Shown here: positions 1 to 64,000 of the stretch, one piece after another
Layout of the letters: each line of letters starts with the position of its first letter
Numbering within the stretch: the stretch's first letter is position 1
Assembly: GCA_963777505.1 (NCBI GenBank)
Contig: CAVZQN010000004.1
Span: 1,575,814 to 1,639,813 of the forward strand
DNA length: 64,000 nucleotides
Direction of reading: 5' to 3'
Source of the DNA: an uncultured bacterium
Lineage (GTDB): Bacteria; Acidobacteriota; HRBIN11; JAKEFK01
Notes under the pieces: model-generated
Database searches by the model: none
What the model saw: the letters and a program-made list of their open reading frames with translations, nothing else
Told to the model about the DNA's origin: nothing
Translations under genes and position numbers: made by a program

Positions 1-1325
1 GCAATCGCTGAAGCCAGCATCGCAGCATGAAGCGGTGTTATTTCTAAATACTCAAGTCCGATTGAAAGATTAGAAAGGTAATGTTCATCAATAGAACCTT
101 CCTTAATTTTTCCAAGCTCTACCGGCAGCATTCCATCCAATTTGGAGTCGAACCCGAATTGCTTTAAGTTATTGATCAAATCAGCAGGTTTTAAGGCCAA
201 TCCCATTCGTGCAAAGGCTACATTGCATGAGACAGCAGTCGCAGTGTTGACATCCTTTATCTGATCATGTTTTTTCCAATCATATAAAGCCTTATTGTCC
301 TGAAGTGTAATATAACCATCACATTGAAATGGAACTATTTTGCTCATATCCACTCCATGCTCAAGGCTGCCTGCAAGCGTGATCATTTTGATAATTGAGC
401 CCGGCTCATATCGACCTGTCATTGCAAGCGATGTGCCTTCAGGATGATTCGCGCCAACTCCTTTTAATTTGGAAGCTGCTGCAAGAATGTCACCTTTTTT
501 AATATCTAGGAGAACAATGGCACCTGCATATTGATACAGTGATTTTTGTGCTGCATTCTGGATCCTGTAATCAAGAGTTAAAACAGCGGGATTTTTTGGG
601 GAAGCTTTCTTCAGGGCATCAACAAGATTGTATTCTGAATTCATTAAGACTGGCTTAATCGAATCAGAAAGATAGGTTGGCTCACCTTTGAAACTGAGTT
701 TTACTAAGGGCAGATTTTCGCGATCGATTAAGAAACCAAATTGACCCGTTGCATTGCGTTGCTCAATTTCCGATTTCAATAGTCCTATTTCGCTAGTCAT
801 TTCAGGAATATTGCCAGCCTTCTGCAGCTCGCGAGAAGCTTCTTGAAGCATATTCTCTCCAGCAAGAAATCCTGATTTATAAAAATGAAGTTGTGGTTGA
901 TCTGAAATTGAGTTTTCAATGTGCTTTGAATAGGAAAGACCGTCCTGATAGCGTCCATTTACCCAAAGTGACTTCAAAATGTCAGGCCAAATACCAACCG
1001 GACGAAAAAATAGTTTGGAACTGGCTTTCGAAAAATATGATTGTGCGGATTGCTCGCCGTCTTTGATGAGCCGAATCGTTCCCAACCCCTCGTAAACGCG
1101 TCCATTCACTAATGGAAGCCAGGTCCAATGATCGAGAGTTTCCGTAGCTTCATCATATTTTGAGGTTAGGATTTGTTCTTCCACATTTCTTGTTTGGAAA
1201 AAGTAAAAGCCATAAATTCCCGCTGACAGGATGATGAAAGCAATGAGGACTATAGGAAGTTTGTGAGTAAAGTTGCCTCTGCGAGAAGCTTTTTCGTGAT
1301 CGATATATTTATAACTTGTCGGCAT
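1..1325 (-). CDS. Penicillin-binding protein 2-like transpeptidase, N-terminal part (gene runs past window start)
   Basis: Manual minus-strand translation from ATG at 1323-1325: N-terminal TM helix (IVLIAFIILSAGIYGFYFF), then PBP dimerisation/transpeptidase-like region with S-x-x-K (PGSIIKM); no stop before position 1. Not in ORF track because it is open-ended. Confidence 0.55.
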   Translation of the reverse strand, partial: MPTSYKYIDHEKASRRGNFTHKLPIVLIAFIILSAGIYGFYFFQTRNVEEQILTSKYDEATETLDHWTWLPLVNGRVYEGLGTIRLIKDGEQSAQSYFSKASSKLFFRPVGIWPDILKSLWVNGRYQDGLSYSKHIENSISDQPQLHFYKSGFLAGENMLQEASRELQKAGNIPEMTSEIGLLKSEIEQRNATGQFGFLIDRENLPLVKLSFKGEPTYLSDSIKPVLMNSEYNLVDALKKASPKNPAVLTLDYRIQNAAQKSLYQYAGAIVLLDIKKGDILAAASKLKGVGANHPEGTSLAMTGRYEPGSIIKMITLAGSLEHGVDMSKIVPFQCDGYITLQDNKALYDWKKHDQIKDVNTATAVSCNVAFARMGLALKPADLINNLKQFGFDSKLDGMLPVELGKIKEGSIDEHYLSNLSIGLEYLEITPLHAAMLASAI

Positions 1326-1376
1326 GGAGTTTTAATGATGTAACGCCGGCTTCTTGCTGGCAATGGTATATGCGGA

Positions 1377-2189
1377 TTATTTCAGCAGGATGCCGACTTC
1401 CATTCCGCGCGCGGCTCCCAATGTTTTTGCGGCTGAACCTTGCGTTTGCGCAATTTCAAGGAAATCAGAACTGCCGAACAAAGCCAATAATTCACCTTTT
1501 TGGCCCTGAGCGTAATATTCTTTGAGTCCGTTAATCTCTTGTTTTCCTATTACTGTTTTGAATGTTTCACCCGGAATTTTTGATCGTACTTCGTCATAGT
1601 CGGTTCGTCTGATATTTGTGATCAGGTTTCCAAAACGATCCACATGAAGCACAGTCCCTTTCATCAATCCTTCACCAACGAGTTTCGGCTTCGGCAATGA
1701 GAGCCGCAAATAATTTTCTGTTGGTTCGCCAAAATTTTCTACAGCAGTCCCTTTCGTTAACCAGGCTGCGGCAGGCGCCATGATGTCACGCCCGTGAAAT
1801 GTCTTGCTTACATTATTAAGATAATAATGCTCAGTCGTAATTTCAGTGACCGATGATACGGTTTCAGCTTCATAAATCAACGATAGAACGCCGTTGTCAG
1901 GGGCGATGAAATAATAATTTTCAGTTGCTACGAGCAGAAGTTTTCGAGAAGACCCAACGGTAGGATCGACCACGACTATATGAATGGTGCGTGATGGAAA
2001 ATACGAATAACAGGACCTGAGCACAAACGATGCTTCAAGAATATCCTGAGCTGAGATGTCGTGACTGATATCAATGATCTGAACGTTGGAGTTGATATTC
2101 AGGATAACCCCTTTCATGCTGGGGACGTAACCATCACGTGTTCCGTAGTCGGTAAGAAGGGTAATTGTGGGAATTCGCTGAATTGCCAT
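1377..2189 (-). CDS. S-adenosyl-L-methionine hydroxide adenosyltransferase family protein (DUF62, fluorinase-like fold)
   Basis: 270 aa; N-terminal ITLLTDYG and HGRDIMAP motifs typical of this family; ATG confirmed at 2187-2189; 51 bp upstream of PBP gene on the same strand (operon-like). Confidence 0.7.
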   Translation of the reverse strand: MAIQRIPTITLLTDYGTRDGYVPSMKGVILNINSNVQIIDISHDISAQDILEASFVLRSCYSYFPSRTIHIVVVDPTVGSSRKLLLVATENYYFIAPDNGVLSLIYEAETVSSVTEITTEHYYLNNVSKTFHGRDIMAPAAAWLTKGTAVENFGEPTENYLRLSLPKPKLVGEGLMKGTVLHVDRFGNLITNIRRTDYDEVRSKIPGETFKTVIGKQEINGLKEYYAQGQKGELLALFGSSDFLEIAQTQGSAAKTLGAARGMEVGILLK

Positions 2190-2245
2190 CTTAAATAACC
2201 ATCAAACACTATCGAAAAAGACTTGAGGTGTCAACGAAGTGGTAG

Positions 2246-2272
2246 GGGCGGGTCTGAGACCCGCCCGTCTTT
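2246..2272 (+). terminator. Orphan intrinsic-terminator-like hairpin (GGGCGGGT-ctgag-ACCCGCCC followed by GTCTTTTC)
   Basis: Perfect 8-10 bp GC stem read directly; T-rich tract only on + strand although no + strand gene lies upstream in the window; the 10-mer GGGCGGGTCT recurs as a direct repeat at 2291-2300. Confidence 0.35.
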
Positions 2273-2321
2273 TCAACTCCACAATTGCGCGGGCGGGTCT
2301 AAAACCGCAAAGTCACAGAGC

Positions 2322-2356
2322 TTGACAGTATTACAGTAATTGTATATATTACTGTC
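2322..2356 (+). promoter_or_regulatory. Sigma70-like promoter (TTGACA-17bp-TATATT) giving a leaderless mRNA for the 2357 gene, with embedded palindromic operator
   Basis: TTGACA at 2322-2327, 17-nt spacer, TATATT at 2345-2350, ATG at 2357 only 6 nt after the -10; inverted repeat ACAGTAAT(2333-2340)/ATTACTGT(2348-2355) overlaps the -10. Confidence 0.5.
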
Positions 2357-2851
2357 ATGATCGAAAAAAGTTTGAATCTGGAAGAATTATCAAAGGAAGT
2401 TGAAGAACTTTTAGATCGACGCGGACTTTTAGACGTTCAACAAGATGGAAGGGTGTCGCCAATTCCTGATGCACGAACGATCCGTTATTACACAACGTTA
2501 GGATTGCTGGAACGTCCAAAAATTGTATTGCGCCAGGCTTCGTATGGGAAACGTCATGTCTTGCAGCTTCTTGCAATCAAATCGCTGCAAGGAATGTCGA
2601 TGCCGTTGGAAGAAATTCAGGCGCGACTTTATGGAAAAAGTGATCGTGAACTGGAAGCAATTCTGGAATCTATTTCAAACAAAAGAAAAGCACCCCGGAG
2701 CGAAATCAATCCGCTCGTTTGGCGTGAAATCATAATCGAGCCCGGACTAAAAATAATGGCTGAAGCAAAATGGCAACCTTCCGATGAAGAAGCTCTTGCA
2801 AAAAGAATTCGCGCAGCAGTTGCTGTATTTGCGAAGGAGGAAAAACAATGA
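2357..2851 (+). CDS. MerR-like helix-turn-helix regulatory protein (164 aa)
   Basis: Segment ARTIRYYTTLGLLERP...GKRHVLQLLAIKSLQGMSMPLEEIQARL resembles the MerR-family HTH/wing signature (TLRYYE-GLL...Y..L.fI.....G.sL.eI); stop overlaps start of next gene (ATGA at 2848-2851). Confidence 0.45.
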   Translation: MIEKSLNLEELSKEVEELLDRRGLLDVQQDGRVSPIPDARTIRYYTTLGLLERPKIVLRQASYGKRHVLQLLAIKSLQGMSMPLEEIQARLYGKSDRELEAILESISNKRKAPRSEINPLVWREIIIEPGLKIMAEAKWQPSDEEALAKRIRAAVAVFAKEEKQ

Positions 2852-5319
2852 CTACCCCCCAAATTCCAATCGTCGATCTGCCGGAAGACGATTGTACCCG
2901 TAGTTTCGGCGTATTAACTGTACAAAAAGCAGCACAGCGCATTGCTCTGCCACTCGAAAAGGTGGAAATTGATGCAAGAGTTGCCGGACAAATCGCGGAA
3001 GTTACAGTTCTGCAGTCTTTTCGAAACGAACATCAAGAAGCACTAGAAGCTGTATACATTTTTCCGCTTTCAGGAGGATCAGCAGTCAGCAGTTTCGAAA
3101 TGAAAGTAGGTTCACGTCTCCTTCGCGGCAAAGTGGAAGAGCGCGCACATGCGCGCCAGCAGTATGAAAATGCCATCCAGGATGGAAAGAGAGCAGCGTT
3201 GCTTGAACAAGAACGTGACGATGTTTTCACGCTTCAAGTTGGAAACATACTTCCTGGTGAACATGTTGAAATCAAGATCACCTATTCTGAACGTCTGCCA
3301 TTTTTTGAAAATGGAACGACTGAAATCCGGCTGCCGATGGTTGTTGCTCCAAGGTATGTTCCTGGAAGTCCGCTTGATTCCAGCGGAGTTGGGGATGGAA
3401 TTGAAGAAGATACCGATATTGTTCCAGATGCTTCCAGAATTTCTCCACCACGGTTGGCGAAAGGTTTTGATCCAAAAGTAGGCCTCAACATTCAGGTTGA
3501 ACTTTTGAGCGATGCAGCGATTCGAGAACTATCCTGCTCGCAACATGCGACCCGTACTTCAAATTCAGGAGGCAACGGAATCACTGTTTCGCTTTCCAGG
3601 ACCGACGAATTACTGAATCGTGATTTTGTGTTGCGATGGAACCTCGGTGAAAACAAAATCCAGACAGTTTTCCAAGGATACAAGTCAGAGCATGGCGATT
3701 ATTATGCGATGTTATCGATCCTTCCTCCGCAACTCGAACATCAATCCATTGCAGGACGTGATGTAGTTTTTATTGTGGATCGATCGGGATCGATGCGCGG
3801 TATAAAAATGGCTTCAGCATCCAAAGCATGTGCGATTTTGCTTTCAACGCTCGGACCCGCGGATCGTTTTGCAATTGCTTGCTTTAACACGGCCGTTAAA
3901 TGGTTTTATCCCAATGGTATGGATGGTCAGCGTTTTCTAACAGCCGATGAATCAGGTTTGAAACGTGGTGAAGCATTCTTGCGTGAAATAACAAGTGAAG
4001 GCGGTACAGAACTCGATCAAGCTCTGGAATCGGGTTTGGAAGTGATTCGCAGACGCAGTGATGACAGTACGCGTGTTCCAGTAGTTGTACTTTTGACCGA
4101 TGGACAAATCTCCGATGAGGCCCGCGTATTATCGCGGATCCAAAAAGAGGTTGGAGGTTCTCGTATTTTTACAGTTGGTATTGATACTGCAGTTAATCAT
4201 GGATTTTTGAGCCGTCTTGCTGCATTAGGAAAAGGAACATCCACATTCGTTGAACCAGGAGCGTCCTTAGATAATGCGCTACGGGCAATTAGCAGAGAAA
4301 TTGGAGCTCCAGTAATTGTAGATGTTAGCCTGAAGGATTTGGATTCAAACATAAATATGGAAACAATTTCACCCGCCCGAATTCCGGATCTATTTGCCGG
4401 ACGCTCCAGCGTCACTTTTTTTCAGATGAAGCAACCGGGGCGCATTCAGATCAATGGAAAATTCAGCGATGGAAGCAATTTCGAACAAACAATTTCTTCA
4501 GAAGTCACTCCGGTATCTGCAATTGCGCATTTGTGGGCTCGCGCACGAGTCAGGGATTTAGAAGATCAGTTCCGGCTCGAAAGTGGTCTGCAAGAGCAGA
4601 CAAAAAAGCAAATTATCGAAATTGCAATTCAGCATACATTACTGACGCGTTTTACAGCATTCGTAGTTGTTGATGAAAGCGAAGTTGTAAATCAGGATGG
4701 AACTCGAAGAAAAATTGTTCAACCAGTAGAAATGCCGGCCCAATGGGAAATGGATATGGGTTCTTCAATGCATATCACTGGAGCCATGGCGATGATGTCT
4801 TGTCCGCCGCCGCCGCAAGAAGCACGTGCTTCAGCACCAGTAGCGATGATGCAATTTGATGAAGGAACCAGACCTTCATCTTTATTGAAAGGGCTCTTCC
4901 GTAAACATCGCCGCGATGTGGATCCAAAACAGAAGCCTGCAGAATCAAAAGCGTTGAAAGATGCGGTCAAAGATTTTATGAATGCATTCGACAGCGTACA
5001 AAAATCCATAGAGTCAGGGCAGGTACCTTCAGGGAAACAACTTGAAAAGACACACAAGCAACTAATCAAGCTGATGACGGAGAGTGGTGAATATTCAGCG
5101 ATCAGACGTTTGCTGACTAGTATGGTCACAGAACTATTGACAGCTTTGCGAAGTCCAGGAATTGAAGTGTCAGCTTTGCGGAATATCTTGAATCAGAATA
5201 AGAAAACGATTGATGAAGCCTTTCGCGAAGTAAATGCAACGACAGCCGGCCCATTTCTGGGAATCAACCATTTGATCTCTGCGTCTTTGCGGTTTGTTGG
5301 CGAATTCTGTTACACTTGA
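2848..5319 (+). CDS. VIT-domain plus von Willebrand factor type A (vWA) domain protein, 823 aa, with Met/Pro-rich linker and C-terminal helical domain
   Basis: vWA MIDAS motif D-x-S-x-S in VVFIVDRSGSMRG, downstream LLTDGQISD, and TAFVVVDESEV motif typical of VIT-vWA proteins; N-terminal ~250 aa VIT-like; translationally coupled to the upstream HTH gene. Confidence 0.7.
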   Translation: MTTPQIPIVDLPEDDCTRSFGVLTVQKAAQRIALPLEKVEIDARVAGQIAEVTVLQSFRNEHQEALEAVYIFPLSGGSAVSSFEMKVGSRLLRGKVEERAHARQQYENAIQDGKRAALLEQERDDVFTLQVGNILPGEHVEIKITYSERLPFFENGTTEIRLPMVVAPRYVPGSPLDSSGVGDGIEEDTDIVPDASRISPPRLAKGFDPKVGLNIQVELLSDAAIRELSCSQHATRTSNSGGNGITVSLSRTDELLNRDFVLRWNLGENKIQTVFQGYKSEHGDYYAMLSILPPQLEHQSIAGRDVVFIVDRSGSMRGIKMASASKACAILLSTLGPADRFAIACFNTAVKWFYPNGMDGQRFLTADESGLKRGEAFLREITSEGGTELDQALESGLEVIRRRSDDSTRVPVVVLLTDGQISDEARVLSRIQKEVGGSRIFTVGIDTAVNHGFLSRLAALGKGTSTFVEPGASLDNALRAISREIGAPVIVDVSLKDLDSNINMETISPARIPDLFAGRSSVTFFQMKQPGRIQINGKFSDGSNFEQTISSEVTPVSAIAHLWARARVRDLEDQFRLESGLQEQTKKQIIEIAIQHTLLTRFTAFVVVDESEVVNQDGTRRKIVQPVEMPAQWEMDMGSSMHITGAMAMMSCPPPPQEARASAPVAMMQFDEGTRPSSLLKGLFRKHRRDVDPKQKPAESKALKDAVKDFMNAFDSVQKSIESGQVPSGKQLEKTHKQLIKLMTESGEYSAIRRLLTSMVTELLTALRSPGIEVSALRNILNQNKKTIDEAFREVNATTAGPFLGINHLISASLRFVGEFCYT

Positions 5320-5378
5320 AACGGACCAGACTCTACCGTTTCCGTTGTAAAACGACGCCACATCCTTGCTGATTTTTT

Positions 5379-8300
5379 ATGCCTGATTACTTGAAAGAAG
5401 CCAGAAAAGCTGAAAAAGAAAAAATCTTTTCGAGAGCGGGCGAATTCTACCGGCTTGCTGGAGAAATCGATTCTGCTGTTGAAATGTACATGAAGGCAGA
5501 AGACTACATTCTCGCCGCTGGTCTCATGGAACAAAAAGGCAACTGGAGTGCTGCTGCAAATCTGTATGAACGCGGCAGACAATACCGCGATGCTGCCAAG
5601 ATTTACGAAAAAATTAAAGACTATCGTTCCGCCTTTTCAATGTATGAAAAGATCAACGATTATCCACGTGCTTCAGAAATGGCGGAAAAAGCGGAAGATT
5701 ATTTCAAAGCTGCTGTTATGGCTGAAGAAGCAAAAACATTGCAACGTGCAGCACAACTTTATATTCAAGCCAACCAATATCCACAAGCTGCAAGAATTCA
5801 TTACAAATTATTGCAACAACTTGTCGATCTCACTGAAAAAAGGTTTTTTCCAGATTATGAGGCGCAACTCGCGAAGCATGCGAATACAACGGCGATGCTT
5901 TACGAACGGATTAATGATCATGCAAAAGCAGCCTACTGTTATCAACTTGCAAGAAATCATAAGAAAGCTGCAGAGTCGTATCTTGCAGATCAGAAACCTG
6001 AGAAAGCTGCAGAGATCTATCACCAGCTAAAGAGCTACAACAAAGCATTTGAGATTTTGTCAGGACTCACTGACGTTTCAAACAAGCCTCTTTTCGCGGA
6101 TGTTTGTTACCAGTTAAAGAAATTTGATAAAGCTGCAACTTTATTTCAGCAGTGCGGAAATCTTGGCCGCGCTGCTGATGCCTGTGAACAGGCAAAGCTT
6201 TATAACATCGCAGCTAAGATTTATGAAGAACTAGGAAATTTCAAACGTGCTGCAGAAATGTGTTTGAAGGCAAATAATAAGATTCGAGCGGCTGAACTTT
6301 ATGAAAAGACAGGAAACTTCGGCAACTCCGCAATTTTGTATCAGCAGTCCGGACAAAATGAAAAGGCATTGGAAAGCTATCTTGCGATCGGGCGAAGAAT
6401 TCCTGCCGCCAAAATCGCTCTTCAAATAAAAGATGAAGATAGAGCTATCTTTTTGCTTCAGGCAATTAATCCAATGGAAGAAGAATATAGAGATGCTTGT
6501 GCACTTCTTGGTGTAATTTTCGCTGAAAGAGGAATGAGTTCAGCGGCTCAGCGCAAGTTCGAAGAAGCATTGGAACGCCCCACGCTTACGAAGACAAATT
6601 TGGACATCTATTTTGATCTTGCGATGCAGCAGGAAAAAATGGGGATGCGTGCAGAAGCGGCCGACTTGTATGAGCGGATTCTTTCTGTGGATTTTTCGCA
6701 CAAGGAAGCTTCACGCCGCCTTGAAGAGTTACGAAGATCGGCTGTTTACCATATTCCGGATACATTTTACGTGCCCCAGCCTTCAGAAAGTGTCGAAAAC
6801 ATTCAGACATCCGGACAACCTCGAATTGTGGCATCGCGTTATGAGTTGGTGGAAGAAATGATTCATGATGCTTCGGGGAAAGTATATAAAGCCAGCGATC
6901 AATTTTTTCAACGTCCTGTCATGATCCGGATTCTTCCGAAGCAGGATCAAAATCTTACACAGGTGATTCTAAAATGCACTCAACTTTCATCGGCACTCAA
7001 CCACAATAACATTCTCGCAATTTATGATGGTGGGAAAGATAAAGATGATTACTTTGTTTGTACCGAATATGTAGACGGTCAAACTCTGCGGCAGTATCTT
7101 TCGGATCATTCTTTGAATATTCAGGAAGTTGTTCAAATTGCGCAACAGATTATTTTGGCCCTTGCGTATGTTCATAAGAAGGGTCTAATTCATGGAAATC
7201 TGACGCCGGAAAATATTTATATTGCAGCCGACAAAAGTGTAAAGGTCACTAATTTTGGAAATCTTGCAGTATGGGAAAAACAAAATGCGGCTGTTGTTAA
7301 GCAATACTTAAGTCCGGAACAGCTTACGGATCAGACTTCTGATGAGCGAAGTGACGTCTATTCGTTCGGGATTATTTTGTATGAGCTTGCCTATGGCAAT
7401 CCTCCTTTTTCGGGCGTGGATGTAGAACAACAACATTTGAGTGCTCTTCCTGTATTTGAAGAAACTCCTTTACACACTGTCCCGGATTTTCTGATCCGAA
7501 TTATGAAGAAGAGCCTTGCAAAGGATCGAAACAGACGTTACGCAAATGCGGATGAAATCCAAAATGAGTTTGAAACACCGGGAATCACACCAGGCGTTGT
7601 TATCAATGGCAGATATGAAATTGTCCGTGAACTTGGCGAAGGCGGTATGGGAAATGTTTATCAAGCGCGGGACAGGGACCTGGATGAAATCGTTGCATTA
7701 AAAATGTTGAAGGGGGAGATCGGCGGTGATCCTGATATGCTTCAACGTTTCATTCGTGAAATCAAAGTCGCAAGAATGATTGCTCATCCAAATGTAGTAC
7801 GCGTTTTTGATACCGGGACATACGAAGCAAATCGATACATAACGATGGAATATATCGATGGCATCAGTTTTGACCGATGGATCGATCAATCTAGAGAGAT
7901 CGATCTGAAAACTCGACTCAACATTTTGTTGAAAATCATTCAAGGCGTTCAAGCCGCTCATGCCCGTGGCATCGTTCATCGTGATTTGAAGCCTCAAAAT
8001 ATTTTGATTGATTCCGACTTCATTCCTCACATTCTCGATTTTGGAATTTCACGAGTACGAACTCACAAAGATAGTTCAACGACAGCCAAAATTGTACTTG
8101 GTTCACCAAAATATACATCTCCGGAACAAATCAGCGGACAGGAGGCGGATTATCGCAGCGATATTTATTCGCTTGGAGTCCTTACTTTCTACATGTTAAC
8201 GTTTCAAGAACCTTTCAGCGGAGATGATGTCCAGAGTATTTTGATGAAACACCTAACTTTGGAGCCTGCTTCGCCCCGCCACTTGAATCCTGAAATTCCA

Positions 8301-8420
8301 CTCTGGCTCGAAGATATTGTTCTTCGCGCGTTACGAAAAGATCCCGCCAAACGTTTCGAAAACCTCGATGAAATGCTCGCCGACCTCAAATTCGGCATCG
8401 ACTTCAAGCAAAACTCATAA
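5379..8420 (+). CDS. Multidomain signalling protein: N-terminal array of TPR-like ~19-residue helical repeats, a degenerate (pseudo)kinase domain, and a canonical Ser/Thr protein kinase domain (1013 aa)
   Basis: C-terminal domain has LGEGGMGNVY, VALKML, HRDLKPQNIL, DFGISR, SPKYTSPE. The preceding domain has VMIRIL (K to R), HGNLTPENIY (HRD to HGN) and TNFG (DFG to NFG). N-terminal 350 aa are periodic Y-x-x-A-A-x-x-Y-E-K-type repeats. Confidence 0.8.
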   Translation: MPDYLKEARKAEKEKIFSRAGEFYRLAGEIDSAVEMYMKAEDYILAAGLMEQKGNWSAAANLYERGRQYRDAAKIYEKIKDYRSAFSMYEKINDYPRASEMAEKAEDYFKAAVMAEEAKTLQRAAQLYIQANQYPQAARIHYKLLQQLVDLTEKRFFPDYEAQLAKHANTTAMLYERINDHAKAAYCYQLARNHKKAAESYLADQKPEKAAEIYHQLKSYNKAFEILSGLTDVSNKPLFADVCYQLKKFDKAATLFQQCGNLGRAADACEQAKLYNIAAKIYEELGNFKRAAEMCLKANNKIRAAELYEKTGNFGNSAILYQQSGQNEKALESYLAIGRRIPAAKIALQIKDEDRAIFLLQAINPMEEEYRDACALLGVIFAERGMSSAAQRKFEEALERPTLTKTNLDIYFDLAMQQEKMGMRAEAADLYERILSVDFSHKEASRRLEELRRSAVYHIPDTFYVPQPSESVENIQTSGQPRIVASRYELVEEMIHDASGKVYKASDQFFQRPVMIRILPKQDQNLTQVILKCTQLSSALNHNNILAIYDGGKDKDDYFVCTEYVDGQTLRQYLSDHSLNIQEVVQIAQQIILALAYVHKKGLIHGNLTPENIYIAADKSVKVTNFGNLAVWEKQNAAVVKQYLSPEQLTDQTSDERSDVYSFGIILYELAYGNPPFSGVDVEQQHLSALPVFEETPLHTVPDFLIRIMKKSLAKDRNRRYANADEIQNEFETPGITPGVVINGRYEIVRELGEGGMGNVYQARDRDLDEIVALKMLKGEIGGDPDMLQRFIREIKVARMIAHPNVVRVFDTGTYEANRYITMEYIDGISFDRWIDQSREIDLKTRLNILLKIIQGVQAAHARGIVHRDLKPQNILIDSDFIPHILDFGISRVRTHKDSSTTAKIVLGSPKYTSPEQISGQEADYRSDIYSLGVLTFYMLTFQEPFSGDDVQSILMKHLTLEPASPRHLNPEIPLWLEDIVLRALRKDPAKRFENLDEMLADLKFGIDFKQNS

Positions 8421-8482
8421 GATTTTAGATTTCAGATCACTGATTTCAGATTGAAATTGAAAAATTGAAGATTGCTAGAGCG
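8421..8482. repeat. Terminal inverted repeat R1 of IVS-like cassette (GATTTCAGATT-rich, ~55 bp)
   Basis: gattttagatttcagatcactgatttcagattgaaattgaaaaattgaagattg; its reverse complement matches R2 (8876-8935) at about 85% identity. Confidence 0.75.
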
Positions 8483-8487
8483 TTTTT

Positions 8488-8841
8488 TTATTTCGATAGC
8501 TTCGATGTTTTTATGGAAGATACGAATATGGAAACAAGTTCATTTCCCTCAACAATTAATGATCTTAATAAAGACTCATTAAGGATTTTGCATTCGATAA
8601 TAATCTCCATCCAATAAAGAGATTCATCCGCTTCTTCCAAAACAATTCCCAGTTTTGAGATAAAATCCACTTTTGAACGTGCTCGACAAGCTGCACGATA
8701 ATTTGCTCCCACGGACGTTCCGGACCGAAAAAGCTGATCACCCACGCGTCGTGCTTCATATGAATTCGGCAGAGCTCTGCATAGTCTTAGGATGCGCTTC
8801 CCGTATTCTTTTGTTCGTCTCTTCATCTCTTGTTGATTCAT
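8488..8841 (-). CDS. Four-helix-bundle protein (TIGR02436; 23S rRNA intervening-sequence protein family)
   Basis: SGTSVGANYRAACRARSKVDFISKLGIVLEEADESLYWMEII matches the family signature; start moved to internal ATG (8839-8841) because the track ORF 5' end runs into repeat R2; flanked by inverted repeats R1/R2. Confidence 0.75.
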   Translation of the reverse strand: MNQQEMKRRTKEYGKRILRLCRALPNSYEARRVGDQLFRSGTSVGANYRAACRARSKVDFISKLGIVLEEADESLYWMEIIIECKILNESLLRSLIVEGNELVSIFVSSIKTSKLSK

Positions 8842-8875
8842 ATACCAACCTTCTCTCAATCTTTCAATCCTCAAT

Positions 8876-8935
8876 TTCAATCTGAAATCTAGAATCTGAA
8901 ATCTTAAATAATTGAACCGCAAAGTCACGGAGTTC
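8876..8935. repeat. Terminal inverted repeat R2 of IVS-like cassette
   Basis: caatctttcaatcctcaatttcaatctgaaatctagaatctgaaatcttaaataa is the reverse complement of R1. Confidence 0.75.
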
Positions 8936-8952
8936 TTTGCGTCTTTGCGGTT
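8915..8952. repeat. Hairpin formed by two inverted copies of the recurrent motif (AACCGCAAAG ... CTTTGCGGTT, 10-bp stem)
   Basis: aaccgcaaagtcacggagttctttgcgtctttgcggtt read directly; overlaps the 3' end of the DUF2851 CDS. Confidence 0.6.
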
Positions 8953-10388
8953 GGATTAAATTCGCAGCGGGAGCAGGAAGCATCGCGGTTATCGCAAAAG
9001 TCGTAAAAGAAGTGATGGAGCGCTTGTTGCCGGTGTGCGCTGTCAATCATGTTTCTTGCTTTCTCCGGGCTCCCAAACATCCGATGAACCATCAGACGTG
9101 TAATGCTGTTGTTAGGCAGTTTTGGATGACGTCTATAGATTGCATGGAGAGAATCTTCGAGCCCTCGTTGTGAAGTGAGCTCTGCATGCGCTAACAACAA
9201 TGGAAGCACGACATTTACGATCAGGATCCGCGCGCGATCCTTTCCGATCAATCTGCGAGGTGCGCTGAATTTGTGCTTATCGAATTGATAATGGTATGAC
9301 CAATACAAATGCGATGGACGTCCAAACAAGGCATTCCACGATTTGAGTATTTCGCGAATTCCGCGAGGCGATGGAAAAGGTTCGCCGATAGGGTGGAGTA
9401 ACAATGGAATGATTTGTCCAGAATGGTAATGAAAAAATGATGCAACAGCAGTGAGCCTGCGTGCAGGGAAGTTTGCCGGACGTGTACTTGAGGGATACCA
9501 ACAAAACCCGGTGAGTATTCGCGATTGAAAATGGGATTCGTGTTTATGCCAGTATTGAAAAAGCTCGTTTAGATACCACGACGTTTCAGGATCTTCCGGA
9601 GTTAAACGGATCTGTGATAAGTCTTCGATCAATCCCGCAGTACCAAGTAATATCGCAGCCATTGAATCGATACCGCGCCGACCCGCAAAATTGTAATGCA
9701 TCAATTCATCAATCGGAATTCTTTGGGCAAGCTCACGGAATGCATATCGAGATTGCTTATATCCCATGCCTTCCATGATGCCTTCATAAAAAGCTTGCTG
9801 AAATGTTTGCGATCGAAGTGCCGTCAGATATCGTTCCTTTTTTCGGCGCATTCGAAGATCGCCTGCTGAATCCAATATTCGTGTGATGGATAGTTCATCA
9901 TGCTCTTCCAGAAATCGTCTGCAAAGATGTACTTTGCTTCCTGCATGAAATGGAAATTCATGAATCGGCAATCGTGTCTGCAGCAGCCTTAACTCTTCCA
10001 TCAATGAATCTTTTAATTCCAGTTCAGGAACCGACTCTCCATTCTGTTTGATACATTCCGCGCCTGTGCTGTACAAAACAACGTGAAGAACAACGCTGTT
10101 GTAACGTGGATCCAGATGGTGCCGGTGTTGATACCATTCACCGCTGCTTAAATGAATTTCAACATCACCACACATCCGTTTTCCATCAACAAACAATTCT
10201 GCATTTCGAAAGTCCGGGCCTGCTTCAAGATTCCACCAACCTGGCGATGATATCGATAACGCTGTGCCGTTCAGGCGCAATTGTTTCCGGAAGAGTTGTT
10301 CAGACCAGATGCAATGGATTAAACGTTCAAGGACGCGTTCGCGTCCACCATAGGGGTTTTGCGATTCGCAGACGAGATAAGGTTCCAT
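8925..10388 (-). CDS. DUF2851-family protein (487 aa)
   Basis: N-terminal ERLIHCIWSEQLF...PGWWNLEAGPDF...GDVEIHLSSGEWYQHRHHLDPRYNSVVLHVVL pattern recalled for DUF2851; assignment from memory only. Confidence 0.5.
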   Translation of the reverse strand: MEPYLVCESQNPYGGRERVLERLIHCIWSEQLFRKQLRLNGTALSISSPGWWNLEAGPDFRNAELFVDGKRMCGDVEIHLSSGEWYQHRHHLDPRYNSVVLHVVLYSTGAECIKQNGESVPELELKDSLMEELRLLQTRLPIHEFPFHAGSKVHLCRRFLEEHDELSITRILDSAGDLRMRRKKERYLTALRSQTFQQAFYEGIMEGMGYKQSRYAFRELAQRIPIDELMHYNFAGRRGIDSMAAILLGTAGLIEDLSQIRLTPEDPETSWYLNELFQYWHKHESHFQSRILTGFCWYPSSTRPANFPARRLTAVASFFHYHSGQIIPLLLHPIGEPFPSPRGIREILKSWNALFGRPSHLYWSYHYQFDKHKFSAPRRLIGKDRARILIVNVVLPLLLAHAELTSQRGLEDSLHAIYRRHPKLPNNSITRLMVHRMFGSPEKARNMIDSAHRQQALHHFFYDFCDNRDASCSRCEFNPTAKTQRTP

Positions 10389-10469
10389 CGTTTGCCTCCT
10401 GTTTTGGCAAACGGTGGAGGATGGTAGGAAGTTACCCGCACTAGGATTTTACCACAAAGACACGGCCTA

Positions 10470-10660
10470 CGGCCGCAATTTCAGATTTCAGATCTTAGAT
10501 TTCAGATTGAAATTGATGATTTTTGGATTTAAGTACAGGTTAATTCTACTTTATGTGAGCAGACCGAATTAAGGCTTAAAAAGAATCTAATAGCTTCTAT
10601 CAATCTTCAATCAAAAATTTCAATCTGAAATCTAAGATCTGAAATCTAAAATCTATTGGA
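10470..10660. mobile_element. MITE-like empty element: inverted repeats R3 (10470-10530) and R4 (10598-10660) of the same GATTTCAGATT family flanking a 76-bp non-coding core
   Basis: 33-bp core caatttcaatctgaaatctaagatctgaaatct is identical between rc(R3) and R4; no ORF between them; sits in the DUF2851 / radical-SAM intergenic region. Confidence 0.6.
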
Positions 10661-12023
10661 CTTGGAGTTTGGCGTAGGAGGGTGAACTGCCGCAGCTTTC
10701 AAACCATTCGAGGCCTTCACACACCATATCAAATTTCAGCCAGTACTGGCCGGGTGAGTTTACGGCGGGAACTTGAAAATCAAGACGCAATGCTTGTCCT
10801 GAAGGAAGAGCCTTTGGAAGCAAAGCACGTCCGAAGTTGCGGTTAATCATGCTACGGTTGCGATCTAACAATGAAATTCCGAGAGTGATATGTCTTCGAT
10901 TCGTGCGTGAAGTGTTTTTCCAGAGTGCCCCGCCGGCATTAAGAATTTCTGCGCTTGTAGTAAACGATTGGCCGGCTTTGACTTTCAATGCTGCAATCTC
11001 CGGACGTATTTCGGCTTTTAATGCTTTTTCGTGGATTGCATTTCCTAAAGCGCTCCAGATTTCATGCTGAATCTTTTCATATTCAGGGCGTCCCGGAACA
11101 AACCTTTCGGAAGCTGAATTTTCAGGATGATCTGTAATTTCCCAGCATAAACGATCGATTCCAAGTTCACCTGCAAGTTTTCGTGCAAGATCCATCTCTT
11201 CATCAGTGTCGTTCCAACGAAACAAAATGTAACGCCAGTTGATGAACGGCGTATCGGAGTTCAGTTCATGTTTGATTTCCACAAAGCGCTTCAGGATGCG
11301 CATCAATTTATCGAAATCGCCTCCACGCCTGTAACGCACATATGATTCTTGCATGGCCCCATCGATCGAGAAAGTAATTTCATCAATCCCTGATTTCGTA
11401 AGAGCGCGCAGTTTTTCATCCGTGTTTAGCAGCAATCCATTAGTGCTTGTAAAAAGATAAATCTGAGGATATCGAGATTTTGCATATTCGATCATTTCGA
11501 TCGCGCGTGGATGGATGAAACTTTCACCGTAATTAAAGAAGTCAATGCGCTGAAGTCCCGGTCCAAGCTCATCAATTACTTTTGTGAAAGTGTCATAATT
11601 CAAGAGCCGGATCGATCGCGTAAAATGGATTCCATTTTCATGATTGCAACAAGCTTCAAAACAGGAAAGATTGCAGGAGACACAAGGCTCTACGAATAAA
11701 CGCTGAGGCATATAGGCAAGCGAGGTGCCATCAGGTAATTTCACTGCAGGATCGGATGCAACTCCCATCAAGTTGCAATGGGTGCAAAGTACGGGATTAT
11801 TTTTATGCAGACCCTCACGCAATCCACGAAACACCGGACCATTCCAAATTTCTTTAATGCTCAAGATCGATGCATTGCCAGCCGGACGCTTTTTGAATGG
11901 ATCGGCACAACCACAAACGATCGTTCCATCTGACATTAATGTGACCGTCTCCCATGGCCATGTACAAAAGAAACGCTGGCCTGGTTGAAGATCGATTTGA
12001 GAGGGTTCTTCGGTTCCTATCAT
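10653..12023 (-). CDS. Radical-SAM-like protein with N-terminal SPASM-like Cys-rich domain and non-canonical Cys cluster (456 aa)
   Basis: N-terminus FFCTWPWETVTLMSDGTIVCGC...GNASILSIKEIWNGP...CTHCN resembles a SPASM/twitch domain. The core has CVSCNLSCFEACC (not CxxxCxxC) and FNYGESFIHP (GGEP-like). The C-terminal ~100 aa are unassigned. 4-nt overlap with the upstream deacetylase gene. Confidence 0.5.
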   Translation of the reverse strand: MIGTEEPSQIDLQPGQRFFCTWPWETVTLMSDGTIVCGCADPFKKRPAGNASILSIKEIWNGPVFRGLREGLHKNNPVLCTHCNLMGVASDPAVKLPDGTSLAYMPQRLFVEPCVSCNLSCFEACCNHENGIHFTRSIRLLNYDTFTKVIDELGPGLQRIDFFNYGESFIHPRAIEMIEYAKSRYPQIYLFTSTNGLLLNTDEKLRALTKSGIDEITFSIDGAMQESYVRYRRGGDFDKLMRILKRFVEIKHELNSDTPFINWRYILFRWNDTDEEMDLARKLAGELGIDRLCWEITDHPENSASERFVPGRPEYEKIQHEIWSALGNAIHEKALKAEIRPEIAALKVKAGQSFTTSAEILNAGGALWKNTSRTNRRHITLGISLLDRNRSMINRNFGRALLPKALPSGQALRLDFQVPAVNSPGQYWLKFDMVCEGLEWFESCGSSPSYAKLQVQ

Positions 12024-13414
12024 TTTTGAATTGTTGCTACGTTTGGCAGGAGATCCTGGCGATCGATGAGTTGACTTGCCGAAATAAGCTCATAACCGCG
12101 TTGACGAAAAGTCTGGATAATTTCGGGAAGCCATTTATCGACACGATCTTCCGGTTGACGTTGAGTTCCCAGGTGCATCAGTACAATAGCTCCATTTGTT
12201 TGAGCCGCTTCATTGTGCCCAAAACTTAAAATACGGTCTTTGATTAACATTGCAGGAAAATAATTTGCATAACTTGAATTTGGCACCCAATCCAGGCTGT
12301 CCATATTTTGGCGAGTCTTTGGATCGGATGTCCATGCAACGTGAACGAACCCGAGCTCGGCAGCCCAACGCCGAATTTCGAGATTATGCTCTCCGTAAGG
12401 CGCGCGCCACAAAGGCACCATTCGTTTGCCAGTCGTAAGATAGAACAATTCATCCGTTTTACGCAACTGCATCTGAAGATCTTCGCGCGTGAGCATAGGA
12501 GAAGTTTTCTGCTGTGAATCCGTTGCAAATGTTGTGAGATGGTCATGGCTGAAAGTATGATTGCCAACTTCATGCTCTGAAGCGATACGCCGCGACATTT
12601 CAGGAAATTTTTGAATGAACTCCCCGGTGAGGAAAATCGTGGAACGCACATTATGTTTTTTCAGTGCATTAAGAATCGATTCCGCTGAATTTGCCTCTGA
12701 GCCTCCGTCAAACGTGAGAACAATCTCTTTCCGATTGATGTTTCCGCGCGAAATATTGTCCGGTGAATTTTGGAAAAACTTCCAATTTGCGCTGTCAGAC
12801 TTTATTGAATCCTGATACAGAACCATAATGGCTGGAGAAAAATTTGAAGATCCATCATCATCATAGAATCGGGTCTGCAGTACATTTGCATGTTTCGTTA
12901 GCATGACTTTTGGGAAGCGATACAGCGTGTTGCGTGCTACCGTGCTTTCTACAAGTGATCCGTTCAGGTAAACGGCAACTACAGCATTTGCCGGAGCCGA
13001 GCCTTCTACCTCGACGAACTGAGAAGCGCTCTTCATCCCATTGATTGGCCGCGTAATATTAATCCCATCAGCCTTATCGTCAGCTTTTTCCAGGTCAATA
13101 GGCAGTGACGGTGTCATGAGATCAGGTTGTTGATGCTGACTTCCACCGGAATAAAAAGCGTCTGCAAGCAGGCCGAAATAAACAAAACCTGCCGCTAAAA
13201 CTACCAGCGAAGCATATATTGCATATCGACCATAATTGCGGGTGGGTGTAGCCGTCGCATTCTTTTGCAAATATGTTTTATGACAGAGGTCTCCGCAAAA
13301 TAAATGATGATCCAGGCTAATCTGGCATTGCGGACAAAGCGCGCGACCACATTCAAAGCACTTACGGCGCGCAATACGTGACGGATGTTTAAAACAAAAC
13401 CTAGGCTCGTTCAT
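12020..13414 (-). CDS. Polysaccharide deacetylase (CE4/NodB-homology) with N-terminal zinc-ribbon and one TM segment (464 aa)
   Basis: N-terminal CFECGRALCPQCQ...CGDLCH Cys pairs and a TM helix (YAIYASLVVLAAGFVYFGLL). NodB motifs LTFDGGSE, HTFSHDH and LWRAPYG. Confidence 0.7.
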   Translation of the reverse strand: MNEPRFCFKHPSRIARRKCFECGRALCPQCQISLDHHLFCGDLCHKTYLQKNATATPTRNYGRYAIYASLVVLAAGFVYFGLLADAFYSGGSQHQQPDLMTPSLPIDLEKADDKADGINITRPINGMKSASQFVEVEGSAPANAVVAVYLNGSLVESTVARNTLYRFPKVMLTKHANVLQTRFYDDDGSSNFSPAIMVLYQDSIKSDSANWKFFQNSPDNISRGNINRKEIVLTFDGGSEANSAESILNALKKHNVRSTIFLTGEFIQKFPEMSRRIASEHEVGNHTFSHDHLTTFATDSQQKTSPMLTREDLQMQLRKTDELFYLTTGKRMVPLWRAPYGEHNLEIRRWAAELGFVHVAWTSDPKTRQNMDSLDWVPNSSYANYFPAMLIKDRILSFGHNEAAQTNGAIVLMHLGTQRQPEDRVDKWLPEIIQTFRQRGYELISASQLIDRQDLLPNVATIQK

Positions 13415-13518
13415 CTCCGAAAAAGTCAGAACAAATTATGGGATGTTCATACTATCAATGTCAAACGCCTCGACGGACTATTGACTTGCCTCATTCCCGG
13501 GATTACCCTCAAAAAAAG

Positions 13519-14244
13519 ATGTATATTGTTTCACTTGTTTCATTCATGGTCATAATGTTTGCATGTGCAGGAAATCCCGATGGTTCAGGCCAAGCTGTCT
13601 CCGTGGAGGAACTTCGTAAATTGCGCCAAAACATGGTGAATCGTCAAATTATTGCCCGCGGCGTGAAAGATCCCCTTGTTCTGGAAGCGATGGATAAGGT
13701 GGAACGTCACCAATTCGTTTTGCCCGGTCAAGAACGTCAAGCTTATGATGATGGACCTCTTTCGATCGGTGAAGGCCAAACAATCTCTCAACCTTATATC
13801 GTTGCAATTATGACCGAGCTTGCGAAAATTGGTCCGGAATCAAAAGTTCTTGAAATTGGAACAGGTTCCGGCTATCAAGCTGCAATTCTTGGAGAGATTG
13901 CTAAGGAAGTTTATTCCATTGAAATCATTGAATCGCTAGGTTTGCGTTCGCAAAACCTTTTGCAACGTCTTGGTTATGAAAATGTGAAAGTTCGAATTGG
14001 TGATGGTTATAAGGGTTGGCCGGATGAAGCACCTTTTGATGCGATTGTAGTAACTGCTGCTCCGGATCATGTTCCTCAGCCGCTTGTTGATCAACTAAAA
14101 ATCGGTGGACGCCTCGTGATTCCTGTTGGAGAACTTTATCAGGAACTTGAAGTCATCACTAAAACGGCTAAAGGCACGGAACGCAACAAAATTATTCCAG
14201 TGCGATTCGTCCCGATGACCGGCGAAGCTGAACAAGATAACTAA
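13519..14244 (+). CDS. pcm: Protein-L-isoaspartate O-methyltransferase
   Basis: ISQPYIVAIM, VLEIGTGSGYQAA and VVTAAPDHVPQPLVDQLKIGGRLVIPVG motifs; start moved to ATG at 13519 (signal-peptide-like MYIVSLVSFMVIMFACAG). Confidence 0.85.
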   Translation: MYIVSLVSFMVIMFACAGNPDGSGQAVSVEELRKLRQNMVNRQIIARGVKDPLVLEAMDKVERHQFVLPGQERQAYDDGPLSIGEGQTISQPYIVAIMTELAKIGPESKVLEIGTGSGYQAAILGEIAKEVYSIEIIESLGLRSQNLLQRLGYENVKVRIGDGYKGWPDEAPFDAIVVTAAPDHVPQPLVDQLKIGGRLVIPVGELYQELEVITKTAKGTERNKIIPVRFVPMTGEAEQDN

Positions 14245-14271
14245 AATCTCTGCGTCTTTGCGGTTTAATAA

Positions 14272-15351
14272 TCAAAAGTAAAGATGAATGCGGAACGTTA
14301 GCTCATCTGCATTCTGAATTTCATTTTGCGGAATGCTTTGATTGAAGCTGTAATACACTCCGACCTGTAAGAACGGAACGATAAAAGGTTCGACTCCAAC
14401 CAACACTCGATCGCGCTGATTTTCATCGATATCCCGATTTGGGTCAAGAAATTCATACGCAGCTTTGACATTCCAGCCATCCGTTATCAGGTAATTTACT
14501 TCAGCGTGTGCAACAAATTGTTCGCGATCAGCTTCATCGGGAATTTCGTCCTTCACAAGATCGACTTCACCAAGAAAAACGGCTTTGTACAATCGGAATC
14601 CACCCCACAAACCTGCTGCCGTGCGATCACCCAAATCGGATGGGTTGTACGATCCTGAGGCGCCGATTCTAAATGCATTCGCTGCATACGATACAGATCC
14701 AACGAATTGTTTTGAAGCATTGTTATCCAGGCTACTACCGGTGCCGTTTGTTGCGGAAGTTACAATTGAAAAAGGTCCAGGTTCAAAGCCGACTTCAACT
14801 CCCGCGTCAGGATTATTGAAATTAAATCCTGTTGCTTCGCGGATAAATGCGCGATCATCTTCAATTCGCAGGCCGTAAGGGAGAATAAAACGTCCGCCTT
14901 TGATCCATCCGTGCGCAGGCATCGCCTCGAACATCGCGAATATTTCACGACTCTGGACTCCGCCCGGCGCGACACTTTCATCAACATACAAAGAAAGCAT
15001 GTCTGGAATTGGTTTTACATGGAGATAAATATTTCCTTTGTCGGTTAGAAATGTATTTGCGGTGTTATCTTCAACGAAAGTGCTTTGATTCAAGAATCTG
15101 AAATCCCCACCCACTGAAAGATTTCCGTCTAGAATCGCCCAATAGTGTGGCACTTTTTTTTCACTCAGGTCGATTTTTTGCCAGGGAAGGGCTTGGGTTC
15201 CGTATCCAGATCCCATTACATTACGTTTACCGCCTCCGGTTCGATTCACATGACAGGCACTGCATTTGAGACCTTCACGAATCGCAAGATAAGGTTCCGA
15301 AAAAACAACGGTTGGACACAGAACGAACAGCAGCAAGATTATTCGTTTCAT
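14272..15351 (-). CDS. Outer-membrane beta-barrel protein with N-terminal CXXCH heme motif; candidate Cyc2-like fused cytochrome-porin
   Basis: Signal peptide MKRIILLLFVLCPTVVFS, then CSACH 12 aa into the mature protein, a glycine/aromatic-rich beta-strand-like body, and C-terminal ...TFRIHLYF (terminal Phe). Confidence 0.5.
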   Translation of the reverse strand: MKRIILLLFVLCPTVVFSEPYLAIREGLKCSACHVNRTGGGKRNVMGSGYGTQALPWQKIDLSEKKVPHYWAILDGNLSVGGDFRFLNQSTFVEDNTANTFLTDKGNIYLHVKPIPDMLSLYVDESVAPGGVQSREIFAMFEAMPAHGWIKGGRFILPYGLRIEDDRAFIREATGFNFNNPDAGVEVGFEPGPFSIVTSATNGTGSSLDNNASKQFVGSVSYAANAFRIGASGSYNPSDLGDRTAAGLWGGFRLYKAVFLGEVDLVKDEIPDEADREQFVAHAEVNYLITDGWNVKAAYEFLDPNRDIDENQRDRVLVGVEPFIVPFLQVGVYYSFNQSIPQNEIQNADELTFRIHLYF

Positions 15352-15362
15352 TCAGTTTTCCC

Positions 15363-15821
15363 TCAGTTGCGTTGGGCACCCTGGGAGATCCAAACGCGGA
15401 AAGCGTTAATGGTTTCTTGAGGCAATGGCGGAATATTTAATGGCATCTGAGCCCCTACAATATTCGGCACCCCTTCAAGTTTGTGAATTAAATAGCTGTT
15501 ATCCGGATCGCCTGGTCTTACTCGAAACAGTTCCGGTCTTTCAACTGATGCAACGTTTACCAAAGAATCGTAAGCATTGACTTCATCTAATCGCAGTCCT
15601 TGCGGAGCATTTGCACCGATATGACATGCAACACAAACCCTGTTAAAAACATTGGCCTGAATGTTTGTAAAGGTAGGAGGAAAAGTTACGGGCAAGTCTC
15701 CATTTCCAGAACCGACCGGATTGCCATTTTCATCGAGTCCATTTCCATTGCCCGCACATCCTGCAAGTAAAGCTAATAATGCGAAAACCGGCAAAACTCG
15801 AAGTAAATCTCTAAAAAACAC
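15363..15821 (-). CDS. Small monoheme c-type cytochrome lipoprotein
   Basis: Lipobox LLAGCAG, a Gly/Asn-rich linker, a single CVACH heme-binding motif and a downstream Met (GAQMP); probably GTG start; immediately upstream of the Cyc2-like gene on the same strand. Confidence 0.6.
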   Translation of the reverse strand: MFFRDLLRVLPVFALLALLAGCAGNGNGLDENGNPVGSGNGDLPVTFPPTFTNIQANVFNRVCVACHIGANAPQGLRLDEVNAYDSLVNVASVERPELFRVRPGDPDNSYLIHKLEGVPNIVGAQMPLNIPPLPQETINAFRVWISQGAQRN

Positions 15822-15870
15822 GATACGTTAGAAATATCAGCCAAAACCAGGGAAGTCAAGATCTTTGCGG

Positions 15871-16863
15871 CTAGAGCTTGCGAACTTGAACTCCTGCTTC
15901 CTTTAGCAGTGCGAAAGAAGTTTCAGACAGCGGATAATCATGGTTGAAGACAACTTCCATAATTCCGGAGTTGATAATCATCTTCGTACAAAGCAGACAG
16001 GGTGAGAATGTTGAATATAATGTTGAACCTTTTAATGCTGTTCCATGATATGAAGCCTGAGTAATTGCATTTTCTTCACCATGTGAGCAAAAACATTCTT
16101 CGAGTGAGCTTCCGCTTTTTGCGAGTGAATTGCATCGCGGACAACCGCCTTCATTGCAGTTTTTCGTTCCCCTTGGAGTGCCATTGTATCCGGTTGAAAT
16201 AATTCTGCGGTCTTTTACGATGATTGCTGCAACTTTCCGTTTCACACAGTTGCTCCGGCTTGCTACAACTTGAGCAATCGACATGAAATATTCATCCCAA
16301 CCTGGACGCGAAAAATTTCCCATTTCACCGCTCACAACGCCTTGAACCTTGCTATGAAGAGTATCCAGATCCTCATCATTCATAATTGTAAAGTTTGCCA
16401 TTGCCTGACAATCTTCAATGCTTTGCATATGAGTCGCAGTGTTTTTACGTTCTGCTTCTTCTTTGGCTGTGAATTCCTTCAAAGTCTTTGGATCATTTTC
16501 CCTGTTGCGGGATCGAATCCTTTCAAAACGCACATCTGCCGGAGCATCTACATTCAACAAAACAAAACGGCCCGATTCGCGTAACGCCGCAACCTCAGCA
16601 GGATTGCGAATTGAATCGATTACGTAATTTCGATTCGGATCGATTTTTTGCAGAATCCGCCTTGCCAGAATATCGGCGCCATGTTTTTCGCGAAGCTCAT
16701 TTCCTAAGGCAATCAGGCTGTCGCGAGTAATAGGAATTTTGCGTGCATCTAACTCGTCACGAATTGCATCCGAGAGCGAGTAATAGTAAAAACTCTTGTC
16801 TTTAAGAAAGGATGCGACTTCGCCCTTGCCTGCAGCGTTTTTGCCGGTTAATCCGATAATCAT
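15871..16863 (-). CDS. Fusion protein: N-terminal P-loop nucleotide kinase (CoaE/dNMP-kinase-like) plus C-terminal dCMP/cytidine deaminase zinc domain
   Basis: Walker A GLTGKNAAGKGEV at the N-terminus; C-terminal H-x-E (SHGEENAI) and PCxxC (SPCLLCTKMI) deaminase zinc motifs. Confidence 0.65.
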   Translation of the reverse strand: MIIGLTGKNAAGKGEVASFLKDKSFYYYSLSDAIRDELDARKIPITRDSLIALGNELREKHGADILARRILQKIDPNRNYVIDSIRNPAEVAALRESGRFVLLNVDAPADVRFERIRSRNRENDPKTLKEFTAKEEAERKNTATHMQSIEDCQAMANFTIMNDEDLDTLHSKVQGVVSGEMGNFSRPGWDEYFMSIAQVVASRSNCVKRKVAAIIVKDRRIISTGYNGTPRGTKNCNEGGCPRCNSLAKSGSSLEECFCSHGEENAITQASYHGTALKGSTLYSTFSPCLLCTKMIINSGIMEVVFNHDYPLSETSFALLKEAGVQVRKL

Positions 16864-16932
16864 ATTGGCGAAAAGATTAACATATCTGGAGCTTTGTGTC
16901 TCTGCGGTAAATAAAGCCTTATATTGTTCAGA

Positions 16933-18012
16933 ATGATTTCAATAAAATTCAGTATCGTCTTTATACTTTTGGCATCATTTGCGGTCGCGCAACAAGCGGA
17001 TCCTTATTTGGTTGGTGCCCATTATTATCTTTGGTATCGCAGCGGATCATGGGGAAACATTGATGGCGACCCTTTATTGGGTAAATATGATTCAGCTCAA
17101 GATTCAGTGATCAGTCAGCATATCCGCTGGGCAAAAAATTATGGAATCGATTTTTTTGGTGTGGAATGGGGCGGCAAAGATCGTGAACAAGATGAAGATA
17201 TGCGGAAACATTTTCTCGTGTCTTCCGATCTGAAAGGTTTTCAGTTCTGCATCGCTTACGATACTTTAACTCGATTTGCCAAATATCAATCTCCACCTTT
17301 TGATTTTAATGATTCGCGAATCTTGCACGAATTTGTATCGGATTTTGCATACTTAAGCCGTACATATTTTTCACATCCGAGCTATTTGAAGTTTAACGGG
17401 CGTCCGGTAGTTTGGGTTTACATCGCGCGAGGTTGGAAAGGGGATTGGAAGCGCGCACTTCGCGAAGCACGATATGAAGTGAAAAAGAACGGTTTTGATT
17501 TATATCTTGATGGCGATTTGCTGTGGCCTGATCGCACCGATACTGACCGGCTTTCATATTTTGATGCTGCTTCAGCATATGTATTGAATCAAAAGGAATT
17601 GTTTACAAAACAGAAAGTGAAGAAGACCGCCGACATTATTCCTATTGCTGATAAATATTTTCGCGAATGGGCAGGAATGTTAGACGTTGTAAAAAACAGA
17701 CAGACAAATGAAAAGGTAGCTTTTCATCCTGTTGTCCATCCACAGTTTTGGAAACCTGCAGACCCCGGCGCATTGTACTACTCTCTAGATTCACCAGATG
17801 ATTTCAAACGCTTTGCAGAAAAGGCGCGAGATACCGCTACATTGAATACACTTGCGAACGCAAAAGTCATCTGGATTACAAGCTGGAATGAATGGTATGA
17901 AGGTAGTTCGATTGAGCCAACGCACAACGGCCCTTCATACCAAAAGAATTATGGATTCGAATTGTTGAGAGCAATGAAGGAAGTATTTGTAGTAAGGCAC
18001 GCAGCCGAGTGA
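16933..18012 (+). CDS. Secreted TIM-barrel glycoside-hydrolase-like protein (GH99/GH71-like; uncertain)
   Basis: Signal peptide MISIKFSIVFILLASFAVAQQ; GAHYYLWY and VEWGG motifs recall GH99-type enzymes; weak assignment. Confidence 0.3.
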   Translation: MISIKFSIVFILLASFAVAQQADPYLVGAHYYLWYRSGSWGNIDGDPLLGKYDSAQDSVISQHIRWAKNYGIDFFGVEWGGKDREQDEDMRKHFLVSSDLKGFQFCIAYDTLTRFAKYQSPPFDFNDSRILHEFVSDFAYLSRTYFSHPSYLKFNGRPVVWVYIARGWKGDWKRALREARYEVKKNGFDLYLDGDLLWPDRTDTDRLSYFDAASAYVLNQKELFTKQKVKKTADIIPIADKYFREWAGMLDVVKNRQTNEKVAFHPVVHPQFWKPADPGALYYSLDSPDDFKRFAEKARDTATLNTLANAKVIWITSWNEWYEGSSIEPTHNGPSYQKNYGFELLRAMKEVFVVRHAAE

Positions 18013-18046
18013 ATACGAGGCAGTGCCGTAATACAGAACGAACAAA

Positions 18047-19126
18047 ATGACAGACCTCTTAAAACGTTATGGCTGGAATCAATTCTTTGAACAGCAGTTT
18101 GCTTCTCTTGTTGATGAAGGCTTGATTCCAGGGCGTGTCATAGAACAACAACGAAATAGCTACACTTTGAAATCAGAGCAAGGCGATTTATTGGCTCACA
18201 TCGCAGGAAAAGTCAGGTATCATGCGCGCGGGATCGAAGATCTTCCCGCCGTTGGGGATTGGGTCGTTGCTCAACCAACTGGTGATGGCGCAGCGCGAAT
18301 TGAACAGATATTAAAAAGACAAACCCAGTTTGTGCGAAAAGCTCCAGGCGAACGAACAGAACAGCAGGTACTCGCTGCAAATGTTGACGCGGTATTTCTT
18401 GTCAGCGGACTGGATCAAGACTTTAATTTGCGCCGGATCGAACGGTATCTTGTTCTGGCAATTGAAAGCGGAGCGCGTCCGATTATTGTTTTGAACAAAG
18501 CCGACCTCTGTGAAAATATCCTAAACAAGATTGATGAAGTACGATCGATAGCGCCAGCAACCCCAATCGTTGCAATGAGCGCGCTATACGACGAAGGACT
18601 TGATGCATTTGAAAAAAATCTTCCGGAACGTTCTACCGCAGTTTTGCTTGGCTCTTCCGGTGTCGGAAAATCAACGATCATTAATCATTTGATGGGACAT
18701 GAAACGCAAACCACTCAAAGCGTTCGTGAAAGTGACAGCCGTGGACGCCATACAACAACACATCGCGAATTGATGATGCTTCAGTGGGGCGCAATGTTAA
18801 TCGATACGCCTGGATTACGCGAACTTCAGCTTTGGGGTGAGGCTCAAAGTGTTCAGGATACTTTTCAGGATATTAGCGATATCGCGTCGTCTTGCAAGTT
18901 TTCCGATTGTGTTCATGAATCCGAACCAGGATGTGCCGTAAAAGCGGCTCTAAAGGAGGGTTCGCTGAATCAAGATCGTTATGATAGCTATGTAAAACTT
19001 CAACGTGAAATTTCATATTTGAAGCGGAAGGAAGATCCAAAAGAACAGCGAAATGAAAAAGAGCGCTGGAAGAAAATTCATCAGGCAAACAAACAATTCT
19101 ACAAAACCCCCAAACATTCGAATTAA
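18047..19126 (+). CDS. rsgA: Ribosome small-subunit-dependent GTPase A
   Basis: Circularly permuted GTPase motifs VLNKADL, GSSGVGKSTIIN, DTPG and the C-terminal zinc-finger CKFSDCVHESEPGC. Confidence 0.85.
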   Translation: MTDLLKRYGWNQFFEQQFASLVDEGLIPGRVIEQQRNSYTLKSEQGDLLAHIAGKVRYHARGIEDLPAVGDWVVAQPTGDGAARIEQILKRQTQFVRKAPGERTEQQVLAANVDAVFLVSGLDQDFNLRRIERYLVLAIESGARPIIVLNKADLCENILNKIDEVRSIAPATPIVAMSALYDEGLDAFEKNLPERSTAVLLGSSGVGKSTIINHLMGHETQTTQSVRESDSRGRHTTTHRELMMLQWGAMLIDTPGLRELQLWGEAQSVQDTFQDISDIASSCKFSDCVHESEPGCAVKAALKEGSLNQDRYDSYVKLQREISYLKRKEDPKEQRNEKERWKKIHQANKQFYKTPKHSN

Positions 19127-19148
19127 TGTTTTTTTTTACCGCAAAGAC

Positions 19149-20162
19149 TCAGATGACAAGTTCTGAAACGGGGAAGAGAGCAGGGGAGTTTTCTAGAACT
19201 TTAGTTACTGCCGATTCAACCGGCCCATTCATCAATATTCCTGATGCATGTTGATGTCCGCCACCGCCGAAACGTGCTGCAAATTTATTTACATCAACAT
19301 CACCTTTGGAACGCAAACTCACTTTGACTCGTCCATCAGGAAGTTCAAGAAACAGAAGTGACGCAAGAACATTTTTGATTCCACGTGCAATGTCAACGAA
19401 TCCTTCAATCTCTTCCGGTTCTACGCCCGTTTTTGTCAGCATGTCTTGAGTAACGACAGCCCAGGCAAGGCGTCCTGTGTGCATATATTCGAGATTGCAC
19501 AACACCATTCCAAGGAGTTTTACACGCGCCGGCGAACATCGCTCATAAATTTGTTCGTAGATGTGAGCGGGATTGATCCCAGTTTGAAGTAACTGAGAGG
19601 CGGCAACATGAGTCCGGTGATTGGTGTTGGGAAACCGGAATGCTCCAGTATCCGTCAAGATCGAAGCATACAACGGCTCAGCTATATCCGTCGTGAGTGG
19701 AGAATTCATTTCTGTAATCAGTTCAAGAACAAGTTCTCCTGAAGCACATGCGTCCTGGCAAATCCAGTTAATATCTGCAAAATCGCCGCAAAGCGGATGA
19801 TGATCGATGCAAATCTTGAGTGCCGGATGATTTTGAATAACAGAATGCATCGGACCTAATCTTTCCCACTTACTGATATCCAGAATGAAAATCACTTGAG
19901 CTTTATCGATGATGGAAGTGTCATGAGGTTCGTACAAGAAAATTTCGGATGGTCTCTCCAGAAATTGATATTTCCGCGGAGTCCATGTGGAGTTAACGAT
20001 ACAGGCTTCTTTGCCAAGCCTTTTCAAGAAGCGCAGAAGACCGAGTTCGGATCCGATACCATCACCATCTGGATTTACGTGTGTGGTGATGATGAAGCGT
20101 TGATTTGCGTTAATGGCTTCTTTCGTTTTTGTAAAAGCGTCCATGTCTCGGAGGTTAAACAA
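19149..20162 (-). CDS. DHH-family phosphoesterase (NrnA-like nanoRNase/pAp phosphatase)
   Basis: HVNPDGDGIGS and DHH-type motifs; track start is TTG at 20162, an in-frame ATG lies 18 nt downstream. Confidence 0.75.
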   Translation of the reverse strand: MFNLRDMDAFTKTKEAINANQRFIITTHVNPDGDGIGSELGLLRFLKRLGKEACIVNSTWTPRKYQFLERPSEIFLYEPHDTSIIDKAQVIFILDISKWERLGPMHSVIQNHPALKICIDHHPLCGDFADINWICQDACASGELVLELITEMNSPLTTDIAEPLYASILTDTGAFRFPNTNHRTHVAASQLLQTGINPAHIYEQIYERCSPARVKLLGMVLCNLEYMHTGRLAWAVVTQDMLTKTGVEPEEIEGFVDIARGIKNVLASLLFLELPDGRVKVSLRSKGDVDVNKFAARFGGGGHQHASGILMNGPVESAVTKVLENSPALFPVSELVI

Positions 20163-21104
20163 TCACAAAACTATTTCCAGCCCCTCAAAAGCTGCGATTG
20201 AATTTTGGAACATGCTCCTTGCGCGCTTTTCCATTTCCTGGATAGTCGCGTCATCATACATGGGATCGTAATGAAATAATGCTAATTGTTGAACTCTTGA
20301 TTGTGTTGCTACATCGGCAGCCATGTCTACAGTGCTATGTCCATAACCCTGAACGTACGTTGAGCCTGTAATGTAATCATTCTGCATATATTGCGAATCA
20401 TGAATGAGAAGTGTCGCTCCTTGCGCGAAATTGATTAATCTTTGATCCCCTCCAACATATCCTTCAGTGTCTGTTGCATAGACGACGCTCTTACCATTCA
20501 TCTCAATGCGATAGACAAATACTCCGCCGTTTGGATGAGCCAGACTGTGCATCACTCTAATTCGAATTTTATAGATGCCTTTTGATTTGTCATCTCTGTA
20601 ATAGTTCAGGACTTTCGGTGGATCATCATTGTTTTCAAAAACGATAATTTCTGATTCATTTACACTTCGAATCTTGCGGAATGATGGTAAATCTTCAAGT
20701 TGAACAGGAAAGTAAGGACTTACCATTGCTTTGCTTAACCCTTGTTCAAGTTCTTCTTCCAAAAGACGCGGGCCAAATAAATAGCAAGTACTGGTTGGAA
20801 TGTACGCTGGTTTAAAAAATGCAAAGCCTTGAGTGTGGTCGTGGTGAGTGTGGCTGAAAAGAATTGTGAAAACAATTTTTTCGCGATCGGATGTATTGCT
20901 GCCGCTAGCTAAATGATTCCGGGCGATCTCCTGACCGAGTCCGATAATTCCGGTGCCCGCATCAAGAATGATGAGATGTTTTCCGGCATGAACTTCAACA
21001 CAGGAAGTGTTGCCACCGAAGTGAACTGTATTGGGGCCAGGCATTGCATGACTACCGCGTACGCCGCGGAATTTAACTGCGAATCGATCGCTGGCGTTTG
21101 CCAT
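20163..21104 (-). CDS. MBL-fold metallo-hydrolase
   Basis: HTHHDHTQG zinc-binding motif; start set to ATG 21102-21104 with GAGAGGGA RBS; abuts the DHH gene (operon). Confidence 0.7.
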   Translation of the reverse strand: MANASDRFAVKFRGVRGSHAMPGPNTVHFGGNTSCVEVHAGKHLIILDAGTGIIGLGQEIARNHLASGSNTSDREKIVFTILFSHTHHDHTQGFAFFKPAYIPTSTCYLFGPRLLEEELEQGLSKAMVSPYFPVQLEDLPSFRKIRSVNESEIIVFENNDDPPKVLNYYRDDKSKGIYKIRIRVMHSLAHPNGGVFVYRIEMNGKSVVYATDTEGYVGGDQRLINFAQGATLLIHDSQYMQNDYITGSTYVQGYGHSTVDMAADVATQSRVQQLALFHYDPMYDDATIQEMEKRARSMFQNSIAAFEGLEIVL

Positions 21105-21184
21105 GGCCGTCCCTCTCAATTATCCCCTTGGGCCTAAATAAGGCTCCAATGTTAGCAGAAGACAATAACCTCTGCAATAAATAA

Positions 21185-21913
21185 TCAACCACTGTAACTG
21201 TCGAAGCGAGCGAGCCAGGCGCTCAGCCTTGAGAATTGGTTTGTCGCTACCAGCAGCCCAATTAAAATCAATAACACACCACTGGCTAATTCAATTCCAC
21301 GATAATGCTTCTTAATAGCCTTAAACACATTCATAGCATAGTTCAAGGCTATTCCGGTTAAGAGAAAAGGTACACCGAGTCCCATTGAATAAACAGCGAG
21401 AAGTATGATCCCATCTGCCGTTGTTTTTTGATCTGCAGCAATTAAGAGAATCCCACTTAGAATTGGACCGATACAAGGGGTCCAGCCGAATGCAAATGCT
21501 GCACCGATTAAGACAGATCCTAGCATCCCCAAAGGTTTTTCTTTTACATGAACCCGTTTTTCATAATCCAGCCATTTGATTCGATAAACCCCTGCAAGAT
21601 GCAAACCCAACACAATGATTACGATGCCACCGATTACATTAATGTATGTTTTGTAAAGTACAAGATACTGTCCGATATAACTTGCTGTCGCGCCAAGAGT
21701 ACAAAAAACAAGGCTGAATCCCAGGACAAATAACAGAGTATTGATGATGACTTTTCGTCCCGTCCCTTTTTCTTCGGTTTTGCCTCGCATTGCATCCAGC
21801 GATACACCCGAAATGTAGGAGAGATAAGCCGGTACCAATGGCAACACGCATGGTGAAATGAATGAGAGCAAACCGGCTGTGAAAGCTGTTATGAAATTTA
21901 CTTGTTCAGTCAT
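21185..21913 (-). CDS. ccdA: Cytochrome c-type biogenesis protein CcdA (DsbD-like thiol:disulfide transporter core)
   Basis: LSFISPCVLPLVPAYLSYISG with conserved Cys, second Cys in GWTPCIGPIL, 6 TM segments. Confidence 0.8.
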   Translation of the reverse strand: MTEQVNFITAFTAGLLSFISPCVLPLVPAYLSYISGVSLDAMRGKTEEKGTGRKVIINTLLFVLGFSLVFCTLGATASYIGQYLVLYKTYINVIGGIVIIVLGLHLAGVYRIKWLDYEKRVHVKEKPLGMLGSVLIGAAFAFGWTPCIGPILSGILLIAADQKTTADGIILLAVYSMGLGVPFLLTGIALNYAMNVFKAIKKHYRGIELASGVLLILIGLLVATNQFSRLSAWLARFDSYSG

Positions 21914-22046
21914 CTATGTGACTCTTCGAGGCCCGGTCCCGCGGATGCGGGGATCGGGGACCGGGCCTCAGTATTTCTTGCACTCGGAGGCCCGGCCTTA
22001 CGCACCCTATCACCGCAAGGCCGGGCCTCATTGTTAGCATCACGCA
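21914..22046. repeat. Pair of GC-rich REP-like hairpins (13-bp stems GAGGCCCGGTCCC/GGGGACCGGGCCTC and GAGGCCCGGCCTT/AAGGCCGGGCCTC)
   Basis: Perfect inverted repeats read directly; GC-rich in an ~45% GC background; no T-tract on either strand. Confidence 0.6.
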
Positions 22047-23516
22047 TCACGTTCTTCCAATATCGGACAAAAGGTGGAGAATGCATCGGACTCCGAACCC
22101 ACTGGCTGCTTTGCTGTAGACACCCCATTCACGTTCTTGCCATGCAGGTCCAGCAATATCCAGATGTACCCATTTAGGATGATTGATGAATTCTGATAAG
22201 AATAGAGCAGCCTGGATCGTTCCTGCTTCAGGTATACCGCTTGAGTTTCGAATGTCGGCAATATCGCTGCGGATTAAATCTCTATAAGGTTCGAACAGAG
22301 GAAGCGGACACATTGTTTCGCCGGAATTTTTTCCGGCGCGTACAACTTGTTGAACGAATGATTCATTATTGCCAATCACAGCAGCCATTAATCTGCCGAG
22401 CCCCACTACCTGAGCGCCTGTTAACGTTGCAATATCAACTAAATAATCCGGCTTCAAAGTCTGGGCATAGGTCAAACCATCAGCAAGCGCCAGACGACCT
22501 TCGGCATCAGTGTTTGTGATTTCAATAGTCTTTCCGTTCATCGCACGGATAACGTCACCGGGGCGGTTTGCTCGTCCACCAGGCATATTTTCCGTGACCA
22601 TCATTAAAGCAGTCACAGTTAAAGGCAGCTTCAGTTCTGCCGCCGCTTGCACGCAGGCAAGTGCTGTGGCTGCGCCGGCCATGTCCGACTTCATGTGCTC
22701 CATTCCTTTTTCTGTCTTCAAGGAAAGTCCACCCGAATCGAACGTGATCCCTTTTCCAATTAAGGCAACATGAGCTATAGACTTTTTGGGATGCTTGTAA
22801 GTTAAATGCACCATCCGGCCTTGCTGTGTGCTTCCTTTTCCAACTGAAAGGAATGCGTTAGCCCGCATCTTTTCTAATTCAGGAGCTTCAAAAACTTTGA
22901 TCCGCAATTTATTCTTACGTGCAATTACTTCTGCGTTGCGTGCCAGTGTGGAAGGGTTCAAATGATCAGGAGGTTCATTGACATAGTCACGGACAAGCGA
23001 AACCGCGCGGCAATGCACTTCTGCGATTTGAATTGGATTGCCCTTCGCTTGAGTCGTGCAAATACTAACGGATTGAAGCTGTTTGTCTTTGTCAGGCTTT
23101 GATTTAAATCGAACATATTGATACCCCGCAAGTAAGCTCCCTTCAGCGATTGCCTGAACTTCTGAATCTTTTGAAGGATCAAATGCAATTGTAAGTGAAC
23201 TTAACCCTCGCAAAGCCGCTTGACGAGATGCGATATACGCTGCTTCCCGTAACATATCCGTTGACGGTTCGCCATTTGTTTTGACAGCCACACAAAGGAC
23301 ACGGGAAGGGCTATCAGATCCTGTATACAACAGCAAAGAATTCCGTTTCCGAACCGTAAAATGCGTCGATTCCAGCTCGCGCTTCAAGTATCCCTTTAAG
23401 AAGGCATTCAACTTTGAACCCGATTTTGTAAGTTCGTAGTTGTCTCGAACTAAAACAGCAATCGCATCCGCTTGAATATGAACAGGATCATCCGTTACGT
23501 GTTTTATCTTCATCAT
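22047..23516 (-). CDS. pepA: Leucyl aminopeptidase (M17 family)
   Basis: NTDAEGRL signature (ITNTDAEGRLALAD), 489 aa. Confidence 0.9.
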   Translation of the reverse strand: MMKIKHVTDDPVHIQADAIAVLVRDNYELTKSGSKLNAFLKGYLKRELESTHFTVRKRNSLLLYTGSDSPSRVLCVAVKTNGEPSTDMLREAAYIASRQAALRGLSSLTIAFDPSKDSEVQAIAEGSLLAGYQYVRFKSKPDKDKQLQSVSICTTQAKGNPIQIAEVHCRAVSLVRDYVNEPPDHLNPSTLARNAEVIARKNKLRIKVFEAPELEKMRANAFLSVGKGSTQQGRMVHLTYKHPKKSIAHVALIGKGITFDSGGLSLKTEKGMEHMKSDMAGAATALACVQAAAELKLPLTVTALMMVTENMPGGRANRPGDVIRAMNGKTIEITNTDAEGRLALADGLTYAQTLKPDYLVDIATLTGAQVVGLGRLMAAVIGNNESFVQQVVRAGKNSGETMCPLPLFEPYRDLIRSDIADIRNSSGIPEAGTIQAALFLSEFINHPKWVHLDIAGPAWQEREWGVYSKAASGFGVRCILHLLSDIGRT

Positions 23517-23691
23517 CGCAAACTCACTATTATAAGGTCTTTATTTTCGATTTTTCATTTTTGTCTTCCATTTTTATGTAATCACTTGAGCCGACTTGAT
23601 TTAGCGACATGTTCCTGATAGGATGGAAAGCTCCTTGAGGGCGAGGGATTGTAATCCCGATTAGAATTTAAATCGATTAGGGTAAGACGGG

Positions 23692-24393
23692 ATGGCGCTT
23701 CGGCAATCGGATAAACTTCAATCATTAGAACATCAGGTTGAGCTTTTACAAGCTGAACTCCAGCAGTATAAAGAAGCAAATCAAATATTACAGCAGCAAT
23801 ATAACACGCTCAAACTTCAAAATGAGCGGATGTTGAAAAAGGAGGCGGAACATCAAAACGCCAAATCACACCTCCTCCAGAAACGCATTATCATGTCTCG
23901 TGCTATTGTGCTTGTGCCTGAAAATTTGGTGATAGGCGACCGTCTTGAAAATTGCACAATCAAGGTTTATCGCGGAACCAATGTTGTTTTAAGTGATACG
24001 GCTGAGCTTATTAACTGCCGTATTATTGGTTTGGATCATGCGTCAGATGGACGTACTGTTACGAATAGTAAAAATCAGGGGACAATCGAGATTAAAGGTG
24101 TTTTCTACAATATGACTCCTCGCAAGTTTGCGATTGCAACATCCGAACGCGTGGTTATTAGTCCTGGTGCTCGATTCGTCGGCAATATAAGAGCAGATCG
24201 AATTGTGATCAATGAACTGACGAAAGTTCGTGGAAGATTCGCATCGAATGATTTAATTAGAAAATTGCGGGAAGAAAAAGAACAGAAAAAAATAGCTTCA
24301 AGGAAATTTGAAGACACCAAACCCCACGAAAATAAAATCGAAAACGTACTGGACGGTTCAAATGAAACTGTTCAGGTGACAGAAATAGGATAA
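23692..24393 (+). CDS. Bactofilin-like protein with N-terminal coiled coil
   Basis: N-terminal heptad-like LQSLEHQVELLQAELQQYKEANQILQQQ; central beta-helix-like region VIGDRLENCTIKVYRGTNVVLSDTAELINCRIIG. Confidence 0.45.
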   Translation: MALRQSDKLQSLEHQVELLQAELQQYKEANQILQQQYNTLKLQNERMLKKEAEHQNAKSHLLQKRIIMSRAIVLVPENLVIGDRLENCTIKVYRGTNVVLSDTAELINCRIIGLDHASDGRTVTNSKNQGTIEIKGVFYNMTPRKFAIATSERVVISPGARFVGNIRADRIVINELTKVRGRFASNDLIRKLREEKEQKKIASRKFEDTKPHENKIENVLDGSNETVQVTEIG

Positions 24394-24401
24394 GAGGTAC
24401 T

Positions 24402-24845
24402 ATGAATCAGGAACCAAAGGTTACCAGAGTCGCAGAGGGGACGGTCATTAAGGGGGAAATTTCGTTTCCGGGTGGTAAACTCCGCCTTGAAGGAGAATTG
24501 CAGGGAAATGTAACCTCAATTGACGGTCTCGAAGTAACACAGAAAGGCCGTCTGAAAGGGGATGTACATATGGCTGCCGAGATTGAATTGCTTGGCACCA
24601 TAGAAGGCAACATCAAAACACGTAAGCTAATCATTCGCCCTTCTGGTGTTTTAACCGGGAATTTAGAGGTTGAACATTTTGTAATGGAAGAGGGTGGACG
24701 AATTCTGGGCGAAGTAAAAATGAATTTGGGCGAGATGAAAGAATCTTGGAAAACAGCACCAGCACGTCCGCCAAGCAGCCCAAGCAGCTCAGGCGGAAGT
24801 CCCCGCGGCGAAACATTAAGTTCAGCCATTTCTAAAGGGCATTGA
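24402..24845 (+). CDS. Bactofilin (DUF583) with Pro/Ser-rich C-terminal tail
   Basis: GTVIKGEISFPGGKLRLEGELQGNVTSIDGLEVTQKGRLKGDV... repetitive beta-helix pattern typical of bactofilins. Confidence 0.7.
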   Translation: MNQEPKVTRVAEGTVIKGEISFPGGKLRLEGELQGNVTSIDGLEVTQKGRLKGDVHMAAEIELLGTIEGNIKTRKLIIRPSGVLTGNLEVEHFVMEEGGRILGEVKMNLGEMKESWKTAPARPPSSPSSSGGSPRGETLSSAISKGH

Positions 24846-25450
24846 TGCGTCGAAAACAATGGGCCATATCCGCCCTTGTATTCGCTGCATCACTATACTT
24901 TTTGCTGTACTCTCAGCAGTTCTTCTCACAGCGGAAGGGAGAGCCACAAAATGCTGCACTTCCTTCCGCATCAGAACCTGCCCAAAATATCATTCTTCTA
25001 GCAAACGAAGATTATTATCCTTTCCTGAAACAACACTTCCGAAATGCTAAAAGCCGCATTATCGGGACAGTCTATCTGTTAAGAATGACTTCACACCCCG
25101 AAAATGCACCAGCAGATTTACTTCGTGAATTGATTGCTGCTAAAAATCGGAAAGTGGAGGTGGATATTGTGCTGGAGGTTTCAAATGACAAAGATCCAAC
25201 GGATATCAATCTGGAAGCGGCTAAACAACTAACGGATGCTGGAGTAAATGTGCAATTGGATCATCAAAGAATAACCACACATTCAAAGGTCTTCGTGATC
25301 GATGACAGGTATTGTTTTGTGGGAAGCCACAATATGACTCATTCAGCATTGACAATGAATCAAGAGCTTTCAATTTATGTGGATTCAAAAGAGCTCGCTT
25401 CAAAAATTACAAACTTTGTAAGACAAATTCCCCTTTCGGGGTCCCAATAG
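24842..25450 (+). CDS. Phospholipase D-like (single HKD motif, Nuc/cardiolipin-synthase-like) membrane-anchored protein
   Basis: HSKVFVIDDRYCFVGSHNMT = HxKx4Dx6GSxN; N-terminal hydrophobic segment; start overlaps the bactofilin stop. Confidence 0.75.
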   Translation: MMRRKQWAISALVFAASLYFLLYSQQFFSQRKGEPQNAALPSASEPAQNIILLANEDYYPFLKQHFRNAKSRIIGTVYLLRMTSHPENAPADLLRELIAAKNRKVEVDIVLEVSNDKDPTDINLEAAKQLTDAGVNVQLDHQRITTHSKVFVIDDRYCFVGSHNMTHSALTMNQELSIYVDSKELASKITNFVRQIPLSGSQ

Positions 25451-25491
25451 GGCATTGTGACTGAAGAGAGCGCAGAGATATAATCACAAAA

Positions 25492-26079
25492 ATGCAAGTT
25501 CTCGATGATCTCGCTTCCTCCTATGATCGAATTGTCGAAGTACTTCGTGGTGGGGGGATCATTTGTTATCCAACCGAAACTTTTTACGCTCTTGGCGTTG
25601 ATCCCTGGAATGCAAATGCATGCGAACGGCTCTATCGCTTAAAACAACGAAGTTCTGACAAAGAGCTACCCCTCATTGCTGCGAACCTGGAGATGGCATC
25701 GAAGTTCTTTGATCTATCGGATCACAGGGTTCAAATTCTTATCCAGAAATTTTGGCCCGGCGCATTAACACTTGTCATTCCTTCTGCGGATAAATCCCGA
25801 AATTACGCAGTTCGAGTCTCTTCTCTTCCCGAAGCGCAAAAAATTTCTGAAGCATTCGGTAAGCCAATTGTTTCAACAAGCGCTAATATCAGTGGTATCA
25901 GGCCGATTTCGTCTCCGGGTGAACTAAGCCAGGAGTTAATTTCCGGAATTGATGTTCTCCTGGATGGAGGCGTTTGCGCAGGAGGTTTACCTTCCACGAT
26001 TGTTTCAATCTTAAAACCCGACATTGAAATTCTTCGTGAAGGAGCTATCTCTTCAAAAGAGATCCTTTCACTTTTATGA
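25492..26079 (+). CDS. tsaC: L-threonylcarbamoyladenylate synthase (YrdC/Sua5 domain)
   Basis: GGIICYPTETFYALGVD and STSANISG motifs. Confidence 0.85.
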   Translation: MQVLDDLASSYDRIVEVLRGGGIICYPTETFYALGVDPWNANACERLYRLKQRSSDKELPLIAANLEMASKFFDLSDHRVQILIQKFWPGALTLVIPSADKSRNYAVRVSSLPEAQKISEAFGKPIVSTSANISGIRPISSPGELSQELISGIDVLLDGGVCAGGLPSTIVSILKPDIEILREGAISSKEILSLL

Positions 26080-26930
26080 AGATTCGAAAACAAGACATTT
26101 ATCTATCCCCGGATCATCCTTCAACTCTGCTGACTTTGAAGCCGCTTTCGATTGTTGCTGCGCCTCTTGTTTTAAACAAAAACGGAATTCTTTTGGATGG
26201 CTACAGACGATATCAACTGATGGAAGGAGATTTTGTTGATGCAGTCCAAATCGATGCGCAGAATGTATTCGATGCAGCCTATGAAATGAATTTGAATACC
26301 CGCATCTGGGATGATCGTGATTGCTTCTTATGGTCGCGGTGGGCTCGTACTCTCGGAGCAAATCCCTCGCGCCTTCCTATAAACCGCTTTTCTACAGCAA
26401 TTGAATCTGCGCCGCAAGAGTTACTACATTTGATGGCAGAGCGAAAGATCACAATGCGGAAAGCAGTCTTGATTCAGGAAGCTCCACCGGCGGCCCGCGA
26501 GATATTTACTGATCTTTTAACAAACGGTTTGAGTCTGAATGACAATGAAGCCGCCGACCTGATCCGGATGGCATGGGACGTCAAAACCAGGCTCAATTCA
26601 CAAGGTCTTCAGGGTCTTTTTCAGGGTGAGCTTTTTGCCGGTATTTTGCAGAATTCGAGCCTGTCTCCCAGACAAAGAGGAGAGGCATTGTTGAAAGAAT
26701 TGAGGGCAGTGCGTTATCCTTTATATCAAGAGAAGCTGGAGCAGTTTACGTCGAATTGGCAACAACTGAACTTAGGGAACGGCGTACAGGTTAAACGACG
26801 TTCTTTCATTGAACGCGGCGTTCTTGAAATTTCATTTACGTCATCTTCATTGGAGGAGTTAAAGGAAAATATCGAGAGGCTCACGACTAGCTTGAATGCG
26901 GGGTCATGGGTCAGGATTTGGGAAGAATGA
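26076..26930 (+). CDS. Hypothetical protein with possible ParB/Srx-like N-terminal domain
   Basis: ILLDGYRRYQL resembles the ParB-fold GxxRxxA motif; ATGA overlap with tsaC; the rest is helical and unassigned. Confidence 0.3.
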   Translation: MKIRKQDIYLSPDHPSTLLTLKPLSIVAAPLVLNKNGILLDGYRRYQLMEGDFVDAVQIDAQNVFDAAYEMNLNTRIWDDRDCFLWSRWARTLGANPSRLPINRFSTAIESAPQELLHLMAERKITMRKAVLIQEAPPAAREIFTDLLTNGLSLNDNEAADLIRMAWDVKTRLNSQGLQGLFQGELFAGILQNSSLSPRQRGEALLKELRAVRYPLYQEKLEQFTSNWQQLNLGNGVQVKRRSFIERGVLEISFTSSSLEELKENIERLTTSLNAGSWVRIWEE

Positions 26931-27478
26931 CTCGAACTGAACGGATTCAATGGCAGATTTTTGTTTTACTTGTTGTTGCGATCGCTGCGTCTATTTATTA
27001 CTTCTCAATGCCTTCTACCGAAGATCCTATAAAAACGAACCTAAAAAAACCTTCCGCAAAGCCTGGGACTTCGTCGCCCGATAACTTACCACAAGTTTCT
27101 ACGCTTCAAGGAAAACTTCCAGAATTTAAGAATGTACAGAGGAACGTTTTTGAATTTGCAGGAGAACCCTCTGAATCAGATGATGTAACGAGTTCACAAC
27201 CCGTTTTAACCGAGCCGCAAACCATGCCGCTCCTGGTTCCGGTTGGACCTGATGTAACATATTTGGCTTTTTACAAAGAAAAAGAGGGATCGAATCGGAA
27301 ATTAGCTGCAATTAGTAATGGTGGGCAAATCTATGTTGGCGGTGTAGGTGAAGTCCTTGCTGGAAAGTACAGGGTGATTCAGGTTGAAGATGAATTCATC
27401 GAAGTCGAATATTTGCCTGAGAAACGAGTGATCCGCTTGGAACTCGGCCGCCATGATGGAACTCCGCCGCTGGAGTGA
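26906..27478 (+). CDS. Hypothetical membrane-anchored protein (Pro/Ser-rich linker plus C-terminal beta domain)
   Basis: N-terminal TM helix IFVLLVVAIAASIYYF; overlaps neighbours on both sides. Confidence 0.4.
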   Translation: MGQDLGRMTRTERIQWQIFVLLVVAIAASIYYFSMPSTEDPIKTNLKKPSAKPGTSSPDNLPQVSTLQGKLPEFKNVQRNVFEFAGEPSESDDVTSSQPVLTEPQTMPLLVPVGPDVTYLAFYKEKEGSNRKLAAISNGGQIYVGGVGEVLAGKYRVIQVEDEFIEVEYLPEKRVIRLELGRHDGTPPLE

Positions 27479-28014
27479 TCCACCTATCGAGAAATCTTTA
27501 TTTTTACTGGTTTAAAATAGAACTGATGAAAGAAGATCGTGATGCCATTGCTCTCGCAATTGAACTATTTCATAAAGCGTATGTGCATCATATGAGTGGT
27601 TATCTTGATGAGGCAATTGAACTTTATAGGGAATCAATTGCAATGTATCCAACGGCTGAAGCATACACATTCCTCGGATGGGCATATAGTTTTCAAGGAA
27701 GATTGGATGAAGCGATTGAGGAATGTAAAAGAGCGATCGAAGTCGATCCTGATTTCGGCAATCCATACAACGATATCGGGGCATATTTAATTGAAAAGGA
27801 ATTGTTCAATGAAGCGATTCCATGGTTGAAACAAGCCACGGAAGCGAAACGATACGAATCCTATCATTTTCCACATTACAATCTTGGGCGTGTATATATT
27901 GCGCAAGGTATGATGAAGCGCGCAATCGAAGAATTTCAAAAAGCGTTAAAAATTGCGCCAAATTACACGCTCGCACGTGATGCATTAGAAGAAACGAGCC
28001 GGCAGATCAATTAA
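27475..28014 (+). CDS. TPR-repeat protein
   Basis: Repeated A-x-x-Y/W-x-G-x-A-Y helical pairs (AEAYTFLGWAYSFQGRLDEAIE... ); GTG start overlaps the upstream stop. Confidence 0.6.
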   Translation: MIHLSRNLYFYWFKIELMKEDRDAIALAIELFHKAYVHHMSGYLDEAIELYRESIAMYPTAEAYTFLGWAYSFQGRLDEAIEECKRAIEVDPDFGNPYNDIGAYLIEKELFNEAIPWLKQATEAKRYESYHFPHYNLGRVYIAQGMMKRAIEEFQKALKIAPNYTLARDALEETSRQIN

Positions 28015-28095
28015 AGATCAAAAATGAAAGATCAAAGATCAAAAATAAAGATAGAGCTTCATTTTTGATATTTTATTTTTCATTTTTTATTTTAA
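28015..28095. repeat. AT-rich imperfect palindrome with tandem AAAGATCAAA units; probable bidirectional terminator/hairpin
   Basis: aaagatcaaaaatgaaagatcaaagatcaaaaataaagat ... ttcatttttgatattttatttttcatttttt read directly. Confidence 0.4.
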
Positions 28096-28099
28096 TAAC

Positions 28100-28819
28100 A
28101 TGGATCTAAAAAACAAAAGTGTTCTGATTACTGGAGCAGCCCGAAGACTCGGCCGTGAGACTGCAGTTCATCTGGCGCGAGCAGGGGCTCGAATTACAGT
28201 TCAATATAACGAATCGGCAGAAGACGCGAAATCACTTCAAAAAGAAATTGGCTGCGAAATTGTTCAGGCAAATTTTACAGCAATGCCCGCCGAAGAACTT
28301 TGTAAGCGTCTGGAATCGGCAGCCGGACATGTTGATATTCTGATTAACAACGCGTCCACGTTTACACATGTGCGATGGCCTGAAATTTCGGAAGAAATAT
28401 GGGATCGGGAACTTGCAGTAAATCTTAAAATACCATTCTTCTTAACGCGTTACTTTGGAAGCCGAATGAAGACGAAAGGGATCGGCAAAATTTTAAACAT
28501 AGCCGATATTGCTGCAGAGCATCCATATTTAACATATTTTGCATACAGCATAGCGAAGTCCGGAATCATCACAATGACGCGTGGATTTGCCCGGGCGCTG
28601 GCTCCATCAGTTCAAGTAAATGCTATCGCTCCCGGCACGGTATTGCCGCCTGACAATATGGATCCCGGGCAATATCGTAAACTAATAGAGAAAATTCCTG
28701 CGCAACGTCCGGCGAGTGTGGAAGAGTTTTTACGAACTGTTGATTTCTTGCTGTCGGATGTAGATTATATTACCGGCCAAACGATCACTTTAGACGGTGG
28801 CCGTTCATTAAACTGGTGA
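28100..28819 (+). CDS. SDR-family short-chain dehydrogenase/reductase
   Basis: VLITGAARRLG NAD(P)-binding motif and the catalytic YSIAKSG. Confidence 0.8.
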   Translation: MDLKNKSVLITGAARRLGRETAVHLARAGARITVQYNESAEDAKSLQKEIGCEIVQANFTAMPAEELCKRLESAAGHVDILINNASTFTHVRWPEISEEIWDRELAVNLKIPFFLTRYFGSRMKTKGIGKILNIADIAAEHPYLTYFAYSIAKSGIITMTRGFARALAPSVQVNAIAPGTVLPPDNMDPGQYRKLIEKIPAQRPASVEEFLRTVDFLLSDVDYITGQTITLDGGRSLNW

Positions 28820-28847
28820 AAAAACTTAGCGTCTTTGCGGTAAAAAA

Positions 28848-29873
28848 ATGATTACACATGATTGGCACGCTTCAAAAGGTGCAAAATTTCAAGATTTTTT
28901 CGGCGTAGAAATTCCTTCAAATTACGGCGACGTTGAATCGGAATACTGGGCATTACGAAAAGCCGTGGGTCTGCGTGATGTCAGTTATTTCGGGAAAGTA
29001 AAAGTCTCAGGAAAAGATGCGCAGGAATTTTTGCATCGCATGATTTCAAATGATGTAAAGTCTCTGGCACCCGGAAAAGGCGTCTGGGCCTTGTTCCTTA
29101 ATATCAAGGGCCACATTCAAGGGGACATGAAAATTTATCGATTTCCTGATTATTTGCTGATGGTCATGCAACACCATGCTCTTGATCGAGTCGTCAAAGG
29201 TCTTGACCGTTATATCATTGGTGAACAACTTCAAATGACGGATGTTTCCGGTCAGTTCGCACTTTTCCAAATCTTAGGCCCTGAAGCTAAAACCTTCCTT
29301 CAATCAAAAGGGGCAAATCATTTACCCGAAACTGAACTCGCTTTTGAGTCAGTCTCCTTTGATGGAATTGCAACACAGGTGATCCGCTTGGGACTTGGAT
29401 ATGCTTTGCTTGTTGAAGCAAATTCCGCTGTTCAGCTTTTGAATTTCCTGAATGTGCAACCTGTAGGGATGCAGGCATTCAACATATTTAGAATTGAATC
29501 CGGACTTCCTTTGTTAGGGCTGGATTATGATGAGACCAATTTGCCTCAGGAAAGCAGACTCGATCACGCTTTGAACTTCAATAAAGGTTGCTATTTAGGA
29601 CAAGAAGTTATGGCACGCCTGGATGCTCAAGGTCATGTAAATAAGGTGTTGATGGGCCTGGTGTCGTCTGATGAAGTCAGCCGTGATCAAAAGTTGTTTG
29701 CTGGTGAAAAGGAAGCCGGCAGAATCACAAGTGTTGCGCGATCTCCGCTTTCCGGTGAATATGTTGCCCTGGGTTACATCCGCCGCGAATTTGCTAAAGA
29801 AAATCAGCCTCTACAAGTTTCTGGCAATAGTACTACAGCCATAGTACGCAACCTCCCCATCGTACAGCAGTAA
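28848..29873 (+). CDS. YgfZ-like folate-binding protein (GcvT/aminomethyltransferase fold)
   Basis: KGCYLGQEVMARL signature of YgfZ/GcvT-family proteins. Confidence 0.65.
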   Translation: MITHDWHASKGAKFQDFFGVEIPSNYGDVESEYWALRKAVGLRDVSYFGKVKVSGKDAQEFLHRMISNDVKSLAPGKGVWALFLNIKGHIQGDMKIYRFPDYLLMVMQHHALDRVVKGLDRYIIGEQLQMTDVSGQFALFQILGPEAKTFLQSKGANHLPETELAFESVSFDGIATQVIRLGLGYALLVEANSAVQLLNFLNVQPVGMQAFNIFRIESGLPLLGLDYDETNLPQESRLDHALNFNKGCYLGQEVMARLDAQGHVNKVLMGLVSSDEVSRDQKLFAGEKEAGRITSVARSPLSGEYVALGYIRREFAKENQPLQVSGNSTTAIVRNLPIVQQ

Positions 29874-30283
29874 TGAGAAAAGTTTCCAAGCTCGAATTGC
29901 AGGACGTAAAAAAGATCCTTACGGCTTCCGAAGCAGAAGCCATTCGGATCGGCGTTGATATGGACATTGCGGTCGTTGATGATGGCGGGAATCTCCTCGG
30001 ATTTCTCCGAATGGATCGTGCCAAGGTAACAAGCATTCAAATTTCAATTGATAAAGCTTTTACCGCAGCCGGAACACGAAAGCCTACAAAAGATTACAAA
30101 GCCGTAGGCGCTGTTGATGGAATGGCATTTGGGATCAACACCAGCCATCAAGGACGTTTTACAATTTTCGGCGGTGGCGTTCCAATTATGATTGAAGGCG
30201 AATGTGTCGGCGCCGTGGGCTGTAGTTCAGGGACTCCTGAGCAAGATGAACAGGTTGCTCAAGCAGGAATCAATGCACTCTGA
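29873..30283 (+). CDS. GlcG/HbpS-like heme-binding protein (DUF336)
   Basis: 136 aa; DIAVVDDGGNLLGFLRMD and GGGVPI motifs typical of DUF336. Confidence 0.7.
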   Translation: MRKVSKLELQDVKKILTASEAEAIRIGVDMDIAVVDDGGNLLGFLRMDRAKVTSIQISIDKAFTAAGTRKPTKDYKAVGAVDGMAFGINTSHQGRFTIFGGGVPIMIEGECVGAVGCSSGTPEQDEQVAQAGINAL

Positions 30284-30300
30284 ATCTTTGCGGTAAAAAA

Positions 30301-32617
30301 ATGAAAATAAAAAAAGTGGCAATTCTAGGTGCTGGAACAATGGGCTCACAAATTGCGGCTCATTTTGCAAATGCTTCGATTCCATCAATGTTGTTTGATA
30401 TGCCTGGGCTTTCAAAAGCCGGCATTGAAAAGCTGAAGAAATTAGAACCTGCACCGCTCTTTGATCCTTCCTTATCTTCATTAATAGAACCTCTTGAATT
30501 TGGACCTGACTTTCCGCGATTAATAGAAGCCGATTGGATTATTGAAGCAGTTATTGAAGATTTAGAAGCAAAACGCGCATTGCTGAACTCGGTGCTCCCG
30601 CATCTTCGCGATGATTCAGTCATTACTTCAAATACTTCTGGTTTACCTCTATCAAGTATCGCTCTTGAAATGCCGGCAGAATTTAAGAGTCGCTGGTTCG
30701 GTACACATTTTTTCAATCCACCCCGCTATCTTAAACTTTTAGAGCTGATTCCAACTTCCGATACGAACGAAAATTTATTGCATGAAATTGCAGAATTTGG
30801 CGATAAACATCTTGGCAAAGGCATTGTTTATGCAAAAGATACTCCCAACTTCATTGCGAATCGTCTTGGCACGTTCGCAGCAATGCTCGCTTTGAAAGTC
30901 ATGCTTGAAGATGGATATTCAATTGAAGAAGTGGATGTACTCACAGGTCCGATTGTCGGCCATCCAAAAACTGCAACATTCCGTTTATTCGATCTAGTTG
31001 GAATCGATATTCTTGGAATGGTGGCGCGGAATTTATTTGAAAATGTACCTGATGATGAAAACCGTGAACTTTTCAGAATTCCAATGTTCCTGGAAGACCT
31101 TCTTCAACGCGGATGGTATGGAAATAAAACCGGTCAGGGTTTTTACAAGAAAACGCCTGAAGGTATTTTGACTCTCGATCCCTCAACAATGGAGTATAGT
31201 CCGCAAAAGAAGCCAGTCTTTCCATCTTTGGAGATGGTAAAGAATATTGAAGATCCAAGAGAACGGATTGCAAACTTAGTTCGTTCAAAGGATCGCGCAG
31301 GAAGTTTTATTTGGAAAACATTATCTCCACTCTTTGCTTACGCTGCGAACTTAATTCCGGAAATTTCGGATGACATTCTGAATGTGGACAATTCAATAAA
31401 GTGGGGATTCAACTGGTCGCATGGAATTTTTGAAACGTGGGATGCGATCGGAGTTCGTAAGTCCGTTGAGCGTATGCGTGAAGAAGGAAAGCATATTCCT
31501 GCATGGATGGACTTGATGCTTGCGCAGCCGGATCCAAAGTTTTACAAAAATGAAAAAGGGAAATTGCATTGCTGGGATATTTTTGGATATGAGTATCGTC
31601 CTGTTCCGCAGCCTCAGGGTGTCTTAATTCTGGATCACATCAAACAGCAGAAGGGAACGATCAAGAAAAATGCCGGAGCCAGCTTGATCGATCTTGGAGA
31701 TGGTGTGGCCTGTCTGGAATTTCATTCAAAAATGAATGCAATCGGCGGGGATACAATCCAGATGGTGAAGTCGGCAATTGAAATTGTCGAAAAAGATTTT
31801 GAAGGCTTAGTTATAGGAAACCAGGGTGAAAATTTTTCAGCAGGAGCAAATTTAATGCTCTTGCTTTTGGAAGCGCAGGAAGAAAACTGGGACGATCTAA
31901 ATATGATAATCAAAGCATTTCAACAAATGGTGATGTCCTTGCGCTATTCAGCGCGTCCAGTTGTTGCTGCGCCATTCGGTCTTGCACTTGGAGGTGGATG
32001 CGAAGTTAGCATGGGAGCCGATGCAATCCATTCCGCAGCGGAAGTTTACACCGGACTTGTTGAAGTAGGTGTTGGATTAATTCCTGCAGGAACGGGAACG
32101 AAAGAAATATACGTAAGAAATTTTAAGAAATGTTTGCCCGGTGCTGATCCATTACCGTTTTTGCGAAATGCTTTCGAAACCAGTTGCACTTGCGAAAGCA
32201 TCACGTTCAGTACTCGATGCAAAAAGACTTGGATACTATGCCGAATCAGATACTTTTAGCATGAATGCGGATCGCGTCATTCAAGATGCGAAGAATGTTG
32301 TTTTACGACTTGCGAAAAATTATAGACAACCTCAACCACGAACCGACATTCTTCTGACTGGTCGCGCAGGATACGCTTACCTTCAAGCTGGCATTTACTT
32401 AATGCGTGAAGCTGGTTTCATCAGTGAATATGATCAAAAACTCGGTCAAAAAGTTGCGTGGATCATGACCGGTGGAGACTTGACCGAGCCCACCCGCGTA
32501 AATGAACAATTTATGCTGGATCTCGAACGCGAAGCCTTCCTTTCGCTGCTGGGTGAACCGAAAACGCAGGACAGAATTCGACATATGCTGAAGACCGGCA
32601 AACCCCTCCGGAATTAA
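30301..32617 (+). pseudogene. fadN: FadN-type bifunctional 3-hydroxyacyl-CoA dehydrogenase / enoyl-CoA hydratase, interrupted by an apparent 1-nt frameshift near a T5 run (~32158-32162)
   Basis: ORFs 30301..32259 (VAILGAGTMGSQIA; crotonase GLVIGNQGENFSAGANL) and 32141..32617 (…EREAFLSLLGEPKTQDRIRHMLKTGKPLRN) are the N- and C-terminal parts of one FadN-like protein in different frames; removing one T restores a continuous ~770 aa protein. Confidence 0.7.
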
Positions 32618-32710
32618 TTTCGGATTTTAACCGCAAAGACTCAGAATCTCTGTGGTTCACAAAAGGAGTTAGTTTTGCCACGAAAACACAAAGAGCATGG
32701 AGATAAGAAC

Positions 32711-33883
32711 ATGACTGAAGTATTCATAGTGGCCGGCGCAAGGACTGCAGTTGGAAAAGCTCCACGCGGAACATTACGGAACACCCGACCTGATGATATG
32801 GCTGCAGCCGTTTTCAAAGAGGTATTGAAGCGAGCGCCGGAGGTACGTGCGGAAGAAATTGAAGATGTCATCATTGGATGTGCGATGCCTGAAGCAGAAC
32901 AAGGGATGAATGTTGCACGCATTGCATCGTTGCGTGCAGGATTGCCTGTTGAAACTTCTGCGATCACGGTTAATCGATTTTGCGCATCCGGACTGCAAGC
33001 AATTGCTTTTGGCGCAGAACGAATTGCGTCAGGTTCAGCAGATTGCATTCTTGCAGGCGGAACAGAAAGCATGAGTCTAATTCCTATGGGTGGTAACAAG
33101 ATCGTTCCGAATCCAGCATTAATTACTGAAAGTCCCCAGGCATACATTTCAATGGGACTTGGCACCGAGGGACTTGTTCACAAATTCGAAATTAGCCGCG
33201 CTGATCAGGATCAGTTTTCGTATCAATCCCATCAAAAAGCATTGGCAGCAATCGATTCAGGAAAATTTCAAGATGAAATTGTTCCACTTGAATTTGAAGA
33301 AGTAATGCTTGAGAACGGAAAACGGATTCGAAGGAATGTGAAATTTGATACTGATGAAGGTCCGCGACGTGATACGAGTCTTGACGCCTTAGCTTCACTA
33401 AAGCCTTCATTCAAAGTAAATGGCACAGTTACTCCCGGCAATTCATCACAGATGAGTGACGGATCTGCAGCAGTGCTACTCATGTCGCGAAAGAAAATGG
33501 AAGCAAGCGGACTCCAACCATTAGCTCGTTTTGTCAGTTATGCATATGCAGGCGTACCGCCAGAAATGTTTGGGATTGGGCCAGTGTACGCAATTCCAAA
33601 AGCATTGAAGTTAGCAGGGTTGAGTCTTTCGGACATTAAAATCATTGAACTGAATGAAGCGTTTGCCGGGCAATCTCTTGCAGTAATCCGAAAAGCTGGC
33701 TTGGATCCGGATATTGTTAATCCAAATGGAGGGGCAATCGCGCTTGGGCATCCACTCGGTTGTACTGGAGCAAAGTTGACTGTCAGTATCATTCAGGAGT
33801 TAAAACGCCGGGGTGGCGGCTTTGGAATGGTCACGATGTGTGTCGGCGGTGGAATGGGGGCTGCGGGCATATTCGAAATCTAA
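32711..33883 (+). CDS. fadA: Acetyl-CoA C-acyltransferase (thiolase)
   Basis: NRFCASGLQAIA (active-site Cys) and GHPLGCTGA motifs; start set at ATG 32711 with GGAGA RBS. Confidence 0.85.
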   Translation: MTEVFIVAGARTAVGKAPRGTLRNTRPDDMAAAVFKEVLKRAPEVRAEEIEDVIIGCAMPEAEQGMNVARIASLRAGLPVETSAITVNRFCASGLQAIAFGAERIASGSADCILAGGTESMSLIPMGGNKIVPNPALITESPQAYISMGLGTEGLVHKFEISRADQDQFSYQSHQKALAAIDSGKFQDEIVPLEFEEVMLENGKRIRRNVKFDTDEGPRRDTSLDALASLKPSFKVNGTVTPGNSSQMSDGSAAVLLMSRKKMEASGLQPLARFVSYAYAGVPPEMFGIGPVYAIPKALKLAGLSLSDIKIIELNEAFAGQSLAVIRKAGLDPDIVNPNGGAIALGHPLGCTGAKLTVSIIQELKRRGGGFGMVTMCVGGGMGAAGIFEI

Positions 33884-33907
33884 AGACATATAATTAGATC
33901 AGAAATT

Positions 33908-35695
33908 ATGAGCACAATATTAGAAGAATTAAAGCTTGGAAAGAAAGGGGGCGGTTTTCTTCTTGAAGACTTATCTGCCTCCGATATATTTACGCCCGAA
34001 GATTTTTCGGAAGAACAAAAAATGATCGCTAAAACTGTTGATGAATTTGTAATCAACGAAGTTCTTCCTCAACGCGACAGGATGGAAAAAAAGGATCTTT
34101 CGGCAACTGTCGAATTGTTGCGCAAAGCGTCCGAGCTTGGTTTATGCGGTATTGAAGTTCCAGAAAAATATTCAGGTCTGGGTCTGGATAAAGTTTCTGC
34201 GATGCTTGTTGCCGAAAGAATCACTCGTTATGGTTCTTTTGCGGTTTCCTATGGCGGCCATACAGGGATCGGGAGTTTACCGATCGTTTATTTTGGAACT
34301 GAAGAGCAGAAGAAAAAATATCTTCCAAGACTTGTCACCTCCGAAATTCTATCTTCATACGCTTTAACGGAAGCTCATTCAGGCTCAGATGCGCTTGCAG
34401 CCCGCACAACTGCTGTTCTTTCCGCGGATGGGAAAGAGTACGTATTGAACGGCACAAAAATGTGGATTACCAATGCTGGTTTTGCAGACATCTTTATCAC
34501 GTTTGCAAAAATTGACGGCGAAAAATTCAGTGCTTTTATTGTGGAAAAAGGGTTTCCAGGAGTTTCAACGGGTGCTGAAGAACGGAAAATGGGAATCAAT
34601 GGTTCGTCTACTCGCACATTAATTCTTGAAGATGCGCGAGTGCCAGCTGAAAATTTGCTTGGTGAAGTTGGCAAAGGACATAAGATCGCTTTTAGCATTT
34701 TAAACATTGGACGTTTCAAGCTGGGTGCTGCATGCGTCGGCGGGTCAAAACATTGTATTGAAGCTGCAGTGAAGTATGCGAATGAACGTCATCAATTCGG
34801 AAAATCGATCGGCAGTTTTGGCGCAATCAAATACAAACTTGCTGAGATGGCAACCCGTACGTTCGTTGGCGAAAGTATGGTCTATCGTACCGCAGGGTTG
34901 CTGGATGGAGCTCTTGGGCGTGTCGATGTGGATGATTCAAAGCAGGCGCTCAAGGCAATGGAAGAATATGCAGTTGAATGCGCTGCAATTAAAGTAACGA
35001 CCAGTGAATTTTTGGATTATGTTGTGGATGAAGCTGTTCAGATTTTTGGCGGTTATGGATACAGCCAGGAATATCCGGTGGAAATGCCATATCGTGATGC
35101 GCGTATTAATCGCATCTTTGAAGGAACAAATGAAATCAATCGTTTGTTAATTCTTGGAATGTTGTTAAAGAGAGCGATGAAAGGCGAACTTCCACTGATG
35201 GCCGCCGCTCAAAAACTTCAAGATGAAGTGCTCGGCTTCAGCGGTGCAGAAGAAGAGGGAGATGGACTTTTGGCGCGCGAACAAAAAGCTGTCAAGAATA
35301 TCAAGAAACTTGGACTCCTCACCGCCGGTTTAGCTTTGCAAAAATACATGACTGCAATTGAAGAAGAGCAGGAAATTTTGAGCATGTTGAGCGATATTGT
35401 GATGGAAGCTTTCGCCGCAGAAAGTGCATTACTTCGAACATTGAAAATGATTAAAACTTCCGGCCCGGAAAAAGCAGCGCCTTATGTGATGATGACTCAA
35501 GTTTACATTAACGATGCGATCGGGCGGGTTGAATCGCGCGCAAAGGATGTACTCGCTGCAATATCAGAAGGTGATATGCTTCGAACAAATCTTGCGGCAA
35601 TGAAACGCTTCCTGAAGTTTCCGCCAGTCAACACAATTGAACTTCGCCGCAAAATCGCTGACAAGATGCTGGAAGCCGACACCTACATCTATTAA
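33908..35695 (+). CDS. fadE: Long-chain acyl-CoA dehydrogenase (~595 aa FadE type)
   Basis: ACAD motifs LTEAHSGSDA, WITNAG, IFEGTNEINRL. Confidence 0.85.
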   Translation: MSTILEELKLGKKGGGFLLEDLSASDIFTPEDFSEEQKMIAKTVDEFVINEVLPQRDRMEKKDLSATVELLRKASELGLCGIEVPEKYSGLGLDKVSAMLVAERITRYGSFAVSYGGHTGIGSLPIVYFGTEEQKKKYLPRLVTSEILSSYALTEAHSGSDALAARTTAVLSADGKEYVLNGTKMWITNAGFADIFITFAKIDGEKFSAFIVEKGFPGVSTGAEERKMGINGSSTRTLILEDARVPAENLLGEVGKGHKIAFSILNIGRFKLGAACVGGSKHCIEAAVKYANERHQFGKSIGSFGAIKYKLAEMATRTFVGESMVYRTAGLLDGALGRVDVDDSKQALKAMEEYAVECAAIKVTTSEFLDYVVDEAVQIFGGYGYSQEYPVEMPYRDARINRIFEGTNEINRLLILGMLLKRAMKGELPLMAAAQKLQDEVLGFSGAEEEGDGLLAREQKAVKNIKKLGLLTAGLALQKYMTAIEEEQEILSMLSDIVMEAFAAESALLRTLKMIKTSGPEKAAPYVMMTQVYINDAIGRVESRAKDVLAAISEGDMLRTNLAAMKRFLKFPPVNTIELRRKIADKMLEADTYIY

Positions 35696-35703
35696 TTTCT
35701 TTT

Positions 35704-35765
35704 ATCGGAGCGCGGACATCCTTGTCCGCATTACGGGCCGCAGGCATCTTTGCCTGCAATTAATC
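35704..35765. repeat. REP-like element: GCGGACATCCTTGTCCGC hairpin + ATTACGGGCC + GCAGGCATCTTTGCCTGC hairpin
   Basis: Read directly; the same composite occurs reverse-complemented at 42426-42500 and partially at 57040-57100. Confidence 0.7.
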
Positions 35766-36950
35766 CTATTCATTTCTTTGCGTCTCTGCGGTTATAAAAT
35801 CTCGAATCACTTTATCTATAAATTCCGGTTTATCGTCTAAGGCAAATGTTCCTACATTTTCGACGGGAACAATCTTTACGGATGAAATCTCGACGGCTTT
35901 CCATTGCGTTATCGAATGAGGTTTCTCTTTCGGATCCGTAATTGATGGAATCACAAGAGCTGGAATTTTCAACTCCGTAATTTCAGCCGACAAGTCTGTA
36001 GTCATTAATTCTGCGCCGTAATCCCAGGTCAAATGAGCGTCTGATTTACCGCCGTTTTGAGCTAGCTGCAGATTGCGTTGTGGATCTTTGCTCATTGTTC
36101 CTCCAACGTTCTGCCAGTATTTTGAGAAACATTCGCGCGAAGGCCTCGGAAACAATTCGATGGGCAAAAAAAGTTTTGCCAGGCGATCCCGGAATTCAGG
36201 CGTTAACTTGCCTGAAGGATCATCCTTTGAAATTACCATCGGAGAATAAAGCAAACCATTTAAAACGACCACTGCTCTAATATTTTGCGGGTGGTCAAGC
36301 GCTAAGCGTAACGCAAGATACGCACCTGCTTGATGACCTAAAACGATGGGTGCTTTCAAGTTTTCTTTTTGGATCAGGTTCAGAATTGCATCTTCTGCAT
36401 TTTTCCAAAGCCTTCGTGCTGTGTAATCGCGTTTTTCAAAAGAGGGGAGTGCAGGCGTTCCACCAAAACCAGGAAGTGTTACAGCATACATTTTGTAATT
36501 ACTTTTATTTCTATCAATAAATAATTGGAAAACATTTCCATCCATTCCTACATCGGGAATTAGGATGATCGGGATCTCACCATTGCCCACCTTAATTACC
36601 TGTTCAAGTTCACCAGGCTTTGCTAAAGGAGATGCGATTTCACTTTCCCCAGGACACGTCCAGCTTATTGCGGATGAAACAAGCATATCGATTACCGATG
36701 GCGGTGGATTCGATTTCTGCAAACGGACAGACAACTGGAACAATTCTTTGTAGGCATCCTTGCGCTGATCAACAGTCAAATCCGGAGATTCAGCTTTTGA
36801 TTTTGCTTTCGCAAGCATCGAAATGTCCTCAGCTGAAACATTCTCTTCAATTCCAAGGTAGTGAATCAGGTTTCGTGCGAAGGTCGTGTCATCTGCATGA
36901 GCTTGTAAAAATACAAGTAAACAAAAAGGAAGAAATAGCATTGCTTTCAT
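35766..36950 (-). CDS. Secreted alpha/beta-hydrolase-fold protein
   Basis: Signal peptide MKAMLFLPFCLLVFLQAHA; nucleophile-elbow-like VVLGHQAGAYLAL (G-H-x-x-G). Confidence 0.55.
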   Translation of the reverse strand: MKAMLFLPFCLLVFLQAHADDTTFARNLIHYLGIEENVSAEDISMLAKAKSKAESPDLTVDQRKDAYKELFQLSVRLQKSNPPPSVIDMLVSSAISWTCPGESEIASPLAKPGELEQVIKVGNGEIPIILIPDVGMDGNVFQLFIDRNKSNYKMYAVTLPGFGGTPALPSFEKRDYTARRLWKNAEDAILNLIQKENLKAPIVLGHQAGAYLALRLALDHPQNIRAVVVLNGLLYSPMVISKDDPSGKLTPEFRDRLAKLFLPIELFPRPSRECFSKYWQNVGGTMSKDPQRNLQLAQNGGKSDAHLTWDYGAELMTTDLSAEITELKIPALVIPSITDPKEKPHSITQWKAVEISSVKIVPVENVGTFALDDKPEFIDKVIRDFITAETQRNE

Positions 36951-37078
36951 TTTGTTTGGTCTCCTTTGTTGTGGCTAATGTAAGTTGGAGGGCAACAAGG
37001 AGTCTCTACTTATGTGGTGGACGGACGCTTTCTAATTGCGAATGGTCTTCAAACTCAACCGCAGAGACGCTAAGTAAG

Positions 37079-37870
37079 TTAAAACTCAGAATGGAGAACT
37101 TTTCGTAATTCGTTTCGGTAACTTCGACCGAGTGGTAGGATGGTCCCATTTCGAAGCACAACGCGATAGTCACGTTTGAACCATTGCTGCAGTTCTTTAA
37201 TCGACTCTACGTTTACAATTGCTCCGCGATGAATCCGCACAAATGAAATCGGATCCAGCTCCTTTTCGAGTAATCCAATCTTTTGCCGTATCAAATATGT
37301 CTCTTTTCCTGAATGGATCCGTACGTAATTATCTTCTGCTTCAATCCAATCAACTTCGCGGGCTTTTATAAAAAATATTCGTCCTCTTTCTTTAACCGTA
37401 AACCGATCCAGATACATGCCTTTCCCGGACAGTGATTCAAGCATCGAATAAGTTCTCTGGATCCACTCTTTTTGGTTTCTTGTACGAAGTTCATTTTTCG
37501 CATGAATGACAGCTTCTTCAAATCGCTTTTTCTTGAATGGTTTCAAAAGGTAATCGAAAGCATGAAGCTCAAACGCTTTGATTGCGAATTCATCATAAGC
37601 GGTGACGAAAATAACGAGGGGCATCGACCCTTCATTGATTTTCTTCAGGACTCCAAAGCCATTCATGTCGGGCATCTGAATATCCAAAAAGAGAATATCG
37701 GGTTTTGAACCCGTTAATGCTGCCACAGCTTCAGTGCCGGTTGCGCATTCTGAGACCACTTGTAGTTCGGAATCTTTTTGGACGAGTTCACGGATACGAG
37801 TTCGCGCTAGCTCTTCATCATCAACGATCATGATCGTGATTTTGTTTTGCTCGATCATGTTTTTACCCAT
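37079..37870 (-). CDS. LytTR-family two-component response regulator
   Basis: CheY-like receiver (IMIVDDE...DILFLDIQMPDMNGF) and C-terminal LytTR DNA-binding domain. Confidence 0.85.
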   Translation of the reverse strand: MGKNMIEQNKITIMIVDDEELARTRIRELVQKDSELQVVSECATGTEAVAALTGSKPDILFLDIQMPDMNGFGVLKKINEGSMPLVIFVTAYDEFAIKAFELHAFDYLLKPFKKKRFEEAVIHAKNELRTRNQKEWIQRTYSMLESLSGKGMYLDRFTVKERGRIFFIKAREVDWIEAEDNYVRIHSGKETYLIRQKIGLLEKELDPISFVRIHRGAIVNVESIKELQQWFKRDYRVVLRNGTILPLGRSYRNELRKVLHSEF

Positions 37871-38975
37871 GGGTTCGGATGGGGATTTTCATTTCAACAC
37901 TGACCCCGCCTTCAGACCGATTTGATAATCGAAATTCATACTCGTCAGTGTAGAGACGTTTTAATCTTTCCTGCACATTGCTAAGTCCGATTCCATTGAT
38001 AGGCTTATCGGAAAGTTCAGGGCCATCGTTGACCACCTGAAGGAAAAGATGATGATCATTCTTTCGTGAGGAAACTTCAATCCGGCCAGAATGAATATGT
38101 GCGATTCCATGTCGTATCGCATTTTCGATGATCGGCTGCAAAATTAGATTCGGAACTTTGAGCGGAAGAGTCTCCGGGTCAATTTGCATTTCTACTTTCA
38201 AACGATTTCTGAAGCGGATTCTTTCAATCTCCAAATAACTTGATAAAAAACGAAGTTCTTCTTCTAGAGTGACTTCCAGTCCTGAACTACTTTGAAGGGT
38301 TAACCGTAAGAAATTTCCGAGTTCACCGATCATTTCATCTGCATCTTCTGGATTTTTGTGGATTAAAGCTGAAATGGAATTCAGAGTATTAAAAAGAAAA
38401 TGAGGATGAAGCTGCATTTTTAATGCATCAAGCTTTGCCTGTGCTAGCTGAGTCTTCAACTCGGAAGCCCTGCGTGAATAATCGAGTGCGTGATATCCCG
38501 CGAGAATGATCCAGTAAATCAAAATGCCGATATGGAAGTCGATCGCAAAGATCATTTTGAAAATCCGTTCAGGATCGTACTGCGCTCTTTGTATAGCTTC
38601 AGGAAATTTGACAAACAATGCGTCTGTGATTGAAGCACTCGTGGCGAACGCTTCCGTGAAACGAATGACGAACCAATAAATGATGGAAAAGATCGCAAGA
38701 TGTAAAAGAGAAATGAGAATACTTGCGATGCCATTCGTTATGAAGAATCGTTTTCGGGAGCCTGAGAATTGAGGTGAGCGCTGGATTGTTCGGATAACAA
38801 GCGGAAACAAAAAAATCCACAAACACCAACGAGTCAACTCCCAGCTGATGATGTTGGACCAGCTCATTGTAAATCCGCTGTTTAGTGCAAGGAGGCGGAG
38901 TTGCCATGAAAAAATAAATCCGATTCCAACCCAGGCTAAAACAAACAGCAGGATCTTGATCCAGCGTTTCTGCAT
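37863..38975 (-). CDS. LytS/YehU-type sensor histidine kinase
   Basis: Multi-TM N-terminus, LHPHFLFNTLNSI (His_kinase internal region) and HATPase motifs; 8-nt overlap with the regulator gene. Confidence 0.85.
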   Translation of the reverse strand: MQKRWIKILLFVLAWVGIGFIFSWQLRLLALNSGFTMSWSNIISWELTRWCLWIFLFPLVIRTIQRSPQFSGSRKRFFITNGIASILISLLHLAIFSIIYWFVIRFTEAFATSASITDALFVKFPEAIQRAQYDPERIFKMIFAIDFHIGILIYWIILAGYHALDYSRRASELKTQLAQAKLDALKMQLHPHFLFNTLNSISALIHKNPEDADEMIGELGNFLRLTLQSSSGLEVTLEEELRFLSSYLEIERIRFRNRLKVEMQIDPETLPLKVPNLILQPIIENAIRHGIAHIHSGRIEVSSRKNDHHLFLQVVNDGPELSDKPINGIGLSNVQERLKRLYTDEYEFRLSNRSEGGVSVEMKIPIRTHG

Positions 38976-39106
38976 ACTTCATATTTTACCGACTTGTCGG
39001 TCAATAGCATGATTTGGTGGCGAACGGTCCGATTTCACTGGCGACCTTTCTCTTTGAGTCTTTGCGGTTCGAGCGTATTCGAGTATTCTTACAAGGGAGT
39101 AATACA

Positions 39107-39646
39107 ATGCCATTGGTTCATTTTGATAGACAAACGGTTCTAGATTTTTTCAAGGTTTCGCCTGAAGAAGCTGAGGAGATAATCAAACAAATTGGATATA
39201 AAGATCCGATCGATGTTCATGATGATTTTTCAGGTGATGATGTAAAAGCTATGGCGATGAGCTATGCGCATAAGTCGCATCCTTCAGCGAAGGACAACGA
39301 CAAAGTCTCGTTCGGAAGCCAGGTCAGTTATCTTGTTTGTGGAATGTATACTGGCGTAGCTCATTATATTAAGGAACAAAAAGCAGAACGCACCTTCGAA
39401 GAGTTTAAGAAAGCATTCGGTGTAGATCCGGGCGATGAAGGTCCGGAAATTAAGGGCGAAATTAGCAGTCCTGAATTTACAATTGCTGGAATCATCCTTC
39501 TCGAAGGAATGATTTTGTCGGAAGATGATCAGGCCAACGTAAATCAGTCCATAGGACTTCTTGACCAGCATGCTTCCTCTTTTGCACCCAATCGTCTGGA
39601 TTCCATCAAAAAAGTCTTGTCAGGTTTGCAAAATCTTAAGCTCTAA
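39107..39646 (+). CDS. Hypothetical protein
   Basis: Start set to ATG 39107 preceded by AAGGGAG RBS; no recognisable family. Confidence 0.4.
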   Translation: MPLVHFDRQTVLDFFKVSPEEAEEIIKQIGYKDPIDVHDDFSGDDVKAMAMSYAHKSHPSAKDNDKVSFGSQVSYLVCGMYTGVAHYIKEQKAERTFEEFKKAFGVDPGDEGPEIKGEISSPEFTIAGIILLEGMILSEDDQANVNQSIGLLDQHASSFAPNRLDSIKKVLSGLQNLKL

Positions 39647-39673
39647 TCCTTTAATATTTTCCCACAGCGACAT

Positions 39674-41152
39674 ATGAGTACAGAAGAACAGTATATTCAG
39701 CAAAGACGCGAAAAGCTGGAAAAGCTACGCAGTCTTGGTGTGGATGTATATCCGCGCAAATTTGAATACTCCAAACCTGTTTCTAAAATTCTGCAAGCCA
39801 ATCACGACAAAACTGCTGAACAACTTGAGCATGAAAAAACGCGAGAAAAAATCGCCGGCCGGATTGTCGCTTTGCGTGGGCATGGTAAAGCAGGTTTTAT
39901 GAATTTGCAGCAGGATGGTGCGCAGCTTCAGGTCTATGTAAAAAAGGATCTGGTTGGAGATCAAAGTTTTGCAATTTATGAATGTCTTGATATCGGCGAT
40001 TTTGTTGGGATAGACGGTGAGTTATTTCGCACGCGGACAGGTGAGTTAACTGTAAAAGCGGAAAACATTACGTTTCTTTCAAAAGCGCTACGACCGTTGC
40101 CAGAAAAATGGCATGGTCTTCAAGATGTTGAATTGCGTTATCGCCAGCGCTATCTGGACTTAATCGTGAATCCCGATGTACGGCGGTATTTTGAAATTCG
40201 AAGCAAGATCGTAGCTGAAATGCGCAGCTTCATGGATTCGCATGGATTTATGGAAGTTGAAACGCCGATGATGCAAGTCATCGCAGGAGGGGCACTTGCG
40301 CGTCCCTTTAAAACGCATCACAACACTCTGGATATCGATTTATTTATGCGAATTGCTCCCGAGTTATTTTTAAAGCGATTAACTGTGGGTGGTCTGGATC
40401 GAGTCTACGAGATCAATCGGAATTTTCGGAATGAAGGAATTTCAACGATGCACAATCCGGAATTCACAATGCTGGAATTTTATACGGCATATTTTGATTA
40501 TAACGATCTCATGGAGTTCACTGAAGAATTAATCGGCAGTCTTGCTCAAAAAATTCTTGAGAAGGATCAATTGGAGTTTGAAGGTCAAACGATTTCTCTC
40601 AATAGGCCATGGAGAAGGTTAACCTTCGCGCAAGCACTCATTGAGTTGGGCGGCATTTCTGCAGAGTTGTTGGAAGACGAAAAGGCATTGCGTGCGTTCG
40701 CAATTGAAAAGCATATTAAAGATGCGGCGAAGCTTTCGAAAGGCAAACTATGGGGCGCCCTGTTTGATGAATATGTAGAAGATAAATTAACCGGTCCGGT
40801 TTTTATAACCGACTACCCACGCGATCTTTCGCCGCTTTCGAAATCGCGTGCTGACAATCCTGAAATTGTCGAACGATTTGAGCTGTATATCGGTGCGATG
40901 GAAATCGCAAACGCATACAGTGAGTTGAATGATCCTGTTGAACAGCGGATTCGATTTGAAGAACAGCTCCGTGCCTATGAAGCAGGGGATCAGGAAGCCC
41001 ATGCGATGGATGAAGATTATGTGACTGCACTTGAACATGGTATGCCTCCGACAGGCGGCGAAGGATTGGGCATTGATCGTTTAACGATGCTATTTACCGG
41101 TGTACGTTCCATCCGCGAAGTAATTTTATTTCCGCTTCTAAAACCGCGTTGA
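39674..41152 (+). CDS. lysS: Lysine--tRNA ligase (class II)
   Basis: Class II motifs FRNEGIS and GGEGLGIDRL; N-terminal OB-fold anticodon-binding domain. Confidence 0.95.
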   Translation: MSTEEQYIQQRREKLEKLRSLGVDVYPRKFEYSKPVSKILQANHDKTAEQLEHEKTREKIAGRIVALRGHGKAGFMNLQQDGAQLQVYVKKDLVGDQSFAIYECLDIGDFVGIDGELFRTRTGELTVKAENITFLSKALRPLPEKWHGLQDVELRYRQRYLDLIVNPDVRRYFEIRSKIVAEMRSFMDSHGFMEVETPMMQVIAGGALARPFKTHHNTLDIDLFMRIAPELFLKRLTVGGLDRVYEINRNFRNEGISTMHNPEFTMLEFYTAYFDYNDLMEFTEELIGSLAQKILEKDQLEFEGQTISLNRPWRRLTFAQALIELGGISAELLEDEKALRAFAIEKHIKDAAKLSKGKLWGALFDEYVEDKLTGPVFITDYPRDLSPLSKSRADNPEIVERFELYIGAMEIANAYSELNDPVEQRIRFEEQLRAYEAGDQEAHAMDEDYVTALEHGMPPTGGEGLGIDRLTMLFTGVRSIREVILFPLLKPR

Positions 41153-41183
41153 GAAACTTTTGCGCCTCTGCGGTTAAATAAAC

Positions 41184-42413
41184 ATGAAATTTGAATTATC
41201 GGTAGCACTGCGATATTTGCGCGCCAAACGAAAACAAACTTTGTTGTCCGCAGTGTCCTTAATCGCAGTCCTCGGTTTTATCCTTGGTGTAATGGCGCTT
41301 ATCATTGCGCTTGCATTAATGACAGGCTTTCAAGAAGACATCCAGGCGAAAATCCTTGGTGCCAGCGCACACGTTCTTGTATATCCAACAGGATCCCGCG
41401 GAATCAAAGAAGTAGATAGTACTATAGACATAGTACGTAAAGATCCAATGATTACTTCCGTCTCGGGCGTTGTCTATGGCAAAGTGATGGTCTACACAAC
41501 GGGCGGCGCCGATGGAATCGTGTTGAAAGGAATCGATCCAGTAAAAGAAAAATCCGTTACGGAGCTGACATCAAGTCTTGATGAGGCGGCATTAAAAGCC
41601 TTAAGCGATCCCGGACAGGAGAGAGAAGGGATCGTTTTGGGAAGCGACTTAGCAGAAACTTTGCGTGCAAAAAAAGGGGACCTCGTTACGCTTGTTTCAC
41701 CCGAAGCTCTTTTAACTCCGCTAGGATTGATGCCGAAATTCAAGAAACTTCGAGTGGTCGGAACATTCCGAAGCGGAATGTACGAATATGATCAAAACTG
41801 GGCCCTTGTTTCAATGAAAACGGCCCAACGGCTTTTTTCACTCGGCGAATCTGTTACTTTAGTCGAAGCTCGAATCAACAATATTCATCGTGCCAATGAA
41901 GTATCGGATCGTTTACAAAAGTCTCTAGGAAGCCGTTTCTTTGTTGACAATTGGATTAATCAGAATCGTTCATTATTTTCTGCAATGAAATTGGAAAAAA
42001 TCATGCTGTTCATCACAATTACGCTGATCGTGCTGGTAGCAGCATTTAATGTAGTTTCAACGTTAATCATGATGGTGCTTGATAAAAACAAAGACATCGC
42101 AGTCTTAATGGCAATGGGTGCAACAACAAAGCAAGTCATGCGCATTTTTATGATTCAAGGTGTCTTAATCGGAATTGCAGGAACTTTGATTGGTGCAATC
42201 CTTGGAATTGTAACTTCCTTGATCATGGATCATTACAAAGTAATCCAGCTTCCACTCGATGTATATTTCATTCCCTATTTGCCATTTCGCTTGCGATTTG
42301 AAGATGTTGCCTTCGTTACCGCAACAGCACTTGTCATTAGTTTTTTATCAACGCTCTATCCGGCAATCCGTGCATCAAGAATCAATCCGGCAGAGGCTTT
42401 GCGTTATGAGTGA
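41184..42413 (+). CDS. lolC: Lipoprotein-releasing system permease (LolC/LolE, FtsX/MacB-type)
   Basis: N-terminal TM helix, periplasmic domain and C-terminal FtsX-like 3-TM bundle; adjacent to the lolD-like ATPase. Confidence 0.8.
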   Translation: MKFELSVALRYLRAKRKQTLLSAVSLIAVLGFILGVMALIIALALMTGFQEDIQAKILGASAHVLVYPTGSRGIKEVDSTIDIVRKDPMITSVSGVVYGKVMVYTTGGADGIVLKGIDPVKEKSVTELTSSLDEAALKALSDPGQEREGIVLGSDLAETLRAKKGDLVTLVSPEALLTPLGLMPKFKKLRVVGTFRSGMYEYDQNWALVSMKTAQRLFSLGESVTLVEARINNIHRANEVSDRLQKSLGSRFFVDNWINQNRSLFSAMKLEKIMLFITITLIVLVAAFNVVSTLIMMVLDKNKDIAVLMAMGATTKQVMRIFMIQGVLIGIAGTLIGAILGIVTSLIMDHYKVIQLPLDVYFIPYLPFRLRFEDVAFVTATALVISFLSTLYPAIRASRINPAEALRYE

Positions 42414-42425
42414 GCGCTACGGTCC

Positions 42426-42500
42426 AATCTGTTGTTTTCTTGCAGGCAAGATGCCTGCCGCCCGTAATGCGGACAAGATGTCCGCGCTCCGAAGCAGAGG
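42426..42500. repeat. REP-like element (reverse-complement copy of the 35704 element) in the lolC-lolD spacer
   Basis: gcaggcaagatgcctgc cgcccgtaat gcggacaagatgtccgc read directly. Confidence 0.7.
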
Positions 42501-42509
42501 CATTGCGTT

Positions 42510-43220
42510 ATGAGTGATGGAACCGCAAAGGCGCAAAGTGAGATTCTTTTATTAGAAGCGCGAAGCTTATCAAAGAGTTACCAATCGCCTGTTCGCAGGA
42601 TTGATGTGCTGAATGAATTAGATCTTCAAATTCCGCATGGAAAGACAATTGCAATTATGGGCGCGTCCGGAGTAGGGAAAAGCACTTTGCTCCATGTACT
42701 GGGTATGCTGGATCGTCCGGATAGCGGTCAAATCTTGTTTGAAGGACGCGATTTAGCCTCTTCAACAACACAAGAACTTGCAGACTTCCGCAACAAAAAA
42801 ATTGGATTTGTTTTTCAGATGCACCATTTACTTCCGGAGTTCAATGCGCTTGAAAATGTCATGATGCCAATCCTGCTAAGGAATTATGATCGCAAGGTGG
42901 CTGGAGAGCGCGCGATGAAAATCTTACATGAAGTGGGTCTTTCAGAACGTGCCGATCATCGCCCGGGACAACTTTCAGGAGGCGAACAGCAGCGTGCCGC
43001 AATCGCAAGGGCTCTTGTTAACGATCCACCTTTAGATTCTTGCTGATGAACCTACTGGAAATCTTGACGAGCGTACAGGTGAAACAATCTTCCAACTATT
43101 CCGCGATCTTCATTCTCATCGCAAACTATCTTTCATAATTGCCACTCACAATCCTGCCCTTGCGGCTATCTGCGACGAAACGTACGTTCTCCATGAAGGA
43201 AAACTTACACCGAAAATTTA
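42510..43220 (+). pseudogene. lolD: Lipoprotein-releasing ABC ATPase LolD, interrupted by an apparent 1-nt insertion (~43035)
   Basis: Walker A GASGVGKST and signature LSGGEQQR. The ORF stops at NDPPLDSC*, and the next frame reads ILADEPTGNLDE...ATHNPALAAICDETYVLHEGKL*. Deleting the g in cctttaGattctt restores LILADEPTG. Confidence 0.7.
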
Positions 43221-43290
43221 ACAAACTTTGCGTCTTTGCTATTGAGTTATCCTCTGAAAACGTTGAAAAATTGTAGTAATTCTTGTAAAA

Positions 43291-43320
43291 TCAAGGCGCG
43301 CGAGCCGGAGTTGAAGCGCG
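43291..43320 (+). promoter_or_regulatory. Candidate sigma70 promoter for clpC (TTGAAA-17-TAAAAT) followed by ~100-nt structured leader (GCGCGC...GCGCGC palindrome)
   Basis: Hexamers and spacing read directly; no ORF in the leader. Confidence 0.4.
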
Positions 43321-43429
43321 CAGATGTTGGGCGTTTCATAATGCTCACTTTTAAGTTGCAGTCCTTCTTGCAATCCGGACGTGAGGAGGCTTGAAACTTG
43401 AAAACCATACACGTACTTTTAGGGTGAGC

Positions 43430-45832
43430 ATGTTTGAGCATTATACAGAACGGGCGATTCGTGTTATTCAGTTTGCGAGGTACGAGGCCACACAGCTGGG
43501 GAGCCGCACGATTGAAACTGAGCATTTGTTGCTTGGTTTAATCCGTGAAGGGAACGGAATTACAAGCCGCATTTTTAACCGCTGCAAAGTTACCTTCGAA
43601 GAGATTCGAAAAGAAATAGAATCCCGCGTAGTACTCAAAGAAAAAATTTCTCCTTCCGTTGAACCTCCACCTAGCCCTGATGTTGATAAGGTTCTTGCTT
43701 TTGCTGCAGAAGAAGCTGAGCATCTCAATCACAAATACATAGGGACAGAACATATCCTTCTTGGCATTTTACGTTTAGAGAGTTGTGTTGCTGCAGAGAT
43801 CCTCCGTCAAAAAGGGATGAAACTGACTGTCATTCGTTCGGAGATTTCGAACATTCTTAACGAAAAGGCCGGTGCGAAAGTAAAAGAATCTCCAACACTT
43901 TACGAATTCTGTCGAGATCTTACCGATGAAGCAGCCCGCCATAATCTGGATCCGTTAATTGGGCGTAATGATGAAATGGGCCGGATTATTCAAGTGCTCT
44001 GCCGCCGTTCGAAAAATAATCCGCTCCTTGTTGGAGAACCTGGAGTTGGTAAGACTGCATTGGTCGAAGGTCTTGCTCAGCGCATTGTGGATGGTGAAGT
44101 CCCTTATCATTTGACCGACAAACGCGTTCTTGCATTAGACATTTCGCTTGTCGTTGCTGGTACAAAATATCGCGGCCAGTTTGAAGAAAGAATGAAAGCC
44201 ATTCTGAAGGAATTGGTCGAATCCCCTGAAATTATTATTTTCATCGATGAAATCCACACACTGGTCGGAGCCGGTTCTGCGGAAGGTTCTTTAGATGCAG
44301 CCAATATTTTGAAGCCCGCACTTTCGCGCCGGGAAATTCAATGTATCGGAGCGTCCACTCCTGCGGAATACAGAAAATATATTGAAAAAGACCGTTCACT
44401 TGAACGGCGTTTCCAACCGATCCGAATTACTCCACCATCAGAAGATGACAGCATCCGTATCCTTGATGGCCTAAAAGAGATTTACGAAAATTTCCACAGT
44501 GTTAAATACACCGAAGATGCAATCAAAGCATCCGTATTTCTTTCTTCACGTTATCTGACTGAACGTTTCCTTCCGGATAAAGCGATTGACTTAATGGATG
44601 AGGCCGGATCGAAAGTGAAACTGAAGACTTCACCTCAACCGAGCGAACTTTCGGATATTAAGAAAAAAATCAAAACGATTGTAGATCGTATGGAAACTGC
44701 AATCTCAAAGAAGGAATTTGAAAAGGCTGCATTTTATCGTGATGAAGAAATGCTTCAGCGTGAAAATCTGATGATGCTGAAAGATAAGTTGAACAGCCAA
44801 ACTCAAAAGAATCTGGTAACGGAAGAAAACATCAGCGAAGTTATTTCTACATGGACAGGCATTCCGTTGAGTGCCATCAATGAAGTCGAATCTCAGAAGC
44901 TTTTGCGAATTGAAGAAGAATTGCGCAAATGGATGGTTGCTCAGGCCCAGGCAATTGAGGCTGTGGCACGTGCAATCCGCCGGTCAAGAATTGGTCTGAA
45001 AAATCCATCTAAACCGATCGGCTCCTTCCTGCTTTTAGGACCTACTGGCGTCGGTAAGACTGAATTAGGCCGCTCGTTGGCCCGACATATGTTCGGAAGT
45101 GAAAAGTCTTTAATCCGCTTTGATATGTCTGAATTTATGGAAAAGCATTCGGTCTCAAAACTAATTGGTTCACCCCCAGGGTATGTCGGATATGAAGATG
45201 GTGGACAACTGACTGAACTTGTTAAACGTACACCGTATTCGATCATACTTTTGGATGAGATCGAAAAAGCTCATCCGAGCATCTTCAATGTGTTGTTGCA
45301 GGTGCTCGAAGACGGTCATTTGACCGATTCTTTCGGAAATAGAATTGACTTTAAGAACACGATCATTATTATGACTTCCAATATTGGAGCCCGATTAATT
45401 GAAAAAAGTGGAAGAATGGGCTTCCGTGCTCCAGATGAGTTAAAGGAGTATGAGGACACGCGCGAGGAAGTCTTGCAAGAAGTGAGGAAAACTTTCAATC
45501 CGGAATTCATCAATCGTTTGGATGAAATTATTGTTTTCCATCCTCTGTCTGATGATGATTTGCTTCAAATCATCCATATGATGATTCAGCAGATTAACAT
45601 CGATCAAAAGGAGGAAAAACCGCGAATTATGCTCTCAGAAGCTGCCATGCGTTGGCTGCTGGATAAATCATGCCGGGATAAACGTTACGGCGCTCGTCCG
45701 CTTCGGCGGGCAATTCAACGTTATGTTGAAGATCCGATCGCTGATCTGTTGATCCGGAATGGGATTGAAAAGAATACGGCAGAAATTCGTGTAGAAATTC
45801 AAGACGAAAAACTCGTCTTTAGCCAGTCCTGA
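43430..45832 (+). CDS. clpC: ClpC-type AAA+ chaperone ATPase (Clp_N repeats, two AAA modules, UVR-like linker)
   Basis: Two Clp R-domain repeats, Walker A GEPGVGKT and GPTGVGKT, UVR-like EFEKAAFYRDEE; start at ATG 43430 (MFEHYTERAI). Confidence 0.85.
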   Translation: MFEHYTERAIRVIQFARYEATQLGSRTIETEHLLLGLIREGNGITSRIFNRCKVTFEEIRKEIESRVVLKEKISPSVEPPPSPDVDKVLAFAAEEAEHLNHKYIGTEHILLGILRLESCVAAEILRQKGMKLTVIRSEISNILNEKAGAKVKESPTLYEFCRDLTDEAARHNLDPLIGRNDEMGRIIQVLCRRSKNNPLLVGEPGVGKTALVEGLAQRIVDGEVPYHLTDKRVLALDISLVVAGTKYRGQFEERMKAILKELVESPEIIIFIDEIHTLVGAGSAEGSLDAANILKPALSRREIQCIGASTPAEYRKYIEKDRSLERRFQPIRITPPSEDDSIRILDGLKEIYENFHSVKYTEDAIKASVFLSSRYLTERFLPDKAIDLMDEAGSKVKLKTSPQPSELSDIKKKIKTIVDRMETAISKKEFEKAAFYRDEEMLQRENLMMLKDKLNSQTQKNLVTEENISEVISTWTGIPLSAINEVESQKLLRIEEELRKWMVAQAQAIEAVARAIRRSRIGLKNPSKPIGSFLLLGPTGVGKTELGRSLARHMFGSEKSLIRFDMSEFMEKHSVSKLIGSPPGYVGYEDGGQLTELVKRTPYSIILLDEIEKAHPSIFNVLLQVLEDGHLTDSFGNRIDFKNTIIIMTSNIGARLIEKSGRMGFRAPDELKEYEDTREEVLQEVRKTFNPEFINRLDEIIVFHPLSDDDLLQIIHMMIQQINIDQKEEKPRIMLSEAAMRWLLDKSCRDKRYGARPLRRAIQRYVEDPIADLLIRNGIEKNTAEIRVEIQDEKLVFSQS

Positions 45833-45870
45833 CGATCCGGCCACAATTCAATATTATTAAAGAAAAGAAT

Positions 45871-48207
45871 ATGAAATTGCTTGTACTACCTTTCATTCTA
45901 GTCCTGGCCTTCGGTTGTTCTGTTTTTGCTCAAGGAAACGAAAACACCATTGTCGAAGTCCGCATCGAAGGAAATCAGAGAATCGCTACTGAGACTTATC
46001 AGTATTACATCACGACACGGGCGGGAAATGATTATGATGCCGCCGGTGTTCGCGAAGATTTTAAGCGCCTCTGGCAAACTGGATTTTTGAATGATTTAAA
46101 GATCGAAACGGAAACAACCCCCGAGGGTGTTATTGTAATTTTCAAAGTTGAAGAGCGGCCGCTGGTCAAGGTAATTGAATATTCAGGCAATAAGAAAGTC
46201 TCCAAGGATGATATTGAAACCAAGTTGAAGGATGACAATATCGGATTGAAAATCGATCAGCCTTACGATCCATATTCCGCGAAAAAAGTCTCGAATGCAA
46301 TTGATCAGCTAATGATCGAAAAGGGTCTCCGTTTTGGGAATGTCAAAATTCTTACCGAATCGATAGGTACATCAGGCACCAAAGTGACTTTTCAAGTCGA
46401 TGAAGGGCCGAAAGTCCGAATCGGTGAAATCGTATTTGAAGGGAACAAAGTCTTTTCCGATGGAAAGTTAAAAAAGCGCATGAAAGATACGAAAGAGCGT
46501 GGAATGCTTTCCTGGATCATGCGCAAAGATGATTTCGAAAAAGAAAAATTCGATAAGGATATGGAACGCGTTTCCGATTTATATCTGGACAATGGTTATA
46601 TCAATGCAAGGATTGATGAGCCTCAAATAGAACTCATAGAAGGTAAAGAGCGGATGCGCGTCACGATTCCTGTTGATGAAGGGGATCAGTATCGGACTGG
46701 CGATATTCATTTTTCGAAGAATACTGTCATTGCTGAGAAGGTTCTCCAGAAGAACATGGAAATGAAAAAAGGAGAAGTATTCAATCGAAGTCAGCTTCGC
46801 GCCGGGCTTGAAGAGAATCAAAAGGCTTATGGTGATCAAGGATATATTTATGCATCACTGAACCCTGCACTGGACCCTGATAATGCGAACAAAATTATTA
46901 ATCTCAATATTGAAGTGCAGGAAAACGGACAATTCTTTGTTAACCGGATTGAATTTACAGGCAATAATTACACGCGTGACAAAGTCATCCGTCGCGAGCT
47001 TCTCATTCAGGAAGGAGAACTTCTCCGAGTCAGCCGTTTTCGCGAGAGTTTGGACCGCATTTATCGTCTCGGATTTTTCGATGATATTAAGCCGAATATT
47101 GTGCCTGTTGAAGGCGTCGATAACAGAGCCGATGTATCAATCGATGTAAAAGAAAACAAGAGAAATGAAATCCGGTTGGGCGGCGGTTACAGTGAATTTG
47201 AAGGATTTTTCGGCAATGTCGTTTTCTCAACCAAAAACCTTTTTGGTACAGGAAAGATCTTCACTCTCAATCTTCAAGGTGGGTCACGATCTGAAAACTA
47301 TGGAATCGAAATTCTTGAACCATATTTTCTTGATCGCCGTATTTCCCTTGGTTTTGGTTTGTTCAAATATAGATACGACTATTTCAATTTCCTTCGCGAC
47401 ACTTTAGGCGGTTCGATTTCTTTTGGATTCCATATTTATGAAGAATTTAAAGGCGTTGTAACCTATGCATATCAGGTCGTTGATATCGACAATCCAACCG
47501 ATAACTCCGGAACTCCAATTGATGATGATATTTTCCCCGGACTTGAGCAGCTTCAAAGTGACCGCACAGAAAGCCGGGTTACTCCTCAGCTCATCCGCAG
47601 CACGATCAACAATCCAAACGAACCTACACGCGGGACGCGGTTAGTTCTTGCAAATGAATTTGTAGGCGGTTTTCTCGGTGGCGAAGTAAGTTACATTAAG
47701 CCAGCCATAACCTGGACGCACTTTATTAGAGGATTTATTAAGAAACACCATTTTGCATATAACGTAGAATTCGGTTATGGCAGTGGATTCGGGAGTCTTG
47801 AGCTGCCTTTTTATGAACGATATTTTCTTGGGGGCGAACGGAGTATTCGTGGTTACGAAATCCGCATCGTTGCCCCTATCGCAGTTGATGCTTCAGGCCG
47901 TCAATTTATTGCAGGGGGAAACAAGTTTTTTGTGACCAACGTTGAGTATGTTGTACCATTGGCAGGGCCATTGAAAGTTGCCGTATTTCTGGATTACGGA
48001 AATGCCTTCAGGCCAGGAGATGGAGTCGATTTCACAGATATGCGCGGCAGTACGGGAATTGAAATCAGATTCCTGGCGCCATTTCTCAGCGCTCCATTCC
48101 GCTTTATCTGGGCCTATAACTTTAACCGTGGCGAGCTGATGACCTTGCCTCCAGACTTCCAGCCAGAACGAACCACCTTCCGATTCTCTGTTGGGACGAC
48201 ATTCTAA
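45871..48207 (+). CDS. bamA: Outer-membrane protein assembly factor BamA
   Basis: Signal peptide, POTRA repeats, C-terminal beta-barrel ending ...RFSVGTTF. Confidence 0.85.
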   Translation: MKLLVLPFILVLAFGCSVFAQGNENTIVEVRIEGNQRIATETYQYYITTRAGNDYDAAGVREDFKRLWQTGFLNDLKIETETTPEGVIVIFKVEERPLVKVIEYSGNKKVSKDDIETKLKDDNIGLKIDQPYDPYSAKKVSNAIDQLMIEKGLRFGNVKILTESIGTSGTKVTFQVDEGPKVRIGEIVFEGNKVFSDGKLKKRMKDTKERGMLSWIMRKDDFEKEKFDKDMERVSDLYLDNGYINARIDEPQIELIEGKERMRVTIPVDEGDQYRTGDIHFSKNTVIAEKVLQKNMEMKKGEVFNRSQLRAGLEENQKAYGDQGYIYASLNPALDPDNANKIINLNIEVQENGQFFVNRIEFTGNNYTRDKVIRRELLIQEGELLRVSRFRESLDRIYRLGFFDDIKPNIVPVEGVDNRADVSIDVKENKRNEIRLGGGYSEFEGFFGNVVFSTKNLFGTGKIFTLNLQGGSRSENYGIEILEPYFLDRRISLGFGLFKYRYDYFNFLRDTLGGSISFGFHIYEEFKGVVTYAYQVVDIDNPTDNSGTPIDDDIFPGLEQLQSDRTESRVTPQLIRSTINNPNEPTRGTRLVLANEFVGGFLGGEVSYIKPAITWTHFIRGFIKKHHFAYNVEFGYGSGFGSLELPFYERYFLGGERSIRGYEIRIVAPIAVDASGRQFIAGGNKFFVTNVEYVVPLAGPLKVAVFLDYGNAFRPGDGVDFTDMRGSTGIEIRFLAPFLSAPFRFIWAYNFNRGELMTLPPDFQPERTTFRFSVGTTF

Positions 48208-48270
48208 TTGCTGAAAATATCGGGAGAGCGGGCTGCATGTTTGTTGAGATAAATGATTCTATGGCGTGCG

Positions 48271-48306
48271 CGGAGGCGCGCCCTCCGGACGTAGTCCGGT
48301 TTTAGA
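48271..48306 (+). terminator. bamA terminator: two adjacent hairpins (CGGAGG-CGCGCC-CTCCG and CCGGAC-gta-GTCCGG) followed by TTTTAG
   Basis: Perfect inverted repeats read directly, 64 nt after the bamA stop. A further 12-bp IR TTTAGATTGCAG/CTGCAATCTAAA follows at 48300-48355 upstream of skp. Confidence 0.6.
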
Positions 48307-48381
48307 TTGCAGATTTCAGTTTGAAAAAGTACAATCTAAAAGCTGCAATCTAAAAAATTCAAAGTTGGAGAAAGTAGTTTT

Positions 48382-48912
48382 ATGAAATTGTTAGTTGTGT
48401 CATTTCTGTTGCTTTTCGCTTTGCCCGTGATGTCTCAAAGTGCGGGACAAATCGCTGTTGTTGACGGCGAGAAAGTATTAAGAGATTCAGAACCTGGTAA
48501 AAAGTTGTTTGCTGAAGTCAAAACACTGCGCGACAAAAAGCAGCAGGAAATCGAACAGCGTCAGACCAGCATTCAAGCTATGCAAGAAAAACTTAACAAA
48601 GAAAAAGATATCCTTAGCCCTGATGCTCAAGAAAAGCGTCGTGCTGAAATTCAAAAAGCTTTAACGGATGCAAAACGTTTTCGCGAAGATTCGGAAGCTG
48701 AAATTCAAGGCAGACTCGATTCTGCAATGGGTGGAATGCAAGACAAATTACTTCCGATGATCCAAAAATTGGGCCAGGAAAAAGGATATTCATTAATTGT
48801 TGGTAAACAGTTTACTATCTGGCATGATGCTAAATACGACATTACAGAGGAAGTAATCAAACGTTTTAATGAATCGCAAGGTGCAGCAGCTCCTGCTGAA
48901 AAGAAACAGTAA
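48382..48912 (+). CDS. skp: Periplasmic chaperone Skp (OmpH)
   Basis: Signal peptide plus long coiled-coil lysine/glutamine-rich body; classic position after bamA. Confidence 0.8.
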   Translation: MKLLVVSFLLLFALPVMSQSAGQIAVVDGEKVLRDSEPGKKLFAEVKTLRDKKQQEIEQRQTSIQAMQEKLNKEKDILSPDAQEKRRAEIQKALTDAKRFREDSEAEIQGRLDSAMGGMQDKLLPMIQKLGQEKGYSLIVGKQFTIWHDAKYDITEEVIKRFNESQGAAAPAEKKQ

Positions 48913-48923
48913 ACACGAGACGA

Positions 48924-49376
48924 ATGACGGCCTTCGACATCAATTCAATCTTGAGGGCGTTACCCCACCGTTATCCGTTCCTTTTAGTAGATAGGATTCT
49001 CGAATACGAAAAAGAAAAACGGATTGTCGGAATCAAGAATGTAACCATCAATGAGCCTTTTTTTCAGGGCCATTTTCCCGGCAGACCGATTATGCCGGGA
49101 GTCCTGATTATTGAAGCAATGGCTCAGATGGGAGGCGTCTTGTTACTCCAAGATCATGAATTGAAAGAAAAAGGCCTGGTTTATCTTGTCGGAATTGATA
49201 ATGCTAAGTTTCGTAAAACAGTGATACCTGGCGACCAGTTACGGATTGTGGTAAATGTACTGAAGTATAAATACACGATTTGTAAAATGAGGGGAGAGGC
49301 ATTTGTGGATGAAAACCTGGTAGCTGAGGCAGAATTCTTGACATCCCTCGTGACCCAGGAACCAGAGCATGCCTGA
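48924..49376 (+). CDS. fabZ: 3-hydroxyacyl-ACP dehydratase
   Basis: HFPGRPIMPGVLIIEAMAQ hot-dog active-site motif. Confidence 0.9.
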   Translation: MTAFDINSILRALPHRYPFLLVDRILEYEKEKRIVGIKNVTINEPFFQGHFPGRPIMPGVLIIEAMAQMGGVLLLQDHELKEKGLVYLVGIDNAKFRKTVIPGDQLRIVVNVLKYKYTICKMRGEAFVDENLVAEAEFLTSLVTQEPEHA

Positions 49377-50145
49377 AATTCATCCTACCGCAATTGTTCA
49401 TTCCGATGCACAAATCGCAGCGGAAGTTACAATCGGACCCTATAGTGTGATAGGTTCTGGCGTCCGAATCGGAAGTGGAACCAGAATCATGTCGCATGTA
49501 GTCATTGAAGGACCGACTACCATTGGAAGCAATTGCACATTCTTTCCCTATGGTTCAATTGGCCAAATTCCTCAGGATTTAAAATTTCGCGGAGAACACA
49601 GCGAGCTGATCATAGGCGATCAGAATATCTTTCGCGAATTCGTCACATTTCATCGTGGAACTTCAGGTGGCGGCGCAAAAACGGTTGTTGGAAACAACAA
49701 TCTCTTTATGGCTTATGCACACGTTGCTCACGATTGTCATATAGGAAATTCAATTATTATGGCGAACGCAGCTACGCTGGCAGGTCATGTACGAGTTGAG
49801 GACGATTCGGTCATTGGCGCATTTTCAGGGATTCATCAACATTGCCGTATTGGGAAATATGGCTTTGTTGGCGGTTATTCTGTGATTACAAAGGATGTAT
49901 TGCCTTATTCAAAGACCGTAGGAAATCGCGCGCATTGTTATGGCATTAATTCTGTTGGTCTGCGTAGGCAGGGATTCGATTCATTAAGAATCAATACAAT
50001 CCGAAAGGCATTCAGGCTTCTTCTGCAATCACATTTAAATACGTCACAAGCTGTTGAAGCAATTTCAAAAGAAGTATCTGAATCGGAAGAGATTTCATAC
50101 CTTCTGCAATTTATTAAAAATTCCAAACGCGGCATCATAAAGTAA
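49369..50145 (+). CDS. lpxA: Acyl-ACP--UDP-N-acetylglucosamine O-acyltransferase
   Basis: Left-handed beta-helix hexapeptide repeats and C-terminal helical domain; 8-nt overlap with fabZ. Confidence 0.85.
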   Translation: MPEIHPTAIVHSDAQIAAEVTIGPYSVIGSGVRIGSGTRIMSHVVIEGPTTIGSNCTFFPYGSIGQIPQDLKFRGEHSELIIGDQNIFREFVTFHRGTSGGGAKTVVGNNNLFMAYAHVAHDCHIGNSIIMANAATLAGHVRVEDDSVIGAFSGIHQHCRIGKYGFVGGYSVITKDVLPYSKTVGNRAHCYGINSVGLRRQGFDSLRINTIRKAFRLLLQSHLNTSQAVEAISKEVSESEEISYLLQFIKNSKRGIIK

Positions 50146-50166
50146 TTCAACCGCAGAGACGCAAAG

Positions 50167-51105
50167 CTAAATCGGTGGGAGGGAGAACTTACTTTTCACG
50201 TTTAATGCCATTCGCAATGAAGGGATTGCCCCGGTGATCGTAACACCTTTGTCGCTTTTACCTTGCACCGCGTTACTAAAATCCAGCTGTTCAAGTTCGA
50301 GCGGATGTACGATCTGTTCAGGCTTGTATGCCATGTGATTAATTTGAGGCATGCCGCCCTCGCAGGCATTCGGCTGGAGAGAAACCATTGAAACCGATTG
50401 CTCCAGAAGATCCATTGATAAGTAGTAGTAAGGCTGAAAAAGGCGCATCTTTCTCATTTTTTTCGCGCTGACCCTGGACGCTGTAATATTCGCAACACAT
50501 TTCCCGGGAAATTTAATTCGTGCATTTGCTATATCGACATTGCGTGACAGGATTGGAATTCCAACCGCTTCAAGTTCCGATGTCTCTTCATTCAAGAAAA
50601 GATGCAGCAAATCAAGATCGTGAATCATCAGATCCAATACAACATCAATGTCCAGACTTCGCGGTGAAAATAATCCCAACCGGTGGACTTCAATGAACAA
50701 GGGCCGTGTGATGCTTGGAAGGGCTCGCTGAACAGCAGGGTTATAACGCTCAGGAAAACCGACCCTGGCAACAATTCCTGCTTTTTGAACTATTGCTGCA
50801 AGCTGTTCCGCCTCTTCAACAGAAGCCGCTACAGGCTTTTCAATCAAAATATGCTTGCCCGCTAAAACAAGATCGGAAGCAATTTTGAAATGAGTGACTG
50901 TTGGTGTCGCAATCACTGCTGCATCAAATTCATGCAGATGATTCTGATACTGTGTATCAAATGGGACCCTATATTCTTCTCCGGCTTTTGAAGCACGTTC
51001 TGTATCAATGTCTACAATCAGAGTCAGCGTGGCTTCAGGAAGACTTTTCAAAAAGCGGACATGATTCCTTCCTTGATGTCCAATACCGATTAGTGCAATT
51101 CGCAT
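50167..51105 (-). CDS. Gfo/Idh/MocA-family NAD(P)-dependent oxidoreductase (GnnA-like candidate)
   Basis: MRIALIGIGHQGRNHV Rossmann N-terminus; convergent with lpxA. Confidence 0.75.
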   Translation of the reverse strand: MRIALIGIGHQGRNHVRFLKSLPEATLTLIVDIDTERASKAGEEYRVPFDTQYQNHLHEFDAAVIATPTVTHFKIASDLVLAGKHILIEKPVAASVEEAEQLAAIVQKAGIVARVGFPERYNPAVQRALPSITRPLFIEVHRLGLFSPRSLDIDVVLDLMIHDLDLLHLFLNEETSELEAVGIPILSRNVDIANARIKFPGKCVANITASRVSAKKMRKMRLFQPYYYLSMDLLEQSVSMVSLQPNACEGGMPQINHMAYKPEQIVHPLELEQLDFSNAVQGKSDKGVTITGAIPSLRMALNVKSKFSLPPI

Positions 51106-51135
51106 AGTAACGCGACACTTCTTTACTACTCTTTT

Positions 51136-52254
51136 TCAGACGTATTCTTGCAGAGTCGAGTTGATCCGTTCAAGGCCTGCTTTTACGTATTCCGGTGGAG
51201 AACCAAAACCGATTCTTAAGTAATGATCCATTCCGAAATGATCGCCCGGAACGATCAAAACGCTTTTCTCAGTACGAAGTTTTTCAACAAGTTCCGTTGA
51301 GTTTACATTCAGTTTGTAACGAAAGTAGGCAATAGCCCCAGCATGTGGAGAAATCATTGAAAACATCGAACCGTGATTCTTAATCCACTCTTCTACTACG
51401 GGAAAGTTCTTTCGAATAATGGATTGTGTTCGTTGCAGAATCAATTGGCGTTTTTCGGGTTCAAGCGCAACTCGCGCCAGGATGTCACTGAGCATCGATG
51501 TACCGATTGTAGTGTAATCGTGATACGACCAGCACTCCGCCACGAATTGTGATGGTGCAACGATCCATCCCATTCGAAGGCCAGGAAGTCCATATGCCTT
51601 TGAAAGACCACACGTAACAATGACTCGGTCAGATTTGCCGTAAAATGTTTTCGTTTCAGATTCGTCACGTTCAGCGCCTCGATATACTTCATCCGCTAGA
51701 AGCCAGGCACCGCATGAATCTGCGATCTTCACGAGTTCATCCATTTCTTGTTCAGTCAAAATGGAACCGGTCGGATTGTTCGGGTTACACACCGCAATTA
51801 ATTTTGTGCGTTTTGAAACGACAGAACGAAGCTCATCAAAATCAGGATGCCACTGTTTTTCTTCACGCAAATTGAATGACCGCACATTGCCGCGCAGAGA
51901 GCGGGTCAATCCCCACAGCTGCATGTAATTCGGCAGCATCATCACGATTTCGTCTTCAGGTTCTGTGATACGTAAAGCTGAAAGCAGATTTGCTTCGGCC
52001 GTTCCATTTGTCACGATGATGTTGTCTCGTGTGGCACCAGGATAGAGTTGCGCGATTCGATCACGCAATTCAGGAGTGCCATTTGATTGAACATAACCAA
52101 GCTCTTGCTGCATCAAACGATCGATCCAGCGCGTGTCACCATCCAAAAGCTCTCCCAGTGACATTGGGTGTACTCCGCTTTCGGACAAGTTGTATTCGAC
52201 CAGGTTTTCGTACGTAGACTGCATCCGTTCCATTTTGAAGAGTTCAATTTTCAT
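51136..52254 (-). CDS. PLP-dependent aminotransferase, class I/II (GnnB-like candidate)
   Basis: SKAYGLPGLRMGW (PLP-lysine region); upstream partner of the oxidoreductase on the same strand. Confidence 0.75.
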   Translation of the reverse strand: MKIELFKMERMQSTYENLVEYNLSESGVHPMSLGELLDGDTRWIDRLMQQELGYVQSNGTPELRDRIAQLYPGATRDNIIVTNGTAEANLLSALRITEPEDEIVMMLPNYMQLWGLTRSLRGNVRSFNLREEKQWHPDFDELRSVVSKRTKLIAVCNPNNPTGSILTEQEMDELVKIADSCGAWLLADEVYRGAERDESETKTFYGKSDRVIVTCGLSKAYGLPGLRMGWIVAPSQFVAECWSYHDYTTIGTSMLSDILARVALEPEKRQLILQRTQSIIRKNFPVVEEWIKNHGSMFSMISPHAGAIAYFRYKLNVNSTELVEKLRTEKSVLIVPGDHFGMDHYLRIGFGSPPEYVKAGLERINSTLQEYV

Positions 52255-52353
52255 AATGTTTCTATTGTACCAAGGATCTTCTTTACCGCCGAGAACGCCG
52301 AGTAGCTTAAATTTTTTTGCCTCCCGGATTCAATGCGAGTATAGTAATACGTT

Positions 52354-53239
52354 TATGAATGAGACTGAACCACAAGAAAGCTTACAAAAAGCAGAGCCGA
52401 AGTCGTGGCGTTTTACGATTCTTCATGCTTTTGGACTCTGTGTATTGTTTGCTGTTATTCAAGCCGCCATTTTCCTGGCTATTCGACAATCGACTGGATT
52501 GAAATTAGAAGAGCTAAGATGGTTTCACCTCGCGGTTATTAACGGAATACCAGGCGGAATTGTACTCGCAGTTGGAGCTTATCTGAATGGCTTTTCGCTT
52601 CATGACATGCTCATGGATCGGCTTCCAGATGCGGGCGGAATCCTTTCGACTGTTGTCGCTGTACTCGGCATCATGATCCTTTCTTCGGAACTGAACAATA
52701 TACTGATGAAATACTTACCGTTCACAATGGACGATCAAGTTCAGTTGATTGAGAGGCTGCTAAATGAGGATTTGATCGGTGTGATCATTACTGTTGGAGT
52801 CGTAGCGCCAATCGTTGAAGAATTGTTATTCCGCGGCGTGATTCTTGACGGCTTAAGGTTGTACTATCGAATGAGTACTGCGGTTTTGGCTTCTTCCATC
52901 CTGTTTGGTCTCGTGCATTTGAATCCAGTCGTATCAATCGGAACTTTCCTACTCGCTCTCTTCCTTGCGTGGCTGCGCATCAGTACTGGCTCGCTGATGT
53001 TATGTGTGATTAGCCACTCGGTTTTCAACATAACTCCATTCATTCTGAAAAAAATGCTTCATAGTGAAGTTCAGGGTTTGACGTCGTTACCAACAACCGC
53101 AGGAGTTCAGTTTCAACCGTTTTGGTTGGATGCGCTTGGAGTATTATTGCTGCTCGCTGGAATTGCTGGCTTGAAATTCAGTAACGAGGAAGAACAAAAG
53201 CCTCAAGAAATTCGAGAACTGGGATCAGAACAAGGATAG
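52354..53239 (+). CDS. CPBP/CAAX-family intramembrane metalloprotease
   Basis: VAPIVEELLFRGV and FGLVHL motifs; start moved to ATG 52354 because the track ORF 5' end overlaps the aminotransferase gene. Confidence 0.7.
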
Positions 53240-54337
53240 TTGCCCCGATCTCAGAAAATGTTCTGTAGTCATTTCATCCTCATCGTCTTCATCATCATCA
53301 TTATTCAGGCCATATTTCTTGCATGAGGCAGAGAAGAGAGCTTTGATAGTTTTGGCGAGCTCTCCTTCGCCTGTCATTCGAGAATGAAATCGTGGATCAC
53401 TTAAATTTCCGCCGCGAACTTCTCGGATTCGATTCAGAATTTTCTCTGCGCTATCCGGTAATTCCCTTCGTACCCATTCTTCAAATAATTCTTTCACTGC
53501 ATATGGCAATCGCATGATGATGTAAGCGGCACTCTTAGCGCCGTGATCGGCAGCTTGTTTCAAAATCTCTGGAATCTCGCTATCTGTGAGTCCAGGAATT
53601 ACTGGCGCAATATTTACTCCAACTGGGATACCGGCATCACTTAACGCTTTAACTGCCTTCAACCGATTTTGAGGGGAAGCGGTTCTTGGCTCCATTTTTG
53701 AAATGAGCTTCTGATTCAAGCTGGTTATCGAAAGTGTAACGTGAACCAATTTGAAACGGGCGAGTTCTTGCAGCACATCAATGTCGCGGGTCACCATAGA
53801 ATTCTTCGTGATGACGCCAACGGGATTACGGAAACGTAAGAACTGCTGAAGGCACCCTCTGGTGAGCTTTAGCTTCTTTTCAACTGGCTGATAACAATCA
53901 GTATTCCCGCACAGTGCAATGACCTGCGGCTCAAATTTTGGATCCGATAGAGCCTCTGCCAGCAATTCTGGCGCATTCATTTTCACCATGATTTTGCTTT
54001 CAAAATCCAGGCCTGCCGAAAATCCAAGATATTCGTGACTCGGCCGTGCATAACAATAAATACAGCCATGTTCGCATCCGCGATAAGGGTTTACACTGAA
54101 TGTGAAAGGAACATCCGGGCTATCGTTTTTTGCAAGAATTGAACGTGAAGAGTCCTTAAAATAGATGGTAGGGATTTTTCCGGGTGCCGTACCCTCCATC
54201 TCGTCGGAGAGGTCATCTATCTTCAGTGTTTCAAAACGATTACCCGGATTAAATGCAGCACCCCGGCCTTGAATTCGTTCAGGCATAGTATGATTATTGT
54301 ATGAATTTTTGGAAGAGTGTTGCAAATGAACATTCAA
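53225..54337 (-). CDS. Radical SAM protein (SplB/PA0069-like DNA-repair-photolyase family)
   Basis: CEHGCIYCYA = CxxxCxxC; acidic DDDEDDEDE C-terminal tail. Confidence 0.7.
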   Translation of the reverse strand: MNVHLQHSSKNSYNNHTMPERIQGRGAAFNPGNRFETLKIDDLSDEMEGTAPGKIPTIYFKDSSRSILAKNDSPDVPFTFSVNPYRGCEHGCIYCYARPSHEYLGFSAGLDFESKIMVKMNAPELLAEALSDPKFEPQVIALCGNTDCYQPVEKKLKLTRGCLQQFLRFRNPVGVITKNSMVTRDIDVLQELARFKLVHVTLSITSLNQKLISKMEPRTASPQNRLKAVKALSDAGIPVGVNIAPVIPGLTDSEIPEILKQAADHGAKSAAYIIMRLPYAVKELFEEWVRRELPDSAEKILNRIREVRGGNLSDPRFHSRMTGEGELAKTIKALFSASCKKYGLNNDDDEDDEDEMTTEHFLRSGQLSLF

Positions 54338-54368
54338 AAAACAAAAAATGTGCCCAACAAGAGGGAGA

Positions 54369-54953
54369 ATGATGAGACGAGATGAATATGAGGAGCTGCC
54401 TTATTTTGATTCAGATGGCAACGTCTTCGTTGAAGAATTGCGCCGTCATGACGCTTACATAAAGCGTGGTGGTAAGCTAACGGCTCCACAAATGATTAAG
54501 TATGAGAATCGTGTCATGATGCTCGTTGAGCGTTTGATGCTAATTCATGAAGCTGTAAAACCAAATAACCAGGATTGTGAAGACTTTCTTCGATCGATAG
54601 AGAATTATCATCGCCGTGGTTTATTGCCCGTGCAAGTTTATCAGCGGTTTAAGGAGAAAAATGAAGCTCAACCTGGCCATAAATCAGAAAGGGATCGTGA
54701 TCGTCTTCGAGTGATTACAGGTGGAGCGGAAGCTGATGAACGAAGTCTCTCCGATCTACCTGTGGAAACCTTGCTTGAGATGAATCAGCAGGGCGCGATT
54801 ACGAATCCAGTTTTATTTCATGAATTGAACAAGCGCGAGAAGACTGGAACAAAGCTTCCCAAAATGGGAGGTGTTCTTTGGGGGAAATATCGTACGTGGG
54901 TGGCCGAAAGAAATCGTGCTCGACGTCACGCACCACGAAACCATGAACGATAA
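54369..54953 (+). CDS. Hypothetical basic protein, co-oriented with and 11 nt overlapping the GreA-domain gene
   Basis: ATG doublet at 54369 after AGGGAG RBS; Arg/Lys-rich C-terminus; no family recognised. Confidence 0.4.
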   Translation: MMRRDEYEELPYFDSDGNVFVEELRRHDAYIKRGGKLTAPQMIKYENRVMMLVERLMLIHEAVKPNNQDCEDFLRSIENYHRRGLLPVQVYQRFKEKNEAQPGHKSERDRDRLRVITGGAEADERSLSDLPVETLLEMNQQGAITNPVLFHELNKREKTGTKLPKMGGVLWGKYRTWVAERNRARRHAPRNHER

Positions 54954-57036
54954 TCACCTTCAAGACCTCCTTCAAAACAATCGTTTTGATGAACTAGAAG
55001 AATACTGGCTGGAACTTATGGAGTCCGGCCAATTTGATCTGCAAGATTTGCTTTCGTGCGCAAAGATTCTAGGACGAAATCGAGAAAAGAAGCGCGCTGG
55101 TTTATTGATGACGTTGCTGGATGAGCATCTTCGCGAACATGGCCGCTGGGCCGATCGCCTACGCGTTCTAAAGGAAATTACTCGTCATACACTTGAGCTA
55201 AAAGAACTCGATAACATGAAGGATGCGCTTCGAGAAACTCTTGCGAAAGTTTATCCCGATAGCCCTTCATTCAACGCCGTTTTGAGATCTTTCGCATTCG
55301 ATGAAATTCTGAATGCTGAAGAGCTTGCAAAGAGTGTCGAAAAATCCGAGGAAGCATTCCCTTATGATGTCGGTCGGGTTTTTTACCAGCCGGGCTATGG
55401 AGTGGGGCGAGTTTCAGAAGTGAATCTCAAGCTCAGAGTTGCTCGAATTAATTTCGAAAAGAAGGAAGATGTTACCGTTCAATTTGGCGATCCAGAAGTT
55501 CAGCTCTTGCCGGAAGGTCATCTACTTCGCGACAAAGTAATGAATCTTGAGCAGGTTCGACAGGATGCGGAAGCAAATCCTGCAGAAATGCTAGGGAGAT
55601 TGTTGCAGACGTTTGATCGTGCGATGACAGCTGGGGAAATCAAGGATTGTTTCCATGGAATTGTCGATACCAATCAATGGTCGAGATGGTGGACAGCCGC
55701 AAAAAAGAATCCGCAGGTGGTAACAACGGGAAAGGGCGCTCAAGCCGTTTATGCCTGGAGTGGGTCGGCTTCAGAAGCTGAAGAAAGTGTTCGGAAGGAA
55801 TTTGACTCTGCGAAAGTTAAAGATCGAATTAATCTTGCGCGTACGCATGCAGCACGAAGCCAGGAACTTTCTGACCATTTTGCAGCAATCTTGCTTCAAG
55901 AATCTGTGCGGGCATATGAAGGGAAGAAATGGGATGAAGCAATTGAGCTTCTGGATTTATTTCAAAAGTGGCCCGGCAAATCGTCTCCAGCTGCTGGTTA
56001 TACTTTCGAACAAATTATTAGAGAAGCTCGTCCGGCAGAACTGCTCACCAGTGTAGAGAATCAGCCGCAGAAAACAAAAATCCTGATGGCTTATCGTGAA
56101 TTGTTACCAGATAACTGGGTACAGATTTTTACTGATCACTTTTATCGGGAAGAGAATCCGCGCCTTCTTACTTTGATGTATCAGCAATTACAAACCGATG
56201 CGCCGGAATCATCGGCCACTGCGATATTGAATCGCATAGTCGGTCATCCATCCTTGAATCCAGCTGCATTTGCCTGGTTCTGTGAAGGCGCAAGTGGAGA
56301 AAATGTTGATCCTGCTTTTGCGCAGCTTCTAGATGGAAAGTTCATGCTATCTGCGTTTGAATCAATTGATGGAACTGAGTTTTCAAAACAGCGGAACCGG
56401 GTTAAGAAGGCTGTAGAAAGCGGATTGCTGATGAATTTGCTTGCCCGTTCCATCAATCCAGATCTTGCGCAAAAAGCGGTCGATATGTTGGATCACACGA
56501 TTCACCTGGAAGATTATCGAAGAGATCGTTGGAAAAATGTGATTCGTGCACGGATTCCAGAAACGAAGAAAAAGGAAGATTGGATTTTCAGCACACGTGA
56601 AGCCTTTGAACGGAAACGCGTGGAGCTTGAACAGCTGATTAAAGTTGAGCTGCCTGTCAATCGAAAAGCAATTGGCGAAGCTGCGGCGCATGGTGATTTG
56701 AAAGAGAATCACGAATATAAGGCTGCAAGGGAACGTCAGGATTATTTGATTAACAGAGTCAGTCAACTTCAGGGTGAATTGAGTCACGTTCGCGTTCTTG
56801 AGCCGGGACAGGTTGATTGCAGCGAAGTGCGGCCTGGTACGCGGGTCGAATTAGTTCAACCCGGTGAAAAACGGATGCTTGTGACATTGCTCGGTCCCTG
56901 GGATTCCAATCCTCAGGAAGGTGTGTATTCCTATCAAGCAAGAATCGGCACGATACTTCTTGGCAAACTTCCAGGTGAAAAAGTGGAATGGAATGACGAG
57001 CACTGGACCGTAGAAAAAATCGAACCCTGGAGCTGA
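54943..57036 (+). CDS. Large (~698 aa) helical protein with C-terminal GreA/GreB-like module
   Basis: C-terminus: GDLKENHEYKAARERQDYLINRVSQLQGEL (Gre coiled-coil signature) then FKBP-like GTRVELVQPGEKRMLVTLLGPWDSNPQEGVYSYQARIGTILLGKLPGEKVEW; start set at internal ATG (MNDNHLQDLL). Confidence 0.55.
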   Translation: MNDNHLQDLLQNNRFDELEEYWLELMESGQFDLQDLLSCAKILGRNREKKRAGLLMTLLDEHLREHGRWADRLRVLKEITRHTLELKELDNMKDALRETLAKVYPDSPSFNAVLRSFAFDEILNAEELAKSVEKSEEAFPYDVGRVFYQPGYGVGRVSEVNLKLRVARINFEKKEDVTVQFGDPEVQLLPEGHLLRDKVMNLEQVRQDAEANPAEMLGRLLQTFDRAMTAGEIKDCFHGIVDTNQWSRWWTAAKKNPQVVTTGKGAQAVYAWSGSASEAEESVRKEFDSAKVKDRINLARTHAARSQELSDHFAAILLQESVRAYEGKKWDEAIELLDLFQKWPGKSSPAAGYTFEQIIREARPAELLTSVENQPQKTKILMAYRELLPDNWVQIFTDHFYREENPRLLTLMYQQLQTDAPESSATAILNRIVGHPSLNPAAFAWFCEGASGENVDPAFAQLLDGKFMLSAFESIDGTEFSKQRNRVKKAVESGLLMNLLARSINPDLAQKAVDMLDHTIHLEDYRRDRWKNVIRARIPETKKKEDWIFSTREAFERKRVELEQLIKVELPVNRKAIGEAAAHGDLKENHEYKAARERQDYLINRVSQLQGELSHVRVLEPGQVDCSEVRPGTRVELVQPGEKRMLVTLLGPWDSNPQEGVYSYQARIGTILLGKLPGEKVEWNDEHWTVEKIEPWS

Positions 57037-57039
57037 GCT

Positions 57040-57100
57040 TATTAAGGGATCGCAGACGTCCCGTCTGCATCGGGATCGCGGACATCTTGTCCGCATACCA
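57040..57100. repeat. REP-like element (GCAGACGTCCCGTCTGC + GCGGACATCTTGTCCGC)
   Basis: Read directly between convergent genes. Confidence 0.65.
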
Positions 57101-57102
57101 TT

Positions 57103-57708
57103 TCACTGCGGCGTTACAGGAATCTGCCTATCTTCCGGAACTGTCCACAAGTAAAGCGTTCTATTGTGAACATAGATAGTCTTCTCTGGCTTCCAATCAC
57201 CCATATCGAATGTATTTGAAACGATTCGTGTGCCTGGTTTGAGTTCAGCGAGAAGTTTAGGTCGCAATTTCAGATTTACCCTTTGCAAAAGATAGAGTGT
57301 AACTACTGTCGCATCTTTAATATCTGCATCAAATAAATCGCGTTCGAGAAACTTTACGCGATCACTGACTCCGGCCTTCGTTGCATTGCCCCATGCTTCT
57401 TTGATTCTTACGGGATCGATATCAATACCGACTCCATGCGCTCCAAACTTTTCTGCAGCCATAACAACAATTCGACCATCGCCGCATCCTAAGTCGTAGA
57501 CAATGTCACTGCTTTGTACGTTTGCCATTTTTAACATTTCCTCAACGACCTCATTAGGAGTTGAGACATACGGCACATCTTTTTCCTTTTTGGGCTGCGG
57601 TTGAGATTGTGGTTGTAAAACATCCAACACCTGGGCTTCCTGGAATTGAGCTCCTGCAAACGCGAATAGCACAACCGCCATTGCGCCGAGAATTGTTTTG
57701 CGTACCAT
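57103..57708 (-). CDS. Secreted class I SAM-dependent methyltransferase
   Basis: Signal peptide; VYDLGCGDGRIVVMAA motif I. Confidence 0.7.
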   Translation of the reverse strand: MVRKTILGAMAVVLFAFAGAQFQEAQVLDVLQPQSQPQPKKEKDVPYVSTPNEVVEEMLKMANVQSSDIVYDLGCGDGRIVVMAAEKFGAHGVGIDIDPVRIKEAWGNATKAGVSDRVKFLERDLFDADIKDATVVTLYLLQRVNLKLRPKLLAELKPGTRIVSNTFDMGDWKPEKTIYVHNRTLYLWTVPEDRQIPVTPQ

Positions 57709-57820
57709 ACGGTTCTCCTTTTAGATCTACCTGGGGTTCAATACGAATAAAGATTTGTCCTGGCTTCTGAAGCTATAATAAAATATTAGTACAACATCCA
57801 ATAGATACAAGGATAAACCT

Positions 57821-59986
57821 ATGCATATTCGCTCAATTTTTATTGTCTTCAGCGTATTCCTCGCTGGTTTTGCTTTCGCCGAAAACTTAAATGAACAGCT
57901 TCTCGAAGCTGCACGGAAAGGTGATGCAACGCTCGTCAAGTCGTTGCTTGACCGTGGTGCCGATGTCAATGCAAAAGCCCGGTATAACGTCACACCCCTT
58001 GCTTTTGCCTGCGATAAAGGGCATCTCGAAGTCGTTAAATTGTTGCTTGAACGCGGCGCAGATGTGAATGCAGAAGATACTTTTTACAAATCAACTCCTT
58101 TAACGTGGGCGGCGGAAAATGGACACATTGAAATCGCAAAACTTCTAATCCAAAAAGGGGCGAAAACTGAAGGAGCCCTAACATTCATGATTTATACCGG
58201 AAAAGAAGATATGGTCCGGATGCTTCTCGAAAACGCAAAGTTTACGCCTGAAAATATGACGGAGGCTCTTGAAGTCGCAATCTCGCAAGAGCAAAAAGGT
58301 ATTGTAAAAATTCTTGAAGACGCAGGAGCAGTACGAAAAAAGGCGGACCTTCAGGTACCACCAGAAGTTCTAAAAATGTACGCAGGCAAGTTCAAAAATA
58401 ATGAAGGAAATGAGGTGACGTTTGTTCCTGATGAAAATTCAATAAAGGGGAGTGGAGCAGGTGAGCCTTTTGTGCTTATTCCCAAAGACGATAAGTCATT
58501 TGAAATGGGTGGTGCTCCTGACTACAAATTTGTTTTTGAAGTCGCAGATGGCAAGTCAAACCGGTTAACTGTTACACGTCCGGATGGCTCTACTTCCATT
58601 TATGACAGAGTTGATGAAAAGAGTGCAGCTGCAGAAGAACCAAAAAGCACTCAGACTGCCAACACCGCCGCGCTTACAGAAAAGCGTGAGGTTACAAAGC
58701 CATTAAACTGGCCTTCATTTCGTGGAACTGAAGCTTCAGGTGTCGCAGATGGACAATATCCTCCTGCTGTATGGGATGTTGAGAAAGGAAATAACATTGC
58801 ATGGAAAACAGCAGTTCCTGGTTTAGCGAATTCATCTCCTATTGTTTGGGGCGACCGTGTATTCATAACGACTGCTATCACCAGCGATCCAGAATCAAAA
58901 TTGCGGCATGGTCTTTATGGCGATGTTAAACCCTCTGAAGATTTAACAAAACATACATGGCGTATCTATAGCATTGATAAAAAATCAGGAAAAATTTTAT
59001 GGGACAAGATTGCTTTTGAAGGCTCTCCAAACGTAAAACGCCATCCAAAATCTACCCAATCGAATTCAACACCTGTAACCGACGGTACGCATGTAGTTGC
59101 TTTGTTTGGTTATGGAGGACTGCAGTGTTATGACTTCAAAGGAAATCTATTGTGGAAGAACGATCTTGGAGTTCTAGATTCCGGCTGGTTTTATGATCCT
59201 GATTATCAATGGGGCCATGGAAGTTCTCCAGTATTGTTCGGAGATCTGGTTATTGTGCAGGCCGATTTGCAGAAAAATTCCTATATTGCCGCATTCAATC
59301 TTAAAGATGGAAAGTTAGTATGGAAAACTCTTCGTGATGAAATTCCATCATGGGGGAGTCCCACTGTAGTGAAAACAAAGAACGGAAGTCAGATCGTTAC
59401 CAATGGTACGAATTATGTTCGAGGTTACGACGCGAAATCCGGAAAAGAAGTGTGGAAGCTTAAAAATAATTCAGAAATTACAGTTCCAACTCCTTTTGTT
59501 GCTCATGATCTAATTTTTGTTACAAGCGGTTATCCTCCCATGCAACCAATCTTTGCAATTCGCACGAGTGCAACTGGAGATATTTCATTGAAAGAAGGTT
59601 CCGAATCGAATGAATATGTCGCGTGGAGTAAATCACGTGGCGGACCATACATGCCAACTCCCATTGTGTATGGTGATTATTTGTATACTTGTGCAAATAA
59701 TGGTGTTGTGGCTTGCTACAACGCGAAAACAGGCGAACGCATTTATCAAAAACGCCTTGGTGGAAAGGGCAGCGGATATGCATTTACTGCTTCACCTGTT
59801 GCAGCAGATGGAAAGCTATATTTTACGAGTGAAGATGGGGAAATTTATGTTGTTAAAGCAGGGCCTGAATATGAAGTGCTCGCGATCAACAAAATGAATG
59901 AAGTCGCAATGGCAACACCTGCTATCTCCGACGGCATGATCGTCATCCGAACGCTCGAGCATGTGTACGGAATTCAAGCCAAATGA
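57821..59986 (+). CDS. Secreted protein with N-terminal ankyrin repeats and C-terminal PQQ-like beta-propeller
   Basis: Three ankyrin repeats (LLEAARKGDATLVKSLLDRGADVNA...), then PQQ/BamB-like W-motif blades. Confidence 0.65.
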   Translation: MHIRSIFIVFSVFLAGFAFAENLNEQLLEAARKGDATLVKSLLDRGADVNAKARYNVTPLAFACDKGHLEVVKLLLERGADVNAEDTFYKSTPLTWAAENGHIEIAKLLIQKGAKTEGALTFMIYTGKEDMVRMLLENAKFTPENMTEALEVAISQEQKGIVKILEDAGAVRKKADLQVPPEVLKMYAGKFKNNEGNEVTFVPDENSIKGSGAGEPFVLIPKDDKSFEMGGAPDYKFVFEVADGKSNRLTVTRPDGSTSIYDRVDEKSAAAEEPKSTQTANTAALTEKREVTKPLNWPSFRGTEASGVADGQYPPAVWDVEKGNNIAWKTAVPGLANSSPIVWGDRVFITTAITSDPESKLRHGLYGDVKPSEDLTKHTWRIYSIDKKSGKILWDKIAFEGSPNVKRHPKSTQSNSTPVTDGTHVVALFGYGGLQCYDFKGNLLWKNDLGVLDSGWFYDPDYQWGHGSSPVLFGDLVIVQADLQKNSYIAAFNLKDGKLVWKTLRDEIPSWGSPTVVKTKNGSQIVTNGTNYVRGYDAKSGKEVWKLKNNSEITVPTPFVAHDLIFVTSGYPPMQPIFAIRTSATGDISLKEGSESNEYVAWSKSRGGPYMPTPIVYGDYLYTCANNGVVACYNAKTGERIYQKRLGGKGSGYAFTASPVAADGKLYFTSEDGEIYVVKAGPEYEVLAINKMNEVAMATPAISDGMIVIRTLEHVYGIQAK

Positions 59987-60030
59987 GGATGGGTTAAATC
60001 TTCGCCACAATCGGTGCGTTCAAGAAAGGT

Positions 60031-60882
60031 ATGATGAGAAACCGTCTCTTTCATGATGCGCGCGACTTTCAAATTCTTTTTTTATTTACCTTCCTGACAC
60101 TAGGAATATTTGAGCGGGATTGGACTCTTCGACCCATACTGATGGCGACGATTATAGTGTCCTCAGTCACCGTTCAATGGATTTGCGATCGTTTTTTCTC
60201 TTCTCCCAAGCCCTCGATTCGCAGCGCCTTGATCACGGCGATTAGCTTGTGCGCACTTCTTCGAGCCGGCTCAATTCTAACAATGATCATTGCCGGAGCA
60301 GCGTCCATCTTGAGTAAATTTCTTTTTCGTTACCGCGGAAAACATTTCTTTAACCCATCTAATTTTGGAATCATTCTTGTTTTGTTGCTCACGTCTGATG
60401 CCTGGGTATCGCCAGGGCAATGGGGGAACGAGGTTTGGCTTGTGCTTTTGTTTTTCGCAACCGGTGGCATGGTGGTTAGCAAAGTCGGACGTTGGGACAC
60501 GACAGGTGCATTTTTAGGCGGTTATATATTGCTTGAGTTTGCCCGCAATCAATGGCTCGGATGGACACCCGATGTTTTTGTTCACAAAATGATGAGCGGC
60601 TCGCTGCTTCTGTTTTCATTTTTCATGATCACAGATCCGCGTGCGATTCCTGATCGAAGAATTGCAAGAATACTCTGGTCTCTTTGTGTTGCAGTCCTTA
60701 CGTATGTTCTCCGGAATCATTATTTCCTTCCGACAGCTCCGTTTTGGGCATTATTTGTGCTGTCACCATTTACGATCGTTTTCGATCGGATATTTCCAGC
60801 CAAGCGATTTGAATGGAGTGCCAAAGAAAGCTCTGTTGTAAATCCATTAATCGCAAAGACACAAAGGGAGGTCTTGGTATGA
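60031..60882 (+). CDS. Polytopic integral membrane protein of unknown function
   Basis: ~8 hydrophobic segments; FFNPSNFGI and MITDP motifs; stop overlaps the start (ATGATG) of the next gene. Confidence 0.45.
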   Translation: MMRNRLFHDARDFQILFLFTFLTLGIFERDWTLRPILMATIIVSSVTVQWICDRFFSSPKPSIRSALITAISLCALLRAGSILTMIIAGAASILSKFLFRYRGKHFFNPSNFGIILVLLLTSDAWVSPGQWGNEVWLVLLFFATGGMVVSKVGRWDTTGAFLGGYILLEFARNQWLGWTPDVFVHKMMSGSLLLFSFFMITDPRAIPDRRIARILWSLCVAVLTYVLRNHYFLPTAPFWALFVLSPFTIVFDRIFPAKRFEWSAKESSVVNPLIAKTQREVLV

Positions 60883-62190
60883 TGCGGATTTTATTAGCTT
60901 TTGTATTTTCATTGCCTTTCATTTCATCTGCCTATGGATTTTGCGGATTTTTTGTGGCCAAGGCAGACACGAAATTATTCAACAAGGCTTCAAAGGTTGT
61001 GCTTGTTCGGGATGAAAATCGCACAGTCATTACAATGGCGAACGACTTTCAAGGAGAAGTAAAAGATTTTGCAATTGTAGTTCCGGTTCCAGTCGTTTTG
61101 AAAAAGGAACAAGTTCATATCGGTGATCCAAAAATCATTGAAAGGCTTGATGCATTCAGCGCACCGCGATTGGTCGAATACTTCGATCGTGATCCATGCC
61201 AGCCTGTTTATCCTGAAAGTGTCGGTGCGGCAATGCCGCGGAAATCGGCAGTAGCTGACCGCAAGAAGAGATTCAACAGGCGTAACGATTGAGGAGCAGT
61301 TTACTGTTGGCGAATACGACATCATGATTTTGAGTGCGACTGAATCTTCAGGACTTCAGACATGGCTGGAACAAAATGGATATAAAATTCCGAAAACCGC
61401 AACTGAATTGCTTCAGCCTTATATCCGCAGTAACACAAAGTTTTTTGTAGCGAAAGTGAATCTTGCCGAATATGACAAACGAGGTCTAACGTATCTTCGT
61501 CCAATTCAAATGGCTTTTGAATCACCTAAATTTATGCTGCCGATCCGTTTGGGAATGGCAAATGCAGATGGCGTACAGGACCTGATTGTATTTGCATTAT
61601 CTCGAGTGGGAAGAATTGAGGTTACCAATTACCGAACTGTAAATATTCCATCAGAATTCAATATTCCGATTTACGTTAAGAATGAATTCGCCGATTTCTA
61701 TAAAGCGATGTTTCAAAGAGCCTACGAAAAGGAAGGGAAGAATGCTGTGTTTGTTGAGTATGCATGGGACATGGCCTGGTGTGATCCATGTGCAGATGAT
61801 CCATTGAATCCTGAAGAGCTTCGAAAAGCGGGTGTTTTCTGGTTAGATCAGCAAAATCAAAACAATGTTTTTATTACTCGAATTCATGCGCGTTATACAC
61901 GTCCGCTATTTCCTGAGGATTTCGTATTTCAGGCAACTCCTAATCGTCAGAATTATCAAGGACGTTATATTTTGCAGCATCCATTCAAAGGGAAAATTGC
62001 GTGTGACCAGGGCCGTCAGTATTTAAGAGAAGTGGCTAAACGGCAGGAGAAAGAAGCACAACAACTGGCAAGTTATACAGGGTGGGACATTAATGAAATT
62101 CGTAAGAAAATGGGACTTCAACAAGCTGTGAATAAACCCGAAGATGAGTCATGGTGGGATAAAATCTTTTCGGATGAAAAGGATGACTAA
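60879..62190 (+). pseudogene. Secreted DUF2330-like protein, paralog copy 1, split by an apparent frameshift near 61255-61262
   Basis: ORFs 60879..61292 and 61324..62190 align with the N- and C-terminal halves of the downstream paralog (62217..63530). An alternate frame across 61255-61320 reads TARRDSTGVTIEEQFTVGEYDIMILS, matching RAREDALGIKIEAQFTVGEYDIIILS in copy 2. Confidence 0.65.
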
Positions 62191-62216
62191 CCGCAAAGAC
62201 ACAGAGGGAGGTTGAT

Positions 62217-63530
62217 ATGAAGCGGATTGTTCTAGCTTTTTTATTTACAACGATCATAGTTAGCTCTGCTTACGGCTTTTGCGGTTTTTTCGTAGCAAAG
62301 GCTGATACAAAGCTATTCAACAAGGCTTCGAAAGTTGTTTTAGCCCGTGATGGTGATCGCACTGTCCTTACAATGGCAAACGATTTTCAAGGTGAAGTCA
62401 AAGACTTTGCGATTGTCGTTCCTGTTCCTGTTGTATTGAAGAAGGAACAAGTTCACATCGGCGACCCGAAAATGATTGAACGTCTTGATGCATTCAGTGC
62501 GCCGCGGCTCGTAGAATATTTTGATTCGGATCCGTGTATGCCTATTCCTCCGCAACCAGTTCCCATGCCTTCGGCTATGGCAGACAAAAGCGGCGCGAGC
62601 AGAGCGCGTGAAGATGCTCTTGGAATCAAGATTGAGGCTCAATTTACCGTTGGTGAATATGACATCATTATTTTGAGCGCGAAAGAATCATCGGGGCTTC
62701 AAATTTGGCTCAATGAAAATGGCTACAAAATGCCACCAGGTGCAGCAGAACTTCTGCAGCCTTACATCCGAAGCAATACAAAGTTCTTCGTTGCGAAAGT
62801 GAATCTTGCCGAATATGACAAACGAGGTCTTACCTTTTTGCGGCCATTACAGATGGCATTCGAATCGCCTAAGTTTATGCTGCCGATCCGTCTTGGAATG
62901 GCTAATGCAGATAAAGAACAAGATCTTGTCGTGTTTGCTTTATCACCGCAAGGAAGAACAGAGGTAACAAATTACAGAACTGTGAATATCCCTTCCAACG
63001 TCGAAATCCCCGTTTATGTAAAGAACGAATTTTCAGAATTCTATCGTTCAATGTTTCAGCGTGCCTATGAGAAAGAAGGCAGGAATGCTGTATTTGTGGA
63101 ATATGCATGGGACATGGCATGGTGCGATCCATGTGCCGCCGATCCTTTAACACCTGAAGAACTGCGAAAAGCCGGTGTGTTCTGGGAAAGCGAGCAAGGT
63201 TCAAGCAATGTTTTTATCACGCGTATTCATGCGCGATATACGCGAGATAAATTTCCTGAGGATCTCGTATTTCAGACAACTCCGAATCGAGAAAACTACC
63301 AGGGACGTTACATCATGCGGCATCCATTTAAAGGAAAAGTCGCCTGCGATCAGGGACGCCGGTACATGCGTGAACTTTCCACAAGACAGGAAAAAGAAGC
63401 GCAAACACTTGCTTCACTGACAGGATGGGACATCAATGAGGTTAGAAAAAAGATGGGACTCAACCAGGCGAAAGGCAAACCTGAAGATGAATCCTGGTGG
63501 GACAAAATTTTTGACGATGATGAACAGTAG
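62217..63530 (+). CDS. Secreted DUF2330-like protein, paralog copy 2 (437 aa, intact)
   Basis: Signal peptide; WDMAWCDPCAADPL motif; about 75% identical to copy 1; the DUF2330 name is from memory and unverified. Confidence 0.5.
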   Translation: MKRIVLAFLFTTIIVSSAYGFCGFFVAKADTKLFNKASKVVLARDGDRTVLTMANDFQGEVKDFAIVVPVPVVLKKEQVHIGDPKMIERLDAFSAPRLVEYFDSDPCMPIPPQPVPMPSAMADKSGASRAREDALGIKIEAQFTVGEYDIIILSAKESSGLQIWLNENGYKMPPGAAELLQPYIRSNTKFFVAKVNLAEYDKRGLTFLRPLQMAFESPKFMLPIRLGMANADKEQDLVVFALSPQGRTEVTNYRTVNIPSNVEIPVYVKNEFSEFYRSMFQRAYEKEGRNAVFVEYAWDMAWCDPCAADPLTPEELRKAGVFWESEQGSSNVFITRIHARYTRDKFPEDLVFQTTPNRENYQGRYIMRHPFKGKVACDQGRRYMRELSTRQEKEAQTLASLTGWDINEVRKKMGLNQAKGKPEDESWWDKIFDDDEQ

Positions 63531-63559
63531 ACTCTGCGACTCCGCGGTGAGAACAAAGA

Positions 63560-64000
63560 TTAACGAAGCCGCCGAAATTGTGTAGGAGTCATGCCAGTAA
63601 AGCGTTTGAATATTTTTGTAAAGTGACTTTGATCACAAAATCCAGACGCTAACGCAATCTCCGCAATTGAATTGTGTCCGTGAAGTAAATTGCAGGCATG
63701 CTCAACTCTTAAGCTCCGTACATATTCTGCAACTGTCGTTCCATAGAATTTGCGGAAGGATCTAGCCAGATGAACAGGATGGACACCCGCGCCTAAGGCT
63801 AATTGTTTAAAAGAAAAATTCTCCACGAAACAATCCTGAAGATGAGCTTTCGTATCCTTCAACCATCGCGGGATTTCTTTCGAAGCGATACGGAATTCTC
63901 TCAATCCCGCAGCCATTAATTCCATTGAAAGTCCTTCAATAGCAAGGCTTGAAAGATTGTCCGGAAATTTGAACTCCTGAAATATCCGCATAGCAATCAA
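63560..64000 (-). CDS. AraC-family transcriptional regulator, C-terminal HTH part (5' end beyond window)
   Basis: Twin HTH: GVHPVHLARSFRKFYGTTVAEYVRSLRV...SIAEIALASGFCDQSHFTKIFKRFTGMTP. Confidence 0.8.
   Translation of the reverse strand: MIAMRIFQEFKFPDNLSSLAIEGLSMELMAAGLREFRIASKEIPRWLKDTKAHLQDCFVENFSFKQLALGAGVHPVHLARSFRKFYGTTVAEYVRSLRVEHACNLLHGHNSIAEIALASGFCDQSHFTKIFKRFTGMTPTQFRRLR

Follow-up and report, generated by a model that had tools for sequence, protein, structure and literature searches.

An abundant 18-nt intergenic motif as a probable arm of a cross-phylum family of small inverted-repeat elements

An 18-nt motif scattered through a 64-kb stretch of bacterial DNA (the window, meaning the whole stretch that was analysed) is one arm of a cross-phylum family of small inverted-repeat elements, which we propose to be selfish passengers moved horizontally and within genomes. 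We consider this reading probable, at roughly 0.7. It rests on the abundance and placement of the motif in the window, on its occurrence in distant phyla, where the arms are often paired in inverted orientation, and on the presence of matching arrays around one specific family of nuclease-like genes.

The motif in the window

A scan of the window with AACCGCAAAGACGCAGAG, allowing up to three mismatches, gave 17 matches against 0.06 expected, and none of 100 shuffles came close to this number. With a weight matrix derived from these matches, 21 copies of AACCGCARAGACGCARAG were found at a score of at least 14, against 0.23 expected, or about one copy per 3 kb (Table 1). The over-representation described in an earlier note on this DNA was thus borne out. 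All but one of the positions it listed were recovered to within a few bases, the remaining one (15862) being a single unit only, but its list missed the exact copy at 5277-5294 (- strand), the copies at 42521, 32640 and 63532, and the divergent ones at 10450 and 52284. The string that it called a 17-mer has 18 bases. The motif has two tandem 8-nt units with the core C-R-C-R-R-A-G, preceded by an AACC end, and sequence conservation stops at 18 nt, the flanks not being conserved. Inverted pairs forming hairpins, also described earlier, were confirmed at 8915-8952 and 32629-32657. The other 17 of the 21 copies are solo arms, without a partner and without a significant fold. Their consensus is AACCGCARAGACGCARAG, and the arms are very alike, which would fit recent spread or selection better than slow decay and counts against the present reading.

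Table 1. Motif copies and associated features in the window
Feature	Position	Strand	Context
Solo arm AACCGCAAAGTCACAGAG	2303-2320	+	Immediately 5' of -35 box, promoter of MerR-family gene
Exact solo arm	5277-5294	-	Within last 14 codons of VIT/VWA gene (2848-5319)
Cassette	8420-8905		~50-nt inverted repeats (8420-8480 and 8840-8905) of ATCTGAAATC-type units around gene 8488-8832
23S-rRNA-IVS-type four-helix-bundle gene (PF05635, TIGR02436)	8488-8832	-	Start ATG at 8832
Inverted arm pair	8915-8952	8915-8932 +, 8935-8952 -	AACC ends outward, 2-nt loop; overlaps final codons of DUF2851 gene; 10 nt from four-helix-bundle gene cassette
Divergent arm TACCACAAAGACACGG	10450-10466	+	Followed by empty MITE-like ATCTGAAATC element (10470-10650)
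Exact solo arm	14248-14265	-	Occupies most of 27-nt gap between convergent genes
Single unit only	15862
Solo arm TACCGCAGAGACACAAAG	16892-16909	-	Between divergent genes
Solo arm	19137-19154	+	Between convergent genes; contains stop codon of - strand DHH gene
Solo arm	28825-28842	-	AAAAA on each side; 28-nt spacer
Solo arm	30278-30295	-	Truncates tail of HbpS-like gene, provides its TGA stop codon
Small hairpin AACCGCAAAGACTCAGAATCTCTGTGGTT	32629-32657		3' of 3-hydroxyacyl-CoA dehydrogenase gene
Further copy	32640
Solo arm	35776-35793	-	Left end of 3.3-kb insertion (35701-39039)
Solo arm	37057-37074	+	Within same insertion, between hydrolase and response-regulator genes
Solo arm	39052-39069	-	Just right of same insertion; at 15436 in relative L121
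Solo arm	41158-41175	-	Between tRNA synthetase and MacB-like genes
Arm	42521-42538	+	Within 24-nt in-frame insertion TGGAACCGCAAAGGCGCAAAGTGA in ABC ATPase gene
Degenerate solo arm	43226-43243	-	980-nt methyltransferase gene here instead in 99% relative
Solo arm	50149-50166	+	Fills 21-nt gap between stop codons of convergent genes
Divergent arm TACCGCCGAGAACGCCGAG, CGCCGAG flavour	52284-52302	+
Solo arm	60849-60866	+	Then GGAGG and ATG; overlaps end of upstream ORF
Solo arm	62189-62206	+	Begins in TAA stop of upstream gene; then GGAGG and ATG of DUF2330 gene
Divergent solo arm CACCGCGGAGTCGCAGAG	63532-63549	-	Between convergent genes

The copies lie almost exclusively outside gene bodies. About 15% of window positions are outside gene bodies (at least 40 nt from ORF ends), and 20 of the 21 copies fall there according to mechanical ORF calls (chance P ~1e-15). 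The lone exception, at 39052, is upstream of the true start as annotated in the relative L121. The description of the copies as all intergenic is nearly right: four of them (5277, 8935, 35776 and 60849) run into the final 10-25 nt of an ORF, that at 30278 provides a stop codon and that at 42521 is in frame within a gene. No copy is deep inside a gene, and in the window copies are not equally common inside coding sequences. The window contains no rRNA; all copies lie between protein genes or at their ends.

Both orientations are used, as claimed (10 + and 11 -), and the direction of the 21 copies is unrelated to that of the neighbouring genes. An orientation-biased signal of the KOPS or Chi type was rejected, given this even split in DNA whose GC skew is positive throughout. 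Inspection by eye gave no convincing match of the motif to rRNA, the form of the motif found in the window contains no GGA sites of the CsrA type, and an Rfam scan of the whole window at gathering thresholds gave no matches. For one protein, the nearest homologues with a named source come from Acidobacteriota, at 53% identity. A full-text literature search with the motif, its reverse complement and variants returned only primers and nothing relevant.

Spread across phyla and association with a nuclease gene

The exact 18-mer is present in at least 120 genome stretches from at least 12 phyla, where about 35 would be expected by chance in 596 Gb. The phyla include Chloroflexota, Cyanobacteria, Bacteroidota, Planctomycetota, Acidobacteriota, Verrucomicrobiota, Myxococcota, Nitrospinota, Gemmatimonadota, Armatimonadota, Proteobacteria and others, and host GC content among the matches listed ranges from 31 to 71%. 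A further 75 near-copies lie within the 8-kb flanks of these listed matches. An inverted partner was found 12-230 nt downstream of 54 of 110 exact copies and upstream of only 6 (among the matches listed). Since half of the copies outside the window thus have an inverted partner downstream, the usual form elsewhere is a hairpin, or a MITE-like element, with terminal inverted repeats of 2-5 units. Hairpins are therefore the norm elsewhere, as against the 17 of 21 solo arms in the window. In general, an arm consists of T(R)AACC and then 2-5 tandem 8-9-nt units, 1-2 nt apart, with the core C-R-C-R-R-A-G, in flavours that include CGCAAAG, CGCAGAG, CACAGAG, CACGAAG and CACGGAG. Paired arms, with their AACC ends outward, enclose either a short loop, giving a hairpin, or 100-250 nt of unrelated sequence, or else a GxxExxY gene of about 125 codons. 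No consistent target-site duplication was found at full elements, and the flanks often extend the palindrome (TTAACC...GGTTAA).

In an all-against-all BLAST of 120 cross-phylum loci, the only gene family enriched beside the motif was PDDEXK_3 (5 loci), and no further family emerged when 57 small ORFs next to the motif were scanned against Pfam; most copies therefore stand alone. We picked 70 GxxExxY (PDDEXK_3, TIGR04256) genes by protein similarity alone, with 187 positions as controls. Correctly oriented unit arrays flank 62 of the 70 genes (89%). Arrays are present on both sides of 48 (69%), compared with 1 of 187 controls (0.5%), and a bracketing inverted repeat with a score of at least 12 was found at 46, again compared with 1 of 187. 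The orientation is fixed with respect to the coding strand, such that the purine-rich arm lies upstream, ending 3-10 nt before the ATG, and the pyrimidine-rich arm downstream. The same bracketing is seen in the cultured bacteria Runella slithyformis and Flavobacterium psychrophilum, the latter of which also has arrays of ~97-nt hairpins (L212, 5605-7335). The product (PF13366/TIGR04256) is a minimal putative nuclease of the PD-(D/E)XK class, with an intact D...ExK motif and a Cas4-like fold. It matched no transposase family, and a sequence search of the PDB returned no relative. Nuclease identity compared by repeat flavour was 53.8% versus 52.4% (p = 0.05), with no clear link. If every nuclease recognised a repeat of its own, in the manner of RAYTs, flavour should track the nuclease sequence, and this failure to do so speaks against it. 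A further point against our reading is that no GxxExxY gene is present in the window, nor in the examined stretches of the relatives L121-L125. Among viral contigs there were 5 exact matches to the 18-mer, 3 of them genuine-looking, and we saw no sign there of phages as the main carriers.

Relatives, a possible mechanism and rival explanations

A 3.3-kb block of three genes (35701-39039), with motif copies at both borders, is absent from a relative with 99% identity, and at 43226 the motif and a methyltransferase gene replace one another. All three indels between the two genomes fall at motif sites; as the motif occurs in a quarter of spacers, the significance of this is only p ~0.02. The indel borders are not precise motif-to-motif joins. 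In the 25 kb common to the window and this relative, no lone arm differs in presence or absence. The spacer holding the 28825 copy measures 28 nt in the window but 4 nt in L124 and L125, so that the arm looks like an insertion of about 24 nt. Similarly, the insertion at 42521 comes after the third codon of the gene for the ABC ATPase and turns the MSEILL of L124 into MSDGTAKAQSEILL. Possible 5-nt repeats (AAAAA and AGTGA) are present at two solo insertions. Other sites carry larger forms in the relatives: the site at 32629 holds full three-unit hairpins in L124 and L125, and (GCGGAAT)x9 with a PF05635 gene in L122, while that at 41158 holds full hairpins of other flavours in L124 and L125. Even where the identity of an orthologous protein has fallen to ~70%, relatives keep elements at shared sites, and movement is therefore not frequent.

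These observations are consistent with a model in which the elements would be selfish passengers that spread both horizontally and within genomes, with the GxxExxY nuclease as the obvious candidate enzyme for movement. When transcribed, a full element would form a long stem and, by analogy with rRNA intervening sequences, RNase III would be expected to cut it; the element might therefore be tolerated inside operons at little cost. The present lineage would carry mostly two-unit solo arms, some presumably inserted as ~24-nt pieces and others left as remnants after an unstable palindrome lost one arm. Such arms would have no orientation-dependent role, would supply stop codons and short protein tails by accident, and would mark sites of DNA gain and loss. 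It is possible, although we put this forward only tentatively and rather doubt it, that GxxExxY cassettes, empty hairpins and solo arms together constitute a class of mobile element not described before, spread over most environmental bacterial phyla and moved by the minimal Cas4-like nuclease. If so, the nuclease would act on arrays of 8-9-nt units, and the element could also leave behind arm-sized (~24-nt) pieces, some of them inside genes without a shift of frame, and would turn its sites into hot spots for gene gain and loss. Few unexplained small genes are as common as those for GxxExxY and four-helix-bundle (S23p) proteins in Bacteroidota, Cyanobacteria, Chloroflexota and related groups, where a single genome often has dozens of them. 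The GxxExxY genes now have fixed ends, namely an AACC terminus and C-R-C-R-R-A-G unit arrays, and the same ends are scattered through unrelated genomes as empty hairpins and single arms. The element thereby acquires defined boundaries and a candidate enzyme, and two of its hosts, F. psychrophilum and R. slithyformis, are in culture. In metagenome-assembled genomes it accounts for a class of small ORFs that are spurious, for odd tails on proteins and for short insertions that keep the frame, and it offers an explanation for how intervening sequences arrived in rRNA. The window motif itself would be a repeat to mask, rather than a regulatory or uptake signal.

The earlier note favoured a DNA uptake signal that marks self DNA for the competence machine, as do the USS/DUS of Haemophilus and Neisseria. 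The density of the motif, its use of both orientations and the occasional inverted pairs are alike in this respect. However, USS and DUS are each confined to one family and are frequent inside coding regions too, whereas this motif avoids gene bodies and occurs as an identical sequence in many phyla of widely differing GC content. It is therefore not a species-specific self-recognition tag. It also belongs to a repeat family that brackets one specific gene, and the suggested check for competence genes found none among the ~30 window proteins scanned. An uptake function is thus extremely improbable, and the resemblance of the GCGGT core to the Pasteurellaceae USS is coincidental. In a second rival reading the motif is bound by a regulator or translation factor of the host: an RNA- or DNA-binding protein would recognise the purine-rich tandem units in 5' leaders, much as has been proposed for the TAACTGA heptamer repeats of Beggiatoaceae (PMC4679880). 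Here, copies do lie right before start codons (28825, 30278, 60849 and 62189) or before a -35 box (2303), and the purine arm preceding the GxxExxY ATG could act as a ribosome-binding site or mask it. Against this, window copies point both towards and away from the gene downstream, six are found between genes that converge and others in 3' coding ends, and the adjoining genes have unrelated functions. Furthermore, other flavours occupy the same sites in relatives, which is not what one would expect of sites adapted to a single sequence-specific factor. We consider such a role unlikely, and the same holds for the global regulator site suggested previously, since orientation and position with respect to genes are random.

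Full hairpins in the same spacers of several relatives, and A-rich sequence 5' of the AACC end across phyla, might be expected of terminators or mRNA-stabilising hairpins under selection at operon boundaries. Yet the solo arms that make up most of the window copies are unable to form a hairpin, the hairpins have no T-run after them, and several lie within apparent operons. A terminator and promoter scan of the window placed none at motif sites and gave no excess overall. This makes the explanation very unlikely. Recombination sites resembling integron attC, with genes entering and leaving between motif copies, would fit the coincidence of all three indels with motif sites, including the three-gene block and the methyltransferase exchange, as well as the bracketing of small genes by arms. 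However, no integrase was found among the scanned window proteins, the elements end in T(R)AACC...GGTT(Y)A and unit arrays instead of RYYYAAC...GTTRRRY cores, the motif-flanked genes have housekeeping functions and remain syntenic in all relatives, and the borders are imprecise as joins. We therefore regard a cassette system as improbable too.

Known repeat systems and a second repeat flavour

The proposed elements share features with several known repeats. The REP family, which the earlier note offered as an alternative, fits in that the motif is a dispersed, selfish-looking intergenic repeat, short and abundant, often in inverted doublets and of many flavours; as in REPIN-RAYT systems, the presumed mover gene is itself flanked by the repeat. 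It fails in that a REP unit is a self-folding imperfect palindrome, whereas the 18-mer comprises two direct units and is without a fold in solo copies. In addition, RAYT is a Y1 (IS200-like) transposase while the flanked gene here encodes a PD-(D/E)XK nuclease, and the same flavour is common to several phyla and does not track the protein. MITEs likewise consist of 50-270 bp of non-coding DNA between terminal inverted repeats, and have a longer relative with the same ends that carries a gene. In contrast to MITEs, no consistent target-site duplication was found at full elements here, the gene belongs to no known transposase family, each end is an array of short units, and single arms appear to occur as independent ~24-nt insertions. 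Cyanobacterial STRR sequences and TAACTGA heptamer direct repeats are also intergenic and based on tandem heptamers, and are found in Cyanobacteria, Bacteroidetes and other distant lineages (PMC4679880). They differ in unit sequence, in the 1-2 nt between units and the fixed AACC end seen here, and in that the present arms are usually inverted around cargo.

In plan, the elements correspond to the intervening sequences (IVS) in 23S rRNA of Leptospira, Coxiella and Xanthomonas, in which a small ORF lies within inverted repeats that form a long stem. That of Coxiella is described as a selfish element with an S23p ORF and an inverted-repeat stem cut by RNase III, and its 2-3 tandem heptamers vary in number between strains (PMC4990558). 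Both systems have ORF-adjacent tandem units of variable number, are scattered in distant bacteria, and in the case of IVS are regarded as selfish (PMC4990558). The IVS, however, occupy helices 9, 25 or 45 of 23S rRNA, whereas the elements here lie between protein genes or at their ends. The cargo is S23p in the one and the GxxExxY nuclease gene in the CRCRRAG family, most copies here are empty hairpins or single arms, and their cutting by RNase III is a prediction.

A likeness to IVS is also present in the window itself, where a PF05635 ORF, a homologue of PDB 2rld, lies in inverted repeats of heptamer units beside the window's best motif hairpin. This cassette is a second flavour of the arm-bounded architecture. 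The PF05635 genes in the window (8488-8832) and in L122 (12393-12764) both have repeat flavours other than CRCRRAG, and an empty copy of the ATCTGAAATC repeat lies 1.6 kb from the window cassette.

The motif in the window

The repeated 18-mer is well supported as the arm of a family of inverted-repeat elements built from CRCRRAG units. A search of the 64-kb window allowing up to three mismatches (<=3) returned 17 matches to AACCGCAAAGACGCAGAG against 0.06 expected, and a weight matrix derived from these sites (cut-off score >=14) gave 21 copies against 0.23 expected; divergent extra copies lie at 10450 and 52284. The over-representation claimed in the earlier note is thus confirmed. Every position that it listed holds a real site, although it overlooked an exact copy at 5277, as well as those at 42521, 32640 and 63532. 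The motif comprises an AACC or TACC start followed by two tandem 8-nt units, (C)CGCARAG and (A)CGCARAG. Conservation is limited to these 18 nt and does not extend into the flanks of the window copies. Both orientations occur (10 plus, 11 minus), as had been stated, and neighbouring genes may be convergent, divergent or co-directional.

The copies had also been described as all intergenic, which is largely correct. Under mechanical ORF calls, 20 of the 21 lie in the roughly 15% of window positions outside gene bodies (P about 1e-15 by chance), and the sole exception, at 39052, is upstream of the true gene start according to the annotation of L121, a contig from a 99% relative. Four of them nevertheless reach into the final 10-25 nt of an ORF, the copy at 42521 falls within a gene's first codons, and that at 30278 provides the stop codon of an ORF. 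Inverted pairs form hairpins at 8915-8952 and 32629-32657 only; the remaining 17 copies are solo and unstructured.

Two local arrangements were also seen. At 2258-2356, a GC-rich stem of 11 bp that closes a 20-nt loop (2258-2299) precedes the motif, after which comes a near-consensus promoter (TTGACA-17-TATATT) overlapping an inverted repeat directly before a MerR-family gene; the arrangement resembles a MerR-type operator. Within a series of DUF2330 paralogues (60031-63530), two are preceded by an arm, GGAGG, 6-8 nt and ATG, and here the arm may have been copied along with the gene start.

Distribution across phyla and rival readings

The motif is not specific to the window's organism. When each species was represented by a single genome in the scan, the exact 18-mer was present in more than 120 genome stretches among the matches listed, against about 35 estimated by chance. 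By record title, these listed matches include Chloroflexota, Cyanobacteria, Bacteroidota, Planctomycetota, Verrucomicrobiota, Acidobacteriota, Gemmatimonadota, Myxococcota, Desulfobacterota, Nitrospinota, Armatimonadota, Cloacimonadota, Sumerlaeia and Proteobacteria, with host GC spanning 31 to 71%; their 8-kb flanks hold 75 additional near-copies. In these genomes a third unit, and often more, extends the motif (e.g. AACCGCAAAG-ACGCAAAG-GACGCAAAG). Since an inverted partner lies 12-230 nt downstream in 54 of 110 copies and upstream in 6, the usual form is a terminal inverted-repeat pair with its AACC ends outward. Between paired arms lies either a short A-rich loop or an unrelated stretch of 100-250 nt, in some cases with hairpins of other flavours nested inside.

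This distribution by itself excludes a DNA uptake signal, the reading preferred in the earlier note, whose REP-like alternative was right in kind but wrong in detail. Transcription terminators fit worse than an element arm, as there is neither a hairpin nor a T-run, and the random orientation and gene context sit poorly with a site for a regulator or translation factor. Recombination sites resembling attC also fit worse: no integrase was seen among the proteins scanned, the termini are unlike attC and the neighbours are syntenic housekeeping genes.

Relatives, indels and a four-helix-bundle cassette

Contigs from relatives cover 19-45 kb of the window: L121 (99% identical) and L122, L124 and L125, whose orthologues of the 3-hydroxyacyl-CoA dehydrogenase show about 70-84% identity. 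In the spacers that follow the 3-hydroxyacyl-CoA dehydrogenase, tRNA synthetase and ABC ATPase genes, where the window has a mini-hairpin or solo arm, both L124 and L125 have complete three-unit hairpins of other flavours (CGCAGAG, CACAGAG, CACGAAG, CGCGGAG); L122 has hairpins of CACGGAG and ACGTAAA, as well as (GCGGAAT)x9 ahead of a PF05635 gene. Site occupancy is thus old, whereas element sequence turns over and is kept uniform inside any one element. At two places a window arm resembles a direct insertion of roughly 24 nt: the third codon of the ABC ATPase gene is followed in frame by TGGAACCGCAAAGGCGCAAAGTGA (MSEILL in L124, MSDGTAKAQSEILL in the window), and AAAAA-arm-AAAAA occupies a spacer that spans 4 nt in L124 and L125.

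The window and L121 differ by three indels, every one of them at a motif site (see table). The ~80-nt repeat, distinct from the motif, consists of two hairpins, GCAGGCAAGATGCCTGC and GCGGACAAGATGTCCGC, and L122 also has similar double hairpins. Its copy at 42414 sits between directly duplicated 24-nt pieces of a MacB-like gene's end, stop codon included; as L121 also lacks this copy, it looks like a recent insertion. Separately, a frameshift divides the 3-hydroxyacyl-CoA dehydrogenase gene (30301-32617) into parts of 652 + 158 aa, where all homologues have 771 aa; the ABC ATPase ORF (42510-43201) is shortened (178 against 237 aa), and a split GCV_T gene occurs in L121. Indel errors in assembly probably account for these.

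Indels, repeats and cassettes in the window
Feature	Position	Strand	Remarks
3.3-kb block: alpha/beta hydrolase, LytTR response regulator, LytS-type histidine kinase	35701-39039	-	Absent from L121, L124, L125; indel at motif site
~80-nt double-hairpin repeat	42414-42493		Absent from L121; indel at motif site
~80-nt double-hairpin repeat, other copy	35701-35765		
Methyltransferase gene swapping with motif			Window vs L121; indel at motif site
Four-helix-bundle protein ORF	8488-8832	-	PF05635, TIGR02436; homologue of PDB 2rld
Cassette: ORF enclosed by ~50-nt inverted repeats of ATCTGAAATC-type units	8420-8905		10 nt from motif hairpin 8915-8952
Empty copy of ATCTGAAATC-unit inverted repeats	10470-10650		Adjoins a motif-like arm
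Hairpin of GATCAAA-type units	28015-28099		Between TPR and short-chain dehydrogenase genes; ACGTAAA/GCGTGAA-unit hairpin at equivalent spot in L122

The ATCTGAAATC-unit family thus has one gene-bearing and one empty copy in the window, each beside a CRCRRAG arm. The gene-bearing cassette shares its plan, and an ORF of the same family, with the Coxiella intervening sequence (IVS), described as a selfish element in 23S rRNA that carries an S23p ORF, has an inverted-repeat stem cut by RNase III and bears 2-3 tandem heptamers before the ORF, their number varying between strains (PMC4990558). Heptamer direct repeats without a known means of spreading have also been reported as common to Beggiatoaceae, Cyanobacteria and Bacteroidetes (PMC4679880). 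In L122, nine perfect tandem GCGGAAT heptamers (12317-12392) lie directly upstream of the PF05635 gene.

GxxExxY nuclease genes and the nature of the element

Among the 120 loci listed, PF13366 (PDDEXK_3, or GxxExxY) is the only gene family recurring beside the motif: at two cross-phylum loci (L030, L053) a pair of arms encloses the gene, and at two others (L090, L101) whole hairpins flank it. A further sample of 80 metagenomic loci, chosen by similarity to the PDDEXK_3 protein alone, yielded 70 genes with both flanks, and 187 positions in the same set served as controls. At least two tandem C-R-C-N-N-R-G units in the expected orientation were present in a flank of 62/70 genes (89%). Unit arrays stood on both sides of 48 (69%) against 1/187 controls, and a bracketing inverted repeat (score >=12) was found at 46/70 against 1/187. 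On the coding strand, the purine arm is upstream in 54 and the pyrimidine arm downstream in 56. Flavours differ chiefly by purine transitions, CGCAAAG being commonest (24), followed by CACAAAG (9), CACGAAG and CGCAGAG (7 each), and CACGGAG and CACAGAG (6 each).

The 18-mer therefore belongs to an IVS-like or MITE-like element family linked to an uncharacterised nuclease. Such an element would be selfish, with the GxxExxY nuclease as its candidate mover; if transcribed, its RNA stem could be cut by RNase III, so that insertions inside transcripts would be tolerated. Several results argue against a simple transposon model: we found no consistent target duplication, elements persist long at the same sites, no match of repeat flavour to nuclease sequence was found at the GxxExxY loci, and the 64-kb window, whose lineage has kept uniform two-unit solo arms, contains no GxxExxY gene.

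Our literature search, which had subscription journals and database notes outside its scope, found no paper on CRCRRAG arms or their GxxExxY link. The gene family now has defined element ends and hosts for testing: the same flank pattern surrounds GxxExxY genes in cultured Runella slithyformis and in cultured Flavobacterium psychrophilum, the latter also having tandem arrays of ~97-nt hairpin units. In the F. psychrophilum stretch (L212), these arrays, of up to 18 units (TTTAACCACAAAGTTCACAAAG...), occupy 5605-7335, 11568-12313 and 14869-15480, between Bat operon genes and adjoining a GxxExxY gene.

Follow-up and report, generated by a model that had tools for sequence, protein, structure and literature searches.

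Small DNA-binding regulators of the MerR family and proteins that combine a VIT with a vWA domain are the described systems closest to the locus considered here. MerR-type activators bind an operator that lies in an over-long promoter spacer of 19–20 bp and activate transcription through DNA distortion. TnrA and GlnR of Bacillus are small members of the family that are controlled by binding glutamine synthetase, and the TnrA box has a 5-N7-5 geometry. We know of no function for the VIT domain in any organism. Anantharaman, Iyer and Aravind are said to have described, in 2012, the TerY-P triad of a TerY vWA protein, a Ser/Thr kinase and a PP2C phosphatase. CvkR (Alr3614), the MerR-type repressor of the type V-K CAST in cyanobacteria, has a leaderless mRNA, works as a classical repressor through a short ACA-containing palindrome, and forms a structural subfamily of its own among MerR regulators (PMC9938897). 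VWA5A (BCSC-1) and Dictyostelium Vwa1 are cytosolic (PMC10539598), and for the VIT-vWA core of the ITIH-like architecture a 6_3 knot has been predicted (bioRxiv 10.1101/2023.06.16.545156). LT3126 of the betaproteobacterium Limnobacter thiooxidans is a cytosolic VIT-VWA protein of 708 aa with a conserved MIDAS. Its basal expression is low, it is strongly induced by gamma rays, heat, and oxidants, and its overexpression protects cells (bioRxiv 10.64898/2026.05.23.727404).

The locus described here places a gene for a MerR-like protein directly before a gene for a VIT-vWA protein. It lies in a 64-kb window, which is the whole stretch of DNA that was analysed, and has the following features:

2303..2316, + strand: copy of a REP-like repeat (AACCGCAAAGNCRC), just upstream of the promoter
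2322..2356, + strand: conserved leaderless promoter/operator, predicted by sigma-70 scan and motif search
2357..2851, + strand: gene of the MerR-family winged-HTH protein, 164 aa (ORF call, Pfam MerR_1)
2834..2840, + strand: Shine-Dalgarno AAGGAGG of the vWA gene, inside the 3' end of the MerR-like gene and 7 nt before ATG 2848 (read directly)
2848..5319, + strand: gene of the ITIH-like VIT-vWA protein, 823 aa as printed, with a frameshifted tail
5241, + strand: extra G, +1 frameshift (alignment with the 98% relative L005 and with L006)
5279..5294, no strand assigned: REP-like copy (5281–5294, minus strand) overlapping a hairpin with its stem at 5279–5292 and a T-rich tail
5379..8420, + strand: 1013-aa protein with TPR-like repeats (residues 1–470), a pseudokinase (about 480–735), and a Hanks-type Ser/Thr kinase (746–994) (Pfam)
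8422..8909, − strand: cassette of a 23S-rRNA-IVS-protein (four-helix bundle) (Pfam PF05635 and inverted repeats)
8915..8952, no strand assigned: pair of REP-like repeats forming a hairpin, which closes the kinase and IVS block

The first-pass annotation had read this region as a three-gene operon. Its three open reading frames, all on the + strand, are real, and Pfam confirmed every one of its domain calls (MerR_1, VIT, VWA, Pkinase, TPR-type). The encoded proteins are a MerR-type wHTH protein, a VIT plus vWA protein, and a protein with TPR-like repeats, a pseudokinase, and a predicted active Ser/Thr kinase. What did not hold is the operon of three, since the adjacency of the kinase is seen in close relatives only. 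In 76 of the 78 genome loci with upstream sequence, the VIT-vWA gene comes immediately after the MerR-like gene, and the pairing is also present in L001–L004. These loci span about eight phyla (Acidobacteriota, Melainabacteria/Obscuribacterales, Cyanobacteria, Planctomycetota, Myxococcota, Armatimonadota, Elusimicrobia, and others), and a diverged pair with a 4-nt overlap occurs in the cultured Nonomuraea gerenzanensis. The kinase is not co-conserved with the pair, and no third gene conserved beyond lineage synteny was found in the neighbourhoods of the loci. Judged from these neighbourhoods, the conserved unit consists of the first two genes alone, with the kinase as a neighbour in this lineage only; a false lead is thereby removed. 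The reading we favour, with somewhat better than even confidence in the explanation as a whole, is that the region consists of two unrelated parts: an auto-repressed, leaderless MerR-like/VIT-vWA cassette (A), and a block, specific to this acidobacterial-like lineage, made of the kinase gene and the IVS-protein cassette (B).

The two genes of the cassette are tightly spaced. At 62 of 72 loci, the vWA start lies −17 to +4 nt from the MerR-like stop, and an SD-like motif precedes the vWA gene at 53 of 72. In the window, the ATGA overlap that had been noted from the letters is present at 2848–2851. Together with the internal Shine-Dalgarno, this geometry suggests that translation of the vWA gene is coupled to that of the HTH gene.

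The MerR-like protein matches MerR_1 with an E value of 9.7e-9 (Pfam) and has an N-terminal MerR-type wHTH. Its fold is that of a MerR-type wHTH, with GlnR and TnrA among the closest structures. In contrast to these two, it has an N-terminal insert, which sets helix 1 (residues 8–21) apart from the remaining HTH, and a C-terminus in which the wHTH is followed by a short helix (96–110), a conserved beta-hairpin (122–136), and a C-terminal helix. The helix following the wHTH is predicted to be just 15 residues long, so that coiled-coil dimerisation in the style of MerR is uncertain; the structure model is a monomer. Only about 45 residues C-terminal to the HTH are conserved, and Pfam and NCBIfam found the HTH only, with no C-terminal effector-binding (metal, drug, redox) domain. 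Another difference from TnrA and GlnR is that their partner is neither adjacent nor coupled. The likeness to CvkR lies in a small MerR-type wHTH protein made from a leaderless mRNA and, as proposed here, in repression by occlusion at a short palindrome.

The vWA protein begins with a VIT domain (36–146; Pfam, 1.7e-36) and a conserved loop (165–209). These are followed by a vWA domain with a MIDAS (305–467; matches to VWA_3, VWA, and VWA_2), beta domains, a Met/Pro linker predicted to be disordered (624–696), and a helical bundle (697–799). Thus, both the VIT-vWA call and the Met/Pro-rich linker of the first-pass annotation stand. The MIDAS is complete (DxSxS...T...D), and its residues D311, S313, S315, T387, and D418 show no variation across the family alignment. 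The family is 45–60% identical across phyla with many invariant columns, and 71 of 78 homologues end in FWxx[STN][IV]. The top Foldseek match of the model is ITIH1 (6fpy, E 7.7e-33), which likewise has a VIT and a MIDAS vWA domain followed by beta and helical domains. The protein differs from ITIH in that sequence identity is 17% and that it is bacterial, lacks a signal peptide, and is paired with a dedicated HTH regulator. Compared with ITIH, VWA5A, PARP4, and Vwa1, it ends differently, in a helical bundle and an FWxx[ST][IV] tail of its own. It shows neither a hydrophobic N-terminus nor a TM-like segment (maximum KD19 1.4) and is predicted from sequence not to be secreted but to be cytosolic like VWA5A and Vwa1. 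The best NCBIfam match is TIGR03788, the marine proteobacterial sortase target (residues 39–637, 447.9 bits), and the match indicates that the VIT-vWA core is homologous. Membership was rejected because the score falls below the cut-off of 551.65 and the C-terminus is the different FWxx[ST][IV]; as there is no hydrophobic segment anywhere in the protein, the membrane-spanning sorting signal of TIGR03788 is also missing. Databases label the pair merely 'MerR family regulator' and 'VIT and VWA domain-containing protein', and no description of it was found in the searchable literature.

In the window, the conserved end of the vWA protein is disrupted. The extra G at 5241 swaps the terminus ...HFWESTI-COOH for FLGINHLISASLRFVGEFCYT. 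The corrected frame (5243–5275 translated) reads QPAHFWESTI*, which places the authentic stop probably at 5273–5275. By the same alignment, the last ~25 codons of the printed ORF are a frameshift product. The vWA gene of the window may be impaired at its 3' end, or the sequence may be wrong. With the stop at 5273–5275, the true gap to the kinase ATG is about 103 bp, not the 59 bp first given, and the REP-like hairpin lies inside it.

The two genes are preceded by a promoter/operator that is shared among the loci. In the window, it comprises a −35 element TTGACA (2322–2327), a 17-bp spacer, and a −10 element TATATT (2345–2350), and is the top sigma-70 match (11/12) within 2100–9100. ACAGTA half-sites lie at 2325–2330 and 2333–2338 and an inverted TACTGT at 2350–2355, so that 2333–2355 forms the perfect palindrome ACAGTAAT-N7-ATTACTGT. 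The general pattern is TTGACAG-N4-ACAGTAAT-N7/8-ATTACTGT-N-ATG. Its −35 and −10 are both consensus and 17 bp apart, the ACAGTA half-site occurs three times, and the predicted +1 falls on the start codon. The HTH gene had been called leaderless, and the sequence agrees: ATG 2357 begins 7 nt past the predicted −10, and the mRNA would have neither a 5' leader nor a Shine-Dalgarno. The inner palindrome, GTAAT-N7-ATTAC, matches the 5-N7-5 geometry of the TnrA box; orientation and sequence of the half-sites differ from those of TnrA and GlnR. The outer ACAG and CTGT elements are ~two helical turns apart, which is unusual for a single MerR dimer.

Across 1.40 Mb of loci from several phyla, the element has 74 sites (66 unique), compared with about 0.4 chance matches expected for the loose pattern by a rough estimate. 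All 74 are on the + (gene) strand with a MerR-like or VIT-vWA gene immediately 3' of them, and the ATG follows exactly 1 nt past CTGT in 54 of the 66 unique sites. The 64-kb window holds a single copy. A scan of metagenome contigs with the DNA motif only gave four matches, and in all four the MerR-like gene of such a cassette followed. TTGACA was demanded by the search pattern, and its constancy across sites is therefore not independent evidence. The −10 (TAnAAT) was not demanded; it is conserved all the same, with exactly 17 bp between it and the −35 and with the ATG 7 nt further on. As judged from these sites, the predicted promoter is nearly identical across many bacterial phyla. An operator copy of their own is found at two loci without an adjacent MerR gene (L016, L023) and at three second vWA paralogues (L008, L042, L046), which marks the vWA gene as the regulated target.

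Based on these features, the cassette could work as follows. The MerR-like and VIT-vWA genes would share one leaderless transcript from the near-consensus sigma-70 promoter. The over-long spacer of MerR-type activators was found neither in the window nor in the main class of sites, which have 17 bp between consensus −35 and −10 elements. Because this spacing is optimal, auto-repression by occlusion is the most likely mode of action of the HTH protein: between them, the three half-sites overlap every part of the promoter from the −35 through spacer and −10 to the +1, and we infer that the HTH protein is what binds them. Another factor could be the binder instead. Through the overlapping stop and start and the internal Shine-Dalgarno, the vWA protein would be made in step with the HTH protein as the regulated output. 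Removal of the repressor would free a strong promoter and give a burst of vWA protein, which may act as a protein-binding factor via its intact MIDAS and tethered FWxx[ST][IV] tail. No ligand-binding domain is recognisable in the HTH protein (beta-hairpin and helix only), so the signal probably reaches it via protein contact, possibly with the vWA protein itself. The cassette is best read as self-contained and tightly auto-repressed, with the ITIH-like vWA protein as its output.

The 1013-aa protein downstream matches Pkinase in two stretches (Pfam, 1.1e-90) and also has TPR-type repeats. Its second kinase domain, with GEGGMG, VALK, HRDLKPQN, and DFG, is predicted to be an active kinase, and the first is a pseudokinase by its VMIR, HGNLTPEN, and NFG; motifs and Pfam agree with the tandem architecture first proposed. 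The protein scores 516 against NF033483 (Stk1/PknB PASTA kinases), above the cut-off, as a result of two kinase-like stretches adding up. It was rejected as a Stk1/PknB PASTA kinase since it has no PASTA or TM segment and is built as TPR-pseudokinase-kinase.

A kinase co-transcribed with the cassette in this lineage could phosphorylate or dock the vWA protein, in a manner like TerY-P or ArnB-ArnC/D, with the TPR-like repeats binding the FWxx[ST][IV] tail as a possible docking route. We regard this as unlikely, even though the genes are on the same strand with a gap of about 103 bp that holds a weak hairpin alone, and the sigma-70 scan of 2100–9100 detected no promoter for the kinase. L005 and L006 retain the adjacency (vWA identity to the window 98% and 89%, respectively), and they are the only loci with an orthologue of the kinase behind the vWA gene. 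Homologues of the TPR region were found in 0 of 80 genome loci, L007 included. L001 and L007 (vWA identity 57–59%) have neither the kinase nor the IVS gene, and L001 keeps the downstream genes of the window (DUF2851, radical SAM, deacetylase, PCMT) as well as the SAM_HAT gene about 5.6 kb upstream. Kinase orthologues of the same architecture (41–43% identity) have a conserved context of their own, HEAT-UbiD-kinase-DUF4412-AlaX, and no MerR or vWA gene is present at those loci. An unrelated Ser/Thr kinase lies downstream on the same strand at two other loci (L014, L023), and the vWA model resembles ArnB, a kinase-regulated vWA protein, structurally. A phosphatase was correctly reported as missing: no PP2C domain occurs among the neighbours at 1377–14244, and neither PP2C nor FHA is recorded within about 10 kb on either side in the 98% relative. 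The earlier proposal of a TerY-P-like module without phosphatase shared with TerY-P the vWA gene adjoining a Ser/Thr kinase gene. The proposal is not supported, and the triad was rejected: there is no PP2C, the kinase is not co-conserved, and the vWA protein carries a VIT domain, is ITIH-like, and matched no model of TerY, a short, stand-alone vWA. A REP-like repeat also separates the vWA and kinase genes.

The pair could instead be a conflict system (toxin-antitoxin or anti-phage), in which a small DNA-binding auto-repressor guards a larger effector or sensor released on infection. The gene order resembles that of type II TA or repressor-guarded defence, with a small HTH gene first, overlapping genes, and an operator over the promoter. 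The patchy spread over distant phyla, in which promoter and genes stay together, is as expected of horizontal transfer, and one locus adjoins a PIN-MazE pair and an AAA ATPase. Nevertheless, the chance of this seems small. PADLOC-DB gave no match for the MerR-like protein and just one noise-level match for the vWA protein (the PADLOC matches of the kinase, PD-T4-6 and Mad6, reflect a generic kinase domain). Viral contigs and phage records had no match, and no plasmid match was a true one. Conservation across phyla and a stable position in syntenic relatives are unlike fast-diversifying defence genes, Pfam recognises no toxic or enzymatic domain in the vWA protein, and recurrent defence-gene neighbours were not found around the loci. 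It is highly improbable that the inverted repeat works in RNA, with transcription starting further upstream and a ACAGUAAU/AUUACUGU hairpin by the AUG controlling translation. An 8-bp perfect palindrome does end 1 nt before the ATG, and element positions 16 and 30 covary in some loci (e.g. L025, L034, L037, L040, L053), but an operator bound by a protein dimer would be just as likely to show such symmetric changes. The conserved −10 sits at exact promoter spacing, as for a promoter and not a transcribed leader. Further, the arms are conserved in sequence, many one-sided changes break the pairing, and a hairpin would have no use for the third half-site, a direct one over the −35.

Few promoters keep a near-identical sequence between distant phyla and a start codon held at +1 as well, and those that do tend to belong to responses under tight control. 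Precedents are the SOS and heat-shock operators, and the cross-phylum boxes LexA, CIRCE, and HAIR. Tentatively, the pair and its operator may be an undescribed stress- or damage-inducible system shared across phyla, in which the dedicated repressor silences a knotted, cytosolic ITIH-like vWA protein until a signal comes, and the released protein is a protective protein-binding factor and feeds back on the repressor via its MIDAS or tail; we hold this as possible rather than probable. The pattern of LT3126, compared by description, would fit such tightly repressed, burst-like expression, although no MerR neighbour is mentioned for it (bioRxiv 10.64898/2026.05.23.727404). If this reading is true, the cassette would offer, for the first time, a tractable model in bacteria in which to study what the intracellular VIT-vWA proteins VWA5A, PARP4, and Vwa1 do, and its operator would add one more regulon-defining box to the few cross-phylum operators. 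The question can be put to the test: the operator is defined, the promoter is a sigma-70 consensus expected to function in E. coli, and a diverged version exists in the cultured N. gerenzanensis.

The REP-like repeat has 15 copies in the window versus 0.11 expected, and belongs to the genome and not to the cassette. The element at 5279–5294 is directly 3' of the probable vWA stop, and a similar one follows the vWA stop of L007; its hairpin may be a weak terminator or an insertion boundary. The downstream IVS cassette, described from the start as mobile-looking, has its gene at 8488–8928 (−) and 70-nt inverted repeats at 8422–8491 and 8840–8909, and is gone from L001 together with the kinase. 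The block of kinase and IVS was either inserted here or lost from L001 and L007, and the region is bracketed by REP-like repeats.

Three open reading frames lie on the plus strand downstream of a SAM hydroxide adenosyltransferase gene, and the ATGA in which the stop of the MerR-like ORF overlaps the start of the vWA ORF is present as described in the first-pass annotation.

2357-2851, plus strand: MerR-like ORF, 164 aa; Pfam MerR_1
2848-5319, plus strand: VIT-vWA ORF, 823 aa; Pfam VIT (E 1.7e-36) and vWA
5379-8420, plus strand: kinase ORF, 1013 aa; Pfam, two protein-kinase stretches (E 1.1e-90)

Pfam thus agrees with the domains first proposed, and it places about 470 residues of TPR/SNAP/clathrin-like helical repeats N-terminal to the kinase stretches of the 1013-aa protein. 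The proposed tandem of a pseudokinase and a kinase is borne out by motifs read directly from the sequence. The C-terminal domain carries GEGGMG, VALK, HRDLKPQN, and DFG, whereas the domain before it carries VMIR, HGNLTPEN, and NFG, and is therefore regarded as a pseudokinase. The MIDAS residues of the vWA protein (D311, S313, S315, T387, and D418) do not vary in the family alignment. None of the three proteins contains a hydrophobic segment; therefore, all three are predicted to be cytosolic. The downstream neighbours encode a 23S-rRNA-IVS protein, DUF2851, a radical-SAM/SPASM enzyme, a polysaccharide deacetylase, and PCMT, and the window genes around the three ORFs have no relation to signalling.

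The MerR-like and VIT-vWA genes form a two-gene unit with coupled translation that joins a MerR-type DNA-binding fold to a complete MIDAS. Of the candidates scored, 2601 are homologues of the vWA protein at E<=1e-10; the nearest named relatives are Acidobacteriota MAGs. A profile of the MerR-like protein matches 1660 clusters (50% identity) at E<=1e-10 among 1.84 billion representatives. Three distant neighbourhoods, those of the acidobacteria-like relative L001 (57% vWA identity), an Armatimonadetes MAG, and an Oculatellaceae cyanobacterium, each contain a MerR_1 gene (~170-185 aa) with a 4-nt overlap between its stop and the vWA start; beyond this pair they have nothing in common. A scan of one genome per species gave 411 loci; the best 80, all from MAGs, represent Acidobacteriota, Melainabacteria/Obscuribacterales, Cyanobacteria, Planctomycetota, Myxococcota, Armatimonadota, Elusimicrobia, Blackallbacteria, and others. 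Upstream sequence is available for 78 of these loci, and in 76 of them a MerR-like gene is the immediate 5' neighbour of the vWA gene. Of 72 loci, 62 have a stop-to-start distance of -17 to +4 nt, and 53 have a Shine-Dalgarno-like motif ahead of the vWA start (AAGGAGG, 2834-2840, in the window). All-against-all clustering of the flanking ORFs of the best 80 of 411 loci yielded no third conserved gene. The only clusters obtained were shadow ORFs over the vWA gene and synteny within single lineages, which in Obscuribacterales comprises a 2-oxoacid dehydrogenase acyltransferase, a patatin, and a response regulator.

A diverged pair is also found in a cultured actinomycete, Nonomuraea gerenzanensis (L089 5880-9188, NZ_LT559118.1), where a 274-aa MerR-like protein and an 814-aa VIT-vWA protein (39% identical) are encoded with a 4-nt overlap. 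Its upstream element, TTGACAGTGTAATAGTGACAGTGTCA, has ACAGTG direct repeats with a different spacing. Some loci depart from the simple pair. A second tandem VIT-vWA paralogue occurs in L008 (4639-7450), L042 (10458-13766), and L046 (11680-14665), in each case with its own promoter/operator copy and without a second MerR-like gene. In L016 (7854) and L023 (7680), the operator lies directly 5' of a vWA gene that no MerR-like gene adjoins; the regulator of these two may be encoded elsewhere. Another locus, L032, has two vWA genes in tandem.

The top sigma-70-like promoter within 2100-9100 is TTGACA-17-TATATT at 2322-2350 (11/12 matches), and the MerR-like ATG starts 7 nt past its -10 hexamer. MerR-like ORFs extended too far upstream gave 'translations' that could still be aligned (..LDSxTVIxxNTVM), and it was by this that conservation at the DNA level was recognised. 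The consensus of the 38 nt ending at the start codon, cTTGACAG-yAT-kACAGTAAT-N7/8-(A)ATACTGT-y-ATG, is nearly identical in all phyla. The element has a -35 of consensus sequence and a -10 of the form TAnAAT, separated by 17 bp, together with two direct ACAGTA half-sites, one of them overlapping the -35, and an inverted TACTGT across the -10/+1 junction. The inner part of the window copy forms a perfect palindrome, ACAGTAAT-N7-ATTACTGT (2333-2355), and no other such site occurs in the 64 kb.

Across the loci and the window, 1.40 Mb in total, a loose pattern of this element has 74 matches (66 unique), against a roughly estimated chance expectation of about 0.4. All 74 are on the gene strand, directly 5' of a MerR-like gene, an unpaired vWA gene (L016, L023), or a tandem paralogue (L008, L042, L046). 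Thus the conserved promoter-operator travels with the pair and also precedes unpaired vWA paralogues. Positions that the pattern does not demand are conserved as well, for example G7 in 51/55, T10 in 53/55, A17 in 51/55, T29 in 53/55, and A36 in 55/55. A scan of metagenome contigs by the DNA motif only, limited to the minor 35-nt spacing class, returned 4 loci; a MerR-like gene is next in all 4, and a vWA gene also follows wherever the contig is long enough. The pattern had no match in viral contigs.

The ATG stands exactly 1 nt after CTGT in 54 of the 66 unique sites, that is, 7 nt after the -10, at the expected transcription start; in the remaining sites the start codon is mostly just three nucleotides further along. 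The leaderless HTH gene proposed for the window is upheld, and from this fixed distance leaderless expression itself appears to be conserved across phyla. It is unlikely that the conservation reflects an RNA hairpin at the start codon, since neither the promoter hexamers, nor the spacing between them, nor the distance to the ATG varies.

In the mechanism that we propose, the MerR-like protein would bind the ACAGTA sites. Since both hexamers are of consensus type and the 17-bp spacer is optimal, the promoter should by itself be strong, and because the candidate sites cover -35 to +1, binding would repress it by occlusion. Activation by spacer distortion in classical MerR proteins needs a spacer of 19-20 bp. 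As operators are found only at the cassette and at vWA paralogues in the sampled sequence, the vWA protein would be the regulated output. No ligand-binding domain is present in the HTH protein, and its input is therefore probably protein contact. The obvious candidate for a partner is the vWA protein, which has a MIDAS and a tethered C-terminal tail. The only experimental lead on what the vWA protein may do, should the two proteins share a subfamily, is a preprint on a VIT-VWA protein of Limnobacter. That protein is near-silent basally and responds to gamma rays, heat, and oxidants with strong induction, and its overexpression protects cells; the preprint mentions no MerR neighbour (bioRxiv 10.64898/2026.05.23.727404).

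Both components are of known families, the one being a MerR-type wHTH regulator and the other an ITIH-like VIT-vWA protein, and a dedicated repressor with a regulated partner is known in kind. The HTH protein lacks two features of classical MerR, the long spacer and the effector domain, and is closer to CvkR and to TnrA/GlnR. CvkR is a MerR-type repressor translated from a leaderless mRNA (PMC9938897). TnrA and GlnR are among the closest folds to the HTH protein, and glutamine synthetase acts on both, which resembles the protein-contact input suggested here. The nearest curated family to the vWA protein is TIGR03788; the window protein scores below its cut-off and is not secreted. What is unusual is a leaderless promoter-operator nearly invariant across phyla and an ITIH-like output protein that is bacterial and cytosolic. 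No published description of the MerR-like/VIT-vWA pair, and no paper with both 'MerR family transcriptional regulator' and 'VIT domain-containing protein', was found in the literature searched, in which subscription journals were out of reach.

The first-pass annotation had joined the kinase to the pair as a three-gene operon compared with TerY-P. This did not survive the comparison of neighbourhoods: a kinase orthologue follows the vWA gene only in the close relatives L005 (98%) and L006 (89%), and is absent from L007 (59%) and L001 (57%). A homologue of the TPR region occurs in none of the best 80 of 411 genome loci. Generic Ser/Thr kinases are present in 16 of these 80, in varied positions and orientations; only in L014 does one, a plain 522-aa kinase, lie immediately downstream on the same strand, and in L023 a kinase-AAA-TPR gene (AAA16; STAND-like) lies 1.2 kb downstream. 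TPR-pseudokinase-kinase proteins at 41-43% identity are found in a different, conserved context without a MerR or vWA gene.

L087 4085-11953: HEAT-repeat protein, UbiD-family decarboxylase, kinase, DUF4412, AlaX-like editing protein
L088 3996-11850: HEAT-repeat protein, UbiD-family decarboxylase, kinase, DUF4412, AlaX-like editing protein

In both, the kinase and DUF4412 genes overlap or are ~10 nt apart, and this set may be the real functional context of the kinase. The window locus is not a TerY-P triad, and a TerY-P-like three-gene system was rejected on the evidence of the neighbourhoods. A vWA-kinase module peculiar to the lineage of the window would fit the weak hairpin between the two genes and a promoter scan that found none for the kinase, but it is without comparative support and we consider it improbable. 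We hold a toxin-antitoxin-like or defence system to be equally doubtful: the gene order and patchy distribution fit, but conservation is high, the chromosomal position is stable, and there were no PADLOC, phage, or plasmid matches. PADLOC returned nothing for either cassette protein, and membership in a defence system was rejected. No phage record matched the MerR-like protein, and its sole match in the plasmid collection is an 11.85-Mb Nonomuraea replicon, labelled plasmid in its record and evidently a chromosome; carriage by a mobile element was likewise rejected.

For the two-gene unit, the simplest reading of the kinase and IVS genes is a block (about 5295-8915) that was inserted beside the cassette or lost in the sister lineage. 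In L001, which has neither gene, the vWA gene runs directly into the convergent DUF2851 gene and the downstream genes are the same as in the window; SAM_HAT is ~5.6 kb upstream, with YfhO, DUF6311, and others between it and the cassette. The minus-strand string of DUF2851, radical-SAM/SPASM, and polysaccharide deacetylase genes (the latter two with a 4-nt overlap), with the divergent PCMT gene (8925-13414), is kept in L001, L005, and L006. The gene for the IVS protein, a four-helix bundle (8422-8909), lies between 70-nt inverted repeats that are 76% complementary, and in L005 it is reduced to fragments without a Pfam hit. The mobile IVS-like cassette first proposed is absent from L001; it looks like a small cassette that is either mobile or indel-prone.

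The kinase and IVS block lies between copies of a REP-like intergenic repeat, AACCGCAAAGNCRC, present 15 times in the window against 0.11 expected, whose copies frequently pair and form hairpins.

REP-like copies: 2303, 5281, 8915, 8939, 14252, 28829, 32629, 35780, 37057, 39056, 41162, 42521, 50149, 60849, 62189

The inverted repeats at 2303 and 5281, considered as ends of the cassette, are in fact copies of this window-wide repeat.

The extreme C-terminus of 71 of 78 full-length vWA homologues is F-W-x-x-[S/T/N]-[I/V]-COOH, and the window ORF ends otherwise. Aligned with L005 and L006, which stay in frame, it has a single additional G at 5241, which puts the last ~25 codons of the printed 823-aa ORF out of frame. 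In the corrected frame, 5243-5275 reads QPAHFWESTI*, so that the printed end appears to be a frameshift product and the predicted true stop is 5273-5275. The G may come from a mistake in assembly, or the 3' end may carry a real lesion. With this stop, the gap to the kinase gene, first put at 59 bp, becomes about 103 bp. Among the most conserved parts of the family is VVAPRYxPG...GDG.E.DTDxVPDASRI[ST]PPR, residues 165-209 (window 3340-3474). These residues have a pLDDT of 30-49 in the AF2 model and could be an interaction loop or a portion of a predicted knot. The Obscuribacterales versions (L014 and L046; proteins P0094 and P0118) reach 1100-1170 aa because of long low-complexity Pro/Ala/Gly/Trp-rich insertions in the linker before the C-terminal helical bundle.

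Follow-up and report, generated by a model that had tools for sequence, protein, structure and literature searches.

The S23p protein family (PF05635, TIGR02436) has thousands of members, spread over Bacteroidota, Acidobacteriota, Planctomycetota and Cyanobacteria. It is known from the ORF-bearing intervening sequences (IVS) of 23S rRNA genes in Leptospira, Coxiella burnetii, Brucella and Haemophilus, where the ORF lies within stem-forming terminal inverted repeats. These IVS are co-directional with and dependent on the host transcript, have a GC content below that of the host, and are sporadically distributed in a way that suggests horizontal transfer (PMC4990558). In Coxiella, two to three GACAGAT heptamers, in a number that varies between strains, stand directly upstream of the ORF, the IVS is excised by RNase III, and the ORF is decaying and apparently untranslated (PMC4990558). 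One family member, Xcc0516, is described as a homopentameric toroid in work cited in PMC4990558.

Tandem heptanucleotide repeats have been described separately: GGGAATC in Xanthomonas and GGGGAYT in Nostoc (Rehm 2015), TAACTGA in Beggiatoaceae, cyanobacteria and Bacteroidetes (MacGregor 2015), and the cyanobacterial STRR. They are 7-nt tandem arrays, mostly of about 4 units, that lie in intergenic regions close behind the upstream ORF, often paired in inverted, convergent orientation (Xcc has 70 such pairs), with a unit number that differs between strains. Earlier studies read them as G-quadruplex formers or translational signals without a link to PF05635, and the terms 'S23' and 'four-helix' are absent from both texts. 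A small gene flanked by inverted members of a short repeat, with gene-less hairpins that are intergenic and mostly just after genes, is also the layout of REP/REPIN-RAYT systems, in which RAYT is a transposase of the Y1 (HUH) class whose catalytic residues are known and REP is a fixed palindrome. Three puzzles have been open for decades: the role of the 23S IVS protein, the movement of IVS, and the abundance of tandem heptanucleotide repeats in certain bacterial genomes. The locus described here lies in a 64-kb stretch of DNA, the whole of which was analysed and is called the window below.

An intact gene of the 23S intervening sequence protein family

The gene at 8488-8841 on the minus strand encodes a 117-residue four-helix-bundle (4HB) protein of the TIGR02436/PF05635 or '23S rRNA intervening sequence protein' family. 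The first-pass annotation had named this family, and profile searches agree: the protein scores 88.5 bits against TIGR02436 (cutoff 24) and 59.3 bits against PF05635 (cutoff 33.8), its sole Pfam match, and phmmer aligns it to PDB entry 2RLD with an E-value of 1.4e-19. Alignment to homologues places the start at ATG 8841 rather than at GTG 8928. An AlphaFold2 model (pLDDT 95.9) predicts helices at residues 3-23, 28-52, 57-83 and 90-115, and a Foldseek search with this model retrieves 2RLD, a structure of five chains (TM 0.84-0.91), 2GSC (TM about 0.8) and then Avd proteins of diversity-generating retroelements (DGRs; 4DWL and 8UB7). More than 7,900 homologues were found, and homologues with 60-78% identity occur across different phyla. 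With a dN/dS of about 0.1 in its clade, the protein is, as judged from this ratio, under purifying selection, and its gene is intact and selectively maintained. PADLOC and PHROG searches returned no defence or phage protein match.

The resemblance to 4DWL and 8UB7, together with the status of PF05635 as the Avd-like family in Pfam (PMC10053308), raises the alternative that the 4HB protein is the Avd subunit of a diversity-generating retroelement and that the repeats around its gene are template or variable-region features. The Avd of Bordetella phage BPP-1 is a 4HB homopentamer subunit in a nucleic-acid/protein complex and a distant relative by sequence and fold. However, its identity in the fold alignment is about 12%, and 2RLD and 2GSC are far better matches in both sequence and fold. 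The neighbouring genes encode a kinase, a DUF2851 protein and a radical-SAM protein, with no reverse transcriptase adjacent or in the immediate neighbourhood, and the repeats are 7-nt tandem units that form no template/variable-region pair, making this alternative highly improbable.

Inverted arrays of 7-nt units bracket the gene

The gene and two inverted arms of tandem heptads make up a unit of roughly 490 bp at 8420-8909, referred to as the cassette. Relative to the gene, the 5' arm spans 8840-8909 on the minus strand and is composed of AGATTTC/AGATTCT/AGATTTC/AGATTGA/AATTGAG and further units, and the 3' arm spans 8420-8491, also on the minus strand, with GAAATCT-type heptads on the gene strand. 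Both arms consist of tandem 7-nt units of the AGATTTC type, which cannot form G-quadruplexes, and TRF reports a period of 7 at 8420-8452 and 8879-8909. When aligned, the arms (8422-8491 and 8840-8909) match in 53 of 70 columns (76% complementary) around a core of 18 nt at 94%, and their local alignment score of 36 lies far above that of shuffled sequences (mean 9.5, s.d. 1.6, maximum 19). The motif AGATTTCAGATT, with at most one mismatch, occurs 13 times in the window as compared to 1.09 expected. The first-pass annotation had likened a gene bracketed by inverted repeats to ORF-bearing 23S IVS, a comparison that the analysis supports; its arm length and identity (about 55 bp, about 85%) are roughly right for the core. 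Its limits for the unit (8421-8935) move slightly inward, with the kinase stop at 8420 correctly placed at one end and the DUF2851 stop lying 15 nt off the arm at the other.

The 3' arm begins directly at the TAA (8418-8420) of a convergent gene for a TPR and double Ser/Thr-kinase protein, so that this gene ends at 8420 with its stop codon abutting the first heptad, and the inner end of the arm overlaps the 4HB stop codon. The inner end of the 5' arm bears an AGAAGG ribosome-binding site (8854-8849) 7 nt before ATG 8841. As in 23S IVS, GC content is low (36.5% in the cassette versus 43.8% in the window), and as in Coxiella heptamers directly precede the ORF; unlike the Coxiella ORF, that of the cassette is intact and has a good ribosome-binding site. 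It is also the sole ORF inside the unit, which comes with no transposase or other catalytic or mobilising protein.

When folded as RNA, the cassette is predicted to close in a terminal stem (-150.7 kcal/mol, z = -5.4), a feature in common with 23S IVS. Because the arm mismatches, read on the sense strand, have no G:U bias (59 G:U-type versus 80 A:C-type), they provide no positive evidence for selection on RNA pairing. A terminator scan found no terminator-like site at the arms, whose stems are A+T-rich and have neither a G+C-rich stem nor a T-run, which leaves the bidirectional terminator suggested in the first-pass annotation without support. An Rfam search of the 64-kb window found no rRNA and no RNA family at gathering score. 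Unlike 23S IVS, the cassette lies outside any rRNA gene, at the 3' end of an operon of protein-coding genes and between convergent genes.

Gene-less heptad hairpins in the window

The repeats are not unique to the cassette, a point the first-pass annotation had proposed to check. Element B (10478-10652) belongs to the same repeat family and has no gene. Its arms at 10478-10521 and 10609-10652 (44 nt, 93% complementary) enclose 87 nt; cassette and element B arms are homologous over about 60 nt. It is placed exactly at the stop of a radical-SAM/SPASM gene, where it supplies or overlaps the TAG at 10653-10655, and sits ahead of a small, terminator-like GC hairpin (10477-10461). A search of element B against RNA families at permissive E-values yielded only plant miRNA-precursor hairpins, far below threshold. 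The possibility that element B is a deletion derivative of the cassette was considered and rejected, as the arms alone align and the 87-nt interior holds no ORF remnant.

Two further heptad hairpins are present. Element D (48300-48355), of the same repeat family as element B, is built of AGATTGC/AGATTTC units, has 24-nt arms and an 8-nt loop, and is located between bamA (Omp85) and skp/ompH. Element C (28014-28093) is a heptad hairpin of another flavour, with AAAGATC/AAAAATG units and 37-nt arms, and fills the gap from the TAA stop of a TPR gene to a short-chain dehydrogenase gene. A gene with flanking repeats alongside gene-less hairpins resembles REP/REPIN-RAYT, and the window arrays share the described features of bacterial heptanucleotide repeats. 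In contrast to RAYT, the 4HB protein matches PF05635 alone and has no known catalytic activity; in contrast to REP, the cassette repeats are tandem heptads in variable number, and the cassette is common to several phyla.

Transcriptional context

The DUF2851 gene (8925-10388, minus strand) lies upstream of the 4HB gene and is co-directional with it, its stop codon (8925-8927) being 83 nt from the 4HB ATG. A sequence scan found no sigma-70-like promoter upstream of the 4HB ORF, and DUF2851 is probably the host gene from whose transcription the cassette is read, in keeping with the dependence of 23S IVS on the host transcript. The deacetylase/radical-SAM/DUF2851 operon is conserved in the related loci L201-L203. 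Across 63 4HB loci, the upstream neighbour is co-directional in 52 and the downstream neighbour in 36 (Fisher p = 0.003), although the upstream figure of 83% barely exceeds the roughly 72% that is typical of bacteria (p = 0.07).

The cassette recurs as a unit in unrelated contexts

Window positions 8904-8422 match positions 1933-2421 of locus L224 at 72.6% and locus L223 at 72.7%, over about 496 nt. In both cases homology starts and stops at the outer arm ends and the flanking genes are unrelated: the 5' arm shares homology with its counterparts in L223 and L224 as far as about 8904-8914, and the 3' arm is nearly identical to that of L224, with homology ending at 8422. Homology limited to the cassette was also observed between L125 and L127 and in four other pairs. 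What is conserved between genomes, in unrelated contexts, is the whole unit with its arms.

Comparison with relatives points in the same direction. The syntenic gaps of L201, L202 and L203 (68, 60 and 108 nt, respectively) do not contain element B, and none of the related genomes compared has a 4HB gene after DUF2851. In L201, whose DUF2851 ortholog context is the closest (83% identity), another gene lies downstream and the cassette is missing. The empty-site comparison proposed in the first-pass annotation thus yielded relatives lacking element B and the 4HB gene, but not a precise empty kinase/DUF2851 junction. The small mobile-type unit put forward there fits the bounded homology, the unrelated flanks and the gene-less copies, and from these comparisons we infer that the cassette is mobile as a unit, with gene and arms travelling together. 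Its sporadic distribution, like that of 23S IVS, is suggestive of horizontal transfer.

A discrete unit with terminal inverted repeats, several copies that include some in other genomes, and gene-less derivatives would also be expected of a DNA-level, non-autonomous (MITE-like) transposon, whose arrays would be terminal inverted repeats recognised by a transposase from another locus, with the 4HB gene carried along as cargo; the absent G:U bias would fit a constraint at the DNA level. We regard this as quite unlikely. No direct repeat of the kind left by target-site duplication was found at the junctions of the cassette, element B, L223 or L224, arms differ in their number of units, whereas transposase-binding ends are defined, and orientation is biased relative to the upstream gene. 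Moreover, the cargo is invariably a member of one family and the units differ in sequence from one protein clade to another, which ties the repeats to the 4HB protein rather than to an outside transposase.

Heptad arrays flank the gene in all sampled branches of the family

Close homologues were sampled at 80 metagenomic loci, 66 of which had both flanks, and inverted repeats scoring at least 20 were counted. By this measure, inverted heptad arrays flank the gene in 50/66 loci. Identity at lag 7 is 0.42 in both flanks, as compared to about 0.24 at other lags (74 flanks), and the unit consensus RGATTKY is found in 105 of 135 arrays, with a number of units per arm that varies and peaks at 4-5. 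Up to 200 nt from the 4HB gene there are 3.09 arrays per kb, and in the rest of these loci 0.11 per kb, a 28-fold difference. The distant Bacteroides BT_0352 clade has inverted AATTGAC/AATTGTC arrays around the 4HB gene, in contexts that include araD-4HB-araA, aminotransferase-4HB-DAHP synthase and hsdS-4HB-hsdR, and viral contigs carry the 4HB gene with heptad arrays in a like arrangement. XCC0516, the gene of the crystallised pentamer, is preceded by four GGGAATC-type units located 6 nt after the co-directional bccP (PMC4692102 supplement), and the Xanthomonas and Nostoc units, when rotated (GGAATCG, GGATTGG), fit the xGAwTxx core seen in the window. Probing the 4HB loci for rRNA gave no true rRNA, as a 16S-like probe match in L150 was not confirmed by Rfam.

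Together with the Coxiella heptamers, these results show that the layout of gene plus 7-base repeat recurs in all family branches sampled, with clade-specific units. The presence of inverted heptad arrays around the gene in each sampled clade ties the three puzzles together, and the layout suggests a protein partner for the unexplained bacterial heptanucleotide repeats. No paper connecting PF05635 genes to heptanucleotide repeats was found beyond the Coxiella IVS note, in a search with subscription journals mostly outside its reach, and an earlier description is possible.

A 22-nt heptad pattern has at least 120 matches across phyla, where fewer than one is estimated by chance. A 4HB gene adjoins the AGATTTC arrays in just 3-4 of 120 array loci; most arrays are therefore without the gene in cis, and the idea that they are simple footprints of adjacent cassettes was set aside on the same count. 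The number of pattern matches also bears on whether slippage-prone, AT-rich microsatellites merely happen to flank a small ORF. Heptamer simple-sequence repeats (SSRs) are generally over-represented in prokaryotes according to work cited in PMC4692102, but this pattern, the 28-fold enrichment of arrays beside 4HB genes, the excess of the arm score over shuffles and the conservation of arm sequence in L223 and L224 refute such an artefact, to which we give almost no credence.

That solo hairpins and arrays far outnumber cassettes would be natural if heptad hairpins were host cis-elements generated through replication slippage (REP-like stabilisers of mRNA 3' ends, insulators or translational regulators), with the 4HB gene a small host gene regulated by or regulating them and nothing selfish or mobile about either. 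Hairpins do lie just after stop codons between housekeeping genes, as at bamA-skp, Xanthomonas arrays lie at a mean distance of 28 nt behind the upstream ORF, a Nostoc preprint reports that heptamer repeats affect expression, and the strong purifying selection on the 4HB protein would suit a host function. Such a reading nevertheless seems unlikely, given DNA homology that is limited to the cassette across organisms with unrelated contexts, the elements missing from syntenic sites in relatives, a cassette GC content below that of its surroundings, homologues 60-78% identical in different phyla, and the presence of family members inside rRNA genes.

A probable hitch-hiking cassette and its putative heptad-reading protein

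The unit at 8420-8909 is probably a promoter-less hitch-hiking cassette, the counterpart in a protein-gene context of the ORF-bearing 23S rRNA IVS. Transcription would reach it by read-through from DUF2851, and in the resulting transcript the arms could form a stem by pairing over about 65 bp. As it does with the Coxiella IVS, RNase III may cut this stem and split the cassette from the host mRNA, and we propose that separation by cutting is what allows insertions to be tolerated in operons and in rRNA. The heptad arrays are candidate recognition sites for a putatively homopentameric 4HB protein, with one unit per subunit; the figure of about 5 units per arm matches the pentameric state known for 4HB relatives. 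Through such recognition the protein might regulate its own expression or act preferentially in cis, and it would be connected with the numerous solo arrays. The unit would spread within and between genomes by a mechanism that is probably host-assisted.

A more general extension, which we put forward tentatively and as the less probable of these two proposals, is that PF05635 homopentamers are the protein partners of bacterial heptanucleotide repeats at large (Xanthomonas GGGAATC, Nostoc GGGGAYT, STRR-like and AGATTTC). Each subunit would read one 7-nt unit and an array of about 5 would engage the pentamer; each gene would lie between the sites that its product recognises, and the protein might drive or stabilise the spread of arrays and hairpins in a REPIN/RAYT-like manner with a non-enzymatic core. 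If true, this would explain the 23S IVS ORFs, the standing of heptamers as an over-represented class of long SSRs, and the tracking of unit type with clade.

For annotation, it is of practical value that cassettes sit inside ara, aro and type I R-M operons, where they change the 3' ends of adjacent genes. At the locus itself, the 7-nt periodicity, the second copy (element B) and the shared direction with DUF2851 are observations new beyond the first-pass annotation.

A four-helix-bundle gene between inverted heptad arms

Window positions 8420-8909 hold a cassette (element A) in which a gene for a four-helix-bundle (4HB) protein is enclosed by inverted arms. The arms (8422-8491 and 8840-8909) match in 53 of 70 aligned columns (76%), with a local score of 36 as compared to a mean of 9.5 and a maximum of 19 in shuffles, and are not a unique palindrome but tandem 7-nt units, or heptads (TRF period 7; AGATTTT, AGATTTC, AGATCAC, TGATTTC, AGATTGA, AATTGAA and others). 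Alignment to 29 homologues placed the start of the 117-aa, minus-strand gene at an ATG at 8841, giving the N-terminus MNQQEMKRRTKEY; 7 nt before this ATG, within the inner end of the arm, is a ribosome-binding site (AGAAGG). The same alignment ruled out the GTG at 8928 taken from the ORF listing. The protein scored 88.5 bits against TIGR02436 (cutoff 24) and 59.3 bits against PF05635 (cutoff 33.8) and matched the Bacteroides protein BT_0352 (PDB 2RLD, E 1.4e-19). AlphaFold2 modeled it as four helices (pLDDT 95.9), with fold matches, best first, to 2RLD, pentameric Xcc0516 (2GSC) of Xanthomonas and DGR Avd. The arm score and the TIGR02436 match confirm the inverted repeats around a 4HB reading frame described in the first-pass annotation.

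The cassette is flanked by a gene for a 1013-aa TPR and double Ser/Thr-kinase protein (5379-8420, plus strand), whose TAA stop directly adjoins the first heptad, and by a DUF2851 gene (8925-10388, minus strand). Given these strands and positions, the 4HB gene is convergent with the kinase gene and co-directional with DUF2851, 83 nt downstream of it. In the kinase protein, a TPR region at the N-terminus is combined with two Ser/Thr-kinase-like domains; the protein partially matches the MADS defence kinase MAD6 below cutoff (291.8 bits vs 460). A 16-nt inverted repeat at 8909-8958 (core CCGCAAAG / CTTTGCGG, 18-nt spacer), which spans the DUF2851 stop codon immediately before the cassette, may represent the 3' hairpin that DUF2851 originally had. 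At 36.5% GC, the cassette is richer in A+T than the DNA around it (43.8% GC), and its transcript is predicted to fold with a long terminal stem (-150.7 kcal/mol, z = -5.4). A scan upstream of the 4HB reading frame found no sigma-70-like promoter. The earlier suggestion that the unit doubles as a bidirectional terminator was not supported, as the stems are A+T-rich and no terminator-like site was found at the arms.

Gene-less heptad elements in the window

The repeat is not unique to this locus: with up to one mismatch allowed, the window contains 13 occurrences of AGATTTCAGATT vs 1.09 expected, and a gene-less copy, element B, lies at 10478-10652. Its 44-nt arms are 93% complementary and enclose 87 nt, in which no reading-frame remnant was detectable. 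The two arms of A and the two of B can be aligned together over ∼60 nt, a stretch that includes a non-heptad inner part, GAAATTGAnGATTGAAGATTGATAGAAG. Element B begins exactly at the TAG stop of a radical-SAM/SPASM gene (10653-12023) and precedes that gene's small GC hairpin (10477-10461). A short heptad hairpin of AGATTGC/AGATTTC units is found at 48300-48355 between bamA (Omp85/POTRA) and skp/ompH; a G+C-rich hairpin lies ahead of it near 48262-48290. Another, at 28014-28093, has units of a different flavor (AAAGATC / AAAAATG) and 37-nt arms at 84%; it starts at the stop codon of a TPR gene and takes up all of the space between that gene and a short-chain dehydrogenase (SDR) gene. Separately, TRF reported two tandem copies of a 26-nt unit, GGGATCGCAGACATCCCGTCCGCATC, at 57046-57096 (80% match).

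The layout recurs across the 4HB family

Searching metagenome contigs with an alignment of close homologues yielded 80 loci. The flanks of the 4HB gene form an inverted repeat scoring at least 20 in 50 of the 66 loci with both flanks present (shuffle maxima 11-17), and both flanks carry a period-7 signal (identity 0.42 at lag 7 vs ∼0.24 at the remaining lags and 0.22 for the gene body). The density of period-7 arrays is 3.09 per kb up to 200 nt from the 4HB gene and 0.11 per kb in the rest of these loci. The heptad consensus is R-G-A-T-T-K-Y, with perfect xGATTxx in 105/135 arrays. Flavors vary by locus (AGATTTC, GGATTTT, GGATTGC, CGATTTT, TGATTTG, GGAGTGC and others); within one locus both arms agree, often over 25-32 identical nt. 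The median arm is 33 nt, unit number peaks at 4-5 per array (37/62 upstream and 40/64 downstream arrays), and arrays lie ∼28 nt from the 4HB ATG and ∼27 nt from its stop. One Acidobacteriota locus (L057) carries an AGATTTC-armed 4HB cassette (3417-3924) and, ∼3 kb apart, a gene-less hairpin of the same flavor (6585-6689), a pair that mirrors elements A and B.

More distant relatives showed the same arrangement. On viral contigs the 4HB-flanking units are TGATTTT and GGATTGC, replaced at 43% protein identity by GAACGTA, AATGAAT and AACGAAT. A 42.6-kb IMG/VR viral contig has two 4HB genes (L209, L210), each flanked by GAACGTA / AATGAAT-type heptads that adjoin G+C-rich hairpins; the two arrays of L209 are direct, not inverted. 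In the BT_0352 clade, whose identity to the window protein is ∼36%, the gene is flanked by inverted AATTGAC/AATTGTC arrays. Its sites in Bacteroidaceae (L214-L220, about 1434-1933) are araD-4HB-araA and aminotransferase-4HB-DAHP synthase/chorismate mutase, and in Anaerolineae (L221 / L222, 1472-1854) it occupies, with AATTGAC-type arms, a type I restriction-modification operon (hsdM-hsdS-4HB-hsdR). Unit number varies between strains of this clade (for example, L214 vs L216), and at L217 the array overlaps the upstream gene's last codons and stop. No branch of the family that was sampled lacked the gene-plus-inverted-heptad layout, which was present at most of the 4HB genes sampled.

The cassette as a discrete unit

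Two loci match the cassette at the DNA level, L224 (8904-8422 aligned to 1933-2421, 72.6% identity, 3' arm nearly identical) and L223 (72.7%), and in both the homology is confined between the outer arm ends. Their contexts are unrelated to that of the window: a glycosyltransferase gene, the cassette and aroK/aroA in L224, and an AlkZ-related gene with toxin-antitoxin genes in L223. Within the metagenomic set, L125 shares 1.8 kb of synteny with L131 but only ∼440 nt, the gene and its arm (87%), with L127; four further pairs likewise share homology limited to the cassette. Both A and B are missing from three relatives with deacetylase / radical-SAM / DUF2851 synteny, L201 (DUF2851 identity 83%), L202 and L203 (64%); no 4HB gene follows DUF2851 in any of them, and the radical-SAM to DUF2851 gap measures 68, 60 and 108 nt, respectively. 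No target-site duplication was visible at the junctions of A, B, L223 or L224. These comparisons suggest that the cassette moves or is transferred as a discrete unit; together with the 4HB family, inverted repeats and heptamers, they support the initial reading of an IVS-like mobile cassette.

Relation to known systems

The closest known elements are reading-frame-bearing intervening sequences (IVSs) of 23S rRNA, which have in common with the cassette the protein family, inverted repeats, heptamers and dependence on a host transcript. They differ in their defining feature, a site in 23S rRNA: no rRNA or other Rfam family reached its gathering score in the 64-kb window, and the cassette therefore resembles an IVS in how it works without belonging to that class. 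In Coxiella, two to three GACAGAT heptamers precede the S23p reading frame of the 23S IVS, which RNase III excises (PMC4990558). Rehm et al. list, as repeat #15 of Xanthomonas campestris, an array of four GGGAATC-type units that follows co-directional bccP at a distance of 6 nt and overlaps the beginning of XCC0516, which encodes the crystallized pentamer (PMC4692102); Xanthomonas arrays mostly have four units, follow the preceding ORF at a mean distance of 28 nt, and in 70 cases form convergent pairs (Rehm et al.). All of these data are consistent with the gene-plus-heptad layout. RAYT genes with flanking REPs and dispersed gene-less REPINs are arranged similarly, but the cassette gene is not a Y1 transposase.

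Solo heptad arrays match the heptanucleotide repeats of Xanthomonas, Nostoc, Beggiatoaceae and others, which have been described but not explained; the two main papers on them do not mention the 4HB family (PMC4679880, PMC4692102). A literature search of partial coverage returned no link between PF05635 and heptad arrays beyond a single Coxiella remark, and a prior description is possible. What the analysis adds is the layout in every sampled family branch, with apparent mobility of the unit; together these open both the function of the IVS protein and the question of how bacterial heptamer repeats arose to testing.

Selection, orientation and proposed working

The median dN/dS of 0.10 over 21 pairs indicates that the 4HB protein is maintained by selection. 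The upstream neighbor is co-directional in 52/63 loci (median spacing ∼68 nt) vs 36/63 for the downstream neighbor (Fisher p = 0.003), and all Bacteroides-clade examples are intra-operonic. The cassette would be transcribed by read-through, and its arm stem may be cut by RNase III, by analogy with the Coxiella IVS; with such cleavage, operons and rRNA could tolerate the insertion. For a pentameric 4HB protein, the heptad arrays are putative binding sites, one unit per subunit, which fits the constant 7-nt period with clade-specific sequence, the 4-5 units per arm and the arrays abutting the ribosome-binding site. The absence of a G:U bias among arm mismatches (59 G:U-type vs 80 A:C-type) counts against a purely RNA-pairing constraint. 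Most mismatches are transversions and fall on K and Y, the degenerate positions of the unit, a pattern more in line with arrays of recognition units than with a stem maintained by pairing alone.

Heptad arrays across genomes

A pattern with 22 specified bases, fitting all four arms of A and B, matched at least 120 stretches in species-representative genomes. Among the matches listed, assigned to phyla by record title, 33 loci were from Acidobacteriota, 27 Bacteroidota, 20 Planctomycetota, 8 Verrucomicrobiota, 6 Chloroflexota, 5 Proteobacteria, 4 Cyanobacteria, 3 Armatimonadota, 1 Firmicutes, 0 Actinobacteria and 13 other or unclassified lineages. A 4HB gene adjoins the array in only three to four of the listed loci, and about half of these loci form plus/minus hairpins, the loops measuring 0-100 nt.

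Follow-up and report, generated by a model that had tools for sequence, protein, structure and literature searches.

The window, that is, the whole stretch of DNA analysed (64,000 nt), carries on its minus strand a radical-SAM/SPASM gene (10653–12023) followed by a DUF2851 gene (8925–10388). A hairpin of 175 nt (10478–10652) that holds no gene lies between the two. A sibling element (8421–8935), the loop of which is filled by a gene for a four-helix-bundle protein, lies between the DUF2851 gene and a kinase/TPR gene (5379–8420). The features are as follows.

8421–8491, plus strand: first arm of the sibling element, heptamers GATTTTA GATTTCA GATCACT GATTTCA GATTGAA and further units, adjoining the TAA with which the kinase/TPR gene (5379–8420) ends
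8488–8841, minus strand: four-helix-bundle gene, 117 aa, filling the loop of the sibling hairpin; TIGR02436, E = 3e-25; PF05635 (23S_rRNA_IVP), E = 5e-16
8840–8909, plus strand: second arm of the sibling element, 70 nt, 76% complementary to 8422–8491; the inner part bears the ribosome-binding site GAGAGAAGG of the four-helix-bundle gene
10461–10477, minus strand: small G+C-rich terminator-like hairpin, TGCGGCCGTAGGCCGTG then TCTTTGTGGT, a feature distinct from the heptamer hairpin
10478–10535, plus strand: left arm of the gene-less hairpin, degenerate heptamers ATTTCAG ATTTCAG ATCTTAG ATTTCAG ATTGAAA TTGATGA and further units; well paired over 10478–10521, perfect core 10483–10514
10536–10595, no strand assigned: loop of the gene-less hairpin, ~60 nt, non-coding
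10596–10652, plus strand: right arm of the gene-less hairpin, reverse complement of the left arm; well paired over 10609–10652, perfect core 10616–10647
10653–10655, minus strand: TAG stop codon of the radical-SAM/SPASM gene (10653–12023); its G opens the outermost right-arm heptamer

Inverted arms of the gene-less hairpin were located by a repeat search of the 64-kb window at 10478–10521 and 10609–10652 (44 nt each, 93% complementary, 87 nt apart); the alignment can be extended, more weakly, to ~72 aligned nt at 79%, leaving a loop of ~55–60 nt. The longest perfect inverted match is 32 bp (10483–10514 / 10616–10647), with 101 nt between the perfect cores. A perfect inverted core of 33 bp around 76 bp had been given in the initial annotation; the inverted repeat is real, and both figures are replaced by those given here. 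Stop codons were found throughout all six frames, so that the hairpin has no coding capacity and the DNA between the arms is non-coding, as first described. Both arms are degenerate, mirrored tandem arrays of 7-nt units of GATTTCA type (TRF, period 7); on the minus strand the right arm reads GATTTTA GATTTCA GATCTTA GATTTCA GATTGAA, and the left arm reads likewise on the plus strand. When periods 4–12 were passed through a strict autocorrelation filter, period 7 alone yielded arrays in the window. The 20-mer AGATTTCAGATTGAAATTGA was matched four times in the 64-kb window at up to three mismatches (0.03 expected); all four matches are arms, those of the 10478–10652 hairpin and those of the 8421–8935 element.

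The region folds as a single long hairpin (RNA: −77.6 kcal/mol, z = −11.1; DNA: −42.5 kcal/mol, z = −8.6), and none of 200 shuffles folded as well; the RNA folding proposed as a check on the first description thus returned one long hairpin. An Rfam scan of 8300–10800 gave no fitting RNA family and no rRNA match; plant microRNA-precursor models appeared far below threshold (37 bits against a gathering score of 230), which is the generic signature of a long hairpin. A promoter scan gave three weak sites against 4.5 expected, hence no evidence of a promoter in the arms. The position just past a stop codon on the transcribed strand is one that an ordinary intrinsic terminator might occupy, and a palindrome may also arise by chance. 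The heptamer stem, however, is A+T-rich, at least 44 bp long and without a U-tract or T-run, and the terminator-like hairpin at this junction is the separate one at 10461–10477; with fold z-scores of −11 (RNA) and −8.6 (DNA) and a motif count of 4 against 0.03, both explanations are left with a negligible probability and are effectively refuted.

The arms of the gene-less hairpin are 81–85% identical to those of the 8421–8935 element over 52–66 nt, and the assignment of the two to one inverted-repeat family is upheld. In the RNA fold of the sibling the arms pair around the entire ORF, the ribosome-binding site being placed at the inner base of the stem. The only PDB relative of the 117-aa protein is 2RLD, an entry with five chains; no match was found in PHROGs or PADLOC, which leaves a phage or defence-system reading unsupported. 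The initial annotation had described 10478–10652 as a cargo-less derivative of the sibling. Cargo-less it is, but the derivation was not supported: no remnant of the four-helix-bundle gene was found above shuffles in the 10536–10595 loop (nucleotide alignment against three cassettes; six-frame translation), and neither element has arms recently copied from the other. An inverted repeat of 16 nt (88%; TAATTGAACCGCAAAG / CTTTGCGGTTGGATTA) at 8909–8958 spans the DUF2851 stop codon and adjoins the outer end of the sibling arm.

On the transcribed minus strand the heptamer hairpin is followed by the small GC hairpin (10461–10477), a spacer of ~70 nt and the DUF2851 gene. The outermost heptamer takes its first base, G, from the radical-SAM TAG codon, so that the stop codon marks the start of the element; the junction there reads TAG^AT. 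Five relatives show the same succession of polysaccharide deacetylase, radical-SAM and DUF2851 genes (DUF2851 identity to that of the window: L112, 83%; L115, 66%; L113, 64%; L116, 64%; L114, 63%). Their spacers between the radical-SAM and DUF2851 genes are 68, 100, 60, 120 and 108 nt, that of the window being 264 nt; a heptamer array is absent from this junction in all five, and a small GC hairpin analogous to 10461–10477 is present in the relatives. The radical-SAM C-terminus and the DUF2851 leader (…ccaccgtttgcc…ggaggcaaacgATG) align across the gap between the window and the relatives, and the junction of L115 has the same …GTCCAATAGAT… as the window; what the window has in excess therefore consists of the hairpin and a variable segment with the GC hairpin. 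With synteny kept and the junctions of the relatives short and array-free, the 10478–10652 hairpin is an insertion, and these alignments place the event in the source lineage, exactly at the radical-SAM stop codon. For the sibling, an empty site is only suggestive: in L115 the DUF2851 and kinase/TPR genes are convergent and overlapping, without an intervening cassette, and end in C-termini other than those of the window. A Logan contig (ERR12035939) carrying the radical-SAM gene of the window stops 35 nt past the stop codon, inside the right arm (R4); this break fits an arm repeated in that genome, or a hairpin that breaks assembly.

The two closest homologues of the four-helix-bundle protein with usable DNA (P0009 in L028 and P0005 in L029; 74% and 76% identical by BLASTP) lie in unrelated gene contexts, yet the same inverted arms (…AGATTTCAGAT…GATTTCAGATTGAAATTGA…) were found at the ends of the gene. 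A metagenome scan with the protein gave 80 loci with homologues 50–68% identical, nearly all with inverted arms of 20–80 nt made of heptamers. GA at 7-nt spacing was found in 78 metagenomic loci as follows: at least four units upstream (top strand), 68/78; at least four units downstream (bottom strand), 60/78; at least three GA-phased units on both sides, that is, inverted arrays, 69/78. Arms in these loci typically have 4–6 units (mode 4–5), and the controls (periods 5, 6, 8 and 9; control segments of the same 78 loci) gave ~2 units. The unit pooled from 757 heptamers is G-A-T(64%)-T(71%)-G/T-C(45%)-A/G; its sequence varies by subfamily (GATTGCG, GATTGCC, GATTTCA, GAGGTCA, GAATGCA and others), and the arm class tracks the protein tree, being the same in 28 of 34 nearest neighbours. 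All 80 metagenomic homologues are flanked by ORFs, hence none of them lies in rRNA. The only gene between the arms in 82 gene-bearing relatives is the four-helix-bundle gene of ~117 aa (TIGR02436/PF05635). The cassette is co-directional with the upstream gene in 53 of 65 cases, near the usual co-orientation of bacterial neighbours; this bias is suggestive of read-through expression. In L113, a relative of the source genome, (AAAAATC)n … (GATTTTT)n was observed at 7272–7457 between divergent DUF8201 and SAM_HAT genes; the polarity of these arrays is opposite to that of all four-helix-bundle cassettes, the GA arrays lying on the 3′ side.

The exact arm pattern was found at 27 loci of reference genomes in five phyla (Acidobacteriota, 18; Verrucomicrobiota, 3; Bacteroidota, 3; Planctomycetota, 2; Cyanobacteria, 1). 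Cultivable carriers include Flavobacterium sp. LAR06 and Aerosakkonema sp. BLCC-F183. A clear second arm is present at ~19 of the 27, with loops of 4–333 nt, and none of these ~19 hairpins contains an ORF of at least 90 aa. Host GC at the 27 loci is 31–68%, arm GC 21–32%. The arms abut ORF boundaries, start as well as stop codons, with gaps of −6 to +9 nt. Gene-less copies occur in tandem, convergent and also divergent gene pairs, and no single transcript-level role fits all of them for this reason. Several cross-phylum copies keep the GATT heptamer motif with arms that pair moderately (76–92%), so that recognition of the motif fits as well as selection for pairing. Pairing of a left arm with its own right arm was on average only slightly higher (23.1) than with foreign right arms (20.7), the own partner ranking about mid-table; the left arms had all been preselected by one exact pattern, which makes this comparison a weak one. 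The family is shown to occur with and without the gene in many genomes, and the gene-less 10478–10652 copy belongs to it.

One related Acidobacteriota MAG has four gene-less copies with ~65-nt arms homologous to those of the window and with loops of 0 to ~110 nt. No similarity was found between the 10536–10595 loop and the loops of gene-less copies L008, L013 and L020. The loops of L013 and L020 are homologous to each other (54/82 identical, z = 5.5) at unrelated loci, from which it follows that gene-less elements are copied as such; to this extent only is the earlier claim that the repeats propagate independently of the gene borne out, and the four-helix-bundle protein may still be needed for the copying.

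Unrelated palindromes are nested in the loops of two heptamer hairpins (L004, 7133–7513, a very long G+C-rich hairpin; L008, 3552–3771), an arrangement suggestive of insertion hot spots in the loops or of hairpin growth from the tip. In L022 (417–494; Acidobacteriota genome, 68% GC) a gene-less hairpin apparently lies in the spacer of two tRNA-like sequences, as judged by eye. L030 and L031, IMG/VR contigs classed as viral, have the exact arm motif and a weak second arm ~300 nt off.

The hairpin had been called MITE-like in the initial annotation, and in outward form this is apt: the repeats are terminal and inverted, the element is small (175 nt) and without coding capacity, it is an insertion relative to the orthologues, and its family occupies unrelated loci. 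As to copies per genome, two lie within the 64 kb of the window and a related MAG has four or more; related genomes served for the genome-wide search proposed as a check. A classical MITE, a DNA transposon reduced by deletion and moved in trans by a transposase that recognises the terminal inverted repeats, is nevertheless a poor prospect. The target-site duplication sought as a check was not found: no direct repeat of 2–10 nt flanks any of six family members inspected (the two in the window; L008, L011, L013 and L020). No transposase lies in or beside any of the 82 gene-bearing copies, and none is among the 25 Pfam families listed of the 131 matched in the window. The arms, moreover, are variable-number tandem repeats whose sequence differs by subfamily with the 7-nt period kept, unlike the conserved ends to which a transposase binds.

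Changes in the arrays and arms could be followed between related loci. L014 and L025, from near-identical genomes, differ by exactly one heptamer; L007 and L019, from two Verrucomicrobia species, have an array at the orthologous site, three units apart. One orthologous locus, with a fabF-like gene on one side and a gene that ends in …DAMKKE on the other, is occupied by seven members of a subfamily with GAGGT arms (L056, L083, L066, L071, L089, L098 and L103). L056 and L083 have the cassette in the orientation opposite to that in L066, L071, L089, L098 and L103; the 35-nt arm module (five heptamers) is present in 1–5 copies, tandem or inverted; and at some of these loci complete hairpins stand on both sides of the gene, as [a a′] gene [a a′] (L071). 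This locus is a natural invertible, BIME-like mosaic. In L103 the same variant heptamer, GAGTGCA replacing GATTGCA, is found in both arms. From the differences of one and three heptamers, the inversions, the module numbers and the L103 variant it follows that arrays slip, arms recombine and paired arms change together. At the level of aligned loci, heptamer number is thus shown to drift by slippage, and arm modules to recombine, with inversion of the cassette and variation of copy number.

The variation of modules and orientation at one orthologous locus means that recombination between arms is frequent and that direct-oriented modules able to delete the gene exist. The 10478–10652 hairpin might accordingly be a solo hairpin left by deletion of a cassette through such modules, as a solo LTR is, with no movement of the repeat without its gene. 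Cassettes with complete hairpins on both sides (L071), arm modules in 1–5 tandem or inverted copies and both orientations at one orthologous locus would supply the substrate for this. We nevertheless regard it as rather improbable: the loop holds no gene remnant, although a precise arm-to-arm crossover would leave none; the exact arm matches in reference genomes are gene-less (27; an ORF of at least 90 aa is absent from the ~19 with a clear second arm); and the loop homology of L013 and L020 at unrelated loci in one genome points to copying of the gene-less form itself.

A resident regulatory array was considered as well, grown locally by slippage, in which the GATT units at 7-nt spacing would be protein-binding sites controlling the flanking genes. 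The conservation of an orthologous array in L007 and L019 is more in keeping with a functional resident than with a selfish insertion, the unit number changing between these two Verrucomicrobia species; the heptamer motif is conserved despite poor pairing of the arms; the arms abut start and stop codons (gaps −6 to +9 nt); and for intergenic direct repeats of heptamers elsewhere a role in translation has been proposed (PMC4679880). Mirrored arms that match perfectly over 32 bp are, however, more than slippage alone can account for, the five relatives have an empty junction, and ~65-nt arms recur whole, down to the irregular succession of their heptamer variants, at unrelated loci as well as in different genomes. 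Such an origin, with a four-helix-bundle pentamer or a single-strand binder of cold-shock type as the protein bound, is accordingly given little credence.

The reading preferred here, in which our confidence is somewhat better than even, is that 10478–10652 is an ORF-less, IVS-like hairpin in an mRNA spacer and a member of the S23p heptamer-arm family. The arms of this family are mirrored arrays of ~4–8 heptamers, GA-T-T-(G/T)-C-(A/G), and its full-length members have a TIGR02436/PF05635 'S23p' gene in the loop; these hairpins would be of the same kind as the S23p-encoding intervening sequences (IVS) of 23S rRNA, sited in the spacers of protein-coding genes. Transcription of the radical-SAM gene would continue through the hairpin on the minus strand, and in the transcript a double-stranded RNA stem of at least 44 bp, nearly perfectly paired, is predicted. 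If the Coxiella and Leptospira IVS are a guide, RNase III would cut this stem, and cleavage may then uncouple the upstream and downstream messages or reset their stability. No insertion mechanism or mobilising enzyme was found; new copies are likeliest to arise by copying of whole gene-less hairpins and by recombination between similar arms.

The closest known relative is the S23p-type IVS of 23S rRNA, present in Coxiella burnetii, Leptospira, Brucella and Xanthomonas (PMC4990558). That of Coxiella, described as 'selfish', is 428 nt long; its terminal stem has 28 bp and its loop contains the S23p ORF; 2–3 tandem GACAGAT heptamers plus GACAGAA lie upstream of the ORF, their number varying among strains, and RNase III cuts at the first repeat (PMC4990558). 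The S23p of X. campestris is a homopentameric toroid; ORF-less versions of the IVS exist in other bacteria, and these elements are regarded as selfish, their means of movement not being known (PMC4990558). Shared with the hairpins described here are a long stem formed by terminal complementary sequences (at least 44 bp here, 28 bp in Coxiella) and GA-initial tandem heptamers in the stem with variation of copy number (7-nt indels here, GACAGAT in Coxiella). The PF05635/S23p four-helix-bundle ORF in the loop is shared with the full-length family members; it is absent from the 10478–10652 copy and present in the sibling at 8421–8909. The rRNA elements differ in sitting in helix 25 or 45 of 23S rRNA, whereas the 10478–10652 hairpin lies between protein-coding genes, and cleavage by RNase III has been shown for them and is inferred for this hairpin.

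REPIN and REP-BIME elements likewise are extragenic inverted hairpin doublets, with clusters in which repeat modules vary in number and alternate in orientation; a single gene type is bracketed by the repeats, and gene-less copies far outnumber gene copies. In the REPIN/RAYT system, however, the gene bracketed is a Y1 (RAYT) transposase, and here a 117-aa four-helix-bundle protein matching only PF05635/TIGR02436; the REP unit is a lineage-specific imperfect palindrome of 20–40 nt, and here a tandem heptamer array with the same arm sequence crossing phyla. Neisseria Correia elements are small non-coding MITEs with terminal inverted repeats that are co-transcribed with their neighbours, the long RNA stems being RNase III substrates; they have a TA target duplication and conserved 26-bp ends, in contrast to the heptamer hairpins, which lack a duplication and end in variable-number heptamer arrays. 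Intergenic heptamer direct repeats, TAACTGA, for which a translational role has been proposed, are found in Beggiatoaceae, Cyanobacteria and Bacteroidetes (PMC4679880). The cyanobacterial STRR and these TAACTGA repeats share with the present arrays the intergenic 7-nt tandem units, often ending by start codons, the variable copy number and the cross-phylum occurrence; they differ in being direct arrays of other unit sequences with no associated gene reported, whereas here mirrored pairs are tied to one protein family.

Avd, the accessory protein of the same fold family as the gene product of the sibling element, is a pentamer that binds nucleic acid. A resemblance of the PF05635 fold to Avd of diversity-generating retroelements (DGR) is on record (PMC10053308). 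No reverse transcriptase was found in the genes immediately flanking both elements or among the 25 Pfam families listed of the 131 matched in the window, and no DGR template or variable repeats were seen, the neighbours being kinase/TPR, DUF2851 and radical-SAM genes. A full-text literature search, of incomplete coverage, gave no paper that describes heptamer arms as general to the S23p family, or gene-less copies outside rRNA; the one link between an S23p protein and heptamers that it returned is the Coxiella IVS paper. The hairpin family with heptamer arms is thus apparently undescribed so far.

Retention of GATT despite imperfect pairing, the ~five units per arm and an A+T-rich arm across hosts of differing GC make the heptamers possible protein-binding units, for which the pentameric protein is the obvious candidate. 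We put forward as a speculation, to which we attach a low probability, that the toroidal pentamer of the four-helix-bundle protein specifically recognises the heptamer arrays (typically ~five units in an arm module) and that each subunit engages one 7-nt unit, the array being wound round the ring as in the TRAP–RNA complex; gene-bearing hairpins and the far commoner gene-less ones would then be one cross-phylum system with the protein acting in trans. If so, a protein acting in trans on dozens of intergenic hairpins would govern whether hairpins form, how RNase III processes them or how neighbouring genes are translated, or else would promote copying of the hairpins, and the role of the S23p proteins of rRNA intervening sequences would be explained as well.

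To our knowledge, no function or means of spread has been established in ~30 years for S23p/TIGR02436 proteins and the IVS that fragment 23S rRNA. The gene family is now seen to be almost always bracketed by mirrored 7-nt arrays, outside rRNA too; the arrays are present in larger numbers without the gene, and one arm sequence is common to five phyla at 31–68% GC. A curiosity of rRNA genes thereby becomes a general, testable class of elements. It offers a candidate protein–nucleic acid pair (a pentameric ring and 4–6 heptamers), operon spacers in which RNase III substrates are predicted, and, for the study of element movement, inversions and sites found filled or empty in nature. It also bears on annotation and assembly: short-read contigs are broken at heptamer hairpins, which also lie hard against start and stop codons.

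Arrays of other heptamers were observed too. Within the same 8-kb locus of L003 (oriented, ~1290–1400) there is a second hairpin built from another unit (TAGAGGC/TAGAGGT, then the complement), which means that several types of heptamer hairpin coexist in one genome; additional heptamer arrays are present in L010 and L016. In the window itself a third heptamer hairpin, again of another unit ((AAAGATC/AAAAATG)n, then an imperfect complement), lies at 28012–28095 (RNA: −22.5 kcal/mol, z = −4.3); it extends from the TAA stop codon of ORF 27475–28014 (plus strand) to 5 nt before the ATG of ORF 28100–28819 (plus strand).
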